Positions 1 through 64,000 of a DNA stretch of 64,000 bases are shown here, in pieces. The DNA comes from Raja brachyura. Its lineage: Eukaryota. The notes under the pieces were generated by a model. The model made no database searches, was not told the origin of the DNA, and saw nothing but the letters and a program-made list of their open reading frames with translations. The DNA lies in assembly GCA_963514005.1 (NCBI GenBank), contig OY740809.1:20398001-20462000 (forward strand), given 5' to 3'. How positions within the stretch are numbered: the first letter of the stretch is position 1; the number at the start of each line of letters is the position of its first letter. Both the position numbers and the translations under genes were made by a program.

Positions 1-486
1 CTCAAATTTTGGAAACATACATCTGCCCCTACTCTCAAAATGTGGATTACAAACATGTCTGAGACACTACATCTTGAAAATAAGAGACTTGTCTTAGCAG
101 GAAAACCAGAGCATTTTTTGAAGACACAGACAGCATTCATTGATTCATTACAAGGATAGTATGGTGCAACACAATTTTGGAGTTAAATCTAATTACGGGT
201 TGGGTGATGGGTTGGGAGGGATACGAGGCAGGTATATCATCACCTTTTGTTTTTCTTTCTGTTTTTGTCTTTTTATTTATTTTACTTACTATTTGGCTAC
301 ACCAATTTGTTAGTCTAGGGGTTCTATTTTTGCACATCTACTTTCTCTCTCTTGCTTTTCTCTCAACTTTAGCTAAAAATTAAAATTGAAGCTGTACAAT
401 AACTGGATTATGTCATATGCCGCTGCTTATATTTTTATACACTGCTTCTAATAAATAAAATAAATAAAAATTGAAATTAAAAAAAA
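1..486 (+). mobile_element. 3' end of an L1/Tx1-type LINE (ORF2 C-terminus, 3' UTR, A-rich tail)
   Basis: Frame 1 (1-159) reads LKFWKHTSAPTLKMWITNMSETLHLENKRLVLAGKPEHF...*, resembling the W-x-P-x-W...LE C-terminus of fish L1 ORF2. It is followed by a T-rich UTR and an AATAAA/poly-A tail at ~450-486. Confidence 0.65.
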
Positions 487-633
487 TCCAGTAGATTAGT
501 CCTGCATGATTTCCCCTTCATAAATGCATGCTAACTTTGACCGATCCTGTCACTGCTTTTCAAATGCGCTGCTATTACATCTTTAATAATCAACTCGAGT
601 ATCTTCCCCACTACCGATGTCAGGCTAACTGGT
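487..633 (-). mobile_element. CR1 LINE fragment (RT region), left half of an element split by later insertions
   Basis: The minus strand encodes PVSLTSVVGKILE, a CR1 RT motif. It continues the 7647-8545 fragment, which ends ...WRVANVTPLFKKGGREKTG. Confidence 0.75.
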
Positions 634-636
634 GCA

Positions 637-2234
637 TTTTTTTTAATTTTTATTTAACCTTTATTTAACCAGGAGAAGTCTCATTGAGATTAAAAATCTC
701 TTTTACAAGAGAATCCTGGCCAAGACAGGCAGCAGCACAGTTTCCCAGTTACAGACAATAATTTAAAAACAACAGAGAACATACAAATAGAGTCACAGTC
801 ATAACATCATCAAACAAAGCATGTACAGAAAGAAGAGCCGGCTTCAACATCATTAAGAAGAGATTTAAATCTGTTTATAGAAACCAGCTCCTTAAGTTTC
901 AGTTCATTCAGCAGCTGGTTCCATGCGAAGGGAGCAGCATAACTAAATGCCCTTTTCCCCAGTTCAGTATGGACATTAGGTACAGTTAGTAAGAACAAGT
1001 CCTCAGAGCGAAGCTGATAAGTTCCTGTGCTTTTTCGAATTGCATACTTCTGCAGGTATGAAGGAAGAACACTGAGGATAGTCTTGTAAATAAGGATATG
1101 CCAATGATGGAGTCTGCGGGTGGACAAGGCAAACCATCCAACTTGAGCATATGATGCGTGAGGGTTTTAAAATTAGTAACAAATCTCAGTGCTCCGTGGT
1201 AGACCGTGTCCAAAGGCTGTAGGCATTTTGAAGATGCATTCATATATAAAACATCACCATAGTCCAGCACAGACATAAACGGTGCAGCAACAAGTCTTTT
1301 TTTGGCTTCAAAAGAAAAACAAGATTTGTTTTTAAAGTAAAAACCTAATTTTATCTTTAGTTTTTTCACAAGTTGCTGGATATGAAATTTAAAAGAGAGA
1401 GAATCATCAATTATAATTCCCAGATATTTATATTGAGACACAGATTCAACCACAGAGCCCTGCAAAGTGGTGATAAAAGGGAGGTCCGAGGACTTTGATT
1501 TAGCTTTAGTGAACAGCATGAGCTTTGTCTTGTCAGCATTTAAAACAAGTTTTAAATCACACAGGTTACGTTGCACAGTGTTAAAAGCAGTTTGGAGCTG
1601 ACAGAGAGCCTGATTTGGGGTAGACGCAGAGCAATATATCACTGTGTCGTCAGCATAAAAGTGAAAATTTGCGTTCGCTGCTTTATGATCTAGACTATTA
1701 ATATAAATAGTAAATAATAAAGGTCCTAGAACTGATCCCTGTGGCACACCCTTGGATACATTAAGAGAGCTAGAAGAAATACCTTCTGCTTGCACACACT
1801 GGGATCTGCCTGATAGATAGTTTTTAAACCAACAGACAGCTTGATCAGACAAACCGATGCTGCATAGTCTTTGTAACAATAAGGCATGATCCACAGTATC
1901 GAAAGCCTTTGATAGGTCAACGCAAAGGGCTGCACAGTGTTGCTTATTGTCTAAAAATTCAATAAAATCATTTACTACTTTTAAAGCAGCTGTTGACGTA
2001 CTATATTTTTTCCTAAAACCAGATTGAAATTCAGATAAAATACTGTTAGTTGATAAAAAGTCCATCAGTTGTTGGTTTACAATGGATTCCAGCACCATAC
2101 TTAAAACAGACAGTTTGGAGATGGGCCTATAGTTGTTAAGCACAGTGGGGTCCCCAGTGAGAACAAAAGCAGATTTCCAAATAAGGGGAATTTCGTTTGT
2201 CTCCAGGGAAAGATTAAAAATATGTCAGAGGCAA
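637..2234 (-). mobile_element. 5'-truncated L2/CR1-group LINE with nearly intact reverse transcriptase
   Basis: ORF 986-2143 has NYRPISKL, DLSKAFDTVDH, GVPQGSVLGPLLF, YADD and YKYLG motifs. The C-terminus continues in ORF 810-1127 after one frameshift. The 3' tail on the minus strand is CCTGGTTAAATAAAGGTTAAATAAAAA. Confidence 0.85.
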
Positions 2235-3263
2235 TGCAATACGATGAGGGATTACGTGAAGTAACCCCGTCAGGCGCATGCTCGGCATACTTCAAAGCAG
2301 CGGCGTGAAAAACACAGAACCAATAGCCGAAGTAAGATAGTAAGGCTCTCAAAGACTAGAACTACCAGATGATCGTTTAGATTATGAGGGTCAGGAGCGG
2401 AGGGCAAGTAATCCCTCATCGTAACTCCTCATAAAATAAAGATCAAACTTCAAACCGGTAAGTACTCGTTTAATCTTACTATTTTACTTTGGAGTCACGT
2501 GAGTGACTACGTGAAGATTTTGAAGCTCAGTGATTTTCATGCCGTAGATTCATTCCATATGGCACACTGCTTCAGTTGACACAGTAGTGAGTAAATAATA
2601 TATATTGAACATTGCTTGAAATTACGCAATAAGTATTATAATAATAATAAAAGAAAAAAGAAAAGTAATAACCCCTCTATCCCAGGGGGAGATTACAACA
2701 AAAGATATGAAACCATGACATAAAACAAAGCAAACAATCAATCAAACAGAACCCAACACTGCGTGTCCAAACCCTGGCACCGTGAGAATAGGTTTATTGT
2801 AAAACTTGGAAAATGTTTCTTCTTTACACCATCCTGCAGCCTCTAAAATTTGGTCGAGCGGCACGTCCTGTGCCTTCGCCATGGATGTGGATGCCGCACT
2901 GGTGGAGTGAGATTTAAACGCATCAGTGTCTATTCCAGCTAAATCCAAAACCTGTTTTAACCATCTAGAAATAGTTTGTACTCACACTTTTTTATATGTT
3001 TTTTTGTGGGTAATAAGCATTGCTGTCTCACAACCCCGGAGACTCTTGGTTACTTCAATATATCGAATCAGATGCTTAACCACACACAATGTTTGGTCAA
3101 CAGGGTATGCTTTAAAGATTACCTTGGTTCCAGACTTTCCCAGTCTGCTTAGTTTGATTAGATCATGAACATAAAAAGTAATGTTATCTGCAGACAAATG
3201 CATTCAATCTAAACGTAACTCTTTGTGCTGACACTAATGCCATGCGCATTACCACTTTAAATG

Positions 3264-3748
3264 ACCAGACTGATTCCTGGGATGGCAGGACTGTCTTATG
3301 AACAAAGACTGCATAGACTCGGTTTATACTCTCTAGAATTTAGGAGATTGAGAGGGGATCTTATAGAAACTTACAAAATTCTTAAGTGATTGGACAGGCT
3401 AGATGCAGGAAGATTGTACCCGATGTTGGGGAGGTCCAGGACAAGGGGTCACAGCTTAAGGATAAGGGGGAAATCCTTTAGGACCGAAATGAGAAGGACT
3501 TTTTTCACACAGAGAGTGGTGGGTCTCTGGAACTCTCAGCCACAGAGGGTAGTTGAGGCCAGTTCATTGGCTATATTTAAGAGGGAGTTAGATGTGGCCC
3601 TTGTGGCTAAGGGGATCAGAGGGTATGGAGAGAAGGCAGGTACGGGATACTGAGTTGGATGATCAGCCATGATCATATTGAATGGTGGTGCAGGCTCGAA
3701 GGGCTGAATGGCCTACTCCTGCACCTAATTTCTATGTTTCTATGTTTC
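3264..3748 (+). mobile_element. CR1 LINE 3' end inserted in the DIRS recombinase region
   Basis: ORF 3390-3653 (RTRGHSLRI...FFTQRVV.LWNS), (TCTATGTT)n tail, flanking direct repeat TAAATG at 3258-3263 and 3749-3754. Confidence 0.85.
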
Positions 3749-5059
3749 TAAATGTTAATTCTGAAAAGACAGTGACGTAATTGGAGTCCACTGCCGAAGC
3801 AATGTAAGAACTATACTGACATCCCAAATTTCAGTATATCTGGGTTTGGGGGGATTTTTATTAAAAATTCCCCTCATAAATCGGGATATTAATGGATGAG
3901 ACCCGATAGATGTTATGAAAATTGTCCTAAATAGGAAGACAAAGCACTACAAGCAATATTAATGGCACTATAACTTAGGTGCTGATCAAAATGCAACATA
4001 GCAAGGAACTCCAATACATCCAATATGTTTGCAGTATGATAAGATATATCTCACTGTATACAAAAATTTCTTTACATGAGACATATATTGTTTCTTAGTG
4101 CTATCTCTCCAAGCTGCAGTCATGACATCCATGGTCCTATCCGACAGTCCAAGCCTTTGTAATGGTCTGGTCAGAACCTGCAGATTAACAAATTAATATG
4201 ATCATGCCATGGATGAACTTCTTCTGTCACTGGTTGTACCAACAAATCACTGGAGCTTGGAATCGTCAGAAATGGTTCAGTTATCATTCTAAGCATCAAT
4301 GGGAACCATGACTGTGTAGGCCAGTTTGGAACCACCAAAACACCCATGGCGGAGTCTTGCTCTATTTTTGTGAGACATTGCCTAATCAGGCAATCATGGG
4401 GGAAAAGCTTAGAAAAACACATTACCCCAATGTAGCGAGAATGCATCCACCGCTACTGCTCCTGGGTCAGGCTCCCATGAGATGTACTTAGGCAACTCGT
4501 GATTTAATCTGGACACAAACAGATCAATGTCTGGTAACCCATACCGACTGAAAATCTTTTTGAAAACTTGTGGATTTAACATCCATTCTGTATTGTCTTT
4601 GAACTTTCGTGATCTGTTGTCTGCCACAATATTATCTCTTCCTGGGAGATAGATAGCTGAAAGCCAGATATTCCTAGATATACACCAATGCCACATCAGG
4701 TTGACCAGATAATCACATGATACTGATCTTACTCCCCCCATGTGATTGATATATGCTACAGCTGTGGTATTGTCTACTTGTAATTGAACATGCAGGTCCT
4801 TCATTGTAGAACAATAAGCTTTCAATCCATAAAATGCTCCCAATAACTCCAAATAATTGATACCATATGTTTGGAGAATTAAATCCTCTTGGACAGTCCA
4901 TCTACCATCACAGCTGGTGTAATTGTCCATAGCCCCCCATCCGAGAGCACTCACATCAGTTTGCAATACCACTGAAGGTTGCTGAACAAAAATGTTTTTA
5001 GCAGCTTGTGCAACATTCCCAATCCACCATTCAGCTAAAGCTTCCGTTGGTAACTGCAT

Positions 5060-5652
5060 GGTTGGGCGATCGTTTCGCCGAACAACTCCGCTCGGTCCGC
5101 AATAACCAACCTGACCTCCCGGTGGCTCAGCACTTCAACTTCTCCTCCCATTCCATATCCAACCTCTCTGTCCTGGGCCTCCTCCATGGCCAGAGTGAGC
5201 AACACCGCAAGTTGGAGGAACAGCACCTCATATTCCGCTTGGGGAGTCTGCATCCTCTGGGCTTAAACATTGAATTTTCTCAATTCTGTTAACCCAGGCT
5301 GCCTCCTCCCCCTCCCCACATCTCCCTCAGCCCTCGGGCCCTGGAATTCCTTCTCTCTCTATCTCCCCCCCCCAACCCAAGTCGCACTAGCTTCTCATTT
5401 TCACACTACAAACAGCTTACAATGGCCTGTTTCCTTTATCATCAATTCTTTTTTGCATATCTTTCATTCATTGTTCTTTATCTCTCCACATCACTGTCTA
5501 TATCTCTCATTTCCCTGATCCCTGACCAGTCTGAAGAAGGTCTCGACCCGAAACGTCGCCTATCTCCTTCGCTCCTTAGATGCTGCTGCACCCGCTGAGT
5601 TTCTCCAGCTTTTTGTGTAACCCTTGATTCTCCAGCATCTGCAGTTCCTTCT
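5060..5652 (+). mobile_element. Penelope-like element 3' fragment (GIY-YIG C-terminus plus terminus) inserted in DIRS
   Basis: ORF reads [24 protein letters not shown]...[24 protein letters not shown]. The terminus carries CTGAAGAAGGTCTCGACCCGAAACGTC at 5531-5557. Confidence 0.85.
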
Positions 5653-7646
5653 TTAACAGGTAATGCTTTATATTGCCACAGCTGACCCATACAATTAAAC
5701 TTCAAGTACCTGCGATAATGGTGATGAATTGGCACTGAATAATACGCATTTTTAAAGTCTATAGTAGCCATGTAACAGCCTATTGACAACAACTACTTTG
5801 CAGTGTGGAAGGTGTCCATTTTGAAATGCCTATACTGGACATATGAATTCAATTTTGTGAGATCCAGAATGACTCTACAACCCCCATCTTTCTTTGGCCT
5901 CGGGAAAATATTTGACACAAATTGTTGCGGATGATTCCCCATACTTTCAATTACTCCTTTTTCAAATAAATTTTTTACCTCTTCTTTTATCTGAGAATTT
6001 TCAGGTGCAGAAAACACCAACACCCGATTAGGTTTATTCTGTACAGGTGGATCAACTCCTTCCATAAATTCTATTGTAGAACCTGTATCTAATATAACCC
6101 GATCAGATGTTATACAGCACCATTCATCATAAAACAATTGTAAACTACCACCAACCGAAGGTTCCCCAAAAGTTTTCTCTGTGATGGAATGAAGTTTTTG
6201 TACCTCAGCAAATGACCATGACGGTCTCCTCCTTCCAACATATGGGTGGACATTGGGCTGTGATGGGTAATAATACCTTCTTACCATACCCCTGCCTCTG
6301 CTTGTTCCCGCTCCCGAATCAAACCCCCTTCTCATCCAGCCAGTTTGTTTCCTTTGGCCAAATATGAAAGGTTTCACGAGTCTGATAGTCTTTGCCTCCT
6401 AATCGATTTCTTTGATTTGCTTACGCTGGTTTTCTCCGAATAAATAATCGGGAGCTTGAGCATTGCTTGATTTGCACAGACCTGCAAATCTAGGGTGCAG
6501 TATGGGCCGAATGGCGATTTTCCTCGTACAATTGATCTCAAAATAAGAGTTATAAAACAATGCCAACATGTCTTATTGGATTTTGGACATTGCACACCCT
6601 TCCACCTGCTTCCCAAAAGCAGTGATGCCAGCCGCAATGAGCTTGAGGACCCTCTGGAACCGTATTTCCTGTCTTCGCATTGTTGGAGTCATGGGTGTCC
6701 AAATAGCCGGATTCACCTTCGGCACCCTTAGTGACGCATAATTTACAGGTGTTTTATAAAGGTATACTGTCTCAACCACGACAATCTCTTGAAGCTGGTG
6801 AGAAACCAAATAGTTTATGTTGGCCGCCAGGGTTTCTTCCATGGCCTCAGCGCTCCCCTCTGGTATAGCAAAGGATTGTGCTACATCAGGTACACCTGGA
6901 GTTTTACTCTTGTGCTGTGGTGGGTACTCATGACCAGAAACACCACGTTCAGGGTCAGTCTCCTGCCGCCCTGGTACTCCTGAGACTTGCTCAAAGGAGA
7001 CTTCTTCCAGACCTAAACAAGGCTCTGGAGGTTCACATTCCCATGTTGTATAGGAGCCATATTCTTGATATGGAACCCCCTCAGGGGCTGCCTGGGAATA
7101 CTCTGGGTCTTTGGACCCTTGGTTGATTATGGTTTGGAGCATTTTCTCCATTTGGTCCATCCTGAGCCACATAGGTCGTCTGTCTGGAGGATCTTCATCA
7201 TCAGACTCGTCTGATATAACAGGCCTGACAGACTTCCTCTTGCATTTCCTACCCACTGGAGTACCCTCAGTGGCCTGCGGCAGTAGAGCGGCTAAAGGCT
7301 GACTAATGGCTGGGTCTACGGCTACCGGTATCGGAACCGACTCCGTACTTATCTTCAGTCCCGATCTCAATTGAGCTGCTTCCACACGGGACGCACGCTT
7401 AACCTGCGCCGACTATTTACCATTCTCCATTTTTTCCCCAAACTCCTCCTGGCCAGCCAGCCAGCGTCATGGAGCTTAAATACCCAGGAAGTAGTTTTTA
7501 AAAACCACTTACCTGCGGGCCTGTTACTCACCGCTGGTGGAGCTGCGATCTTCAGCCCGTTCCTACCGACATGCGTCGACGTAATGCCGAGCATGCGCCT
7601 GGCGGGGCTTCTTCACGTAGTCACTCACGTGACTCCGAAGTAAAAT

Positions 7647-8545
7647 CCCCAGTTTTCTCCCTCCCTCCTTTCTTGAAAAGTGGAGTTACATTAGCTACCC
7701 TCCAGTCCACAGGAACTGATCCAGAGTTGAGAAAATGCTCACCAATGCATCCACGATTTCTAGGGCCGCCTCTAGTACTCTGGGATGCAGACCATCATCC
7801 TTGGGAATTTATCTGCCCTGAGTCCCAACAGTTTACCTAACACCATTTCCTGACTAATGTGAATTTCCTTCAGTTCCTCTCTCCCACTCGATCCTCGATC
7901 CCCTAGTATTTCTGGGAGATAGTTTCTGTCTTCCTTAGTGAGGACAGAACCAAAGTATTTGTTTAACTGGTCTGCCATTTCTTTGTTTCGTCATTATAAA
8001 TTCACCGGTTTCTGACTGTAAGGGACCTACATTTGTCTTCACTAATCTTTTCCTCCTCACAGGTCTGTAGAAACTTTTACAGTCAGTTTTTATATTCCCT
8101 GCAAACTTTCTTTCATGCTCTATTTTCCTCCTCTTAATTAACCCTTTTGTCCCCCTCTCTTGAATTCTAAATTTTTCTCAATTCTCCAGTTTGCTGCTTC
8201 TCTGGCCAATTTAGATGCCTCTTCCTTGGATTTAACACTATCCCTAATTTCTCTCGTTAGCTATGGTTGAGCCGCCTTCCCTGTTTTATTTTTACACCAG
8301 ACAGGGATGAACAATTGTTGTAATTCATCCATGCGATCTTCAAAACTTTGCCATTGCATATCCACCGTCAACCCTTTAAGTATCATTTGCCATCTATCCA
8401 AATGATAGCCAATGACAGCCAATTCCAGTCTTAAGCCATAAAAGTTGCCTTCCTTTAAGTTCAGGACCCTTGTCTCTGAATTAACGATGTCACTTTCCAT
8501 CTTAATGCAGAATTCTACCATATTATGGTCACAGTTGCCCAAGGG
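7647..8545 (-). mobile_element. CR1 LINE ORF2 fragment
   Basis: ORFs 8261-8542 (DHNMVEF...RVLNL) and 7772-7978 (ADQLNKYFGSV.TKED) are typical of the CR1 endonuclease-RT linker. Confidence 0.8.
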
Positions 8546-8789
8546 GCTTTACACAACAAGGTTGGCTGGAGGAGCCCCCCCCCCCCTTCCGGTAAACAGA
8601 CAAGGTTGGGAGAGTAAAGGGTCGTCTGGTCACGGGCATGCAGCAGGCTGGAGCTTCACTGGATCGGGGGTACTCCAGTACCTCCAGCATGTGGACCAGA
8701 CTTTGGATCTTTTTCTTTGTAAACGGTGAAAAAATATGGGGACTGCATTTGTGGGTTGTGCAAAAGAATCTCACTGTGCTGTGCATACG

Positions 8790-9500
8790 TGACAATAATG
8801 AACCATCAATGGGCCATCAATGTATTTGTGTACCACTTTGCTTCGTTAAGTCGATCACAATCTCTTTTGTCTAGCTGTCAATGAGGGAGAGGTTGATGTC
8901 TTGGCTCCAGGTTGTGAGGTTCTCAATCTCCTTCCAGTACTCCGTCTTGTAATTATTTGATATCTGGCCTACACTGGTGGTATCATCATTGAACTTGAGT
9001 TGGAGAGGTATTTGGCTACAATTATAAGTGTACAAGTATAGTAGTGCCGGTGTTGAGGATTATCGTGGAAGATGAATTGCCAGTTGCCAGGGGAATGCTA
9101 ACTCCAAGTTTCATGAGTTTGGACATGAGCTTGGTTGGTATAATGGTATTGAATGCAGAACTGTCGTCTATGATTAGGAGGTTGATGTAGGTATCCTTAT
9201 CCAGATGTTTCAGGCATGAGTGCAGGGCCAGGGAGATGGCATCAGCCCCAGGGACCTGTTGTGGCGAAAGGTGAATTGCTGTGGATCAAGGCTGCTTGGC
9301 AAGCTGGACATTATGTGTGCCATAACCAGCCTCTCGAAGTACTTCATGATGGTGGATGTCTAGGCCACTGTCATTAAGTAATTACGTTAGTCATTAAGGA
9401 ATGACATCTTGCTTGGCTTTGACACTGGGATGATGGTGATTTTCTTGGAAACAGGCGGGTTCCTCAGAATGGAGTCTGGAGAGGTTAAAGATGTCTGGAT
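8790..9500 (-). mobile_element. Degraded Rex1/Babar-like LINE RT fragment
   Basis: The minus strand shows TSTIMKYFERL near 9330-9360 and a KFNDDTT remnant near 8975-9000; many stops. Confidence 0.55.
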
Positions 9501-11220
9501 GGTTGTGGGCGGAGTGTCTATCAAACGAGTGTGCTGTCTCAATCCATTAACATTTCTCAACTTCTGTTGATGATTTAATTACAATGTTTTTGTTAATTGC
9601 TACATGAACAATATCTCCAATATTAGTAACTTTTAAGTTAAATGTAATTGAAGAAGTTTCAAGCAATCAGTCTACAAGTTATTTGGGCATTGAAAACGAA
9701 TGGGAGAGTATAAACCCCCAGGAATTTGGTGATGGGTTAGCAGATCCTGAAAATACAGCAAGAGGTAGTGAAAACTGTTGATGTTAATTTTAGGAAATCC
9801 CAGTCAGGAAGTTAATTCACGCATCAGTGGTCATCTTTGGTGAATACTGCACTAAATATCATATCTTATACTCGTTCTTTTAGGCTCATCTGTTGCTCGA
9901 ATTCAGGCAGTACAAGTGCCTCCATCATCCCTATCAATGTGGCAGTGGCTTTACATCATATTGAATGCTATTCGCCTCAACCTCAAACAGAACCATATCA
10001 TCTAGGTGGATCGCACAACATTCCTGATGCAGAAGCAAATGTTGTGGTTTGGTGGCAAAGGAACCATCTGGAAGGAGGGGCATTGTAATATTGAAATAGG
10101 CTCCTATTCCAACTGCAAGTAGTAACAGGAATTTAATGAATCATTAATCCCATTTTCCCTCAACTGGTTTTAATCACATCTGATTTTTTAATGCTTTGCA
10201 TAGCTTGTTTAGGAGTCTAGCAACTGCCAATTGATGTTTTTTTGTTTGACTTGGAAACCCTGGTAATAATGGTAACAATTGCCGGAGGATTCTTACTGAT
10301 CACTGGTGCTAAATTTCATGCTGTATCACATGGTGAAATAACTGGAAATTAAATAAACAAAATCTCCCAATAAGCCATGGTGATATAACGTATCACAGAT
10401 CTCTGTGCGTTCTGCTGTGGGACAAAACCCATTTCAAGTGACCACCCAACTACTCTGGTGTCAATCCCATTCTTAATAATAATCGATGTATATTCTTTGG
10501 AATGGTCTCCTTGGCCATTTCCAAATCTAACCATTTCTTCACTGGCTTGGCTCGGAAATGTTGATAGAAAGCAAATGTATACTAGATTTTTAAGGTCCAG
10601 GTCAATAAACAATACTCCTGCTAATTCCCTCATTCTTACGATAGTGGAACATTCATCATTGGTACTTTATTATCACGTGTACCTAATTACAGTAAAATTT
10701 ATTTTTTGCATACAGTTCAGTGACAATCCTACTCTACATTAGGCACAATCATACTAATTACAAGAGTGTTAGACAGTAGACCACACGGAGTTATTATGTA
10801 CCCTTCAGGTCCAAATGTTTTAAAATGGTAGTCATGAAGTGTGACAAAATATTCTGTCTCGTCCACCCATGGGTTTAACAACTCAGTTTTCTATTTAACA
10901 AAACCATATTTCACTGAAAATTCAAATTGTTGATCAGAGTACATTCTCATGGCTTCATCTAAATGTTTGTCTGATTCATTCCACAATTTGAATGGTCAGT
11001 AAGAATTTCCCAAACACTAACACTGGTTTGGCTTAGAGATGCAGCATAGAGACGAGACATTCATTAGTTCTATCGTATTGCACTAACTCATTTACTCCCT
11101 ATACAATAGGGGCAATTTTACAGAGGCCAATTAACCTGTAAATCCTAACATGTCTTTGGTATGTCTTTGGGATGTGGGAGGAATCCGGAGCACCCAGAGG
11201 AAAACAACAGAGAGAACATA

Positions 11221-11520
11221 GGGCAGCACGGTGGCGCAGCGATAGAGTTGCTGCCTTACAGCGCTTGCAGCGCCGGAGACCTGGGTTCGACCCCGACTAC
11301 GGGTGCTGTCTGCTCGGAGTTTGTACGCGTGGGTTTTCTCCGAGATCTTCGGTTTCCTCCCACACACCAAAAACGTGCAGGTACGTTGGTTAACTAGCTT
11401 GGTAAATGTAAAAATTGCCCCTAGCGTGTGTAGGATAGTGTTAATATGCAGGGATCACTGGTCGGCACAGACCTGGTGGGCCAAAGAGACTGTTTCCGTG
11501 CTGTATCTCTAAACTAAACA
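11221..11520 (+). mobile_element. tRNA-derived SINE nested in an oppositely oriented related SINE (11030-11205, 11525-11585)
   Basis: A box GGTGGCGCAGCGATAG, B box GGGTTCGACCCC, core GTGGGTTTTCTCCG...GGTTTCCTCCCACA, tail CTAAACTAAAC. Confidence 0.75.
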
Positions 11521-12329
11521 TGCCAATCCTGCACAGACCTGGGTCTCTGGCACTGTAAGGCAGCAATTCTACCAGTTGTGTCACTGGTTGAGTTCACCCA
11601 ACACAGTTATTTTAACAAAGGAATTGATACCAATAGGTAGACACTTGAAAGTTTGTTCAGGTTCCCAAATAAGTATATCTTTTCTGCAGGAAGGAATGGG
11701 TTTCGACCTGAAATGTCACCCTTTCCTTGTCTCCAGAGATGCTGACTGTCCCACTGAGTAACTTCAGCATTTTGTGACTATCTTCTATGTATATCTTTTT
11801 GTGCCTTCTCCGTTGGTTCTTTTGCTGTAACGGAGAATCACACAGCTCATAAGCCCATCGACTTTACGCACTGACTTGCACTAAACCCATACATCTTTGG
11901 GATATGGGAGGAAACTGGCTATTTAATCAGGCTATTGAACAGCCTCTTCCACGATAGGTGAGGGTGCGATCCATAGTAACCCTGAGGTACTTGAGGAATT
12001 CTTCATTCTGCACCAGCTTACCACAAAAGGACACTCGGAGATTTGCGTTGGCAAGCCAATTGCTGAGGTGAAAGGCAGTGACAGTTGTCTTAGATGGGTT
12101 GGGGTGAAGTCGCCAAAAGGTGAAGTACTATTCCATCCCCTTCAAAGCTTGGGTTAGCACTCTGCTGATATCCTCAAGAGCAGCTCCCTGGTAGGCAAGG
12201 GCAAGGTCACCTGCTTATGCAATCTTCCTGGACAAGGTAGTTGGCAAGTCACTCACGTAAATGTTGAAGAGTAGGGGAGCTAGGACAGAGCCCTGGGAGA
12301 CCATCATTCAAGGTCCAAACAAAGATGGG

Positions 12330-13338
12330 ATTTGAGGCCATCATCGTTCTTATGCTCACTTGGATAAGCCGGGAAGCATTGTGAGAGTCATGGTTTTTTA
12401 TTACTTCTCCAGTGCTTTTAACATCATCCACCCTGCACTGCTAGGGAGCAAACTAACAAAGATGCAGGTGGATGCTGCTTTGGTGTCCTGGATCACCAAC
12501 TACCTGACTGGACGACCACAGTATATCAGGCTACAGAACTGTGTCTCAGACATGGTAGTGAGCAACACAGGAGCCCCACGGGACGTTCCTCTCCCCCTTT
12601 CCTGTTCACCATCTGCACCTTAGACTTCAGATACAACTCGGACTCCTGCCACCTGCAGAAGTTTTTGAATGACTCTGGAACTGTGGGCTGCATCAGTGAG
12701 GGGAGGGAAGCTGTAGTCAACGACTTTGTTGAGTGGTGTGGGCCGAATCACCTGCAGCTTAACACCGACAAGACTGAGGAGTTAATGGTGAACTTTAGGA
12801 GGAGAGGAATACCCATGTCTCCATCAATGGTGTGTATGTGCAGTTTACCAAGGAGTATAAATCCATTGTCACCTTCGCTGTCGTGTGCTTGGGCAGCAAA
12901 GCAAAGGCTGCAGATGCCAATAGGATAATAAAAACATCAGGAAGGCTGGCTTCATCCTGGGGGCGGAGTTGGATTTATGGGAGGTGGTCTTGGAGGGGAG
13001 GATGCTCCTCAAACTGTGGAGTATCTTGGGCAATGCAGCACACCCCCATCATGACACACTGGTCAACCTGAGGAGCACCTTCAGCAACAGACTGGTTCCA
13101 CCAAGATGCAGAACAGAATGCCACGGAAGATCCTTCTTCCCTGTGGCTATCAAACTGTACAACTCCTCCCCCTTATGTGGTGGGGTAGACTAAGATGGGT
13201 TTCCCCCATCCCAATCTTTGAACATCCCCATTCCTTTCCACTTGTCATTTTGATTTCATGTTTCGCGTATTTTATGTTTTTATGACTGTTGGCAGATCAA
13301 TTTCACTCCTGCGATAAATAAAGTTGTATCGTATTGTA
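12330..13338 (+). mobile_element. Rex1/Babar-like LINE 3' fragment
   Basis: ORFs 12360-12623 (FSSAFNII...SWITNYLTGRPQY...SNTGAP), 12665-12928 (HLQLNTDKT.EL) and 12969-13193 (RSFFPVAIKLYN); tail GATAAATAAAGTTGTATCGTATTGTA. Confidence 0.75.
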
Positions 13339-15109
13339 GTTTTCACCTTTTCTTTGAATGGTTAAAAAGTATTTGCTCATACCCTATCCAATATATATAT
13401 TTTTTGCTTTCTGTATTAATGTATATTTGTTTCTTTTGAGTTTTAGCTTGTATTCACGTAGCCACCTGAAAAGTTTGTTTAATATTCCAAGACTTCTGCA
13501 GTACACTTGGCTTTAGTACTCCATCTTAATTCATAGACAATGATCTATATCCTGTGTGGCTTGTCTGCTGAGTCATGAAATATCTTTGGAGAGGATTTCA
13601 CACCACAAGCTAGCTTATGTAGATAATGACCTCTGTGTGTATTAAGTAGCAAACATTGCTGACTGCTCTGATCAATAAATCTACGACAGGTCAAGCTCAG
13701 TGAAAACATTAGCTGTTTCCTACACTGAGGTGTATTGTACCTGATGTCCTTTGGATTTTCAATATATCATCTTTTTAGGTGACTTGCTATCAAGTTTCGT
13801 CTGATCTATGAATCGTGTTTTGCCCTGCGATTGTGTGACACTATTTCAGTGCAGGCTGCTGGATGACTATGTTGTCACCAACGGAGTGCAAGGAATGGTG
13901 GAGATGGAGAAGGAGATGGGGAAGGAAGGGCGGTGATAGAGAAGGATGGTGATGGGGAAGGAAGGCCAGTGTTGGAGAAGAGACCACTTCATGGCGATCC
14001 AAAATTCCAACTTCAGCTCTTGGTTCTTGCTGGGAAATGTATGAATAGTAGAGTGCTTCGCTGAGCATGAGCAGAAATGGCCTCACACTTCCCTTGATCT
14101 CACTCATTAGGAGCAGTCCAACTGAGGGCATTAAAGTCATAAAATTGGAGGTAGAATTGGCAGACAAGTATAATCTTTGTAAATAAATATGCAAAGGTTT
14201 CCCCAACACGCAGACACCAATTTCAGTGCACGTTTGCGACCAGAGGGGAGGATGTGCGGAACTGTGTTTGACCTGCGTGGACTAATTAGCTAGGTTGGAC
14301 TTTTCTGTGCGAGCAGAACCTATTTGGACAGTTTTTCATGTTAGCTACATGCCAGCATTGTAACTCTGCTAGATCCAGAGTACAGGCCTTCAGTCCTACA
14401 GCTGGGTTATTGGCTGACCAATAGATTTTGCTGTTTCCAGTTTTCTCATGGGGCTAAAAGGAAGTACCCGACCTAAACAATCCAAAACAAAATCTCAACT
14501 CATGCATACTCTCTGATTGGGGCATTATGCCTCTTGAATTTATCTTCTGGTGCTAGGAGGCATCTCAGCCACAATATCACAAACATTATTTTAAATCTTT
14601 AGTCTGAGTTATCCAGTCTTATGAATAAGGTGGTCAATTTCATTTGGCTCTGACAATTCCATTAGCTTAAAAATAGTTATGGAATGGATAGGGCTGGTCA
14701 ACGATTGGGGTTAAGTGAGGGTGTGAGAGTTCACAATATGCATGTACCTGTTAAAGTAAAGGGTATGGCTGGCAGAAGTAAGATGACAAGATACATTGAA
14801 GCTTATCAGGTGTAGGCAGCTGGGATCAAGAGTACCCTTGGAGGAGATTAGGTGATTGAGTAATTTGCTTGGGAAGGAATCCAGGAAAGCAAAAGGGGGC
14901 AGGAGATAGCTCTGGCAGATAAGATTAAGGAGCATCCAAAGAGATTTTATATTAAGCGAAACTTGTGAGAACGTGGTCGTCCATGTGTGAAATCGCAAGA
15001 GGTGGGCAAAGTCCTGGGCATCGTAATAGCACCCCGAGAGGACAGCTTCTTCACACAAGGCATATCAAATGAACCACCTGACTGAGGTAACAATACATTT
15101 AAAAGTCAC

Positions 15110-16701
15110 TAGACCAAGTGCAGACCCGTTGGGTCTGTTCCCCCAATGTGTGGTTGCGGGGGAGGGGGGGCGGCATGCAACGTCACACACGCTAACTACT
15201 CCCTTGATATTATATTAATATTATTAATTTGCTCCTTTTACCCAATAACCACCCTATCCACTGATTCATAGCCCTCAACTCGCGGGCGCGTCTAGAGGGC
15301 GGGGGGGTAGAGAGTGAAGGCAGAGAGAGAGGGAGGGGTTGGAGAGGGAGAGGGAGGGGTTGGAGGGGNNNNNNNNNNNNNNNNNNNNNNNNNNNNNNNN
15401 NNNNNNNNNNNNNNNNNNNNNNNNNNNNNNNNNNNNNNNNNNNNNNNNNNNNNNNNNNNNNNNNNNNNNNNNNNNNNNNNNNNNNNNNNNNNNNNNNNNN
15501 NNNNNNNNNNNNNNNNNNNNNNNNNNNNNNNNNNCGCAAGGTTTTTATCAAAGGACTTGCAAGCGGTGCGATTGGCAGCATGTTGGGTTTGCAGTGGGAG
15601 GGAGGGAGGGAGGGAGTGGCGTGACTCGTTGCGCCCCACGCAGCGCTAACGGCCGCCGTCACCGCCATGTTTTACCATCGGGCGGGGCCGGGAGGCAGGT
15701 GGGCCTCGATTGGTGGGCATGTGGCATTGTGACGTGAGCAGCTGGCAAGCGGCGTTTATTTTTTTTTAAGTGAGTTTTGTGAACAATTTTATTCCAAATC
15801 TGGAGAAATAATTGACCTAGGAGTGGATTTCTGAGCTAATAAGAAAAATGCCTACCGAAAAAATCTCCGCGTTTTTGCGTCTGGTTTTCGAGGAGATACG
15901 TTTCAAAGGCAAAATGACATACACCCACACACGTACACATAATTTTAAAAGTATACTAGACCAAGTGCAGACCTGTTGGGTTGTTCCCCCCAACGTGTGG
16001 TTGCAGGGGAGGGGGGTCTGGGGGGGGGGGGGGTGACATGCGGCGTCACACACACTAACTATCCCCCGCACACACGCTAACTACCCCCCTTGATATTATA
16101 TCAATGTTATTAATTTGCTCCTTTTATCCCATAACCACCCTATCCACTGATGCATAGCCCCCAACTCGCAGGCGCGTCTAGAGAGGGGGGGGGGGGGGGT
16201 AGAGAGTGAGGGCAGAGCAAGAATGGGGAGAGACAGAGTGAGAAGGGCAAGAGACAGGGGGGGGAGGGTTGGGGAGGGGAGCAAGAGAAGGGAGGAGAGA
16301 ATGGGGGAATGGGGGGCTGGGGGGGAGGGAAGGGGGAGAGGGGGAGAGGGGGAGAGGGGGAGAGGGGGAGGAAGGGGAGGGGGAGAGGTGGGGGAAGGGA
16401 GGGGGAGGTGGAGGGAAGAGGGTAGGGGAGGGGTTGAGGGGGGGAAGGGGGTTTGGGGGAAGGGGGTTTTGGGGTGGGAGGGTGGGGGATGGCAGGGCAT
16501 TGGGGGAGTTGAAGGGGAAGAGAGAGAGGGAGGCGGAGAGAGAGGAAGGGGAGGAAGAGAGAGGGGAGAGAGAGCAAGGGGGAGAGAGGGGGGCGGGAGA
16601 GAGAGAGAGAGAGAGAGAGGGGGGAAGAGAGGCAGATAAAAGGGGTAGGGAGAGAGGAGAGGGGAAAGAGAGGTGAAGAGAGGGGGAGGGAGAGAGAGGG
16701 G

Positions 16702-16737
<36 letters not shown>

Positions 16738-17172
16738 AGAGAGAGAGAGGAGGGCGGGGTGTGGAGGGAAGCCGGGCCGCCAATAGAGGAGAGAGAGAGA
16801 AGCGGCTTCTAACTCTGGAAACCCACAGCTGGAATGAGCGGGGCGGGGCTTCGCGAGCTGTGCCAGCTGTGAGGAGAAGGTTCAGCGGTAGCGGAACGGA
16901 GCTGTAGAATCTTTGTTCTGCAGAACGTATGAGGAGACGGTTCAGCGCCTTCAATCCACAGTAGGCAGGTGGGCCAGGAGGCAGGTGAGCCTGTATTGGT
17001 GGGCATGTGGGCATTGTGACATCAGCAGCTGGCAAGCGGCGATTATATTTTAAAAAGTGAGTTTTGTGAACAACTTTATTCAAAATCTGGGGAAATAATT
17101 GACCGAATTTAGAGAGGAGTGCATTTATGAAATCGTAAGTTAAATCCCTACCGAAATTGTACAAATCTCTGC
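15110..17172 (-). mobile_element. Two tandem non-autonomous Helitron-like copies (15110-15955 and 15956-17172), purine-rich interior, assembly gap at 15369-15534
   Basis: Each copy ends on the minus strand with ...GCACTTGGTCTAG, preceded in copy 1 by the hairpin AGACCCAACGGGTCT. Copy 1 starts TATACTTTTAAAA. The element is absent from the paralogous site (~39530, GTCA|TTTGG), consistent with an A|T target and no TSD. Confidence 0.65.
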
Positions 17173-18192
17173 GAGGCATTTGGGCCAAGATGCTCTATTA
17201 CTCAATGACTCTATATGTGTTTGTTTGAAGCAGCTAGCATGTAATTAACAAAACATTATTGCTTACTCTTTATTAAGGATCACATTAACAGAGTTTCTGA
17301 ACAAGCAAATAACAAATAACAAAATGACAACGGTTTATTTACTGTGACCAAATCAAATTAAGTCAAACTCCAGTAATTACACAAATCAGCAAATAATGTA
17401 GAAAGTCCCATTAAAAAAGAAAGGCATTGAAATAGTTACACATCTTCCTTATTTCCAAAGCAAATCTGTAATATTAAAGTTGGTAGAGATAGCCACCCTC
17501 AATGAGTGCCATCAGTTTTCTTGGAAACGATATATACCCTGAAACACCATGGCCATATTGCAGGTGTGATTCTCTGCACGGCCTAAGTGTAAAGCAGCAA
17601 TTGAAGGATTAATTTTAAAATCCTAAAAAATCACGTACGTTTTTAATAATCTTCTGTTCAGTAAAAATATTTGATCCGATTATTGGAGAAGTTTGTACAT
17701 CAAGTTTATTTTCAATAAAATTGTAAATAGCCATTAATAACTACTGCTATTACTTTGATTTCTGGCATTGTTTAACAGCGTTAACAACGTAGATTTTTTA
17801 AAATCCAAAGCAACCTTTATAAAACTGTTTAAAACTCAAGTTCGATCATGGATCTTTCCCAGGTAGCAATTTTTTTTTTAAATTCCCAAGTCATGTGAAG
17901 CAATACAAAATTATGAAAGTAGAAAAGTCACAGCATAGCTCATTCAACCTCAACATATGGAGTTTATGGTCAAAGATTTGTACTTTAGATAGTTTTTTTT
18001 TTCACCTTACATTATACTGAGTTGTCAAGTAATGTGCTTTGATTTATAAAATTATGTAATCTCCATTTTATCACATTTCATTCGATGTATAATTTTCATG
18101 CAAAAATTAAGTTTAATCATGTTCTTTAATCACTTTCAGAATTATAAAATACATTCCTTTGTCATTCTCAGTAGAACTATTTTTTTTGCTGA

Positions 18193-21100
18193 TTATGAAA
18201 CACCTTCCATTTTCACTGTCCAGCCATTTTTTGAGGGAGCAGTATATGGAGAAAGAGGGGACAGGGAGATGAGAAGGCCTTTGGTGGGAGAAGTCGTCCA
18301 TTTCAAAGGTTTTGGGATTCCCAACATTGTCACCTGGAGAGATAGCACAAGAGCATGAAACAAGAACAATTCATAGGATGCATCTCAGTCCAGTGACAAC
18401 TGTTTTCCTCTTGACCACATTATCCTACAGAGTGGTGAACACAGCCAAGTCCATCATAGGTCTATCACTTCCTTCCACCCAGCCCATCTTCATGGTACAT
18501 TAGTATTAGGAAGTTGGAAGTGAAGGATGCCTGTTACTCTGGCAATTCCCTTTACTCTACCTTCTTGGAGATGACTTAGGAGCTCAAAAGCCTGCAGTAC
18601 AGCCTCTTCTCCCTAACATACTCAAGAATTAATCAACTCCTTCCAAAAGGTGCTGTCATGTACCTTTACTCATAACTTTGCCTTATTCCATTAACGCACT
18701 TTTGTAATTTTTGCACTACTTCAGATCGCACTATAATCTGCAATCACCATGTCTACTTTTTACTCTAGGATTTGTGCAAACTAGGAATTCTATCACACCC
18801 TGGTGCATATTACAAATTAATCCAAATCTGAAGCATGGCTGCAGAATTGAAATGTAGAAATATGTAGGTTTTTCCATGCTTCCGGGAGATTCAAGAACGG
18901 TGCCACTAAATCAGAAAAGGTGACAGAGGAAAGACCTGGAACCTGACACAAGACGCTCTTGCATGGACCTGCGTCTGGCATGACAAACATCGCAAACATC
19001 AACATGATAGAATGAAGCTTGATGTACTGCATGGTATGACTTCAGTTGCAATAAATGTTAACTCTTGTTATCAATCTAGACTTGGGGAACAAGTAGTATT
19101 TGTGAGATGATTTATTGCAAGATCCTTTTGTCAAACAGCCTTGGAATAAATTGCCAAACATTATTTTAAAAGAAGTTGACGAAAAACTAAATGGGGAGAA
19201 TGCTATTTAATTAATATATAGGTCAGAAGGAAATGACAATAGGCCAGGTTTACTGAGGGTCTAATTTGCACTTTATGACCATAACAATTTAAGTATAAAT
19301 TATGTTATATTCCAGGACAAGCCAAGCTTGCAGCCTGAATAAAGTAGATTACTCCTGGGGTATTGAAATATCTAGAATAAATAAAAGATGAAGCTAGAAA
19401 TTTCAGAAAATGACGAAGGAGTAAAGAATATCTAACCGATGTCTACAAACGATTGTGAGCAGCAAGCGATGATTCTAGAGGATATTGGATTGCCCACAAT
19501 TGCATGAGGTAGCCTGTAGGTCATTTCTGAGAGTACTATAAGTGGCAGAATGACTATCGATTTATGCTTTTGTTACCAGTGAATGGGCAGAGAAGTCCAA
19601 GTAGAGAAAGCATGAGGGAGCTCTTAGACTAGAATATCCTTAAACATAGGAGGATATATTATAATTTCCTTAAGCAAAATAAATTGTTTTCTGATACTTA
19701 ACAAATATGAAACTTCTAAAAGACATCCTAGACAGACTATTGGAGACAAAAAATATGGAGACTCAGAATGACAAAGAACATGGCTGAAGAATAAAAATAT
19801 TGTAAGTGACAAAGAAGATAAACACGTAGCAAATGTTGGATAATTTAATAAAAAGGAACAGGAGGGGTTAAAGGAGGAAAATTAAGTATACATTTGTGTT
19901 ATGTTCAATCTTAGGACAACAATTACCAAACTTAAATAATGTCTGTACAATTAGCAAGCATGAAAACCAGGGCAAAAGCAAACAGATTTGATGATGACTG
20001 TCAATTGGAACAGACTGAAATCATTGGAGACAATTCTGAAACGTTGGGTAAAGAACAAGAAGTTGGTTGGGAATGAAATAAGTTTTATATACTTACAGTG
20101 GTGTTTGGAAAGGTCTTTGGCGATTCCAGTTGTAGGATGTTGTCAATGGGCCACTTTGTAAATATTCCATAAACTGAGGATCCTTTACTGGTGTACCTGG
20201 AAGGAAGAAAAGAGCAGAATGCAAACGTGAGCAGTGAATTAAAACACTGCTTGCCATAGAAGGCTGTGGAGGCCAAGTCAATGGATATTTTTTTATAGCA
20301 GAGATAGATAGATTCTTGTTTAGTACGGGTGTCAGACGTTATGGGGTGAAGGCAGAAGAATGAGGTTAGGAGGGAGAGATAGATCACCCATGATTGACTG
20401 GCGGAGTAGACTTCTGTGAAACACGAGTGAAGCATAAACAGCAAGCTCACAGCATGAGAATAGATCTACAGCTATTGTGAAGTGCCCTCTTGCAGTCTGA
20501 CCCAAGTAGGGTATAAATGCTGCCATGATCTGGTTCAAGGGGCTGATCCATTTCATTCTCCTGTATTTCAAGCAATTCTACACTTCTCCAATTATTCAGT
20601 CCTCATTAAATTTATAGATCACAGAGAGAACGGGCAAACTCCACTCAAGACAGCACCCGAGGTCACGATCAATTCCAGATCCCTGGAGCTGAGGAAGCAG
20701 TACTATTCATTGCACCATCTTGCCTCCCATCTTTAAACATGAAGTGACTGAATATAGGAATGAAGAATGGTGCAAAGTGAAAATAAATAGTTGCTACATT
20801 TAAACCTGATGGATATTACCATATTATATTTGTAGTGTTCTCTTTCTGAACTCTCCATGGTGTTGATGCATATATTGCTTCACCATTAACACGCAACCAC
20901 TGTCCCAGGCCACGCAACCTTTCCTCAAAAATAGGAGCGATGATGCCGTCTTTCGTTGGACCGATGTTGAGCAGGAAGTTGCCACCATAAGCGATAGTAT
21001 CCAGTAAATTCTGCCAGAAAGAGAGAGATTTTGCAATGATCTCCAATACCACAGTTCCAATTCTAATTCCAGGCCTCGTAACAACAATGGACCATTATAT

Positions 21101-24100
21101 TTTTGCACAATGTTGTAACACCATCCCAGAGAACCTACTGGATTACTACTGTGTACATCATCCCAGTTTGGTAAATAAATTATAGTATTTGCATATGATT
21201 AACAAGCTTTAAGCATCCACACCATTACATAAAAATACTTTGTAAAAAATGTCCAATGATTCCATATATCTGCTTGAAAGGCATTGATTCAATGCAAACC
21301 AACCCACTAAAATGTACGGAATGGCTTTTCACTGTTACAGCTGGACTGAACACATTTTACAGTGTCCTAGTTGAATACTAATATTTCTGGCTATTTATTG
21401 GCAGGCTTAACAGTTGAACACAGCACCCCTGCACTGGGATCAGAAACATCCTGCTCAGTGGCACATGGGTCAATTGTCATGTCCACTACTGATTGAGACA
21501 CAAGTTGGAAACTATCTGATCGCTGTGGCTCAGTTTCCATTTGGTTGCTAAGAAAGTTATCCCAGGAGGCCAATACACTTTCGCCTGGACTCATTTTCAT
21601 TCCAGTGATGTACCATATTGATTAACCTGGAGTACATACAGTGAGAAGGGATGGCAGATCCATCAGGTCGCTCATCATCATATTTCTGCGATATCCCCAT
21701 GACCTTTTGTCGACTGAGGTGCACATCTCCCATTTATGGTTCTGTAGTGCATGGGGACTGTATTTGTCTCTGCAGTCATAGAAGCCACCATGTTTACAAG
21801 CACAGCCAACTCCCCAGCGGTCATTAGTTACCACAGTATCCTAGTGACAGAAATGATATATTTTTAAACTTGTATTTAAATAGCAATTTTACAAACCACA
21901 CCATGTTACCAAACAATTTACAGCACCGTTGTGGATAATGTAAGAAACATGCTAGCAGGTCAACACAAAGCTAGGTCTCAAAACAACAAGAAAATTACTG
22001 ATATTCAGTCAAGGATTATTGTGGACAGGGCATAACAGGAAACACAATTTTATTACCGGATACAATATGCAGGGGACTGGAATTATTTCAACACATTTGT
22101 CCACATACCATAAAATGTGGTGGAAAGCATCCACACGATGAAATTTAATTTAGTGGAAAAGAAAGAACAAAAAATAGTGCAACTTTGTCAAGGATACCTG
22201 GGAGGTCAATAAAATTAATTCTGCAAGAAATGAACCTGCATAAAATGAAAAGATCCAACATGAAAACAATCAAGCTAACCAACCCAGAGTACTTAGACAA
22301 TCAGATTAGTGTGGGTGTAGAAGTAATGAGATTTGATGTGAGAAGTGTGAACAAAAGTAGATAAGTTATTTTAAGAAGGCAATTCCATCAATTATATATC
22401 GGTGAGCCCAAGCATAGGCTTGACGATCGCTTCGCTGAACACCTCCGCTCGGTTCACAATAACCAACCTGATCTCCCGGTGGCCCAGCACTTCAACTCCC
22501 TCTCCCATTCTGAATCCAACCTTTCTGTCCTCGGCCTCCTCCATGGCCAGAGTGAAGACCACCGTAAATTGGAGGAGCAGTGTCTCATATTTCGCTTGGG
22601 CAGTTTGCACCCCAGCAGTATGAACATTGACTTCTCTAAGTTCAGGTAGCCCTTACTTTCTCCTCCCCTTCTCAGCTCCCCCTCAGCCCTCTGGCTCCAC
22701 CTCTTCCTTTCTTCCTCCCCCCCCCCCCACCCCCCCCCCCCCCCCCCCCCCCCCCACCAACCCTCACATCAGTCTGAAGAAGGGTTTCGACCCGAAACGT
22801 TGCCTATTTCCTTCGCTCCATAGATGCTGCCTCACCCGTTGAGTTTCTCCAGCATTTTTGTCTACCTTCCATCAATTTAAAACTAACTTTTAAAAACTCA
22901 AACAATATAAAATTGGTAAACACAACAACCAACTGCTTCAACACATAAGATGCTGCGCACATTTTGAGTTGGTGTTTGTAAATTACCCAACATGTTTAAA
23001 TAAGGTGAAGTTGTAGCTCTGTCAAGCAGCTTGACATGATCTACAGACTCTCCCACAACTAAAAACCACGGCTACGTTGATCAAAATGTGGGGGAAAAGC
23101 ACGGCTACTCAATTGTATGATAGGGGAATTGTTGAAACAATTCAGTTCATTGTAAAGCCAACAGCTTTAATTGAATAGCTGAAGCAGTCTGAAGAATGGT
23201 CTCGACCCAACCACTCTTTCCCTCCAGAGATTCTGCCTGTCCCACTGAGTTGTGCCAACATTGTATGTCTATCTTCGGTGTAAACCAACATCTGCAGTTC
23301 CTTCCCACACAGCTTTAAATTCTTGTTAAGCGCAGAACTAAAAAACTAGGTAAACGAGCCTAATCCCAAATTGGCCAATAAAGAAATTAAAAATCAGAAA
23401 ACTGATCATTGTTAAATTATAATCATCGATACAGATCGTGAATATTGTTAATATATACCTTGACAGGACTGTCATTGTAAAGCCAGGCGAGAAATCCAGT
23501 GGAATTCCAGTAAGTATCTGATCCCTCCCAGTCCCCATCTGACCAGATTATATCAGGTTTATATCTATCAGAACACAAAACAAAATTCCTATAATTTCTA
23601 AACATTCTTGATGCAAAAACCTGATTATATTTATCAAGTAATGCCATTGTCTTCTTTAAAAATGCCTTAAATTTAACATAGAAACATAGAAAATAGGTGC
23701 AGGAGGAGGCCATTCGGCCCTTTGAGCCAGCATCGCCATTCAATGTGATCATGGCTGATCACATTAGTTCTTTTTAAATTCAACACTATGGAATTACATC
23801 ATCTCAATTAGTTTGATTTGAAAATTATAAACACAAGATTATTTTAGTAATAGTAATAGGATTACCAATATTATGAGGTTTAAAATATAAGCAGCAGATG
23901 AATTATGTAACTGAAATTATTTTGTCAGATTACGTTGTTGTTATATCATATGGGGGAAATAAAAAAGAATTTGAAGAGCTTTCACCCATTCATGTTACAC
24001 CAGAGTATATATTTAAAGTGGAACAATATGAGTCATTTAGCTGCCTTATTGAAATATTCCTGCTAATTTTAGCTATTTATTTTTCCTGAGAGATTCTCAA

Positions 24101-27100
24101 TACTCACCTTGTCTCTGCCCTGCCCTCAACCTCACAGAATAATCCCTGAGGAGCCCCACAAATGCTGCCTGATCTACTGCACATTTCTATCATTTATTTT
24201 ATATTTCCAGCATCTGCAGTTTTATTTTGATTTTCAAAACACTCAGATCACAGGCGCAAAGTTAAAGCACCACCTACTGGTCTCTGTGTTAAAAGGCATA
24301 AAACAAGAGACACTGCTCACATCCAAGGGTTACACAAAAAGCTGGAGAAACTCAGCGGGTGCAGCAGCATCTAAGGGGCGAAGGAGATAGGCGACGTTTC
24401 GGGTCGAGACCCTTCTTCAGACTGGTCAGGGATCAGGGAAACGAGAGATATAAACAGTGATGTGGAGAGATAAAGAACAATGAATGAAAGATATGCAAAA
24501 AAGTAGTTGGTTTGTAGTGGATGTCAGTCAGGAGTGTATCACCTGCAATAGAGATGGTGAGGTCAAGGAATGGTAGGGAAATGTCGGAAATGGTCCAAGT
24601 ATATTTGAGTGCCGGATGGAAGTTGGTGGTGAAATGGATGAAGTCAGTCAGTTGTGCGTGGGTGCAGGAGGTGACACCAAAGCAGTCGTCAATGTAACGG
24701 AGGTAAAGGTCGGGGGTGGGGCCCTGGTACGCCGAGAACAAAGATTGTTCGACGTGCCCGATAAAGAGGCAGGCGTAGCTAGGGCCCATGCGTGTGCCCA
24801 TAGCTACGCCTTGTGTTTGGAGGAAATGGGATGAGTCAAAAGAGAAGTTGTTGAGGGTAAGGACCAACTCCGCTAGGCGGAGGAGGGTGTCAGTGGATGG
24901 GTATGGGTTGCTCCTCTGGTCGAGGAAGTACCGGAGGGCTTTGAGACCATCCTGGTGGGGGATGCAGGTGTATAGTGACTGGACGTCCATGGTGAAGATG
25001 AGAGGATGGGGGCCTGGACAACGGAATGTGCGGAGCCGACGGAGAGTGTCTGAGGTGTCTTGAACATAGGTGGGGAGGGATTTAACAAGGGGGATAGGAT
25101 GGAGTCAAGGTATGTGGAAATGTGTTCGGTGGGACACGAACAGGCAGAGACAATGGGTCTGCCGGGGCAGTCGTCAAATGTACACATCAAATGTGTTTAT
25201 TAGTGATGAGAACATTTACAACGAAAGATTGCAAAACTATCATATGGCATTACCTCGTGACCAGTTCGTACAGTTCTGGTAAAGTTTTTTCCACAACAAA
25301 TTTCTGGGTCTTGAATTTGTTTAGCTTGTCATACAAGAAGAGAGGGTTAAACCACTCAATGAGAGAATGGTACACTCCATAATATAACTTCCTATTGCAA
25401 AAGAATAACAATTTTGAAATATTAAATTCAGTTGGGATTTCAGCTTCTTTTACATAACCGTTATGCAAGGTTAAAAATGGCCCAGAAAAAAAACAGATTA
25501 GCTACAATAACAAAAGTTGTATTGGTTAAAATCATCACAGGATTACATTTGGTATTCCTTTGACAAAAGAAGGGTGCATCAACTGGAGAGACAATTTGCG
25601 GAACAAAGCATTTGAGAATACACGAGTTTAGAGAACTGTGCCTCAAATTGTCTACCTAGGATTGAACTGAGACATGTCAAAATAGAGACATTGTGCGGAT
25701 ATATATCAAGACAAATATCAAATGTTACTGCAAGATCATCAAATCAGTGAAGGAATGCATTTTAGTTTGTTTGAAACTTATTACGCTTCCTGTACAAAGA
25801 GTTCATTGTAAGTTGATGTTACTGACTAGCCATTCCAGGCTGCAGGAGTGCACCTTTTGCATGCTGAAGAATGCAAAGGCTTTGTCAGAAAGGAACACTG
25901 CCTCCACCAGATACTGAAGGGTTGGGTCCTGCATAACAGCCCCTCAAACACTTGAACAGTATTATTCAGGAAGACCTCATGAGTGGCAATGGTATTTGTA
26001 CATAGAATATAAAGAAAGGCATATACTGTTTATGCTGCATTTCCAGTTTATAATTTTAGGAATAACGAATAATTTTGAGGGAAAAATGAAGTGGACAGGC
26101 CACTTTAAAAAATGCTTGAAGGCCAGCTCATTACCCACAGCAATACAATATAAAAGATAAAATTAAGGCTTAGTCTTTGAGAATAGAAACCTCAGCTACT
26201 CTCAGCATTTTTTGCTTTCAGACACACTTTAGACCTTAATTAGTACAATGAATCTGCTCTATGAACATCAAGAACGGCAAACAACAACCTTCTTGACATC
26301 TTTGTCTATGTTTCCTATTATACCTTTATATCCAGATGAAAACTTCCCAGTTTACTTCAGTCGTATCGCAAAAATACAGCAAGGTCTCAACAAAATGACA
26401 GGTGAAAGTGAATAAAAATAGAGCAGCGACATAAACTTTAATATTTCTGGAAATGCAATAAATAAAGTGGCTGCCAACATCTCATTCAGAGACTGTGACC
26501 CCTGGTTCTTGAAACCCTGAACGAATCGTGAATGTTTCAATGTAATAATTAATCATTTTTCTGAACTCTAATAAGCATTCTGCTTAATCCCTCTTCATAA
26601 GATACTCCTTCCCAGAAATGTTGTTCCATCCATCCATCCTCGGCTCTGGAGAACAGATTTGCACCCAATAATCCAGGTGAATGCACCTGTAATTTCATGA
26701 AGACATCTTTACCGTTGTGTTCAAAACCTCTGTAATAAAGAACAGCAAGGGTGCAGCCTGCAGAGCTGCTGCATCACAGCACCAGGGACTCAATCCAGAT
26801 CTCGGGTACTGCTAACTATGCAATTACTGGAAGGATAGGCATCAACAACAGACAGGTTTCAATGGGCCAAACACCAAGCGAACAACCTGTGTATAAATGA
26901 AGTAATATGCTGTCTTTGGAAATTCTATTGCACCTGGGACAAGGAGGCATCCCAGATAAAGATCTGCACACTCGTGCCATCAAAACATAATCATGGTCAT
27001 ATCTACTGGGTTATCAATCATTATTGCATTAAAATGTAATGTGGATAGATTGGAGAAGCTGGAAATCTCTTCTTGAAAAAGAAGAGGTTGTGATTGAATC

Positions 27101-30100
27101 GAAAGGATGAATTTTAAAATGATGAAAGATGTTTATTTTAGTTTAGTTTTATATTATTGTCACGTTTACCAAGATAGTTTTGATGCGTGCTATCCAGTCA
27201 AAGACAAGATTTTACATGATTATAATCAACCCCTCCACAGCATTCAAATACAGGGTAAAGTTCAATTAAAGATAGTTCTAAGTTCTCCAATGAGATAGAT
27301 GGGAGGTCAAGACAGAGAAAACAGATTCTGTTCAATTATTATGGGCTTCATTTGTCTGTATAGACCAGGGCAATTATAAATACAGTGAACCTTCCACAAA
27401 TACATAATATTAAATACAGACCGTTTACGAACAGCAGCTGCCAGATCACCCACTAGATCTCGATGTGGTCCTGTGTCAATGGAGTTCCAGTTCCAGGACA
27501 CTGGTGATCCCCAGTTTGTGAACCCTTCATGGTGTTTTGATGTCAGCACCACATATCTGAAAATATAAACCACAGGAAAACAATTAGTCATTAACAACCA
27601 AGGCCAATAGTAAAGTAACTCTTAGATATATCTGCATGCCAGCTTTATTTTGGCTAAAATACAGACCAATGCTTGCAGTTTGAGTTGTGTGCTTGACATT
27701 TTAAAGAGTTCATAAACTAGAGGGAAATGTGTGAACATTTTTTGTGCTTTTAATTTAGATGTACTGTAAAGGTTACCTATTTACAAGTTTTCAGGGTGAC
27801 ACAAGTAGCATAAAGTAATACGTTCTGCAACACATTTGCCACAGGCATGCGATTAACAAAAATAATGCATTTTTGGAGGTTACTAATCGAAATTCACAAA
27901 ATTGGGCGAAATGCGTGAGTCTCACGCTCAATGCGGGAGAGTTGGCAGCTCTGCTCATAGATGCATTCACCAGGAAAAGCCAGTCATCACATCCTAAGCA
28001 TTGCAATCCTAATTATCTTGAATCCATTGATAATTATCTGTGTAGTGAATGCCATAAATGTTTCAATACATTAATTAAATGTAACTTTTATCCATACAAT
28101 AGCTTTATTGTTTAGTTTAGTAGCACAGCACGGAAACGGGCCCTTCAGCCCACCGAGTCTGCGGTGACCAGCAATCAACCGTACACTACCTGTATCCTAC
28201 ACTCTAAGGAGAGTTTACAGAACCCAATTAACCAACAAACCAGCACGTCTTTAGAATGTGGGATGAGCACCCATAGAAAATCCACTCAGTCACCGGGAGA
28301 AAGTACAAACTCTGTACAGACAGCACCCATAGTCAGGATCGAGCCCAGGACTCTGTAGCTTTAAAGCAGCAGCTCTACCAATGCACCACTGTGTCACCTC
28401 ATTAATACATCAATGGAACAGACTTCTTTTATAAACAATATATAAAATGCAAAACTAAGCTAATGAAATCTCTGGGTTCAGATGCAATACTACATAACCG
28501 CAGAATTCTTCTGGAAACAGTTCCCCATTTTCCTTCACACATCCAGATTAATAAATATTAGTTACTAGTGAAACTAGATTATAAATTTATTCCTTCCAAA
28601 CACAGTTCCAAATAAACCACATAAAACCACACTCAAAGTTTAGTAGTCATGTGTTCAGTGTTATTCGCAGCTCAGACTGAGAGTCGTGGCCTCTCCCTCC
28701 CCCATCTTGCAGCAAGAGGTCACGCCCACACTTCCGGGTTTTATAGTCCCTCCCCTCACACCAGAAGGGGCGTGGTTTTATGGCAAGATTGACAGGAGAG
28801 AGAATCTCAACATTTTTTAAACATTAATAACTCTTTTACTTTTTAAGAGGGCGTTAGATGTGGCACTTGTGGCTAAAGGGATCAGGGGGTATGGAGAGAA
28901 GGCAGGTACGGGATACTGAGTTGGATGATCAGCCATGATCACATTGAATGGCAGTGCAGGCTCGAAGGGCTGAATGGCCTACTCCTGCACCTATTTTTCT
29001 ATGTTTCTATGTTTCTACTTTTCATCTATGGGAAACATTCTCTGCACCTGATGAGCAGAGTAAGATGGCCAAAAATCACAGCCATAAGTGGTAGCATTTT
29101 TTCTAAAATCAACGTACAGTGCAAACAGGAAGTAGTCAAGTTTAGACTTTTAATTATATAGATTATGAAATTGTACACTAAGGTGCTGTGGTTTATACAC
29201 CGTCTTAATCTCTCCTGCTCTCGTCTGACTGTCAGTATCTCCGCTGGCTTCCAACCTTTACCGTAGCTGCTAATTACCATTAAACTGCATTATGTGATAG
29301 GACACAATGCCCTTGGATACAGCGGCTGATTGGACGGCAGGAGAAAGAAGGGTTTCGGCCCGAAACGTTGCCTATTTCCTTCGCTCCAGAGATGCTGTTG
29401 CACCCGCTGAGTTTCTCCAGCACTTTTGTCTACCTTTGATCTTCCAGCATCTGCAGATCCTTCTCAAACATGACCAACGTGTTGATTGGACTGAAATTTT
29501 AAGGACAGCTGGTCCGTGATTGATCACAATGCTCCTCAGAGACCCCCGAATGGCCAGCGCATTATGTGATTTGACACAATGCCCTTGGAGACAGCAGCTG
29601 ATTGGACGGGAGGAGACCGATTTGTTGATTGGATGGGAATTTTAAGGGAAACTGGTCGGTGATTGGACGCAATCCCCTTTGAGACAGCGGTTGATTGGCC
29701 GCCAAATAATCAGGCACGAAAAATTGTCAACTCGGAAAACAAACAACAAAAATCGGAATTCCGATTTAAATCTGATATAAGGTACATAGGGTGGGTATCG
29801 ATTAATTCTAGACAACAGGTGAAACAAAAAATAATCTAACCCCATTAATTCACTCAAGGTGTATTATGATGTGTTCCACAGTATGAAGTGTACAGCAAAA
29901 CTTGCACTTCCACAGTGGTCTATCGTGTTGTTTCTTCAACGGACCACGGATTTATTTTCAGAGCAAAACATAAAGTGCTCGAGAACTCAGCACTGGATCT
30001 ATGGAGGGTCCGAAGAACGGTCTCGACCCAAAATGTGACCTATTCCTTCTCTCCAGAGATGCTGCCTGACCCACTGAGTTACTCCAGCATTTTGTGTCTA

Positions 30101-32411
30101 TCTATGAAGGGAATGGGTAGGCGACGTTTACGGTCGGTTACCTTCTTCAAGCATTTTTTAAGGGGTTGGGAAAGATCGAACATTTCACGTATTGAAATAT
30201 GTTGTTACGAATATAACTAGTAGTGTGGGAGAAAGTTCCATGAGCCATAATTGCCACATACATACCCAGAAGTAGAAATGTAGAAAGTTACAGAGTGTTA
30301 AAAAAAAAACGACCTTTGTAGTCTCCTTGTAACAAATCAAATGCCAAATTCAAAATTCTATATTTTGAAAATGGGCAAAGCAAAAAGTAGCAAGTTCTCT
30401 AGAAAGGATTATACTGAAATAATTGATCGGAAGGGTGTGGTTTTCAGTCAGGACGTCTGTATCATTCAGTCAGTGAGCTCGCGGTCAGGAGCCTTTCTCT
30501 ATTACCCCTCTACATAAAAACAAAGCGTCAATGCCTCTTCAAGGTCGACTAATCCACCCGTAGCTTCAGTTGTAGGTACAGCCGAAGGGATTTGGCTATG
30601 AATTTATATGAATTTTAAAAATCCGATACATTTACATAATTCAAAAACTATAACCACAATGTGATAAATAACACTAAATAAAACTGAAGCAAATAACGGC
30701 AAGCTGATGAACTAACCTTGAAGGAGAGAGAAAACACACATAAACTTTTTTTAAAAATTCATATAACATCCCTAAATGACGGGTACAAATGACTAAATAA
30801 CGCGGGTGGACAAAAATGCTGCCTCACCCGCTGAGTTTCTCCAGCAATTTTGTCTATCATCGATTGTCCCAGCATTTGCAGTACCAGACTGATTCCTGGG
30901 ATGACCAGACTGATTCCTGGGATGGCAGGACTTTCATATCAAGAAAGACTGAATAGACTTGGCTTGTACTCGCTAGAATTTAGAAGATTGAGGGGGGATC
31001 TTATAGAAACTTCTTAAGGGGTTGGACAGGCTAGATGCAGGAAGATTGTTCTCGATGTTGGGGAAGTCCAGAACAAGGGGTCACAATTTATGGATAAGGG
31101 GGAAGTCTTTTAGGCCCGAGATGGGAAAAACTTTTTTCACACAGAGAGTGGTGAATCTGTGGAATTCTCGGCCACAGAAGGTAGTTGAGGCTAGTTCATT
31201 GGCTATATTTAAGAGGGAGTTAGATGTGGCCCTTGTGGCTAAAGGGATCAGGGGGTATGGAGAGAAGGCAGGTACAGGATACTGAGTTGGATGATCAGCC
31301 ATGATCATATTGAATGGCGGTGCAGGCTCGAAGGGCCGAATGGTCTACTCCTGCACCGATTTTCTATGTTTCTATGTTTCTTAAAATAATGTGGGCGAAT
31401 GACTGTGTCTGCACAGAAGAAGCCCGTGCTCGCGGTCCGGAGCCCTGAATGACAGAAGGTTTTAAGAAATTCTGCTGTTAATTTTATTCAAAGGAACGCG
31501 GCGTCATTAATACTTGGTCAAAATACAATTATGCAGATGCTGGTTGACACCCAAGATAGACACAAAATGTTGGAGTAACTCAGCGACACAGTCAACATCT
31601 CTGGATAAGTGCCAAAGTCGGCTTTGATTCAACTCATCCTGCACCACTGCCCTGGCCGGTTTCAGTTCTGCTCGTTTAAGATCTTTGGTTTCAGCAGCTG
31701 ATGCTGGAGGTTGTCTTGTGACCGGCCACATGAACGCGAGCTCACGTGAAGCTCGGGCTAATTATTCAAACTCGGCAAAACAGCGACATTGTCCAATCTC
31801 AAGTCAAAAATATATACAAAAAGCTAGAATATCTCTGCGGGGCGGCAAGCAGCATCTCTGCAGCATCTCTGCAGAGAAGGATTAAATGGGGACCGTTTCG
31901 GGTCGAGACCCTTCTTCAGACTGACATCTCTAGTCACCCATCTTCTTATCAATAAAGACATTTCTACACCAAATCTATCCTTTCTCGACACTGAAACTCA
32001 GTGGCTGCTGACATTTGCTCGGCTTTGACTGCGCTTTTTCACGAACCTAGCTCCGGATTCCTCGAACAGTTCCGCCCATTGATCCGGGTTGAAGAAGGTG
32101 GCGGTGAATTCTGGAGCGAACTCGCTGTATTCGAACCCAGGTGGGTAGTTCTTTTCCATAAACGCCACATAGCTAGGTGCCTTGCTTTCCTTCCAGTGCC
32201 ACCAGAACCACTCGCTGCCGAAGCTGGGCACGGAAAACACTCCCCAGTGGATGAAAATCCCAAACTTGCTCTCATCGTACCAGCTGGGTAAAGGCCTGCT
32301 GTCAAGACTCTTCCAGTTCGGTTGGTAAGGGCCATCGCAGAAAGCCCTGGAGCATAAATACCCGGTAAGGCAAATAAAACTCAAGAAGCTCTTGCACCCC
32401 ATGATCTGCAT
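18193..32411 (-). CDS. FUCA1: Tissue alpha-L-fucosidase (GH29), copy A, 8 exons, ~458 aa, intact
   Basis: Exons: 32411-32047, 27556-27422, 25391-25254, 23564-23459, 21840-21640, 21010-20820, 20196-20097, 18333-18193 (365/135/138/106/201/191/100/141 bp). All introns are GT-AG and the frame is continuous. Signal peptide, then [41 protein letters not shown] (nucleophile), [21 protein letters not shown]. An alternative ATG lies at 32402. Confidence 0.95.
22394..22866 (+). mobile_element. Penelope-like 3' fragment in FUCA1-A intron 4
   Basis: YIGE...[14 protein letters not shown] remnant. 11-bp TSD TTCCATCAATT at 22383-22393 and 22867-22877; the paralogous site in copy B (~45572) is empty. Confidence 0.85.
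24324..25182 (-). mobile_element. Penelope-like element (RT fragment joined to terminus) in FUCA1-A intron 3
   Basis: ORF 24433-24990 has [25 protein letters not shown] and YLRYIDD; upstream [12 protein letters not shown]. Flanking CACATC repeat; absent in copy B (~46795). Confidence 0.88.
28110..28400 (-). mobile_element. tRNA-derived SINE, shared with copy B at ~47845-48085
   Basis: Reverse complement of the 11221 SINE family (CAGGATCGAGCCCAGG, GCAGCTCTACC). Confidence 0.6.
30884..31381 (+). mobile_element. CR1 LINE 3' end; related tails at 28843-29017 (+), 23677-23760 (-), 34861-35298 (+) and 42975-43329 (+)
   Basis: ORF 31022-31285 closely matches 3390-3653; (TCTATGTT)n tail. Confidence 0.85.
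31742..31749. promoter_or_regulatory. CLEAR-type E-box (TCACGTGA) in FUCA1-A intron 1
   Basis: Exact TCACGTGA about 300 bp into intron 1 of a lysosomal hydrolase gene; conserved in copy B at 49262-49269. Confidence 0.45.
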
Positions 32412-32460
32412 CCTTTGTACATAGAACAGGAAATGATCGCTCCTGTTACGTCACTTCAAC
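32412..32460 (-). promoter_or_regulatory. FUCA1-A proximal promoter/5' UTR with CRE-like and ETS-like motifs
   Basis: TTACGTCA and CAGGAAAT lie just upstream of the ATG; near-identical in copy B at 49947-49995. Confidence 0.4.
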
Positions 32461-32474
32461 CATAGACTTTCAAC

Positions 32475-32502
32475 CAAAGATCCTATTGCTATAGGATCTT
32501 TG
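32475..32502. mobile_element. 28-bp palindromic micro-MITE with 8-bp TSD (hAT-like)
   Basis: CAAAGATCCTAT-TGCT-ATAGGATCTTTG flanked by CTTTCAAC at 32467-32474 and 32503-32510. Confidence 0.7.
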
Positions 32503-33495
32503 CTTTCAACGATGCAGCAAGCAATGCAGAACCAAAGAACTGCAGATGATTGTTCACTCAGGAAAGGCACAAAGTGCTGGAGTAAGTGACTCAGCGGGTC
32601 AGACCGCAACTCTGGGGAACGTGGATAGATTACGTTTCTGGTCGGGACACTTCTTCAGATTAGCATGCAATTCAATTAATTGTAAATAATACCCGGTTTA
32701 TCAATTTGTGGATTTAAACATTTCTTCTTCGGTGAGCATTTTCATTTTAAAATAGCAATGTCCTCACTTCAGGGTAACCTTTAAAGGTGCCGTTTTTTAA
32801 AATTCACAACGCTGTAGCATTTTGCGATGAGTAGCATTCCCGATATGCTCGTTGAGGAGCCTCCAGTCTGAAGAAGGGTCTCGACCCGAAACGTCACCCT
32901 TTCCTTCTCTCCAGAGATGCTGCCTGTCCCGCTGAGTTACTCCAGCTTCTTACGTCTATGCTCTTTTTATGATTTGTAAATATTACTGGCGAAGTTATGA
33001 CGATAATAGGAATAATGCGATTTGTTATGAAAGTTGCTTTAATGTTCTGTGTTAAACTATTTTAGAATATATTATTCGTGAAATATATTTTGAACTTTAA
33101 ATATTTTAACATGAATGCATATCATTTCTGTACTGAATGGCGGCCAACGTGTCCCATTTATACGTCCCACCTGCCTGCATTTGGCCGATATCCCTCTAAT
33201 CCTATCCTATCCATGCACCTGTAATCCTACCCTATCCATGTAGCTGTCCAAATGTTTTGTTAAATGTTGCGATAGTACATGCGTCAACTATCTCCTCAGG
33301 CAGCTCGTTCCATACACCTACCGCCCTTTGCTTAAAAAGGTTACTCCTCATTATTAAATCTTTTTAATAACTCCTCATTATTAACTCTTATTAAATCTTT
33401 CCCCCTTACCTATGTCCTCTGGTTCTTGATTTCCCCTGCTCTGGGCATGTGCATCTACCCAATCTATTCCTATCATGATTTTGTACAGCTCTATA

Positions 33496-34386
33496 GGGAG
33501 GTTTCAGGGCAGGTGGGTCACGACCTATGACCCGTACTGTTGCTGCCTTATGCCAAGTGGAGTACACGCGGTGAACTGCAGGTAAGCACTTACCATTGTT
33601 TCCAGTGTAGCGGGCCCGTTAAAAAACGCCGAAATTGTCCATTTTTGCGCTGTAAATAATTATGGAAATCGGGATAAGCGTGAGAGACATTTAGTCTACA
33701 TCAGAATTCCAAAAGTGAGGAGAAATTACAGTAGAAAGAAGCGAAAGCTGAAGGGACAACAACAGTCGGAGTGCATGGCGAACATTGGCCGTTTGCTCAC
33801 TGCATTTCATCAACTAAGGCATTATTTTAGTTTTTTTTCTTGAGTCCTTTGGCATCTAAAAAGTTTCAGAACTGGTAAATCTGGCTGTAATTTTTTTTAA
33901 TCGCCCATGGTTCTCAAGCGTTTACATACAAAAAGAAAACGCCTCTGAAGCAACATTTACAGCCAGATTTATCACTTCTGAGACTTTTTAGAAACCAAAT
34001 CAAGAAAAAACACAAATAATGCCTTACTGTTGATGAAATGCAGTGAGCAAACGCGATAATTCCAATATTTTCAATTCCGATATCTGCACGGCCAATGTTC
34101 GCCAAGCACTTTAGCTGTTGTTGTCCCTTCAGCTCTCGCTTCTCTTTATCTTCATTTCGCTTCACTTTTGGAATTCTGACGTTGGGTACATGTCTCTCAC
34201 GCTTACCCCGACTTCCACAATTTTTTACAGCGCAAAAATCCAACTTTTTGGCGGTTTTTAACAGGTTGGAAAGTACGCGATTCTTGTATTAATAACATAT
34301 ACCGGAAGTTATGGATGTCCTCCAGATGGATTGAGTGGCTCCGTGCGTCAAGCCCTATGACCCAGTGACCTTGCGTGCAAACCCCC
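33496..34386. mobile_element. Foldback non-autonomous DNA transposon whose two arms carry THAP-domain remnants; interrupts a minus-strand CR1 fragment (~33150-34860)
   Basis: Ends are TATA-GGGAGGTTTC ... AAACCCCC-TATA. ORF 33914-34243 (FCAVKNC...RIPKV...LANIGRAD...HCISS) resembles a THAP finger, and an inverted degenerate copy lies at ~33620-33900. Confidence 0.65.
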
Positions 34387-36868
34387 TATAAGATCACTGC
34401 TCATCCTCCTGTGCTCCAAGGAATAAAGTCCCTTGGGTCCTGGTAACACCCTCATAAATCTTCTCCGCACCCGTTCCTGTTTGACAACATCTTTCCTATA
34501 ACGTGAGCCCAAAACGGAACACAATACTCTAAATGTGGCATCACCAACGTCTTATACAACTGCATCAGGACTTCCCAACTTCTATACTCAATGCCCCGAC
34601 TGCTGACGGCCAATGTGCCCAAAGCCTTGTTGACCACCCTATCTGCCTAAGATGCCATATTCAACAAACTATGCACCTGTACTCCTAGATCCCATGCCCT
34701 ACAACACTCCCCGAGCCCCACCATTCACTGTGTAAGTTCTACCCATATTTGTGCTTCCAAAATGCACCACTTCACATTTCTCTGTTAAATTCCATCAACC
34801 ATTCCTCAGCCCACCTGCCCAACTGATCAAGATCCTGCTGCAATTTCTGACAACCATCTTCATGGCAGGACTGTCATATGAGAAAAGATTAGAAAGACTG
34901 GGCTTGTATTCACCGGATTTTAGTAGGATGAGAGGGGAATTTATAGAAACTTATAAAATTATAAAAGGACTGGACAAGCTAGATGTAGGAAAAATGTTCC
35001 CAATGTTGGGGGAGTCCAGAACCAGGAGCCACAGTCTAAGAATAAAGGGGAGGCCATTTAAAACTGAGAAGAGAAAAAACTTTTTCACCCAGAGAGTTGT
35101 GAATTTGTGGAATTCTCTGCCACAAAATTTAAAAGAGAGTTAGATGGAGCTCTAGGGGCTAGCGGAAAAGCAATATGGGGGGGAAGGCAGGCGCGGGTTA
35201 TTGATTGTGGTTGATCAGACATGATCACAATGAATGGCGGTGCTGGCTCGAAGGGCCGAATAGCCTCCTTCTGCAACTATTTTCTATGTTTCTATGTTTG
35301 CTCTATTGTAGAATAGTTAGGATATCGTGGAATTTCCTGCTGAAACACAACCCAAATCTCCCCAAAATATATTTCTACATGTCTGTTTAAACATTTGTAC
35401 AATGCAAACACTGTGAATTTTAAAAAGCTAGAATGTTCATATCTTTAGCAGACATGCATTATAGTTATGTAGGTAGGAAAATAGCAATGAATAAGATTAA
35501 TCTCTTACGAGAATGTTTTAAAGTAATGCTTTATGTGATGCCATCTGGTCATGTGTGTGAAATTTGGTTCACTTTCCATAATTTAACATAACATTTAACA
35601 TAACCTAAAAGTTAAACATGTCTGTAAGTTGTGTAAATAGTTCCACTTGAAGAATTAACATTAAAAATACACAAAATGACCAAAGTAACTCAGCAGGTCA
35701 GGCAGCATTGCTGAAGAACATGGATAGGTTTACTTATTAAAAATGCATGTTATGACAAGCACCTTACCTAAAATGTATAAAATCTACCCTGAACCTTCAC
35801 CTGTCAGATCTATCTATACAACACTATAGGAATATAATTTATTTTCTTCTGAATGGTGTAAAAAAAAGGGTTATTTTACAAATAATTACATTGATCAAAG
35901 TTTTTAACTTCAAAGCTCTGACCAGTCAGGCAGCTTGCCTGACTTCCATTATTAGATCAGCAGAAATACCCCTCCATTAAATATTGGAAAAGAACACTGA
36001 TAAAATAGTGTTTCATTCCCAGTGAAAATACCTGCAGACAATGAGGATGTGCTGAAAACAAAATGACAATTTGGTGACAATAATAAGCAAGTACAATGGA
36101 AAATTTCTATCACTTGCAAATACCTGAAATCTTAGTAGCAAAACCAGGTAACAATTGATGGGTAAATGTCATCAATTCTGCCTGTAGTACCATTTCACAA
36201 GTTGAATTAACATGATAATCAAATCTTTCCTTTTATTTTACCTTTTTATGTTTCTAAAATGATTCAAACACAAGGGCTCTATATTTTTGTTCATGTCTGA
36301 TTCAATGGTTTGTAAGCATACACCTTGAAAACCATTTTGAGCAAAGAAAATGTTGTATATAAAAGTAGGTTGAAATGGATACAGTACAGAAGCTCGTTGA
36401 TCCAATATGCCCACACTGGATGGCTCTCCACCAGAGCAACATGATGGTGAATATTTGAACGTAAATACATTTTAACATTACAACATGACTGAAACAAAGA
36501 TATTAATTTAACTCCAATTCTGTGCATCCATTTTCTCTTTAACAAACGTGCCGAAGAGGTTCTTCGCTACAGGATTTAGTCTCTTTTTGTTTTAAAAACA
36601 TACAATATCCAACATGGAACACTTTAACAAAACTATACAGTAGAATGTCAATAATCTGAACAATTACCATCCCACCTTTCCTATTGAACAGAAATGAGAA
36701 ACAACTAATACAATTGTTATCATTAACATTTTAAGGGGCAAATAAATGTCAAATTGATACAACTTACATTTTGAACCCCTCGGGTAACTCTTATACTTTT
36801 CTTGCTTTAATAAAAATGACTCAGCACAGAATGTTTCCTCAGTCACTCTTCTCAACGGTATCATAAAC

Positions 36869-38032
36869 TTAGACTAGTTCATCTTTGTCAGCCAGGATTT
36901 CTCGTACGGCATGAACTTGGCAGCTTTCTGGATCTTCTCCCCCTGAACTCAGGAACTCCGTCTCGCCATCAGGCTCTCTAGAAATCCAGCCAGACTCTTT
37001 GTCACCTTCCTGAAATTCTGTATCATGGTCTGCATGTGAATCTAAGTCGATAAGCTCATCAAAATTTGTTGGGTCTATGCAGTTAATGCACAGACCTAAA
37101 GATTTGACCCAATCTTGTGCAGTTTTGGTTGCAATGCCAGTGAATGGCTTCTCGCAAACTTTGCAAGTAATGATGTCTCTAGATCTATGGACCTGGGAAA
37201 AGTTCAAACAATGCGATGACATGAATGAAATGAGAAGGAAACACTAAATATTATTAGGAACAAATAGAACTCATTGCTCTTGATGATCAGAGCAATAGAC
37301 ACATTATAAATGTTGAGGAGAACAAAATGATGAATTTAAGAAAAAGTGAAAGCAAAATCCTGTTGCAATGCTGGCAAAAAAGTACCAACTAACAACATCA
37401 AGACTAAGTACCTCAAGTTCATTTGCACCTCTACTAAATCATAAAGATTCACTTTTTACAATATAAAGAGACACAACTATGATACTAAGGCAAGATGCTC
37501 AGAGATTCAGGCAAAATAGATATTAAAGTTTTAGATCATAAATGGTCTGTGATTTAATTGATGTTTAATGTTAAGCAAAACTACTTGTAGACATATTAAG
37601 GGGAAAGGTGAATATCATAAAGGAAACCACCAAAACAGATCATGAGGCAGAAAAAGAGTTCCACATTCACATTTGATGATATCCAAGAGATAATGCCAGT
37701 ATGAACCAGCTGATATTTCTGCCACCTCCCCATTATTATTTACATTATTGTCCAACAGGTGTTTTATCTCGCTTCAGAAAATCTAGCACAAGCAGGATAT
37801 CGAGTTCCTGTCGCCTGCAAAAAAAAAATCAACTTCAGTAATCAGCACGACCTACACTCAGGTGGTGGTTGCGGAGATGCTCAAGTCGTGTGAATCGCTT
37901 GTCACAGGAATTGCAATAATATGGTCTCTCTCCTGTATGTGATCGTAGATGTCGCTTCGTCAGATTGCCTCTTCACAGTATGTGTACAGAAAGGGCACTT
38001 GAATCTCACCTTTCGTAATACATTACAGTCTC
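36869..38032 (-). pseudogene. ZBTB8A: Truncated ZBTB8A duplicate: last two coding exons only, frameshifted, BTB exon deleted
   Basis: Exon copies at 38032-37856 (177 bp vs 179; GCTTC--GTCAG vs GCTTCAAGTCAG, a 2-bp deletion in finger 1) and 37192-36869 (324 bp, open). Upstream, homology jumps from ~54125 to ~57700 of the intact gene. Confidence 0.88.
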
Positions 38033-40599
38033 CTTAGAAATAAATTCAGACTTAGTGTGATCTTTAACCAAATTGAGAATATCCGTAGCTGTAAATCTGC
38101 AATATGACCACAGTAAATAATGCAAATAGAAACATGAGTCATAACAATAGAACATTACTGAGATTTAACACGGTTGAAAATCGACAGAGGCTGAAATGTC
38201 TGACACTGGATGTTATATTATCTTACTTATAGTATGTATCACGCTATTATTTTCCTTCTGTATATCTGACATTTTCTTCAACCTAAATATGCAAATTTTG
38301 AGCAATATTTGCATTTCCAGCTCTTATTTCTCTTCACCAGGTTTTTTGCTTACTTGGATAACCCCTGCAAAATGCCTTAGAATGTTTACTGTGCCCATAC
38401 AATTGGAAGCAGTTGCAGCAGTCTTCAGAAATTTATGCAATGGACAACAGTGACGTCCAAACAAATGACGATTCCAACCAGCTCTTGATTCGTGCTGGAA
38501 AATATGTGAATAGTGCTTCTCTGAATACGAGCAGAAATGACCCTTGATCTTACTCATTAAGAGCAGTCCAATTGAGGGCATTAAAGTAATGAAATTGGAG
38601 GTAGAATTGGTAGGCAAGTTTACTCTTTATAAATAAATATGCAAAGGTTTTCCCTACACGCAGACACCAATTGCAATGCGCATATGCGACCAGAGGGGAG
38701 GATGTGCAGAGCTGTGTTTGACCTGCGGGTACTAATTAGCTAGGTTTAACTTTTTATGTGCGAGCAGATTCTATTTGGACAGTTTTTCATGTTAGGTACA
38801 TGCCAGCATTGTAACTATGCTAGATGCAGAGTACAGGCCTTCAGTCCTACAGCTGGGTTATTGTCTGGCCAATAGATTTAGCCGTTTCCAGTTCTCTCAT
38901 GGGGCTAAAAGGAAGTACCTGACCTAAACAATCCAAAACAAAATCTCAACTCATGCATACTCTCTGATTGGGGCATTATGCCTCTCTAAATTTATCTTCT
39001 GGTGCTTGGATGTATCTTAGCCACAATATCACAAACATTATTTTCAATCTTTGGTCTGAGTTATCCAGTATTACGCATCGGGTGGCCAATTTCACTTGAC
39101 TCTGACAATTCCATTAGCTTAAAAATAGTTATAGCTGGTCAACAAGTGGGTTTAAGTGAGGGTGTGAGAGTTCAAGATATGCACGTAACTGTTAAGAGTG
39201 AAGGGTATGGCTGGCAGGAGTAAGATGGTATAGGTATAGGCAGCTGGGATCAAGAGTTCCCTTGGAGGAGTTTAGGGGATTGAATAATTTGCTTGGGAAG
39301 GAAACCAGGAAGACAAAAGGGGGGCAGGAGATAGCTGGCAGATAAGATTAAGGAGTGTCCAAAGAGATTTTATATTAAGTGAAAGGTGTGACAAAGTGGT
39401 CGGCCACGTGTGAAATCGCAAGAGGTGGGCAAAGTCCTGGGCATCGTAATAGCAACCTGAGAGGACAGCTTCTTCACACAAAGCATTTGGAATGTGCTAC
39501 CTGACTGAGGTAACAATACATTTAAAGTCATTTGGAGAGGTACACGGATAAGAACGTTTCAGATGCATTTGGGCCAAGATGCTCTATTACTCCAGGACTC
39601 TATGTGTTTGTTTGAAGCAGCTAGAATGTAATGAACAAAACATTATTGCTTACTCTTTATTAAGGATCACATTAACAGAGTTTCTGAACAAGGTGAATAT
39701 AACAGCAAATAACAAATTACAGGACAACTGTTTATTTACTGTGACCACATCAAATAAAGTCAAACTGCAGTATTTACACAAATCAGCAAATGATGTAGAA
39801 AGCCCCATTAAAAAGAAAGGCATTGAAATAGTTACACATCTTCCTTATTTCCAAAGCAAATCTGTAACATATAAGTGAAGTTGGCAGAGAGAGCCACCTT
39901 CAATGAGTGCCATCAGTGTTCTTGGAAACGACATATACCCTGAAACACCATGTCCATATTGCAGGTGTGATTCTCTGGCCCGAGTGTAATTTTGGAAAAC
40001 AGCAATTGAAGGATTAATTAAAAAATCCTAAAAAAATCATGTACGTTTTTAATAATCTTCTGTTCAGTAAAAATATTTGATCCGATTATTGTAGTAGTTT
40101 GTACATCAAGTTTATTTTCAATAAAATTGTAAATAACCAGTAATAACTACTGGTATTACTTTGATTTCTGGCAATGTTTAACAGCGTTAACAATGTGGAT
40201 TTTATTGATCCAAAGCAACCTTTATAAAACTGTTTAAAACTCAAGTTCGATCATGGATCTTTCCCAGGTAGCAATTTTTTTTTTAATTCGCAAGTCATGT
40301 GAAGCAATACAAAATTATGAAAGTATAAAAGTCACAGCATAGCTCATTCAACCTCAACATATGGAGTTTATGGTCAAAGATTTGTACTTTGGATAGCTTT
40401 TTTTCACCTTACATTGAACTGAGTTGTCAGGTAATGTGCTTTGATTTATAAAATTATGTAATCTCCATTTTATCACATTTCATTCAATGGATAATTTTCA
40501 TGTGAAAAATAATAATAGTTTAATCATGTTCTTTAATCACTTTCAGAATTATAAAATACATTCCTTTGTCATTCTCAGTAGAACTACATTTTTTGCTGA

Positions 40600-43500
40600 T
40601 TATGAAACGCCTTCCATTTTCACTGTCCAGCCATTTTTTGAGGGAGCAGTAAATGTAGAAAGAGGGGACAGGGAGATGAGAAGGCCTTTGGTGGGAGATG
40701 TCGTCCATTTCAAAGGTTTTGGGATTCCCAACATTGTCACCTGGAGAGATAGCACAAGAGCATGAAACGAGAACAATTCATAGGATGCATCTCAGTCTGG
40801 TGACAACTGTTTTCCTCTTGACCACATTATCCTACAGAGTGGTGAACACAGCCAAGTCCATCATAGGTCTATCACTTCCTTCCACCCAGCCCATCTTCAT
40901 GGTACATTAGTATTAGGAAGTTGGAAGTGAAGGATGCCTGTTACTCTGGCCATTCCCTTTACTCTACCTTCTTGGAGATGACTTAGGAGCTCAAAAGCCT
41001 GAAGTACAGCTTCTTCTCCCTAACATACTCGAGAATTATTCAACTCCTTCCAATAGGTGCTGTCATGTACCTTTACTCATAACTTTGCCTTATTCCATTA
41101 ACGCACTTTTGTAATTTTTGCAATACTTCAAATCACACTACAATCTGCACCATTCTGCTGTTTTGCATTTTTTTGTATTTATCATCACCATGTCTACTGT
41201 TTACCATAATCGTCATGCAAACTAGAGAATTCTATTACACCCTGGTGCATATTACAAATTAATCCAAATCTGAAGCCTGGTGCAGAATTGAAATGTAGAA
41301 ATATGTAGGTTTTTCCATGCGTCTGGGAGATTCAAGAACGGTGCCACTAAATCAGAAAAGGTGACCGAGGAAAGACCTAGAACCTGACACAAGACGCTCT
41401 TGCATGGACTTGCGTCTGGCATGACAAACATCGCAAACATCAACATGATAGAATGAAGCTTGATGTACTGCATGGTATGACTTCAGTTGCAATAAATGTT
41501 AACTCTTGTTATCAATCTAGACTTGGGGAACAAGTAGTATTTGTGAGATGATTTATTGCAAGATCCTTTTGTCAAACAGCCTTGGAATAAATTGCCAAAC
41601 ATTATTTTAAAAGAAGTTGACGAAAAACTAAATGGGGAGAATGCTATTTAATTAATATATAGGTCAGAAGGAAATGACAATAGGCCAGGTTTACTGAGGG
41701 TCTAATTTGCACTTTATGACCATAACAATTTAAGTATAAATTAAGTATAGTTATGGAAGGATAAAGATGAGTGAGAAACGAACTGTCAAGAGAGCAATAT
41801 TAAAAAGACAAATTGATGAGGAAAAAGCTGAAAAAATATTGAGATGAAGGAAGTGGAAAGTTAATTGGGGATTTTTAGAGTTTTTTTGGTTGTGTTATAT
41901 TCCAGGACAAGCCAAGCATGCAACCTGAATAAAGTAGATTACTCCTGGGGTATTGAAATATCTAGAATAAATAAAAGATGAAGCTCGAAATTTCAGAAAA
42001 TGACGAAGGAGTAAAGAATATCAAACTGTTGACTAAAAAACCATTGTCAGCAGCAAGCGATGATTCTAGAGGATATTTGTTTGCCCAGAATAGCATGAGG
42101 TAGCCTGTAGGTAATTTCTGAGAATACTACATGGCAGAATGACTATCGATTTATGCTTTTGTTACCAGTGAATGGGCAGAGAAGTCCAAGTAGAAAAAGC
42201 ATGAGGGAGCTCTTAGACTAGAATATCCTTAAACATAGATGGATATATTATCATTTCCGTAAGCAAAATAAATTGTTTTCTGATACTTAACAAATATGGA
42301 ACTTCTAAAAGATATCCCAGACAGAATATTGGAGAAAAAAAAAATAAGAAGACTCAGAATGACAAGGAATATGGCTGATGAATAAAAATATTGTAGCAAA
42401 TGTTGGATAATTTAATAAAAAGGAACAGGAGGGGTTAAAGGAGGAAAATTAAGTATACATTTGTGTTATGTTCAATCTTAGGACAACAATTACCAAACTT
42501 ATATAATGTATGTACAATTAGCAACCATGAAAACCAGGGCAAAAGCAAACAGATTTGATGATGATTGTCATTTGGAACAGACTGAAATCATTGGAGTCAA
42601 CTATGAAAGGTTGGCTATAGATCAAGAAGTTGGTTGGGAATGAAATAAGTTTTATATACTTACAGTGGTGTTTGGTAAGGTCTTTGGCGATTCCAGTTGT
42701 AGGATGTTGTCAATGGGCCACTTTGTAAATATTCCATAAACTGAGGATCCTTTACTGGTGTACCTGGAAGGAAGAAAAGAGTAGAATGTAAAGGTGAGCA
42801 GTGAATTAAGACACTGCTTGCCACAGAAGGCTGTGGAGGCCAAGTCAATGGAAATTTTTAAGGCAGACATAGATAGATTCTTGTTTAGTACGGGTGTCAG
42901 CGGTTATGGAGTGAAGGCAGGAGAATGGAGTTAGGAGGGAGAGATAGATCACCCATGAACTCTTGTACATCATTCGGCTTGTACTCGCTAGAATTTAGAA
43001 GATTGAGGGGGGATCTTATAGAAACTTACAAAATTCTTAAGGGGTTGGATGCAGGAAGATTGTTCCCGATGTTCTTAAGGTCCAGAATAAGGGGTCACAG
43101 TTTAAGGATAAGGGGAAATTCCTTTAGGACCGAGATGAGGAAAACATTTTTCACATAAAGAGTGGTGAGTCTCTGGAATTCTCTGCCACAGAAGGTAGTT
43201 CAGGCCAGTTCATTGGCTATATTTAAGAGGGAGCTAGGTGTGGCCCTTGTGGCTAAAGGGATCAGGGGGTATGGAGAGAAGGTAGGTACAGGATACCGAG
43301 TTGAAATGATTAGTCATGATCATATTGAAGCCCCCTAACATCAGGTTAATTTATATTTAAGGTTTGAAAATTGGTGATTAACTGATGCGCTCCAGTAAAA
43401 TGGAAGTAGATTCAACTTTCACCTCAGGAAGTAATTCAGGAGTCTTCCAAGTTTTTAATCCTATAGACTTGAAGCTGAATCTATTTTTAAAAATCCCCAA

Positions 43501-46500
43501 AAGTAAATGAGTAGAAGTTTGCACAGTTTCCTGTGACCTCATGGGTTTCCTCCCACATCCCAAAGACATGAGGGTTTGTACGTTAATTTGTGTCTATACA
43601 TTGCCCCAGTGATAGGGAATGGGTGCAAAAGTGGAAAAACAAATTAGCGTGAACAGGTGATCGATGGTTAATATGGACTCAGTTGGAGCCTGTTTCTATG
43701 CTGTATCTTTCAATCAATCAACTCCCCTTTAATCATTTTGCCATTTACCTGAACTATGGGGTAATTTACAGTGACCAATTAATCTACCAGTATCTCTTTG
43801 GGACAAGGGAGGAAAGAAAATGGTCACAGAGTGAACATGCAAACTCCACTCAAGACAGCACCCGAGGTCACGATCAATTCCAGATCCCTGGAGCTGAGGA
43901 AGCAGTACTATTCATTGCACCATCTTGCCTCCCATCTTTAAACATGAAGTGACTGAATATAGGAATGAAGAATGGTGCAAAGTGAAAATAAATAGTTGCT
44001 ACATTTAAACCCGATGGATATTACCATATTATATTTGTAGAGTTCTCTTTCTGAACTCTCCATGGTGTTGATGCATATATTGCTTCACCATTAACACGCA
44101 ACCACTGTCCCAGGCCACGCAACCTTTCCTCAAAAATAGGAGGTATGGTGCCGTCTTTCGTTGGACCGATGTTGAGCAGGAAGTTGCCACCATAAGCGAT
44201 AGTATCCAGTAAATTCTGCCAGAAAGAGAGAGATTTTGCAATGATATCCAATACCACAGTTCCGATTCTAATTCCAGGCCTCATAACAACAATGGACCAT
44301 TATATTTTTGCACAATTTCTCAAGACCATCCCAGAGATCCTACTGGATTGCTACTGTGCATATCACCCTAGTTTGCTAAATAAATTGTAGTATTTGCACA
44401 TGATTAACTAGCTTTAAGCATCCACCATCATCACATAAAAATACTTTGTAAAACATTTTCAATTATTTAAAAATTCCTTGCATTAATCTAACTCAAAGCA
44501 CCATCACTTAATGGCAAGTCCTGCGGAAACTGCAACTTCATTTTCTCCATAAATATCTGCTTGAAAGACATTGATTCAATGCAAACCAACTCACTTAAAT
44601 GTACGGAATGGCTTCTCACTGTTACAGCTGGACTGAAAACATTTTACAGTGTCCTGATTGAATACTAATATTTCTGGTTATTTATTAGTAGGCTTAACAG
44701 TTGAACACAGCATCCCTGTACTGGTTTCAGAAACATCCTGCTCAAAGTTAGTGGCACATGGGTCAAATGTTATGTCCACGACTGGTTGAGACACAAGTAG
44801 GAAACGATCTGACCTCTGTTTTCATTTGTTTGCTGAGAAAGTTATCCCAATGCACTTTTGCCTGGACTCATTTTCATTCCAGTGATGTACCATATTGATT
44901 AACCTGGAGTACATACAGTGAGAAGGGATGGCAGATCCATCACGTCGCTCATCATCATATTTCTGCGATATCCCCATGACCTTTTGTCGACTGAGGTGCA
45001 CATCTCCCATTTATGGTTCTGTAGTTTACTGGGACTGTATTTGTCTTGGCAGTTGTAGAAGCCACCATGTTTACAAGCGCAGCCAACTCCCCAGCGGTCA
45101 TTAGTTACCACAGTATCCTAGTGACAGAAATTATATATTTTTTAGACTTGTATTTAGATAGCAGTTTTACAACCACACCATGTTACCAAACACTTTACAG
45201 CATAAAGTGATAGGGCATAACAGGAAACACAATTTTATTACCAGCAGAATCAATATGCAGGGGACTGGAATTATTTCAATACATTTGTCTACATACCATA
45301 AAATGGGGTGGAAAGTGTCTACACGATGAAACTAAATTTAGTGGAAAAGAAAGAACAAAAAATAGTGCAACTTTGTCAAAGATACCTGGGAGGTCAATAA
45401 AATTAATTCTGCAAGAAATGAACAGAGCATAAATTGAAAAGATCCAATATGAAAACAATGAAGCTAGCCAACCCAGAGCACTTAGACAATCAAACTAGTG
45501 TGGGTATCGAAGTACTTCGATTTGATGTGAAAAGTGTGAACAAAAGTAGATAAGTTATTTTAAGAAGGTGATTCCATCAATTTAAAACAAACTTTTTAAA
45601 ACTCAAACAATATAAAGTTGGTAAACACAACACCCAACTGCTTCATCACATAAGATGCTGCCCACATTTTGAGTTGGTGATTGTAAATGACCCAACGTGT
45701 TTAAATAAGGTGAAGTTGCAGCTCTGTCATGAAGCTTGACGTGATCTACAGACTTTCCCACAATTAAAACCATTACTACGTTGATCAAAATGTGGGGGGG
45801 AAACACGGCTAATCAATTGTATGATAGGGGAATTTTTCAAACAATTCAGTTCATTGTAAAGCCAACAGCTTTAAATGAATAACTGGAGCAGTCTGAAGAA
45901 GGGTCTCGACCAACCATTCTTTCCCTCCAGAGATGCTGTTCCACTAAGTTGCTCCAACATTTTATGTCTATCTTCGGCATAAACCAGCATCTGCAGTTCC
46001 TTCCCACACAGCTTTAAATGATATTTTGTTAATACAGAAGTAAGAAAAAAAAAAACAGGTAAATGAGCCTAATCCCAAATAGGCCAATAAATAAATTAAA
46101 AATGAAAAAACTGATCATTGTTAAATTATAATCACCGATATGGATTGCGAATATTGTTTATATATACCTTGACAGGACTATCATTGTAAAGCCAGGCGAG
46201 AAATCCAGTGGAATTCCAGTAAGTATCCGGTGCCTCCCAGTCCCCATCTGACCAGATTATATCAGGTTTATATCTATCAGAACACAAAACAAAATTCCTA
46301 TAATTTCTAGACATTCATGCGGCAAAAACCTGATTCTATTTACCAAGGAATGACATTGTCTTCTTTAAAGATATCTTAAAATTAACATTGGTTCTTTTGG
46401 AATTCAACTAGGGAATTACGTCATCTCAATTAGTTTGAATGCAGTAATAGTACTAGGATTACCAATATTACGAGGCTTAAAATATAAGCAGCAAATTAAT

Positions 46501-49500
46501 GATGTAACTGAAATTATTTTGTCTGATTACATTGTTGTTAAATCATATGGGGGAAATAAAAGATAATTTGATGCTTTCACCCATTCATGCTACACCAGAG
46601 TATATTTTTAAAGTGAAACAATGTGACAGCCGTTTAGCTGCCTTGAAGTGAAAAATTCCCGCTAATTTTAGCAATTTTTTCCATCCTGAGGAGTTTTATT
46701 TTGATTTTCAAAAGACTCAGATCCCAGGTGCAAAGTTAAAGCACCATCTACTGGTCTCTCTGATAAAGGCATAATACAAGAGACACTGCACACATCAAAT
46801 GTGTTTGTTAGTGATGAGAACATTTACAACAAAAGATTGCAAAACTATCATATGGCATTACCTTGTGACCAGATCGTAGAGTTCTGGTAAAGTTTTTTCC
46901 ACAACAAATTTCTGGGTCTTGAATTTGTTTAGCTTGTCATACAAGTAGAGAGGGTTAAACCACTCAAAGAGAGAATGGTACACTCCATAATATAACTTCC
47001 TATTACAAAAGAACAACAATTTTGCAATATTAAACTCGGAATGTCAGTTTATTTTACATAACAGTTGTGCATGGTTAAAAATAGCCCATGTATTGTTGCA
47101 TGCTATCCAGTCAAAGACAAGATTTTACATGATTATAATCAACCCATCCACAGCATTCAAATACAGGGTAAAGTTCAATTAAAGATAGTTCTAAGGTCTC
47201 CAATGAGATAGATGGGAGTTCAGGACTGCACTCTAGCAGGTGAGAATTGATAGAAATAAATAATTCTCATTGGCAGAAGGATCAGGAAATGGGGAGGCAA
47301 TAATAAAGGCTATTGGCAAACCAACCAAACAGGCGAGTGATTAGGATCTGGAATACGCTGCCGAAGGTAGCAGTGGAAACAGATTCTGTATAATTATTAT
47401 GGACTTCATTTGTCTGTATAGACCAGGGCAATTATAAATACAGTGAATCTTCCCCAAATACATAATATTAATACAGACCGTTTACGAACAGCAGCTGCCA
47501 GATCACCCACTAGATCTCGATGTGGTCCTGTGTCAATGGAGTTCCAGTTCCAGGACACTGGTGATCCCCAGTTTGTGAACCCTTCATGGTGTTTTGTTGT
47601 CAGCACCACATATCTGAAAATATAAACCACAGGAAAACAATTAGTCAATAACAACCAAGGCCAAAAGGCAAGTAACTCTTAGATATATCTGCAAGCCATC
47701 TTTATTTTAAAACACAGACCAATGCTTGTAGTTCGAGCTTGGCATTTTAAAGCGTCTATAAATTAGAGTGAAACGTGTGAACATTAAGTGTGCTTTTAAT
47801 TTAGATGTACTGTGAAGGTTACCTATTCACAAGTTTTCAGGGTTACACACCGAGTTTGCGGTGACCGGCAATCAACCGTACACTAGTTGTATCCTACACA
47901 CTAAGTAGAACTTACAGAACCCAATTAACCAACAAACCTGCACGTCTTTGGAATATATAATGAGCACCCTTAGAAAATCCACTCAGTCACAGGGAGAAAT
48001 TACAAACTCCATACAGACAGCACCCATACTCAGGATCGAGCCCAGGACCCTGGCGCTTTAAAGCAGTAGCTCTACCAATGCACCGTCTCATAGCTATGCC
48101 ACAATGCTACCCATATTCATTGGGATGAGCCATCATAAGTGCTTGAACATTGATAAGAGATCTCTGAAATTTGTCTTTCCAGAGGAAACTGAACGAACAG
48201 TGCGTTTCAGCTATTCTCTTTGTGTTTCAGATTTCTAATTCTGATTAGGGCACAACTTCCAATAATGTACTGAAGAAATAATTCATGCTCATTCGCTTTT
48301 ATTTTAACAATGGAGCCAAAGCCACTGAAAGTTAGTTAAAACACCACGCTTGACACATATTGAATGGGGACACCACCCTGTGCACTCTACACTGAAAAAG
48401 GGTTCCGACCTGAAACAATGCATATCCATTTGCTCCACAGATGCTACCTGACCCACTGAGTTCCTCCAGCACTTTGTGTTTTGCTCAAGATTCCAGCAGC
48501 TGCACTTCCTCGTGTCACACTTGCACTACCTCAGCCATTCAACCCCATTGCCCCTTTTTCTCGTTCTCAGAAGAATAGGTGTTGAGATAAATTATCGGCA
48601 ATGCCAGGTTCAACACGTGTTCTGACAGAAAGGAGACAAAGTGCTAGAGTAAGGTACGCGGGTCAGGCAGCATTGTTGGAAAACATGGATAGTGACGTTT
48701 CGGGGTAAGACGCTTCTTCAGACTGTTGGAGGATGGGGGTGGGGAGAAAAAAAGCGAGAAGATGGGAGAGGCAGGACAAAGCAGAGCAGGTAAAAGATAG
48801 ACAAGCAAGGAGTGGAGTGTGATAGATGGTTGCAACAGAGGTCAGATATAAGAGCTGGAAATTGCAAAGCTAGTGGGAGGAAAGTCACAAGAGGGGTGGG
48901 AGAAATAGGTGGGAGGTAGATGGGGCACATGGGGGAAGAGAGGGGGAGGGAGGTTTTGTGGGGAACCCCATCATGGATAGCACTCTAAACAAAGTTTTTC
49001 ACTGTATCCTTGGACACGTGACAATACCAAAACTAAACAGGGAAAGGTGCAGGAAGGAACTGCAGATGCTAGTTTACACCCAACATAGACACAAAATGCT
49101 GGAGTAACTTAGCGGGACAGCAGCATCTCTGGATAAGTCTGCTTTGGTTCAACTCATCCTGCACCACTGCCCTGGCCGGTTTCAGTTCTGCTCGTTTAAG
49201 ATCTTTGGTTTGAGCAGCTGATGCTGGCGGTTGTCATGTGACCGGTCACATGAACGAGAGCTCACGTGAAGCTCGGGCTAATTATTCAAACTCAGCAATA
49301 CTGTAAATGTAACATTGGCGACATTGCCTAGACCGGACAAAACACGTCTCTAGTCAAAAATAGATAAGAAAAGCTAGAATAACTCTGCGGGGCAGGCAGC
49401 ATCTCTGCAGAGAAGGATTAAATGGGGGACGTTTCGAGTCGAGACCCTTCTTCAGACTGACATCTCTAGTCACCCATCTTTTTATCAATAAAGACATTTC

Positions 49501-49946
49501 TACACCAAATCTATCCTTTCTCGACACTGAAAATCGGTGGCTGCTGACATTTGCTCGGCTTTGGCTGCGCTTTTCACGAACCTAGCTCCGGATTCCTCGA
49601 ACAGTTCCGCCCATTGATCCGGGTTGAAGAAGGTGGCGGTGAATTCTGGAGCGAACTCGCTGTATTCGAACCCCGGTGGGTAGTTCTGTGCCATAAACGC
49701 CACATAGCTAAATTCCCTCCTTCCCTGCCAGTTCCACCAGAACCACTCGCTGCCGAAGCTGGGCACGGAAAACACTCCCCAGTGGATGAAAATCCCAAAC
49801 TTGCTCTCATCGTACCAGCTGGGTAAAGGCCTGCTGTCAAGACTCTTCCAGTTCGGTTGGTAAGGGCCATCGCAGAAAGCCCTGGAGCATAAATACCCGG
49901 TAAGGCAAATAAAACTCAAGAGACTCTTGCACCCCATGATCTGCAT
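40600..49946 (-). CDS. FUCA1: Tissue alpha-L-fucosidase (GH29), copy B, 8 exons, ~458 aa, intact
   Basis: Exons: 49946-49582, 47613-47479, 46999-46862, 46273-46168, 45117-44917, 44215-44025, 42763-42664, 40740-40600. Same lengths and phases as copy A, GT-AG sites, catalytic motifs intact; about 27 aa differences from copy A by manual count. Confidence 0.95.
49233..49269. promoter_or_regulatory. Cluster of three CLEAR/M-box motifs in FUCA1-B intron 1
   Basis: GTCATGTGAC (49233-49242), GTCACATGA (49245-49253) and TCACGTGA (49262-49269); 49234-49253 is a perfect 20-bp palindrome. Confidence 0.5.
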
Positions 49947-50009
49947 CCTTTGTACATAGAACAGGAAATGATCGCTCCTGTTACGTCACTTCAAGCATAG
50001 ACTTTCAAC

Positions 50010-50037
50010 CAAAGATCCTATTGCTGTAGGATCTTTG
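50010..50037. mobile_element. Paralogous copy of the 28-bp micro-MITE at the FUCA1-B promoter
   Basis: CAAAGATCCTATTGCTGTAGGATCTTTG flanked by CTTTCAAC at 50002-50009 and 50038-50045. Confidence 0.7.
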
Positions 50038-51431
50038 CTTTCAACGATGCAGCAAGCAATGCAGAACCAAAGAACTGCAGATGATTGTTCACCCAGGAAA
50101 GGCACAAAGTGCTGGAGTAAGTGACTCAGCGGATCAGACCGCAACTCTCGGGAACGTGGATAGATTACGTTTCTGGTCGGGACACTTCTTCAGATAAGCA
50201 TGCAATTCAATTAATTGTAAATAATCCCGGTTTATCAATTTTGTGAATTTAAACATTTCTTCCTCGGTGAGCATTTTCATTTGAAAATAGCAATGTCCTC
50301 AATTCACTGTGTGGGTTCTATCAATGTTTGTGCTCCCAAAATGCAACACTTCACACGTCTCTGTTAAATTCCATCAATCATTCTTCCGCCCACCTGACAA
50401 ACTGATCAAGATCCTGCTGCAATTTCTGACAACCATCTTCATGGCGGGACATGGTCATATCTTGGAGTTTCCTGCTGAAACCCAACCCAAATCTCCCCAA
50501 AATATATTTCTACATGTCTATTTAACCAACGTTTGTACAATGCAAACTCTGTAGATTTTTAAAAGCTAGAATGTTCATATCTTTAGCAGACATGCATTAT
50601 GGTTCTGTAGGTAGGAAAATAACAATGAATAAGATTAATCTATTACAAGAATGTTTTAATGCATTTCTTTATGTGATGCCATCTGGTCATGTCTGATATT
50701 TTGGTTCACTTTCCAAAGAATGGCCCTTTAACATAACCCAAAAGTTAAACATGCCTGAAAGTTGTGTAAATAGTTCCACATGAAGAATTAACATTAAAAA
50801 TACACAAAATGACACAAAATATTAGAGTAACTCAGCAGGCGAGACAGCATTGCTGGAGAACATGGATAGGTTAACTTATTAAAAATGACAAGCACCTTAC
50901 CTAAAAAGTATAAAATCTACCCTGAACCTTCATCTGTCAGATCTATCCTTTGTATTATTTTTCAACACCATAGGAATATAATTTATTTTTCTTCTGAACA
51001 GTGTAAAATAACATGGCTTATTTCACAAATAATTGCATTGATCAAAGTTTTTAACTTCACAGCTCTGATCAGTCAGGCAGCTTGCCTGACTTCCATTATT
51101 AGATCAGCATAAATATCCATCCATGAAATATTGGAAAAGAACAAACCTTAGCCTCTATCACTAACTGTACCATTGACACTGACTCCATCCCATTGCCTGG
51201 TAATGAAGTAATACAGCAATTTGGAAGTCCCAAGCAGCTCTCAATATACTCCTTCATCAAAATGGCGCCTTGATCAATTTCCAATGCCCCACTCACCTGT
51301 TGATGCTCACCTGTTGATAAAACACATTCATGCCTTTGTTTCTGGACTTAATTGTTAGAAGAACAACTGAAAATACTATTCTTTGCCAAAGATTTTGGCT
51401 AATGCTAATCCAGTTTGAGCTGTATATTACG

Positions 51432-51569
51432 GGGTGGGAGATTGCAACCTTAACGTGGTCCGCCCTGTTTCAACAAATGCAATCAATCCGGCGTGCACAA
51501 TCAAATAAGATCAAATAGAACAAGTTGTCTGACAACTTTAGGCTGTGCACGCCATACGCAAGAAGAAGT
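51432..51569 (+). mobile_element. Short 5'-truncated non-LTR insertion with (AAG)n tail (RTE-like)
   Basis: 9-bp direct repeat TATATTACG at 51423-51431 and 51570-51578; the insert ends GCAAGAAGAAG. Confidence 0.55.
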
Positions 51570-52506
51570 TATATATTACGAAAGGATGGTATGGATAATC
51601 AATCCACAATAGTCAATTATGTTATACTTTGTGTTTTACTAATAAAATAGTGTTTCATACCCAGTGAAAATACCTGCAGACAGCGAGGGTGTGCTGAAAA
51701 CAAAATGACAATTTGGTGACAATAATAATCAATTACATTGAAAGTGTTCTGTCACCTGCAAAGCCTGAAATCTTAGTAGCAAAACCAGGTAACAATGTTG
51801 ATGGATAAATGTATACATTCTGCCTGTAGTATCATTTCGCAAGTTGAATTAACATGATAGACAAATCTTTTTTTTTTTACCCAGAGTTTTACATTTCTAA
51901 AATTATTCAAACACAAGGGCTCTATATTTTTGTTCATGTCTTTCAATGACATCTGGTTTATAAACATACATCTTGAAGATCATTTTGAGCAAAATAAAAG
52001 TATATGAAAGTACATTGAAATGAGTACAGTACAGAAGCTCATTGATCCAATCCCACACTGGCTCTCCACCAGAGCAACATGATGGTGAATATTTGAACAT
52101 AAATACATTTTAACATTACAACATGACTGAAACAAAGGTATTAATTTAACTGCAATTCTGTGCGTCCATTTTCTCTTTAACAAACGTGCCGAAGAGGTTC
52201 TTCGCTATAGGGTTTAGTCTCTCTTAGTTTTAAAAACATACAATATCCAACATGGAACACTTTTACAAAGCTATACAATCGAATGTCAATAATCTGAACA
52301 ATTACCATCCCACCTTTCCTATTGAACAGAAACGAGAAACAACTAATACAATTGGTATCATTAACATTTTAAGGGGCAAATAAATGTCAAATTGATACAA
52401 CTTACATTTTAAACCCCTCGGGTAACTCTTATACTTTTCTTGCTTTAATAGAAATGACTCAGCACAGAATGGTTCCTCAGTCACTCTTCTCAACGGTATC
52501 ATAAAC

Positions 52507-55232
52507 TTAGACTAGTTCATCTTTGTCAGCCAGGATTTCTCGTACTGCATGAACTTGGCAGCTTTCTGGATCTTCTCCCCCTGAACTCAGGAACTCCGTC
52601 TCGCCATCAGGCTCTCTAGCAATCCAGCCAGACTCTTTGTCATATTCCTGAAATTCTGTATCATGGTCTGTATGTGAATCTAAGTCGATAGGCTCATCAG
52701 AATTCGACGAGTCTATGCAGTTAATGCACAGACCTAAAGATTTGGCACCATCTTGTGCAGTTTTGGTTGCAATGCCAGTGAATGGCTTCTCGCAAACTTT
52801 GCAAGTAATGATGTCTCTAGATCTGTGGACCTGGGAAAAGTTCAAACAATGCGATGACATGAATGAAACGAGAAGGAAACACAAAATATTATTAGGAACA
52901 AATATAACTCTTTGCTCTTGGTGATCAGAGCAATAGACACATTGTAAATGTTGAAGAGAACAAAATGATTAATTAAATAATTAATGAATTAATAAAAAGT
53001 GAAAGCAAAGTCCTGTTGCAATGCTGGCAAAAAAGTACCAACTAACAACATTAAGACTCAGTACTTCAAGTTCATTTGCACCTCTACTAAATCATAAAGA
53101 TTCACTTTTTACAATATAAAGAGACACAACTATGATACTAAGGCAAGATGCTCAGAGATTCAGGCAAAATAGATATTAAAGTTTTAGATCATAAATGGTC
53201 TGTGATTTAATGGATGTTTACTGTTAAGCAAAACTACTTGTAGACATATTAAGGGGAAAGGTGAATATCATAAAGGAAACCACCAAAACAGATCATGAGG
53301 CAGAAAAAGAGTTCCACATTCACATTTGATGATATCCAAGAGATAATGCCAGTATGAACCAGCTGATATTTCTGCCACCTCCCCATTATTATTTACATTA
53401 ATGTCCACCAGGTGTTTTTCTCACTTCAGAAAATATAGCACAAGCAGGATATTGAGTTCCTGCCTACTGCAACAAAAAAAAAATCAAATTCAGTAATCAA
53501 CAAGACCTTACACTCAGGTGGTGGTTGCGGAGATGCTCAAGTCGTGTGAATCGCTTGTCACAGGAATTGCAATAATATGGTCGCTCTCCTGTATGTGATC
53601 GTAGATGTCGCTTCAAGTCAGATTTCCTCTTCACAGTATGTGTACAGAAAGGGCACTTGAATCTCACCTTTCGTAATACATTACAGTCTCCTTAGAAAGA
53701 AATTCAGACACTTAGTGTGACCTTTAACCAAACTGAAAATATCCGTAGCTGTAAATCTGCATATGACCACAGCAAATAATGCAAATAGAAACACGAAACA
53801 TAACAACAGAACATTACTGATAAATATAACATGGTTGAAAATTGAGAGAGGCTGAAATGTCTGACACTGGAAGTTATATTATCTTACTTATAGCATGTAT
53901 CAAGTTATTATTTTCCTTCTGTATATATGACATTTTCTTGTTAACCTAAATATGCAAATTTTGAGCAATATTTGCATTTCCTGCTCTTTCTCTTCACAAG
54001 GTTTTTTGCTTTCTTGGATAACCCCTGCAAAATGCCTTAGAATGGTCACTATTTGTCCATACAAATGGAAGCAGTTGCAGCAGTCATCAGAAATTTATGA
54101 AATGGACAACAGTGACTTCCAAACAAGTGAATGGACGTTTAAAGTTACTCCATTCGGCCAGACATGTATGCAGTTGAACAGTATATAAGTGGTTCATGGC
54201 CGTCAGATTTGTACGGCAAATGATAAATCAGGTACCCATTAAGATAAGGTACCCAGACACCACACACCAACAACCTGGCTCGATCTTTGTCATTAAAGGA
54301 CTGCTATGGCTACCTGCTATTTCTCTTTTCCATTTATCTGCAACTTCCACAATTTTAGGTATTGGTGGATTACAGTCTTCTGTCTTTCGATCCCTATTTT
54401 GAGAAGGTTGCTCAATTGAGTCACTGTAATTTTGTAGCAGAGGCAGCATATCAATCTGCTGATGCCTGAAACAACTCACTGGAAGGGCAATTGATTCCAA
54501 ACCTGATACTCTCTTCTTGTCACCATAGGGAACAACTTTGTTGTGTTCAGATGTTATTGCATTTGCACCTGAAACACACAAGTTACTGGCTTTGTAAACA
54601 GCAAGTTCAGAAACATCCATACGCTCTTGATTATTGGCGATAGAAATTGATAACTGGTCTCTGGAAAAGGGAAGGCTTGAAATTGCTTGATGAAAGTTGA
54701 AACTTATCCGGGATTGCCCAACAAGACTTCCGACATTGGAGTTCTTCCGAGTACGGCAAGAATTAGTCTCCAGATTCTGGCTGATGGTGTGCAAGGATGT
54801 TGCTTCACTGCATTTAATCTTGCCATTATTGGAATAACTTAAATATTTCTCTTTTACACTTATGTCCAGTGATGATTTGATGAAGTTCTTGCAAACACTG
54901 AACACATCTGTCATTTGCAGGTAGCTGGCTGCTGACATCACATCAATAACATTTTGGCTTGAGAGTGACAGTGTTCCCGAATATATGAAATCTAAAATAA
55001 TTGTAAATGCATCTGCAGAAAAGACGTTGAACGTGGCTACAGTAGGCTGTCCCGCATCCTGGGCACTATGCAGAAGTAGCATACGGAAGTAGCCACAGCT
55101 GGCAAATAAAACATTACGGTGACATTTGAAGACTCTTCCCTCCACAATGATGCTACAGTCACAAAACATTTCTTGTTTGCGCTGTTCATTTAATTGGTGA
55201 AATAAACGGGCTTGGTGTGAGAAGATCTCCAT
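52507..55232 (-). CDS. ZBTB8A: Zinc finger and BTB domain-containing protein 8A, 3 coding exons
   Basis: Exon 55232-~54236 encodes [45 protein letters not shown]...SSLDIS, the ZBTB8A-type BTB; the phase-1 donor ATGG|GTACCT is my best guess. Exon 53690-53512 encodes [47 protein letters not shown]. Exon 52830-52507 encodes [13 protein letters not shown]...LCINC and an acidic tail. Confidence 0.9.
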
Positions 55233-55331
55233 TCTGAGAGCTGCCTGAGGTGACACGAGTCTGTAACGGATATGAAAAATATTATTTTGCTACGATTAGA
55301 AGGAAATCCATATCAATAATATACACCAATG

Positions 55332-57080
55332 CAGTGCCCTCCATAATGTTTGGGACAAAGATCCATCATTTATTTATTTGCCTCTGTACTCCACAATTTG
55401 AGATTTGTAATTTTAAAAAAATCACATGTAGTTAAAGTGCACATTGTCAGATTTTAATAAAGGCCATTTTTATACATTTTGGTATCACCATGTAGAAATT
55501 ACAGCAGTGTTTATACATATTCCCCCCCCCCCCCCCCCCCCCACCCATCCACCCCCCCCCCCACACAATTTCAGGGCACCATAATGTTTGGGACACCGCA
55601 ATGTCATCTAAATGAAAGTAGTCATGTTTAGTATTTTGTTGCATACCCTTTGCATGCAATGACTGCTGGAAGTCTGCGATTCATGGACATCACCAGTTGC
55701 TGGGTGTCTTCTCTGGTGATGCTCTGCCAGGCCTGTATTGCAGCCATGTTTAGCTTATGCTTGTTTTGGGGGCTAGTCCTCTTCAGTTTTCTCTACTCCA
55801 TACAAGGCATGCTCAATCGGTTTCAGATCGGGTGATTGAATTGGCTACTCAAGAATTGACCATTTTTTAGCTTTGAAAAACTCCTTTGTTGCTTTAGAAG
55901 TATGTTTGGGATCATTGTCTTGCTGTAGAATGAATCGCCGGCCAATGAGTTTTGAGGCATTTGCTTGAACTTGAGAAGATAGGATGTGTCTATACTCTTC
56001 AGAATTCATTATGCTACTACCATCAGCAGTTGTATCATCAATGAAGATAAGTGAGCCAGTTCCTTCAGCAGCCATACATGCCCAGGCCATAACACCCCCA
56101 CCCCCGTGTTTCACAGATCAGGTGGTATGCTTTGGATCTTCGGCAGTTCCTTCTCTCCTCCATACTTTGCTCTTGCCATCACTCTGATATAAGTTAATCT
56201 TTGTCTCATCTGTCAACTAGACCTTTTTCCAGAACTGTAGTTGCTCTTTTAAGTACTTCTTGGCAAACTGTAACCCAGCCATCCTATTTATGCAGTTAAC
56301 CAGTGGTTTGCATCTTGCAGTGTAGCCTCTGTATTTCTGTTCATGAAGTCTTCTGTGGACAGTGGTCATTGACAAATACACACCTGACTCCTGAAGAGTG
56401 TTTCTGATCTGTCGGACAGGTTTTTCGGGATATTCCTTTAATATAGAGAGAATTCATCTGTAATCAGCTGTGGAGGTCTCCCTTGGCCTGCAGTCCCTTT
56501 GTGATTAGTAAGCTCACTAGTGCTCTCTTTCTTCTTAATGATGTTCCAAACAGTTGATTTTGGTAAGCCTCAGGTTTGGCTGATGTCTCTAACAGTTTTA
56601 TCCTTGTTTTTCAGTCTCATAACAGCTTATTTGACTTTCATTGGCGCAACCTATGTCCTCATGTTGATAAACAGCAATAAAAGTTTCCAAAGGTGATGGA
56701 AAGACTGGAGGAAAGACTAGATGCTGAGAGTTCTTTTACACATGTATTAAGGAGGCAATTAAATACACCTGCGTAATTACAAATGCCTGTGTAGGCATGT
56801 GTCCCAAACATTATGGGAGGGGGCAGGGGGAGGGGGGAGGGGGAGGGGGGAGGGGGAGGGGGAGGGGGGAGGGGGGGAGGGGGAGGGGGGAGGGGGAGGG
56901 GGCAGGGACTGGGACTATGTATAAACACTGCTGTAATTTCTACATGGTGAAACCAAAATGTATAAAACTATGTTTTAAAATCTGACAATGTGCACTTTAA
57001 CCACATGTGACTTTTTTAATTACATTTCTCAAATTGTGGAGTACAGAGGCAAATAAATGATGGGTCTTTGTCCCAAACAT
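55332..57080 (-). mobile_element. Tc1/mariner (IR/DR type) transposon with degenerate transposase, in a ZBTB8A 5' intron
   Basis: Long TIRs beginning CAGTGCCCTCCATAATGTTTGGGACA, with internal direct repeats at ~55580 and ~56800. ORF 55845-56114 reads KHGGGGVMAWACM...FILQQDNDPKHTSK. Confidence 0.9.
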
Positions 57081-58210
57081 AATCCACTTGTATATTGCAA
57101 GCGATTCAATCAAGCAGAACTTAAAATACCTTGTTTGCTTTGCTACAGCTTTCTGTCATCCTATGGAAGGGGATGACTATCCAGAGGTCACAAAATTAAA
57201 ATGTGCATGAAAACAACCAAAGGGCAAATGAAGAGGTTACATTCATTCCCAGCCCTCATGAAGACCTAAATACTATTAAGGAAGCACATTTTACTTTTAA
57301 GACCAAGCTTTAGTAGTTTCATGGCAAAAAAACTGAGGATGCAGCCCTAGATTAAATAAATAAATGAATGGGTTTAAGCTTAGAAAGATGAGAAGTGAAT
57401 CCACATCTCATGTTTTTTATGTAGTATCGAACAACTTTTTTTATATACAAGTTCTTCAGAAATGATATTGGCACAGGTGATAGGCCAAATTAGGCTTTGC
57501 ATTTCCCTGACTCTTCCAGCCCTATAACTCTCCAGGAATGTCATCCACTGGCTGCCATGCCTTCAGCCGTCTTGGACATGCCCTGGTATTCTCTCCAAAT
57601 ACCTTATCATCCACTGCTGTAAATGCCAGCCGATTCCCACTTTCAACCGGTTCCTTAAACCGTATTTCTCATGGCCAAAATTACCCATTTTTATAAAAAA
57701 AACTTCGCTGAATATGAACATAAATGGCCTCACACTTCCCTTGATCTCACTCATTAGCAGTCCAACCGAGGGCATTAAAGTCATAAAATTGGAGGTAGAA
57801 TTGGTAGACAAGTTTACTCTTTGTAAATAAATATGCAAAGGTTCCCCCAACACGCAGACACGAATTGCAGTGCGCGTTTGCGACCGGAGGGGAGGATGTG
57901 CGGAGCTGTGTTTGACCTGCCTGTGAAGCAAGGTAAGAATTTCCAAGATCCAATCCAGAGTGTGAATGACTTGATTGCAACTGGCCGGGTAACCAGAGTG
58001 GCGGCGGCGGCAACAGTGAAGAAAGAACGCCCGAGATCACCCGCCCGCGTCCGACACCCGCGCCGCCCGGACCACAGCGCACGTGACCAGCGGAGCGTGG
58101 GCGGACCAGGACCAACCGCCCGCGCACGAGACCAGCGCCGCGCGCAGCAACAGCAGCCCGGGTGGGTGGAACGGTTACGAGCGAGCGCAGCATCGGCGGG
58201 CGGGCGGGCA

Positions 58211-58235
58211 CAAAGATTATCCTCGATAATATTTG
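58211..58235. mobile_element. 25-bp palindromic micro-MITE with 8-bp TSD
   Basis: CAAAGATTATC-CTC-GATAATATTTG flanked by GGCGGGCA (58203-58210) and GGCGGGCG (58236-58243). Confidence 0.55.
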
Positions 58236-58375
58236 GGCGGGCGATCGGCCAGTGCAGGGGATGCATTATCTGCGGGAGGGGTGGGCGGCCAGTGCAGGGG
58301 GCTGCATTATCTGCGGGAGGGGTGGGCGGCAGCGGCGTGTCTCTGCCCTTCGGCCTTTCACGGGCTTGTTGCTAT

Positions 58376-58420
58376 CCAAGATCCTATAGCGTATAAAAGA
58401 GCTCCACTATAGGATCTTTG
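58376..58420. mobile_element. 45-bp palindromic micro-MITE with 8-bp TSD
   Basis: CCAAGATCCTATAG...CTATAGGATCTTTG flanked by GTTGCTAT at 58368-58375 and 58421-58428. Confidence 0.72.
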
Positions 58421-60049
58421 GTTGCTATTACCTCCACCTCGGGCTCTCATTCAAGCGGAGCAGAAAACCCCTTACCCGGGACAGACGACGCTTTCCACCC
58501 AGTCCGACCCGGACGTGCTTTTAACGCCTACAATTACAGCCGGTGGCACTGAAGAGGCGGAGTGCGACAGAGACCAGGACGGCGTGATTTTTATCCCGAG
58601 TACCGCGCTTTGACTACTCTCCAACTTCCTGTTTTTTACTCGGGTGTTTTGGAAAATAAGGCAGCGTCTGTCTTATGTTCCAAAACCGGACCGTCCCTCG
58701 GGAGCAGGGGCGTCGCTCCTTCCGTCTACATAATAGCTGCAGGAAGGAACTGCAGATGCTGGTTTACACCGAAGATAGACACAAAATGCTGGAGTAAGTA
58801 AGCGGGACAGAGAGCATAAATGGAGATAAGGAATGTCACCCATTCCTTTTCACCAGAGACGCTGCAGGTCCCGCTGTGTTACTCCAGCATGTTGTGTAAT
58901 AGGTCCCCCCGTCATGTTTGCAGATTAATGCAGCCTGAACGTTTAGAAAGGCATTGAAAATAAAGAATCACGTACCTTGGATAGACTCCAGCATTTTGTG
59001 TCTACCGACAATCATGTTCTTGATTAGAAAACATTCAGCAGGTCAATGACAATCAAAAGAAACATGCAAAACAGTTTACGCTATTAATATATTCGATGGC
59101 TTCATTTTTAGAATTAATTTAGATTTTATCTCGTGATCAAGAAATCCTTGAGGGCCTGTCCCACTTGGGCGACTTTTTAGGCGAGTGCAGGAGACCGCTT
59201 GCCTCATGATCGCCACATGTTCGCTGGTGAGTCTCCTTCGTGGTCACGATGAGTTCCCACATTCTGGTAACTAGTCGCGGCCTCAGTATGGTCGCCGCAA
59301 ATTTTTCAACGTGGAGAAAATCGATAATTCTGTAGTCGTTCAGTGCAATCAAAGGACCAATTGAGGTTACTCGTGCTGACACGGGAGTAAGTTCCACCGC
59401 CTGCTGTCCTGTTATCCATCGCCCACTGACCCGCTCCGCTCTAAGATCTTTGCTCTTCAAAGACACGGACCGGGCAGTGACTGCCATGCAGTGTCACCCA
59501 GCGCAGCGAGGCCATGTCCTGCTCCCAGAGGCAGGCGGAATTGAAGGATTTGCGGGAAGCGGCAGGAGAGAGGTGTTCAGATGGAGAGCATTGCCAGAGG
59601 TGAGCGGGCGGCAGATGGCACTGAGGTGGCGGCCAGTTCCGCTGCCCGGTCCCGGCGGCCGCTCGCAGCCAACTGAGCTACTTCACTCCCCAGCCACAAT
59701 GCGGTGGCTCTGCGCCCAGAGCGCCGTGGCAGCAGCAAGTGAGTGCTTTGCTGGTATGATCCCCAACCCCCCACTTCTCAATGCTCCTGCCTGTAGTGAC
59801 CCGGGCCAGACTCCCCACACGCTGTGAAAGGAACTCTTCCCCTCAATTAGTCCCTTGAACTAGTATTGTCATTCAATAAGATCACAACTGATTCAACTTG
59901 TCCCGGTGTGCTCCCGTTTTCCCCCACCATCTCCACCTGCCGTCACCCTCCACCCCCCACCAATTCAGTCATTCAGAATTAGGAGATTTGGAAGCCTTCG
60001 GCAAATTAAATTGTTACTTTCTTTATTTTCAGGTGCGTCTTCATTGCCG

Positions 60050-61050
60050 GGAAATACGGTAATCCCATTTTCCAACATTTGGCCCATATCTGTGTAAATA
60101 TTTCCTATCCATGTCTAAATGTATTTTAAACATTGGAATCATGCTCAGCGATACTACTTCCTCTGGCAGCTCATTCCATATATCCACCACAATGAAAATG
60201 TGGACCCTCAGGTACTCTTTAAATCATTGCCATCTCACTTTAAACCTGTACCCTCCAGTTTTAAACTCCACTTCTGTTAAAAGAAAGTGTGACCTTTACT
60301 TTATCCATGCCTCTCGTGACTTTATATACCTCCACAAGATCACCCTTATCTTCCTATGCTCCCAGGGGAAAAAAAAAATCACCTGTCTATTCAGTCTCTC
60401 CATATCTCAAACCCTCCAGTCTATTGCATTCTTTGGAACCTTTTCTGCACCCTTTCCGGTTTCACAACACCCTTCCTACAGATAGGCAACCAGAACTGTA
60501 CACAATACTCCAAGTGCTGCCTCACCAACATCTTGTACAGCTATACCACAACATATACCACAAGTTTTCAAGAGAGAGTTAGATTTAGCTCTTACGGCTA
60601 AGGGAATCATGGGAGATGTGGGAAAGAGCCGGAACTGATTTTAGAAGATCAGCCATGATCATATTGAATGGCGGTCAGTGCTGGCTCGAAGGGCTGAATG
60701 GCCTACTGCACCTATTTTCTATGACAGCTCATACTCAGTGCACAGACAGATGAACATGCCAAATACTTTCTGCATTTCCACCCCTATGTCTTGGTTCACA
60801 CTGCTCCAGGGCTCTGCCATTTGTACCATACAAATCCTGTGCTAGTTTAACTTCCCAAAATCCAACACTCTGCACTTATCAGAGTTAAGTTCCATCTGTC
60901 ATTCCTTGGTCTACTTTCTCAATTGGTCTAGATTCGGTTATAATCTTAGATAATCTTCACTGTCCACTGCACCACAAATGTGGGTGTCATCTGCAAATCT
61001 ATTACCCATATCAACTAGATTCTCATCCAAATAGATGACGAACAACAGTG
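60050..61050 (-). mobile_element. Degraded CR1 LINE 3' region with an embedded plus-strand CR1 tail (~60570-60725)
   Basis: Similar to the 33150-34860 CR1 fragment (CAGAACTGTACACAATACTCCAAGTG, GTGTCATCTGCAAA = FADDT on the minus strand). Confidence 0.6.
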
Positions 61051-61284
61051 GACCCAACACTGATTTCAGTGTCAGGTAGTTTAGATTCTCAATTTATATA
61101 TAGGCTGTGGGCCGAGCATCAAAAATGTGTCTAGATATGAGTTTTCGTGACCCAGGTCACAGAACTACATGAATTTTCCACAGATTTAGATGAAATATAA
61201 TTGAGAAGGATGTCATAACTCGCCAGTGCCAAAAGTTGCACATTAATTAATTAAACTAATTAGAAAATGAGATCGGGAAAGTAA

Positions 61285-61300
61285 GCGCCATCTAGTGGCC
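61285..61300 (-). promoter_or_regulatory. CTCF consensus-like site
   Basis: GCGCCATCTAGTGGCC is the reverse complement of GGCCACTAGATGGCGC. It lies within a small element bounded by ATAGGCTGT (61100) and ACAGCCTAT (61330). Confidence 0.45.
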
Positions 61301-61533
61301 AAAGTCCATATTACACCATGGACAGCCTATTTCCGTGTTGCAGTCCATTTAAACCATATTTTATTATACCTATATATATATGACTTGTAAATATGATTAA
61401 TCATATATAATTAAGTATAATTATATTATATAAAAATAATATGATGAATATAATTGAGAGTTTTTTTTAATGACACTGTCGCAGAGGTCCTGCTCCTGAA
61501 CCAGCCTAAATAATGGGTGAGGGCAGTTCCTGT

Positions 61534-61835
61534 GGGTTCCTCCCTTTACTGAACCCCACTGACTGCCAGTGTGCAGAGTGGGGGTCACGGCCATAGTGGG
61601 ACTGGGGCAGTGCCAGGCTGGAGGACAGCCCTGCAAGGCATCTTCCAGTCGCTTTAATAGGAAACGTAATGAGATTGCAGCAGAGGTCACGGGTTTTAAG
61701 GGCTCATGAACCTGCCTAATGAAAGGGTCAGGACAGATCCTCCGGGTTCCCCCGTTTACTGAACCCCACTGACTGCCATAGTGGGGAGAGTGGGGGTAAC
61801 GGCCATAGTGGGACTGGGGCAGGGCCAGGCTGGGT
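61534..61835. repeat. Two direct copies of a ~90-bp unit spaced ~210 bp apart
   Basis: GGGTTCC...TTTACTGAACCCCACTGACTGCCA...ACGGCCATAGTGGGACTGGGGCAG at 61534-61620 and 61744-61832. Confidence 0.75.
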
Positions 61836-62195
61836 GACAGACCTGTAAGAGATCTGTCTTATTTCTGATGTAAATGTCACATCCTGACCAAGAATCGAAT
61901 GCTCTGATGTTTACTCGATTAGTATTCATTTTAAGCTACAATGAGCCTATATTTATGTTAGAGATCCCCGATGGTGCCTTTGCAAATGAGGGTTATTACC
62001 TTTAACCTAAAATAACCCTAAAAGTGTTGCATTGTTTGAGTATCTGTAGTTTGTGTATGTATCTGTGTATACCTGTCAAACGTGTATATGTGGATGTGTG
62101 GATGTAAGTGTGTATGGATGCATGTGTGCATGGATGTGTACATGTATGTCTGCGTGCGGATGTGTGTGTGCGGATGTATGTGTGTATGTATGTAA

Positions 62196-63343
62196 CAGGC
62201 ACGTGCCGTCAGGGTAGGCAAGGTAGGCACTGCCTACCCTGACTAAAATTATAACATAGTAATAACTAAATATAAATAGTAAAATAGTAAATCGATCTCT
62301 TAGGTAGGCATAATTCTCCGTGCCTTTCATCCGCAGCGCTTGTAACACGGGAAGGTCTGTGCAGCCCACGTGCCGTCAGCGCTGCCTGAAGCCGTCAGTT
62401 TCAAGCGGGGCTGAAGGCAGCTGAAATTCTGCCTTTGCGGGGTTTTCAAATATGGTTTTCAGTTTCTTGGCGGGGTTTTCAAATATGATTTGTCAATATT
62501 TTAAGTGTATCTTAGGTAACAAAGAGAGAAGAATGGAGTTTGTGTAGCAATAATGTGGTAAGTACATTTTGTGTTTATGTTTTTAAATACTGTATTTCCC
62601 GGGGTGTGGGGGTGGGGGGGGAGAGCTCCTTTCCAAGCAGTTGGCGAGTCTGGCCCGGGGTAAAGTTGCGGGGCACTAATGTTAAGAATGAGGGGGATTG
62701 GAATAATGCCACTTGCGACGCTCCTTGCACGGAGGCGTGCAATGACAAGGCATTGAGGCCGGGGGGGGGGGGGGGGGGGGGGAAGAGTGAGAGAAGTAAC
62801 TCGTGTGGCTGAACGGCCGCCGGGCTGGACAGCGGAACCAGCCGCCATCTTAGCACCTGTGGGAATTTAAGGATTTGCAGGAAGCCGATGACATGAGCGA
62901 AGTCGGCGAACGGCAGGTGACAGGTGTTCCGATGGAGAGCACTGCCAAAGGTGAGCGGGCCGGCAGAAGGCGCTGAAGTGGCGGCCAGTTCTGCTGTTGG
63001 GTCCCGGTGGCCGCTCCCCGAGCTGCTTCTATCCCCAGCTACAGTGCGTGGCTTCGTGCCCAGAGAGCTGCGCTAGTTGTGAGTGAGTTACTGGCAGTAT
63101 CCCCGACACCCTCCTTCTCAACACTCGTGCCCTCCCCACAACTTTACCCCAGACTCTCCACACACTGTGAAAGGAACTGTTCCCCCAATTGGTCTAGGAC
63201 TAGGAAGCCTAGGAAGGGCAAATTGAAATGTCACTGCTTTTTATTTATTTATTTAACGGAGAGACCAATCTGCGCATGCACGGTTTAATTTTTAAAAGCG
63301 GACTGAGTGCCTACCCTGAGTAATTACTCACGGCACGTGCCTG
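62196..63343. mobile_element. Non-autonomous hAT-like DNA transposon
   Basis: 14-bp TIRs CAGGCACGTGCCGT / ACGGCACGTGCCTG; 8-bp TSD GTATGTAA at 62188-62195 and 63344-63351. It is inserted into a (TG/TATG)n-like simple repeat. Confidence 0.85.
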
Positions 63344-63839
63344 GTATGTAAGTGTGCGTACGGATGGATGTATGTGCGGATGGACTCTCATTCACCAGCA
63401 CGCCATTATCATAAGTAATTCACTCATTGTTTAAATAAGTTGACCAAATAAACAGCGAAATGATCGACACTAAAATAAAACATTATATAATAATTTATTT
63501 CCCCAATTTATTTGTTTACATTACATCTGATCTTCATCTGAATATTCATCAGATTCCAAGTCTTTTGATAAGTTTTGATAAGTCCATTGATAAGTTAGTT
63601 GAAGTTCAAGTGGAGGGTCAGGCAGAGGCTACTTAAAAAAAAATGCCATAGTCATTAAGTCAGCATGGACTAATTCATAAAATTCCAATCTCTTCTTAAT
63701 GTTAATGAGAATAACACTGTTACTACCATAGATTAGTTTAAGTTCACATACACCAATTCATTTCTACATAAACATCAACCATTTCTGACCATTTCTCACT
63801 CCAATGGAAGCCTGTAAAGTGCAATGAATATTCGTCCGT

Positions 63840-64000
63840 TTTTCTCCCGTGGGTGGGGCCTGGAAACGGCCGCTACGGACGGCACTAAGTACAGCCTCCC
63901 CCCCCCCCCCCCCCCCGCGGACATGATCCAAACACACTCCGCGTTCGCGAATCGGCCGCTTCTTAATTGAGACCGCGGCTTCACTATGTTAAGTACATAG
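63840..64000. promoter_or_regulatory. Edge of a CpG-rich region, probably the promoter of a neighbouring gene
   Basis: High CpG density and a TTCGCGAA palindrome near 63945. Confidence 0.35.

Follow-up and report, generated by a model that had tools for sequence, protein, structure and literature searches.

FUCA1 is single-copy in human. In teleosts, database records already give names to tandem duplicates of the gene, as for Danio and Pangasianodon ("alpha-L-fucosidase 1, tandem duplicate 1/2"), and RefSeq annotations of the sharks Carcharodon, Cetorhinus, Mustelus, Scyliorhinus and Heptranchias hold several FUCA1 models per scaffold. The human enzyme belongs to GH29A, and its structure (PDB 7PLS/7PM4) shows an inhibitor in the fucose (-1) site only; the excerpted text of that work leaves the determinants of aglycone preference and pH behaviour open (PMC9548408). 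A further related system is formed by the copepod GOT1 paralogues, in which, according to an excerpt of the article, identical tracts are mixed with divergent patches, islands kept against conversion (PMC3728101). We found no publication on a skate or shark FUCA1 duplication among the matches listed in the open-licence literature, and a text search of PMC12427801 returned nothing on paralogs, duplication or evolution. The skate FUCA1 pair reported here is apparently undescribed; the kind of process that it represents is textbook.

The window, a 64,000-nucleotide stretch of Raja brachyura DNA, carries two FUCA1 genes on the minus strand. Copy A, of the derived type, lies at 18193..32402 (exons 32402-32047, 27556-27422, 25391-25254, 23564-23459, 21840-21640, 21010-20820, 20196-20097 and 18333-18193), and copy B, of the conventional type, at 40600..49937 (exons 49937-49582, 47613-47479, 46999-46862, 46273-46168, 45117-44917, 44215-44025, 42763-42664 and 40740-40600). 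The original prediction of two intact paralogues with good frames and splice sites was borne out: each copy has eight exons, equal in size between A and B (356, 135, 138, 106, 201, 191, 100 and 141 nt), all seven introns are GT..AG, and an open frame of 1368 nt encodes 455 residues from the ATG at 32402/49937, or 458 from an in-frame upstream ATG at 32411/49946. The exons are 97% identical and the proteins 94%. A recount gave 42 coding nucleotide differences, with 27 amino-acid differences over 455 residues and 10 silent codons, in agreement with the earlier estimate of about 27 and about 10, and every quoted motif difference was found. The closest protein matches of both copies come from skates and are named tissue alpha-L-fucosidase-like. 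Alpha_L_fucos (PF01120) and Fucosidase_C (PF16757) domains were found in the A- and B-type proteins of Amblyraja (P0125 and P0126), which are 96–97% identical to the window proteins. Both copies are colinear with human FUCA1 at about 66% identity, human numbering being window numbering plus 6 (12 of 12 listed residues match in the alignment), and both contain the nucleophile Asp D219 and the acid/base Asp D270 (human D225 and D276). Judged by domains and catalytic residues, both are members of the GH29A/vertebrate FUCA1 group; judged by their nearest hits, they are orthologous to FUCA1, not FUCA2. A genome search recovered these two genes as the only FUCA1 copies, plus a differently spliced homologue on contig C8 (56–65% identity) that we infer is most likely FUCA2.

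The genes sit in two duplicated units delimited by self-BLAST: unit A (14004..38468, about 24.5 kb), which by its intron sizes holds several kilobases of extra insertions within introns, and unit B (38471..54130, about 15.7 kb), joined head to tail at 38468/38471. Aligned non-coding DNA differs between the units at 764 of 11401 sites (6.7%; 10.2% in the top-quartile bins). The alignment has 99 gap runs, and introns differ in length by as much as 2.5 kb. The proximal sequence upstream of the two genes differs by about 2%, and ahead of their promoters the copies carry different insertions. No long repeat or flank similarity was found at the junction, and crossover mediated by repeats was therefore rejected. 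The duplication also took in the final two exons of the BTB-zinc-finger gene upstream, which has an identified BTB domain, and left an orphan copy of them at 36869..38035 on the minus strand. This copy has decayed, with damage to its donor and a deletion of 2 nt, and its last exon carries 9 non-synonymous against 2 silent codons. This ZBTB piece is an internal neutral control for FUCA1-A. While these co-duplicated exons decayed, FUCA1-A accumulated no indels in 1368 nt, where about 12 were expected from the flanking DNA; copy A is therefore not decaying.

Expression was assessed with contigs from four public runs placed on exons 5–6; the run records give neither library type nor tissue, and an RNA origin was inferred from the splice joint and the exon:intron depth. 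An exact intron-skipping exon 5–6 joint was present in all four. B-type exon-5 contigs occurred in every run, and A-type contigs accompanied them in X8 and X10, which come from two different organisms. Contig depth, a weak gauge of expression, was 517 (A-type) and 244 (B-type) in X8 and 284 and 334 in X10, with introns at about 9; the A-type contig of X8 extends into exon 4. X5 and X20 yielded B-type contigs only, at depths of 20 and 8.5, a low depth that gives no evidence that A is absent. The check on transcription of both copies thus came out positive in two of the four runs, at exon-level depth, and both copies are constrained and, given RNA as the source of the runs, transcribed. Gene conversion was considered for the single exon-6 contigs of X8 and X10 and set aside, as assembly drops variant bubbles and the retained allele is that of the deeper copy in each run.

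Other skates place the duplication in time. The models of Amblyraja radiata comprise a single B-type and four of the A-type; counting once the pair that are isoforms of the same gene, there are at least three A-type models. Copy A is 96% identical to the Amblyraja radiata A-type, and copy B is 97% identical to the B-type of Amblyraja and Leucoraja and 92.5% to that of Rhinoraja. For Leucoraja and Rhinoraja, the listed cluster members (15 of 19) include the B-type only, and on this count A may be dispensable. The AU test, run with 15 proteins, favoured a single duplication preceding the split of the window species from Amblyraja (p-AU 0.994 vs 0.003 and 0.011 for the other trees). The signal that separates A from B in this test is confined to residues 24–280; residues 281–455, at the C-terminus, carry none and do not discriminate between the trees. 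The duplication is genuine and belongs to the rajid skate lineage.

The copies have probably also exchanged sequence since. The longest identical non-coding runs measure 333, 179, 173 and 151 bp, where the permuted maximum averages 91 bp and none of 2000 permutations reached 333. By this permutation result, the 333-bp run in intron 7 (18970..19302) is a likely gene-conversion tract. Silent sites are under-diverged between A and B (11.5 differences observed vs 20.6–22 expected, P about 0.015–0.03), and at site 163 one state is common to both window copies and another to all Amblyraja copies and Leucoraja. The identical tracts are likely to reflect gene conversion, and conserved, slow-evolving non-coding DNA could account for some of the runs. 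Since silent differences have been lost, probably by this route, pairwise dN/dS is probably inflated and is not to be taken literally.

We then located the differences relative to the active site. They had been predicted to cluster in motifs that line the substrate pocket, which overstates their position: the 12 first-shell fucose-binding residues (listed in Table 10 of PMC11796335, consulted as an excerpt) are all present in both copies with none differing, the residue matching human Glu289 is likewise in both, and the changes are second-shell by sequence position. The densest group falls in codons 69–84 (32151..32198 in copy A, 49686..49733 in copy B, both minus strand), where all ten nucleotide changes are non-synonymous and the remainder of exon 1 has three changes (codons 5, 6 and 88), reproducing the counts first given. 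In copy A this divergent segment follows E64/W65 and is flanked by identical runs of 188 and 103 bp. In the predicted structure of the Amblyraja A-type protein (mean pLDDT 90.6; TM 0.92 and rmsd 1.2 Å to 7PLS), residues 69–84 form a helix-loop-helix immediately after E64/W65. Downstream of Y171 (human Y177), copy A has I175 and F182 (25337..25360, minus strand) where copy B has F and Y. The nucleophile D219, unchanged from human D225, is followed by G224/S225 in copy A (23519..23539, minus strand) and by A/P in copy B. The acid/base loop of copy A (21748..21777, minus strand) comprises D267 (N in copy B, human N273), R269, the unchanged D270 (human D276), H275 (human Q281) and A276. Compared with human FUCA1, copy A thus has Asp in place of Asn273, and it has Gly-Ser where the human enzyme has residues 230–231. 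In the human structure, as far as the excerpt describes it, Asn273 forms a hydrogen bond to Glu289 and stabilises the loop with the acid/base Asp276, and Gln281 is solvent-facing and polymorphic (PMC9548408). Position 267 is occupied by N in all 59 bony-vertebrate FUCA1-like proteins and in every aligned non-A elasmobranch sequence; D occurs only in skate A and two gastropod enzymes, and the residue is T in 40 of 116 non-skate homologues, for the most part FUCA2 and invertebrate enzymes.

Thirteen sites distinguish A-type from B-type genes in the window species as well as in Amblyraja (69, 73–76, 84, 125, 175, 182, 206, 224, 267 and 276). The catalytic domain holds all 13 (P=0.007, compared with its 68% share among orthologue changes), and six are at most 6 residues from a first-shell residue (rate-weighted P=0.006–0.011). 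The rates are parsimony counts from 15 elasmobranch sequences, one per species with other copies omitted. Compared with them, loop 69–76 holds 7 of the 26 mature-protein A/B differences vs 17 of 311 orthologue changes (5.5%, P=0.0004) and the acid/base loop 264–282 holds 4 of 26 vs 10 of 311 (P=0.009), while enrichment of window 220–227 was not significant (P=0.09); these loop windows, like the distance cut-offs, were picked after data inspection. Eight of the 26 differences fall at sites invariant among the 15 other elasmobranch sequences. Clustering of the differences around active-site loops therefore holds against orthologue rates (proximity tests, P=0.0006–0.011) and is only borderline against uniform placement (P=0.08–0.09), with 10 of 26 differences no more than 6 residues from a first-shell residue (P=0.09).

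The polarity of the pair was read from branch lengths and from the outgroup columns. The A stem measures 0.037 and the B stem about 0, and in relative-rate tests of the window pair A was faster with significance for six of nine outgroups (for example, Pristis 15:5, P=0.04). Significance was not reached with Rhinoraja (17:7, P=0.064), Narcine (13:5) or Latimeria (7:6); for the Amblyraja pair, Rhinoraja gave 17:2 (P=0.0007). Copy B is the conventional form and copy A the derived one. The pattern is an uneven acceleration of copy A and not a symmetric form of the diversifying selection originally proposed, and gene-wide dN/dS is below 1 (NG86 dN 0.029, dS 0.038, ratio 0.77, or 0.91 with transition weighting; not different from 1). 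The original interpretation is supported in part: of its five refuting conditions, the two put to the test, uncollapsed haplotypes and an untranscribed copy, did not speak against it.

Two readings of this asymmetry deserve most weight. We favour functional retuning of copy A through its second-shell changes, with copy B keeping the housekeeping lysosomal job, and consider it probable. The other, which we hold to be possible but distinctly less so, is relaxed constraint with dosage retention: A would be equivalent or slightly impaired, its variable loop would have tolerated the changes, and uneven conversion would have left the N-terminal half diverged by chance. A dN/dS that does not exceed 1 fits relaxed constraint, as do the at least three A-type models of Amblyraja, which are compatible with dosage or birth-and-death turnover. 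So does the nature of the differing sites, which are more variable on average than the protein (2.13 vs 1.24 bits); positions 73–76 and 83 are among the most variable in 116 homologues (entropy 2.2–3.5 bits), and many A states (H69, P76, K84, S125, L175, F182 and E206) are common among other fucosidases.

The density of changes in the loop speaks on both sides. The 10:0 split of non-synonymous to silent changes in codons 69–84 has P=0.098 under neutrality and is not significant alone, and pN in codons 69–76 is 0.46 against a neutral 0.07–0.10. In scan-corrected simulations that permitted all non-stop changes at a neutral divergence of 7% or 10%, seven of eight residues differing gave P=0.001 and P=0.019, eight non-synonymous nucleotides in eight codons P=0.007 and 0.07, and ten in 16 codons P=0.035 and 0.27, respectively. 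The eight-codon density thus exceeds the fully neutral expectation (P=0.001–0.07), against relaxed constraint; in its favour, the 11.4 kb non-coding alignment contains two independent 24-nt windows that likewise have 8 mismatches. Relaxed constraint also fits poorly with the identical runs that bracket the loop and with the C-terminal domain, which should have changed too and yet holds none of the 13 shared differences. Loop states 69–84 change stepwise between skate genera, with intermediates in other skates, which counts against relaxed constraint and dismisses a single complex mutation as the source of the exon-1 cluster. A third-copy donor for the loop was rejected as well, as the genome has only the two FUCA1 genes and the C8 locus, whose DNA match is the conserved stretch ahead of the loop and not the loop itself. 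Because the loop is intrinsically variable, two non-coding windows are equally dense and many A states recur in other fucosidases, positive selection on copy A is suggested and not shown.

Under functional retuning, the preferred of the two readings, a head-to-tail duplication in a rajid-skate ancestor produced two transcribed FUCA1 genes, of which B remained conventional and A retained the 12 fucose-contacting residues and acquired second-shell changes. Selection would hold the differences in the catalytic domain and gene conversion would wipe out the rest. With N267D, an extra carboxylate would stand three residues away from the acid/base Asp, which it may retune. The substitutions following W65, Y171 and D219, presumably at the pocket rim or entrance, would give that entrance a different shape. 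The likely consequence, reasoning from residue positions, is an altered substrate, aglycone or linkage preference or pH behaviour of copy A. Excerpts on other GH29A enzymes describe comparable effects at positions that differ from those here: in microbial (bacterial and fungal) members, second-shell residues beside the acid/base alter the rates of both hydrolysis and transfer (PMC7711723), and regioselectivity changed when Leu and Phe were swapped near the acceptor site (PMC11796335). Retuning and any new function of copy A are predictions. The pair is a natural swap experiment ready to use, 94% identical with the same first shell and about 13 sites conserved across genera, and no single swap in it is more informative than N267D, which corresponds to human Asn273. 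It is also a clean vertebrate case of divergence islands against gene conversion, with the decayed ZBTB fragment as built-in neutral control. Compared with the islands of copepod GOT1, as the excerpt presents them (PMC3728101), the skate islands adjoin known catalytic residues of a lysosomal glycosidase.

Divergence for stability, oligomer assembly or tissue partition, and not for substrate choice, appears improbable. Mixed A/B tetramers might be avoided or favoured, or the copies might divide a secreted from a lysosomal role. Human FUCA1 tetramer contacts involve loop 441–451 and a catalytic-domain contact near Asn236, in the excerpt seen (PMC9548408); window positions 438/439 fall within the tetramer loop and 224/225 near N230, yet the differences at 438/439 are not common to both genera. 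Assembly or stability roles are further disfavoured by the retention of all four N-glycan sequons and the similar predicted pI of the copies (6.8 vs 7.2). The differing promoter-upstream insertions would suit a tissue partition, against which stand the near-identical proximal upstream sequence and the joint presence of A and B in X8 and X10. Two uncollapsed haplotypes of a single gene, an assembly artefact to which only the 97% exon identity lends support, can be dismissed given the non-coding divergence with its kilobase insertions, the A and B types of Amblyraja and of the runs from two other organisms, and a junction that is a clean partial duplication with a decayed ZBTB piece.

We finally compared the skate pair with the duplicates of other fishes. 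It is conceivable, as a tentative extension, that FUCA1 was duplicated in tandem repeatedly in cartilaginous and cyprinid fishes, one copy each time being retuned at the same second-shell positions (69–84, 125, 172–176, 224–226 and the acid/base loop) while conversion homogenised the rest. If so, fishes would have convergently gained a second fucosidase whose glycan target or working pH is new, and the recurrent sites would map the specificity residues of animal fucosidases. The teleost duplication appears separate from that of skates, and D267 or G224 occurs in none of the 59 bony-vertebrate proteins. In two pairs of cyprinid paralogues, 6 and 7 of 29 differences fall in residues 69–84, vs 3 of 18 and 2 of 22 in cross-species pairs of the same type; the Labeo pair has 0 of 28 there. 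Shark copies group by lineage in the tree, and convergence across fishes is only a lead because site 176 is the only one that fully separates the derived class across sharks. Within species, shark pairs differ at 175/176, and those of lamniforms additionally at 69, 125, 226 and 256–259. The Scyliorhinus pair shows no proximity enrichment (3 of 15), while the two lamniform pairs have 10 of 17 and 11 of 25 differences no more than 6 residues away from a first-shell residue.

Amblyraja radiata carries at least three FUCA1 genes of the A type, matching the derived copy A of the tandem pair at the separating sites, and one of the B type, matching the conventional copy B (models XP_032901207-210 and XP_032869619). 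One of the A-type genes sits on a separate scaffold, where it may reflect additional expansion or be a haplotig that was left unplaced. A mosaic was also observed in protein P0130 (a Logan record), which is A-type at residues 69-75 and B-type over the remainder; this chimera arose either through gene conversion or during assembly. Carcharodon, Cetorhinus, Mustelus and Scyliorhinus each have more than one FUCA1 copy (proteins P0021, P0026 and P0144-P0161), with one class of shark copies carrying F175L and E176D and the lamniform copies additionally carrying D226G and changes at 256-259. The proteins from Pristis (P0015) and Narcine (P0017) have Asp replaced by Ala at position 221, two residues past the nucleophile; engineered transfucosidases of Thermotoga carry a mutation at this site (G226).

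A second fucosidase locus, with an exon layout unlike that of the FUCA1 pair, lies on another contig of the same genome (G000:C8:87543634-87560167, + strand) and is likely FUCA2. Upstream of copy B is a BTB-zinc-finger gene (52507-55289, - strand), presumably ZBTB8-like, whose last two exons were co-duplicated and persist as a decayed orphan at 36869-38035 (- strand). GC-rich stretches upstream of this gene in the window (57800-58400 and 59300-59900) are possibly its promoter or first exon.

Mobile-element remnants include a reverse-transcriptase frame at 989-2224 (- strand, PF00078) and a set of frames at 4412-7412 (- strand) that resembles DIRS elements, with no Pfam match in the two frames scanned. 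Intron 3 of copy A holds a Penelope-like reverse-transcriptase fragment (24436-25104, - strand, weak PF00078), and an imperfect inverted repeat of 650 bp lies upstream of that copy at 33615-34265.

Follow-up and report, generated by a model that had tools for sequence, protein, structure and literature searches.

The window, which here means the whole 64,000-nucleotide stretch of Raja brachyura contig OY740809.1 that was analysed, carries several short hairpins enclosed by 8-bp direct repeats in the neighborhood of FUCA1- and ZBTB8A-like genes. Their presence raises the question of whether they are members of a mobile family reduced to its TIRs, as an earlier note on this DNA had proposed, remains left behind by a larger transposon, or palindromes that are not derived from a transposon.

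Hairpins and target duplications in the window

Re-reading of the window sequence recovered all four hairpins of the earlier note, together with their flanking 8-mers, at the positions given there. Site 1 consists, by direct reading, of a left target duplication CTTTCAAC (32467–32474), a 28-bp hairpin made up of two 14-nt TIR stubs placed head to head (32475–32502), and a right target duplication CTTTCAAC (32503–32510); the first ATG of FUCA1 follows 64 bp downstream of the hairpin. Its duplicate, a hairpin at 50010–50037 with both CTTTCAAC repeats (50002–50045), is carried by a tandem duplication of the FUCA1 region and is non-independent, so that the hairpins at 32475–32502 and 50010–50037 count as a single event. 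The two FUCA1 promoter regions show 55 differences in 1169 aligned bases. Site 3 (58368–58428) comprises a 45-bp hairpin at 58376–58420, with 14-nt arms and a 17-nt interior, between two copies of GTTGCTAT. As previously claimed, this hairpin contains TATAAAAG, found at 58392 on the plus strand and thus pointing away from the minus-strand ZBTB8A gene; the 45-bp copy with its TATAAAAG is entirely missing from one related species.

At site 2 (58203–58243), a 25-bp hairpin (58211–58235) is flanked by GGCGGGCA and GGCGGGCG, a repeat that is embedded in a run of GGGC and is less convincing than those of the other sites. The view that one hairpin family occupies all three sites holds for sites 1 and 3 and fails for the 25-bp copy, which matches the common end in its first 7 nt only and was assigned to a sister end family because it differs beyond them. 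An 8-bp target duplication is present at 3/3 two-ended window sites. The lengths of the window hairpins all differ (28, 45 and 25 bp, and 21 bp for a one-ended remnant), and so do their interiors.

When the shape was defined generically as an 8-bp repeat with at most one mismatch around 10-bp arms with at most two mismatches, over 20–120 bp, the window gave five matches as compared to a shuffle mean of 2.3, with at least four matches in 17 of 100 shuffles, which is not beyond chance. Combined with a CAAAGAT-like end, the same shape had a shuffle mean of 0.03 and a maximum of 1. The 14-mer CAAAGATCCTATAG matched six times in the window (at most one mismatch) versus 0.02 expected, and none of 100 shuffles gave six matches. 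On folding, the remnants form strong hairpins (z −4.5 to −10.7). A hairpin at 6008–6041 was rejected as a further member, having another end sequence and a chance-level shape. Decayed frames at 4171–7412 resemble those of a DIRS-type retroelement.

The statement that such insertions are missing from introns and flanks does not fully hold, given a one-ended intronic stub and unpaired ends at 59452 and, weakly, at 16915. The one-ended remnant (31659–31695) has an 8-bp repeat with one mismatch around a 21-bp stub (31667–31687) with a single TIR-like end; the stub is located in the first intron of FUCA1, at a distance of some 360 bp from the donor of exon 1, and has a duplicate at 49187–49207. A minus-strand portion of a high-copy repeat (59340–59452) carries a variant TIR end at 59433–59452, for which no partner end was found in the window, and is a candidate for a longer relative of the parent family. 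Some of the contig pieces that cover this very high-copy repeat continue across position 59452. The unpaired TIR-like end at 16902–16915 on the minus strand has two mismatches to a loose pattern with 0.53 matches expected, and may be a chance match.

The gene names FUCA1 and ZBTB8A used in the earlier note are backed by alpha-L-fucosidase and BTB domains and by ZBTB8A best matches. Coding exon 1 of the first FUCA1-like copy spans 32047–32411 on the minus strand (Pfam PF01120, with ATG and donor), and that of the second copy starts at 49946. The BTB coding exon of the ZBTB8A-like gene, identified by its BTB domain and protein matches, is an open frame at 54231–55232 on the minus strand, its exon end being approximate; the best named matches are from sawfish (71%), sawshark (66%) and devil ray (64%), and point to a cartilaginous fish, probably a batoid, as the host, while the SINE of this DNA suggests a skate. 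Sites 2 and 3 both lie in a CpG island (57701–58900; CpG o/e up to 1.11 versus 0.45 in the window), about 2.5–3.5 kb upstream of the ZBTB8A coding exon. Given a putative minus-strand splice donor near 58469, they would fall in ZBTB8A intron 1.

The claimed position near gene starts was upheld within this window. A promoter-proximal zone covering 8% of the window contains 3/3 two-ended sites, and 4/6 sites when the one-ended remnant and the unpaired ends are included (p ~0.0005). Since this zone was drawn post hoc and two of the sites share one island, promoter enrichment, observed for three sites in one window, is a hint only.

Several other features were noticed in the gene region. The tandem duplication extends over about 18100–38900 and 40400–53300 and comprises, besides the two FUCA1 copies, two copies of the last ZBTB8A coding exon (36869–37243 and 52507–52968). 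The FUCA1 exon 1 frames are open in both copies and differ in a short stretch past the WFWW motif. In each of the two copies, a CRE-like octamer (32446–32453 and 49981–49988) is located between the FUCA1 ATG and the hairpin. A foldback-like element at 33615–34265, upstream of FUCA1 copy 1, has nested inverted arms that measure 178 and 65 nt; the single ORF tested had no Pfam match. The ZBTB8A upstream intron contains an inverted-repeat element (55372–57058), presumably Tc1-like, with a decayed transposase-like frame (55845–56117) that likewise gave no Pfam match.

Orthologous sites and metagenome copies

Contigs from 4 of 20 listed sequencing runs (organisms B, D, F and G) were placed on 57960–59600, and orthologue states were read from the ends of contig pieces and from letter counts rather than from printed alleles. 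Empty orthologous sites, sought as the earlier note had proposed, appeared as a 53-bp skip at site 3 in organism F and as the missing site 2 hairpin in organism D. In organism F, one piece ends at 58367 and the next starts at 58421, and the skip corresponds to the 45-bp element plus one 8-bp repeat; up to about six contig letters at this site are unaccounted for. The 45-bp copy is intact and without gaps in organism B, and present with at most 13 letters deleted in organism D, while contigs of organism G extend 8 nt into both of its ends and then stop. The hairpins are insertions.

The comparison at site 2 is based on organisms B and D, as contigs of F and G do not cover this site. Here 88 letters of the window are represented by 18 in organism D, and 41 of the 88 constitute a tandem unit also missing in organism B; since subtraction of the tandem unit, the element and the repeat leaves 14 letters, organism D lacks most or all of the site 2 hairpin. 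In organism B the site 2 copy measures 34 bp, with nine extra letters, seven of which repeat the left arm. A 41-bp tandem duplication in the CpG island of the window (58248–58329) is lacking in organism B.

Extra contigs accumulated on the 45-bp copy in three of the four runs (B, D and F, not G), more densely on its right half, a depth that is not to be read as copy number; some of them match the 45-bp copy minus 1 or 5 interior letters. This pile-up, together with the variant end that the high-copy repeat carries at 59452, suggests that longer elements with these ends probably exist. None of organisms B, D, F and G showed a long element at an orthologous site, and no long element with paired ends was detected in the window, in viral contigs or in prokaryote genomes. 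Nine ORFs near the ends or in the metagenome loci did not yield a transposase family. The search for paired hairpin ends in viral contigs gave 0 matches; nine single-end matches in viral contigs, without a partner end and repeat, were judged to be due to chance.

Further copies outside the window, which the earlier note had expected, were found by an exact scan of metagenome contigs for both 14-mers within 30 bp. The identical 14-bp end occurs in hairpins of 33–51 bp at 12 metagenome loci (L001–L012), which represent 10 independent sites, L001, L005 and L012 being one site. The hairpins at these sites measure 33, 36, 38, 38, 40, 46, 48, 49, 49 and 51 bp, that is, eight lengths; none of the 10 falls in the range of 52–58 bp although the pattern allowed it, which is weak evidence (p ~0.08 if lengths were uniform). 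A perfect 8-bp repeat flanks 4/12 loci, one with a single mismatch 1/12 and a perfect 9-bp repeat 1/12, whereas no clear repeat was found at 6/12 (four independent sites). In a subfamily of six loci, four are made of two stubs of a 24-nt arm which overlap by 2–5 nt, the overlap being GC in two cases, CGCG in one and an imperfect match of 5 nt in another; the remaining two have the structure 24 + 1 + 24. L003 and L006 both are 49 bp long with 24-bp arms and differ by one compensated pair, but are flanked by different perfect 8-bp repeats; L009 has 46 bp. The flanks of the hairpin at L007:1488–1561 share 13 bp with two mismatches, with no clear 8-bp repeat.

The host of these loci is an unrelated animal, because they have no blastn match to the window outside the pattern, their CpG is barely depleted (0.63–1.22, as compared to 0.45 in the window), and a DUF4517 gene and a reverse transcriptase piece occur in their flanks.

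Proposed excision footprints, target sites and alternatives

A transposon origin with 8-bp target duplications, as put forward in the earlier note, is borne out by the repeats, by a shared end beyond chance and by the empty site. The second part of that proposal, a mobile family reduced to its TIRs, is not supported, in view of the lack of a shared length or interior at independent window sites, of the one-ended stub, and of junctions at microhomologies in related copies. Variable lengths, arm-derived filler, the one-ended remnant and microhomology junctions fit repair at a donor site of the P kind, and from this architecture we infer that such repair took place at the remnants. The hairpins are probably, though by no means certainly, footprints without mobility of their own, left by the excision of a cut-and-paste transposon of the P-superfamily type that inserts near promoters.

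In the course of events that we propose, an element with CAAAGAT ends inserted and 8 bp of target were duplicated, as is directly visible; judging from P biology, this element would have preferred open, CpG-rich DNA near gene starts. Its transposase presumably excised it by making staggered cuts deep within both TIRs, so that single-stranded tails of TIR sequence stayed behind on the chromosome, and the tails would then have been joined at short microhomologies, as seen at the junctions of the metagenome copies, or with filler. The expected product is a succession of repeat, TIR stub, filler, TIR stub and repeat, variable in length and sometimes one-ended. Such scars would be too short for further movement and mostly neutral, and might persist near promoters because they, unlike full-length insertions, are tolerated there.

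The available text on the P element describes 8-bp duplications and a promoter preference (PMC7776569). As to cleavage, P transposase cuts in such a way that 17 nt of single-stranded TIR remain as tails at the donor (PMC2895639), whereas hAT transposases, for which 8-bp duplications also are typical, generate the hairpin on the DNA next to the element and set its ends free (PMC5499845); for this reason the hAT superfamily suggested in the earlier note is the less likely source. All remnants are made up of TIR sequence between intact repeats, and none is a scar of target DNA only, an observation that counts against hAT only if the remnants are excision scars. Stubs of no more than 17 nt, as a 17-nt staggered cut would give, are present at sites 1 and 2 and in the left arm of site 3, but the right arm of site 3 measures 20 nt. 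The metagenome copies, with arms of 19–24 nt and stubs of up to 24–25 nt, are above the tail length of Drosophila P, suggesting a deeper cut, repair synthesis before joining, or one of the alternatives discussed below.

Target preference was assessed with matrices from PMC3276498 (supplement 6) and a P consensus from PMC2577343 (section 6) at eight sites, which did not include the one-ended remnant, the site with a 9-bp repeat and the four metagenome sites at which an 8-bp repeat is unclear. The P matrix fitted these sites better than local background (p = 0.0007), as did the 14-bp palindromic P consensus (p = 0.0001) and also the hobo (hAT) matrix (p = 0.011). The advantage of P over hobo, 8.9 bits, was not significant (p = 0.12; repeat core alone, p = 0.40), and within the core the two best window sites scored equally well or better on hobo. 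The T2 and A7 positions of the hAT target nTnnnnAn are present in 4/8 sites. A Buster-type target motif did not fit (p = 0.68). A motif of four flank positions had been derived from the same data and was left out of the evidence. The P superfamily has terminal motifs of the CA(A/T)(A/G)G type; the CAAAG end would fit this motif and likewise that of hAT. We only infer the P superfamily, from the scar architecture alone, because no transposase was found and the target matrices do not separate P from hAT.

An observation that speaks against footprints is the near-identical 49-bp palindrome at two metagenome sites, as would be expected of a mobile unit; the six metagenome loci that lack a clear repeat, the lack of an orthologous long allele and the missing pile-up in organism G also count against them. 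The pair L003/L006 at its different perfect repeats, the 46-bp locus L009, and the other contigs that match the 45-bp copy less 1 or 5 letters would suit a truly mobile micro-MITE of about 45–51 bp, nearly all TIR and moved in trans, the shorter copies of which are later central deletions of an unstable palindrome; Made1, a human TIR-only MITE of about 80 bp, is a further point in its favor. We nevertheless consider a micro-MITE unlikely, since the window's three sites have no interior in common, the 10 independent metagenome sites show eight lengths, and a one-ended remnant is present. Moreover, identical junctions recur in P excision too: among the Drosophila products listed in Table 1 of PMC2895639, which include asymmetric, one-sided and templated-filler types, one 30-bp join was recovered 14 times. 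Known P-MITEs, as far as described in the accessible part of PMC1562414, retain about 100 bp of the parent ends.

The strong folding of the remnants is compatible with a collapse that requires no transposase, in which a longer TIR element lost its interior as its two TIRs paired in the course of replication and the intervening loop was bypassed or cleaved, or with aborted gap repair after hAT-type excision; microhomology joins are equally expected from such processes, the target sites fit hobo also, and 8-bp duplications are typical of hAT (PMC5499845, in the part available). Collapse does not predict stubs near 10–25 nt per end in two unrelated animals, hAT cleavage itself deposits no TIR at the donor, and the empty length class of 52–58 bp is a further, weak argument, which together make this explanation rather improbable in our view. 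That the hairpins represent conserved elements of the promoters or accidental palindromes, as might be argued from the location of every two-ended copy near gene starts, from the generic shape arising by chance, and from one matching hairpin in a scan of 185,579 prokaryote genomes, we regard as very improbable: the 8-bp repeat differs from site to site, the shared end is far above chance, and the 53-bp skip in organism F largely refutes such an origin. The bacterial hairpin, terminator-like between convergent genes and without a flanking repeat, was rejected as a relative.

Relation to known systems and a possible shared lineage

Excision footprints of a P-type transposon, which we favor as the explanation, are a type of object already known from fly experiments. 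The hairpins resemble Drosophila P footprints, as far as those are described in the consulted parts of PMC2895639 and PMC7776569, in having the 8-bp duplication on both sides and TIR stubs whose junctions show microhomology, are blunt or contain templated filler, in comprising asymmetric and one-sided products, and in a parent that inserts near promoters. They differ from them in being natural, fixed or segregating between species, in occurring in a vertebrate and an unrelated animal, in TIR sequence, and in metagenome stubs of up to 24–25 nt versus a fly tail of at most 17 nt. The zebrafish element Pdre is a vertebrate P-like transposon with 13-bp TIRs starting with CA, 8-bp duplications and many internally deleted copies; however, its TIRs are unrelated past the first bases, and the available text of PMC10983969 does not report TIR-only remnants. 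P-MITEs of Anopheles likewise are non-coding P derivatives with TIRs and 8-bp duplications, but according to the part of PMC1562414 at hand they are hundreds of bases long, uniform per family, and keep about 100 bp of the parent ends. With hAT elements the hairpins share the 8-bp duplication and a similar target preference (PMC5499845; hobo matrix, PMC3276498 supplement 6); the scars described for hAT in the portion of PMC5499845 available are, in contrast, built of target sequence due to hairpin formation on flanking DNA, and not of TIR stubs. Among the papers listed in our literature search, none dealt with P elements of skates or sharks or with such scars in cartilaginous fishes, and the literal TIR string matched only in a paper on gut microbiota; a catalogued match in Repbase or Dfam may exist.

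If a cartilaginous fish has a natural set of P-type footprints, this would mean that a P-type element was recently mobile in the germline of a vertebrate and targeted promoters there. Scar lengths alone would give the cut depth of an unstudied transposase, and the scars would supply presence/absence markers between related species. The scars might conceivably influence how FUCA1 or ZBTB8A is expressed.

As the end recurs in an unrelated animal, horizontal transfer becomes testable. It is conceivable, if doubtful, that a single P-type lineage, identical in its 14-bp end, was active in rays and skates as well as in an unrelated invertebrate-like animal, by horizontal transfer or extreme TIR conservation, cutting up to about 24–25 nt, instead of 17 nt, inside its ends and leaving species-specific scars concentrated at vertebrate promoters. 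If so, one could read from the scars which promoters are accessible in the germline and what end joining produces, and promoter indels that distinguish related species would have a source overlooked so far.

One of the metagenome loci contains a PHD-finger-like frame (L002:1289–1747). Its longer relatives, which are unnamed, carry PHD and PF02338 domains; protein matches of a flank ORF of the metagenome loci were limited to four unnamed proteins.
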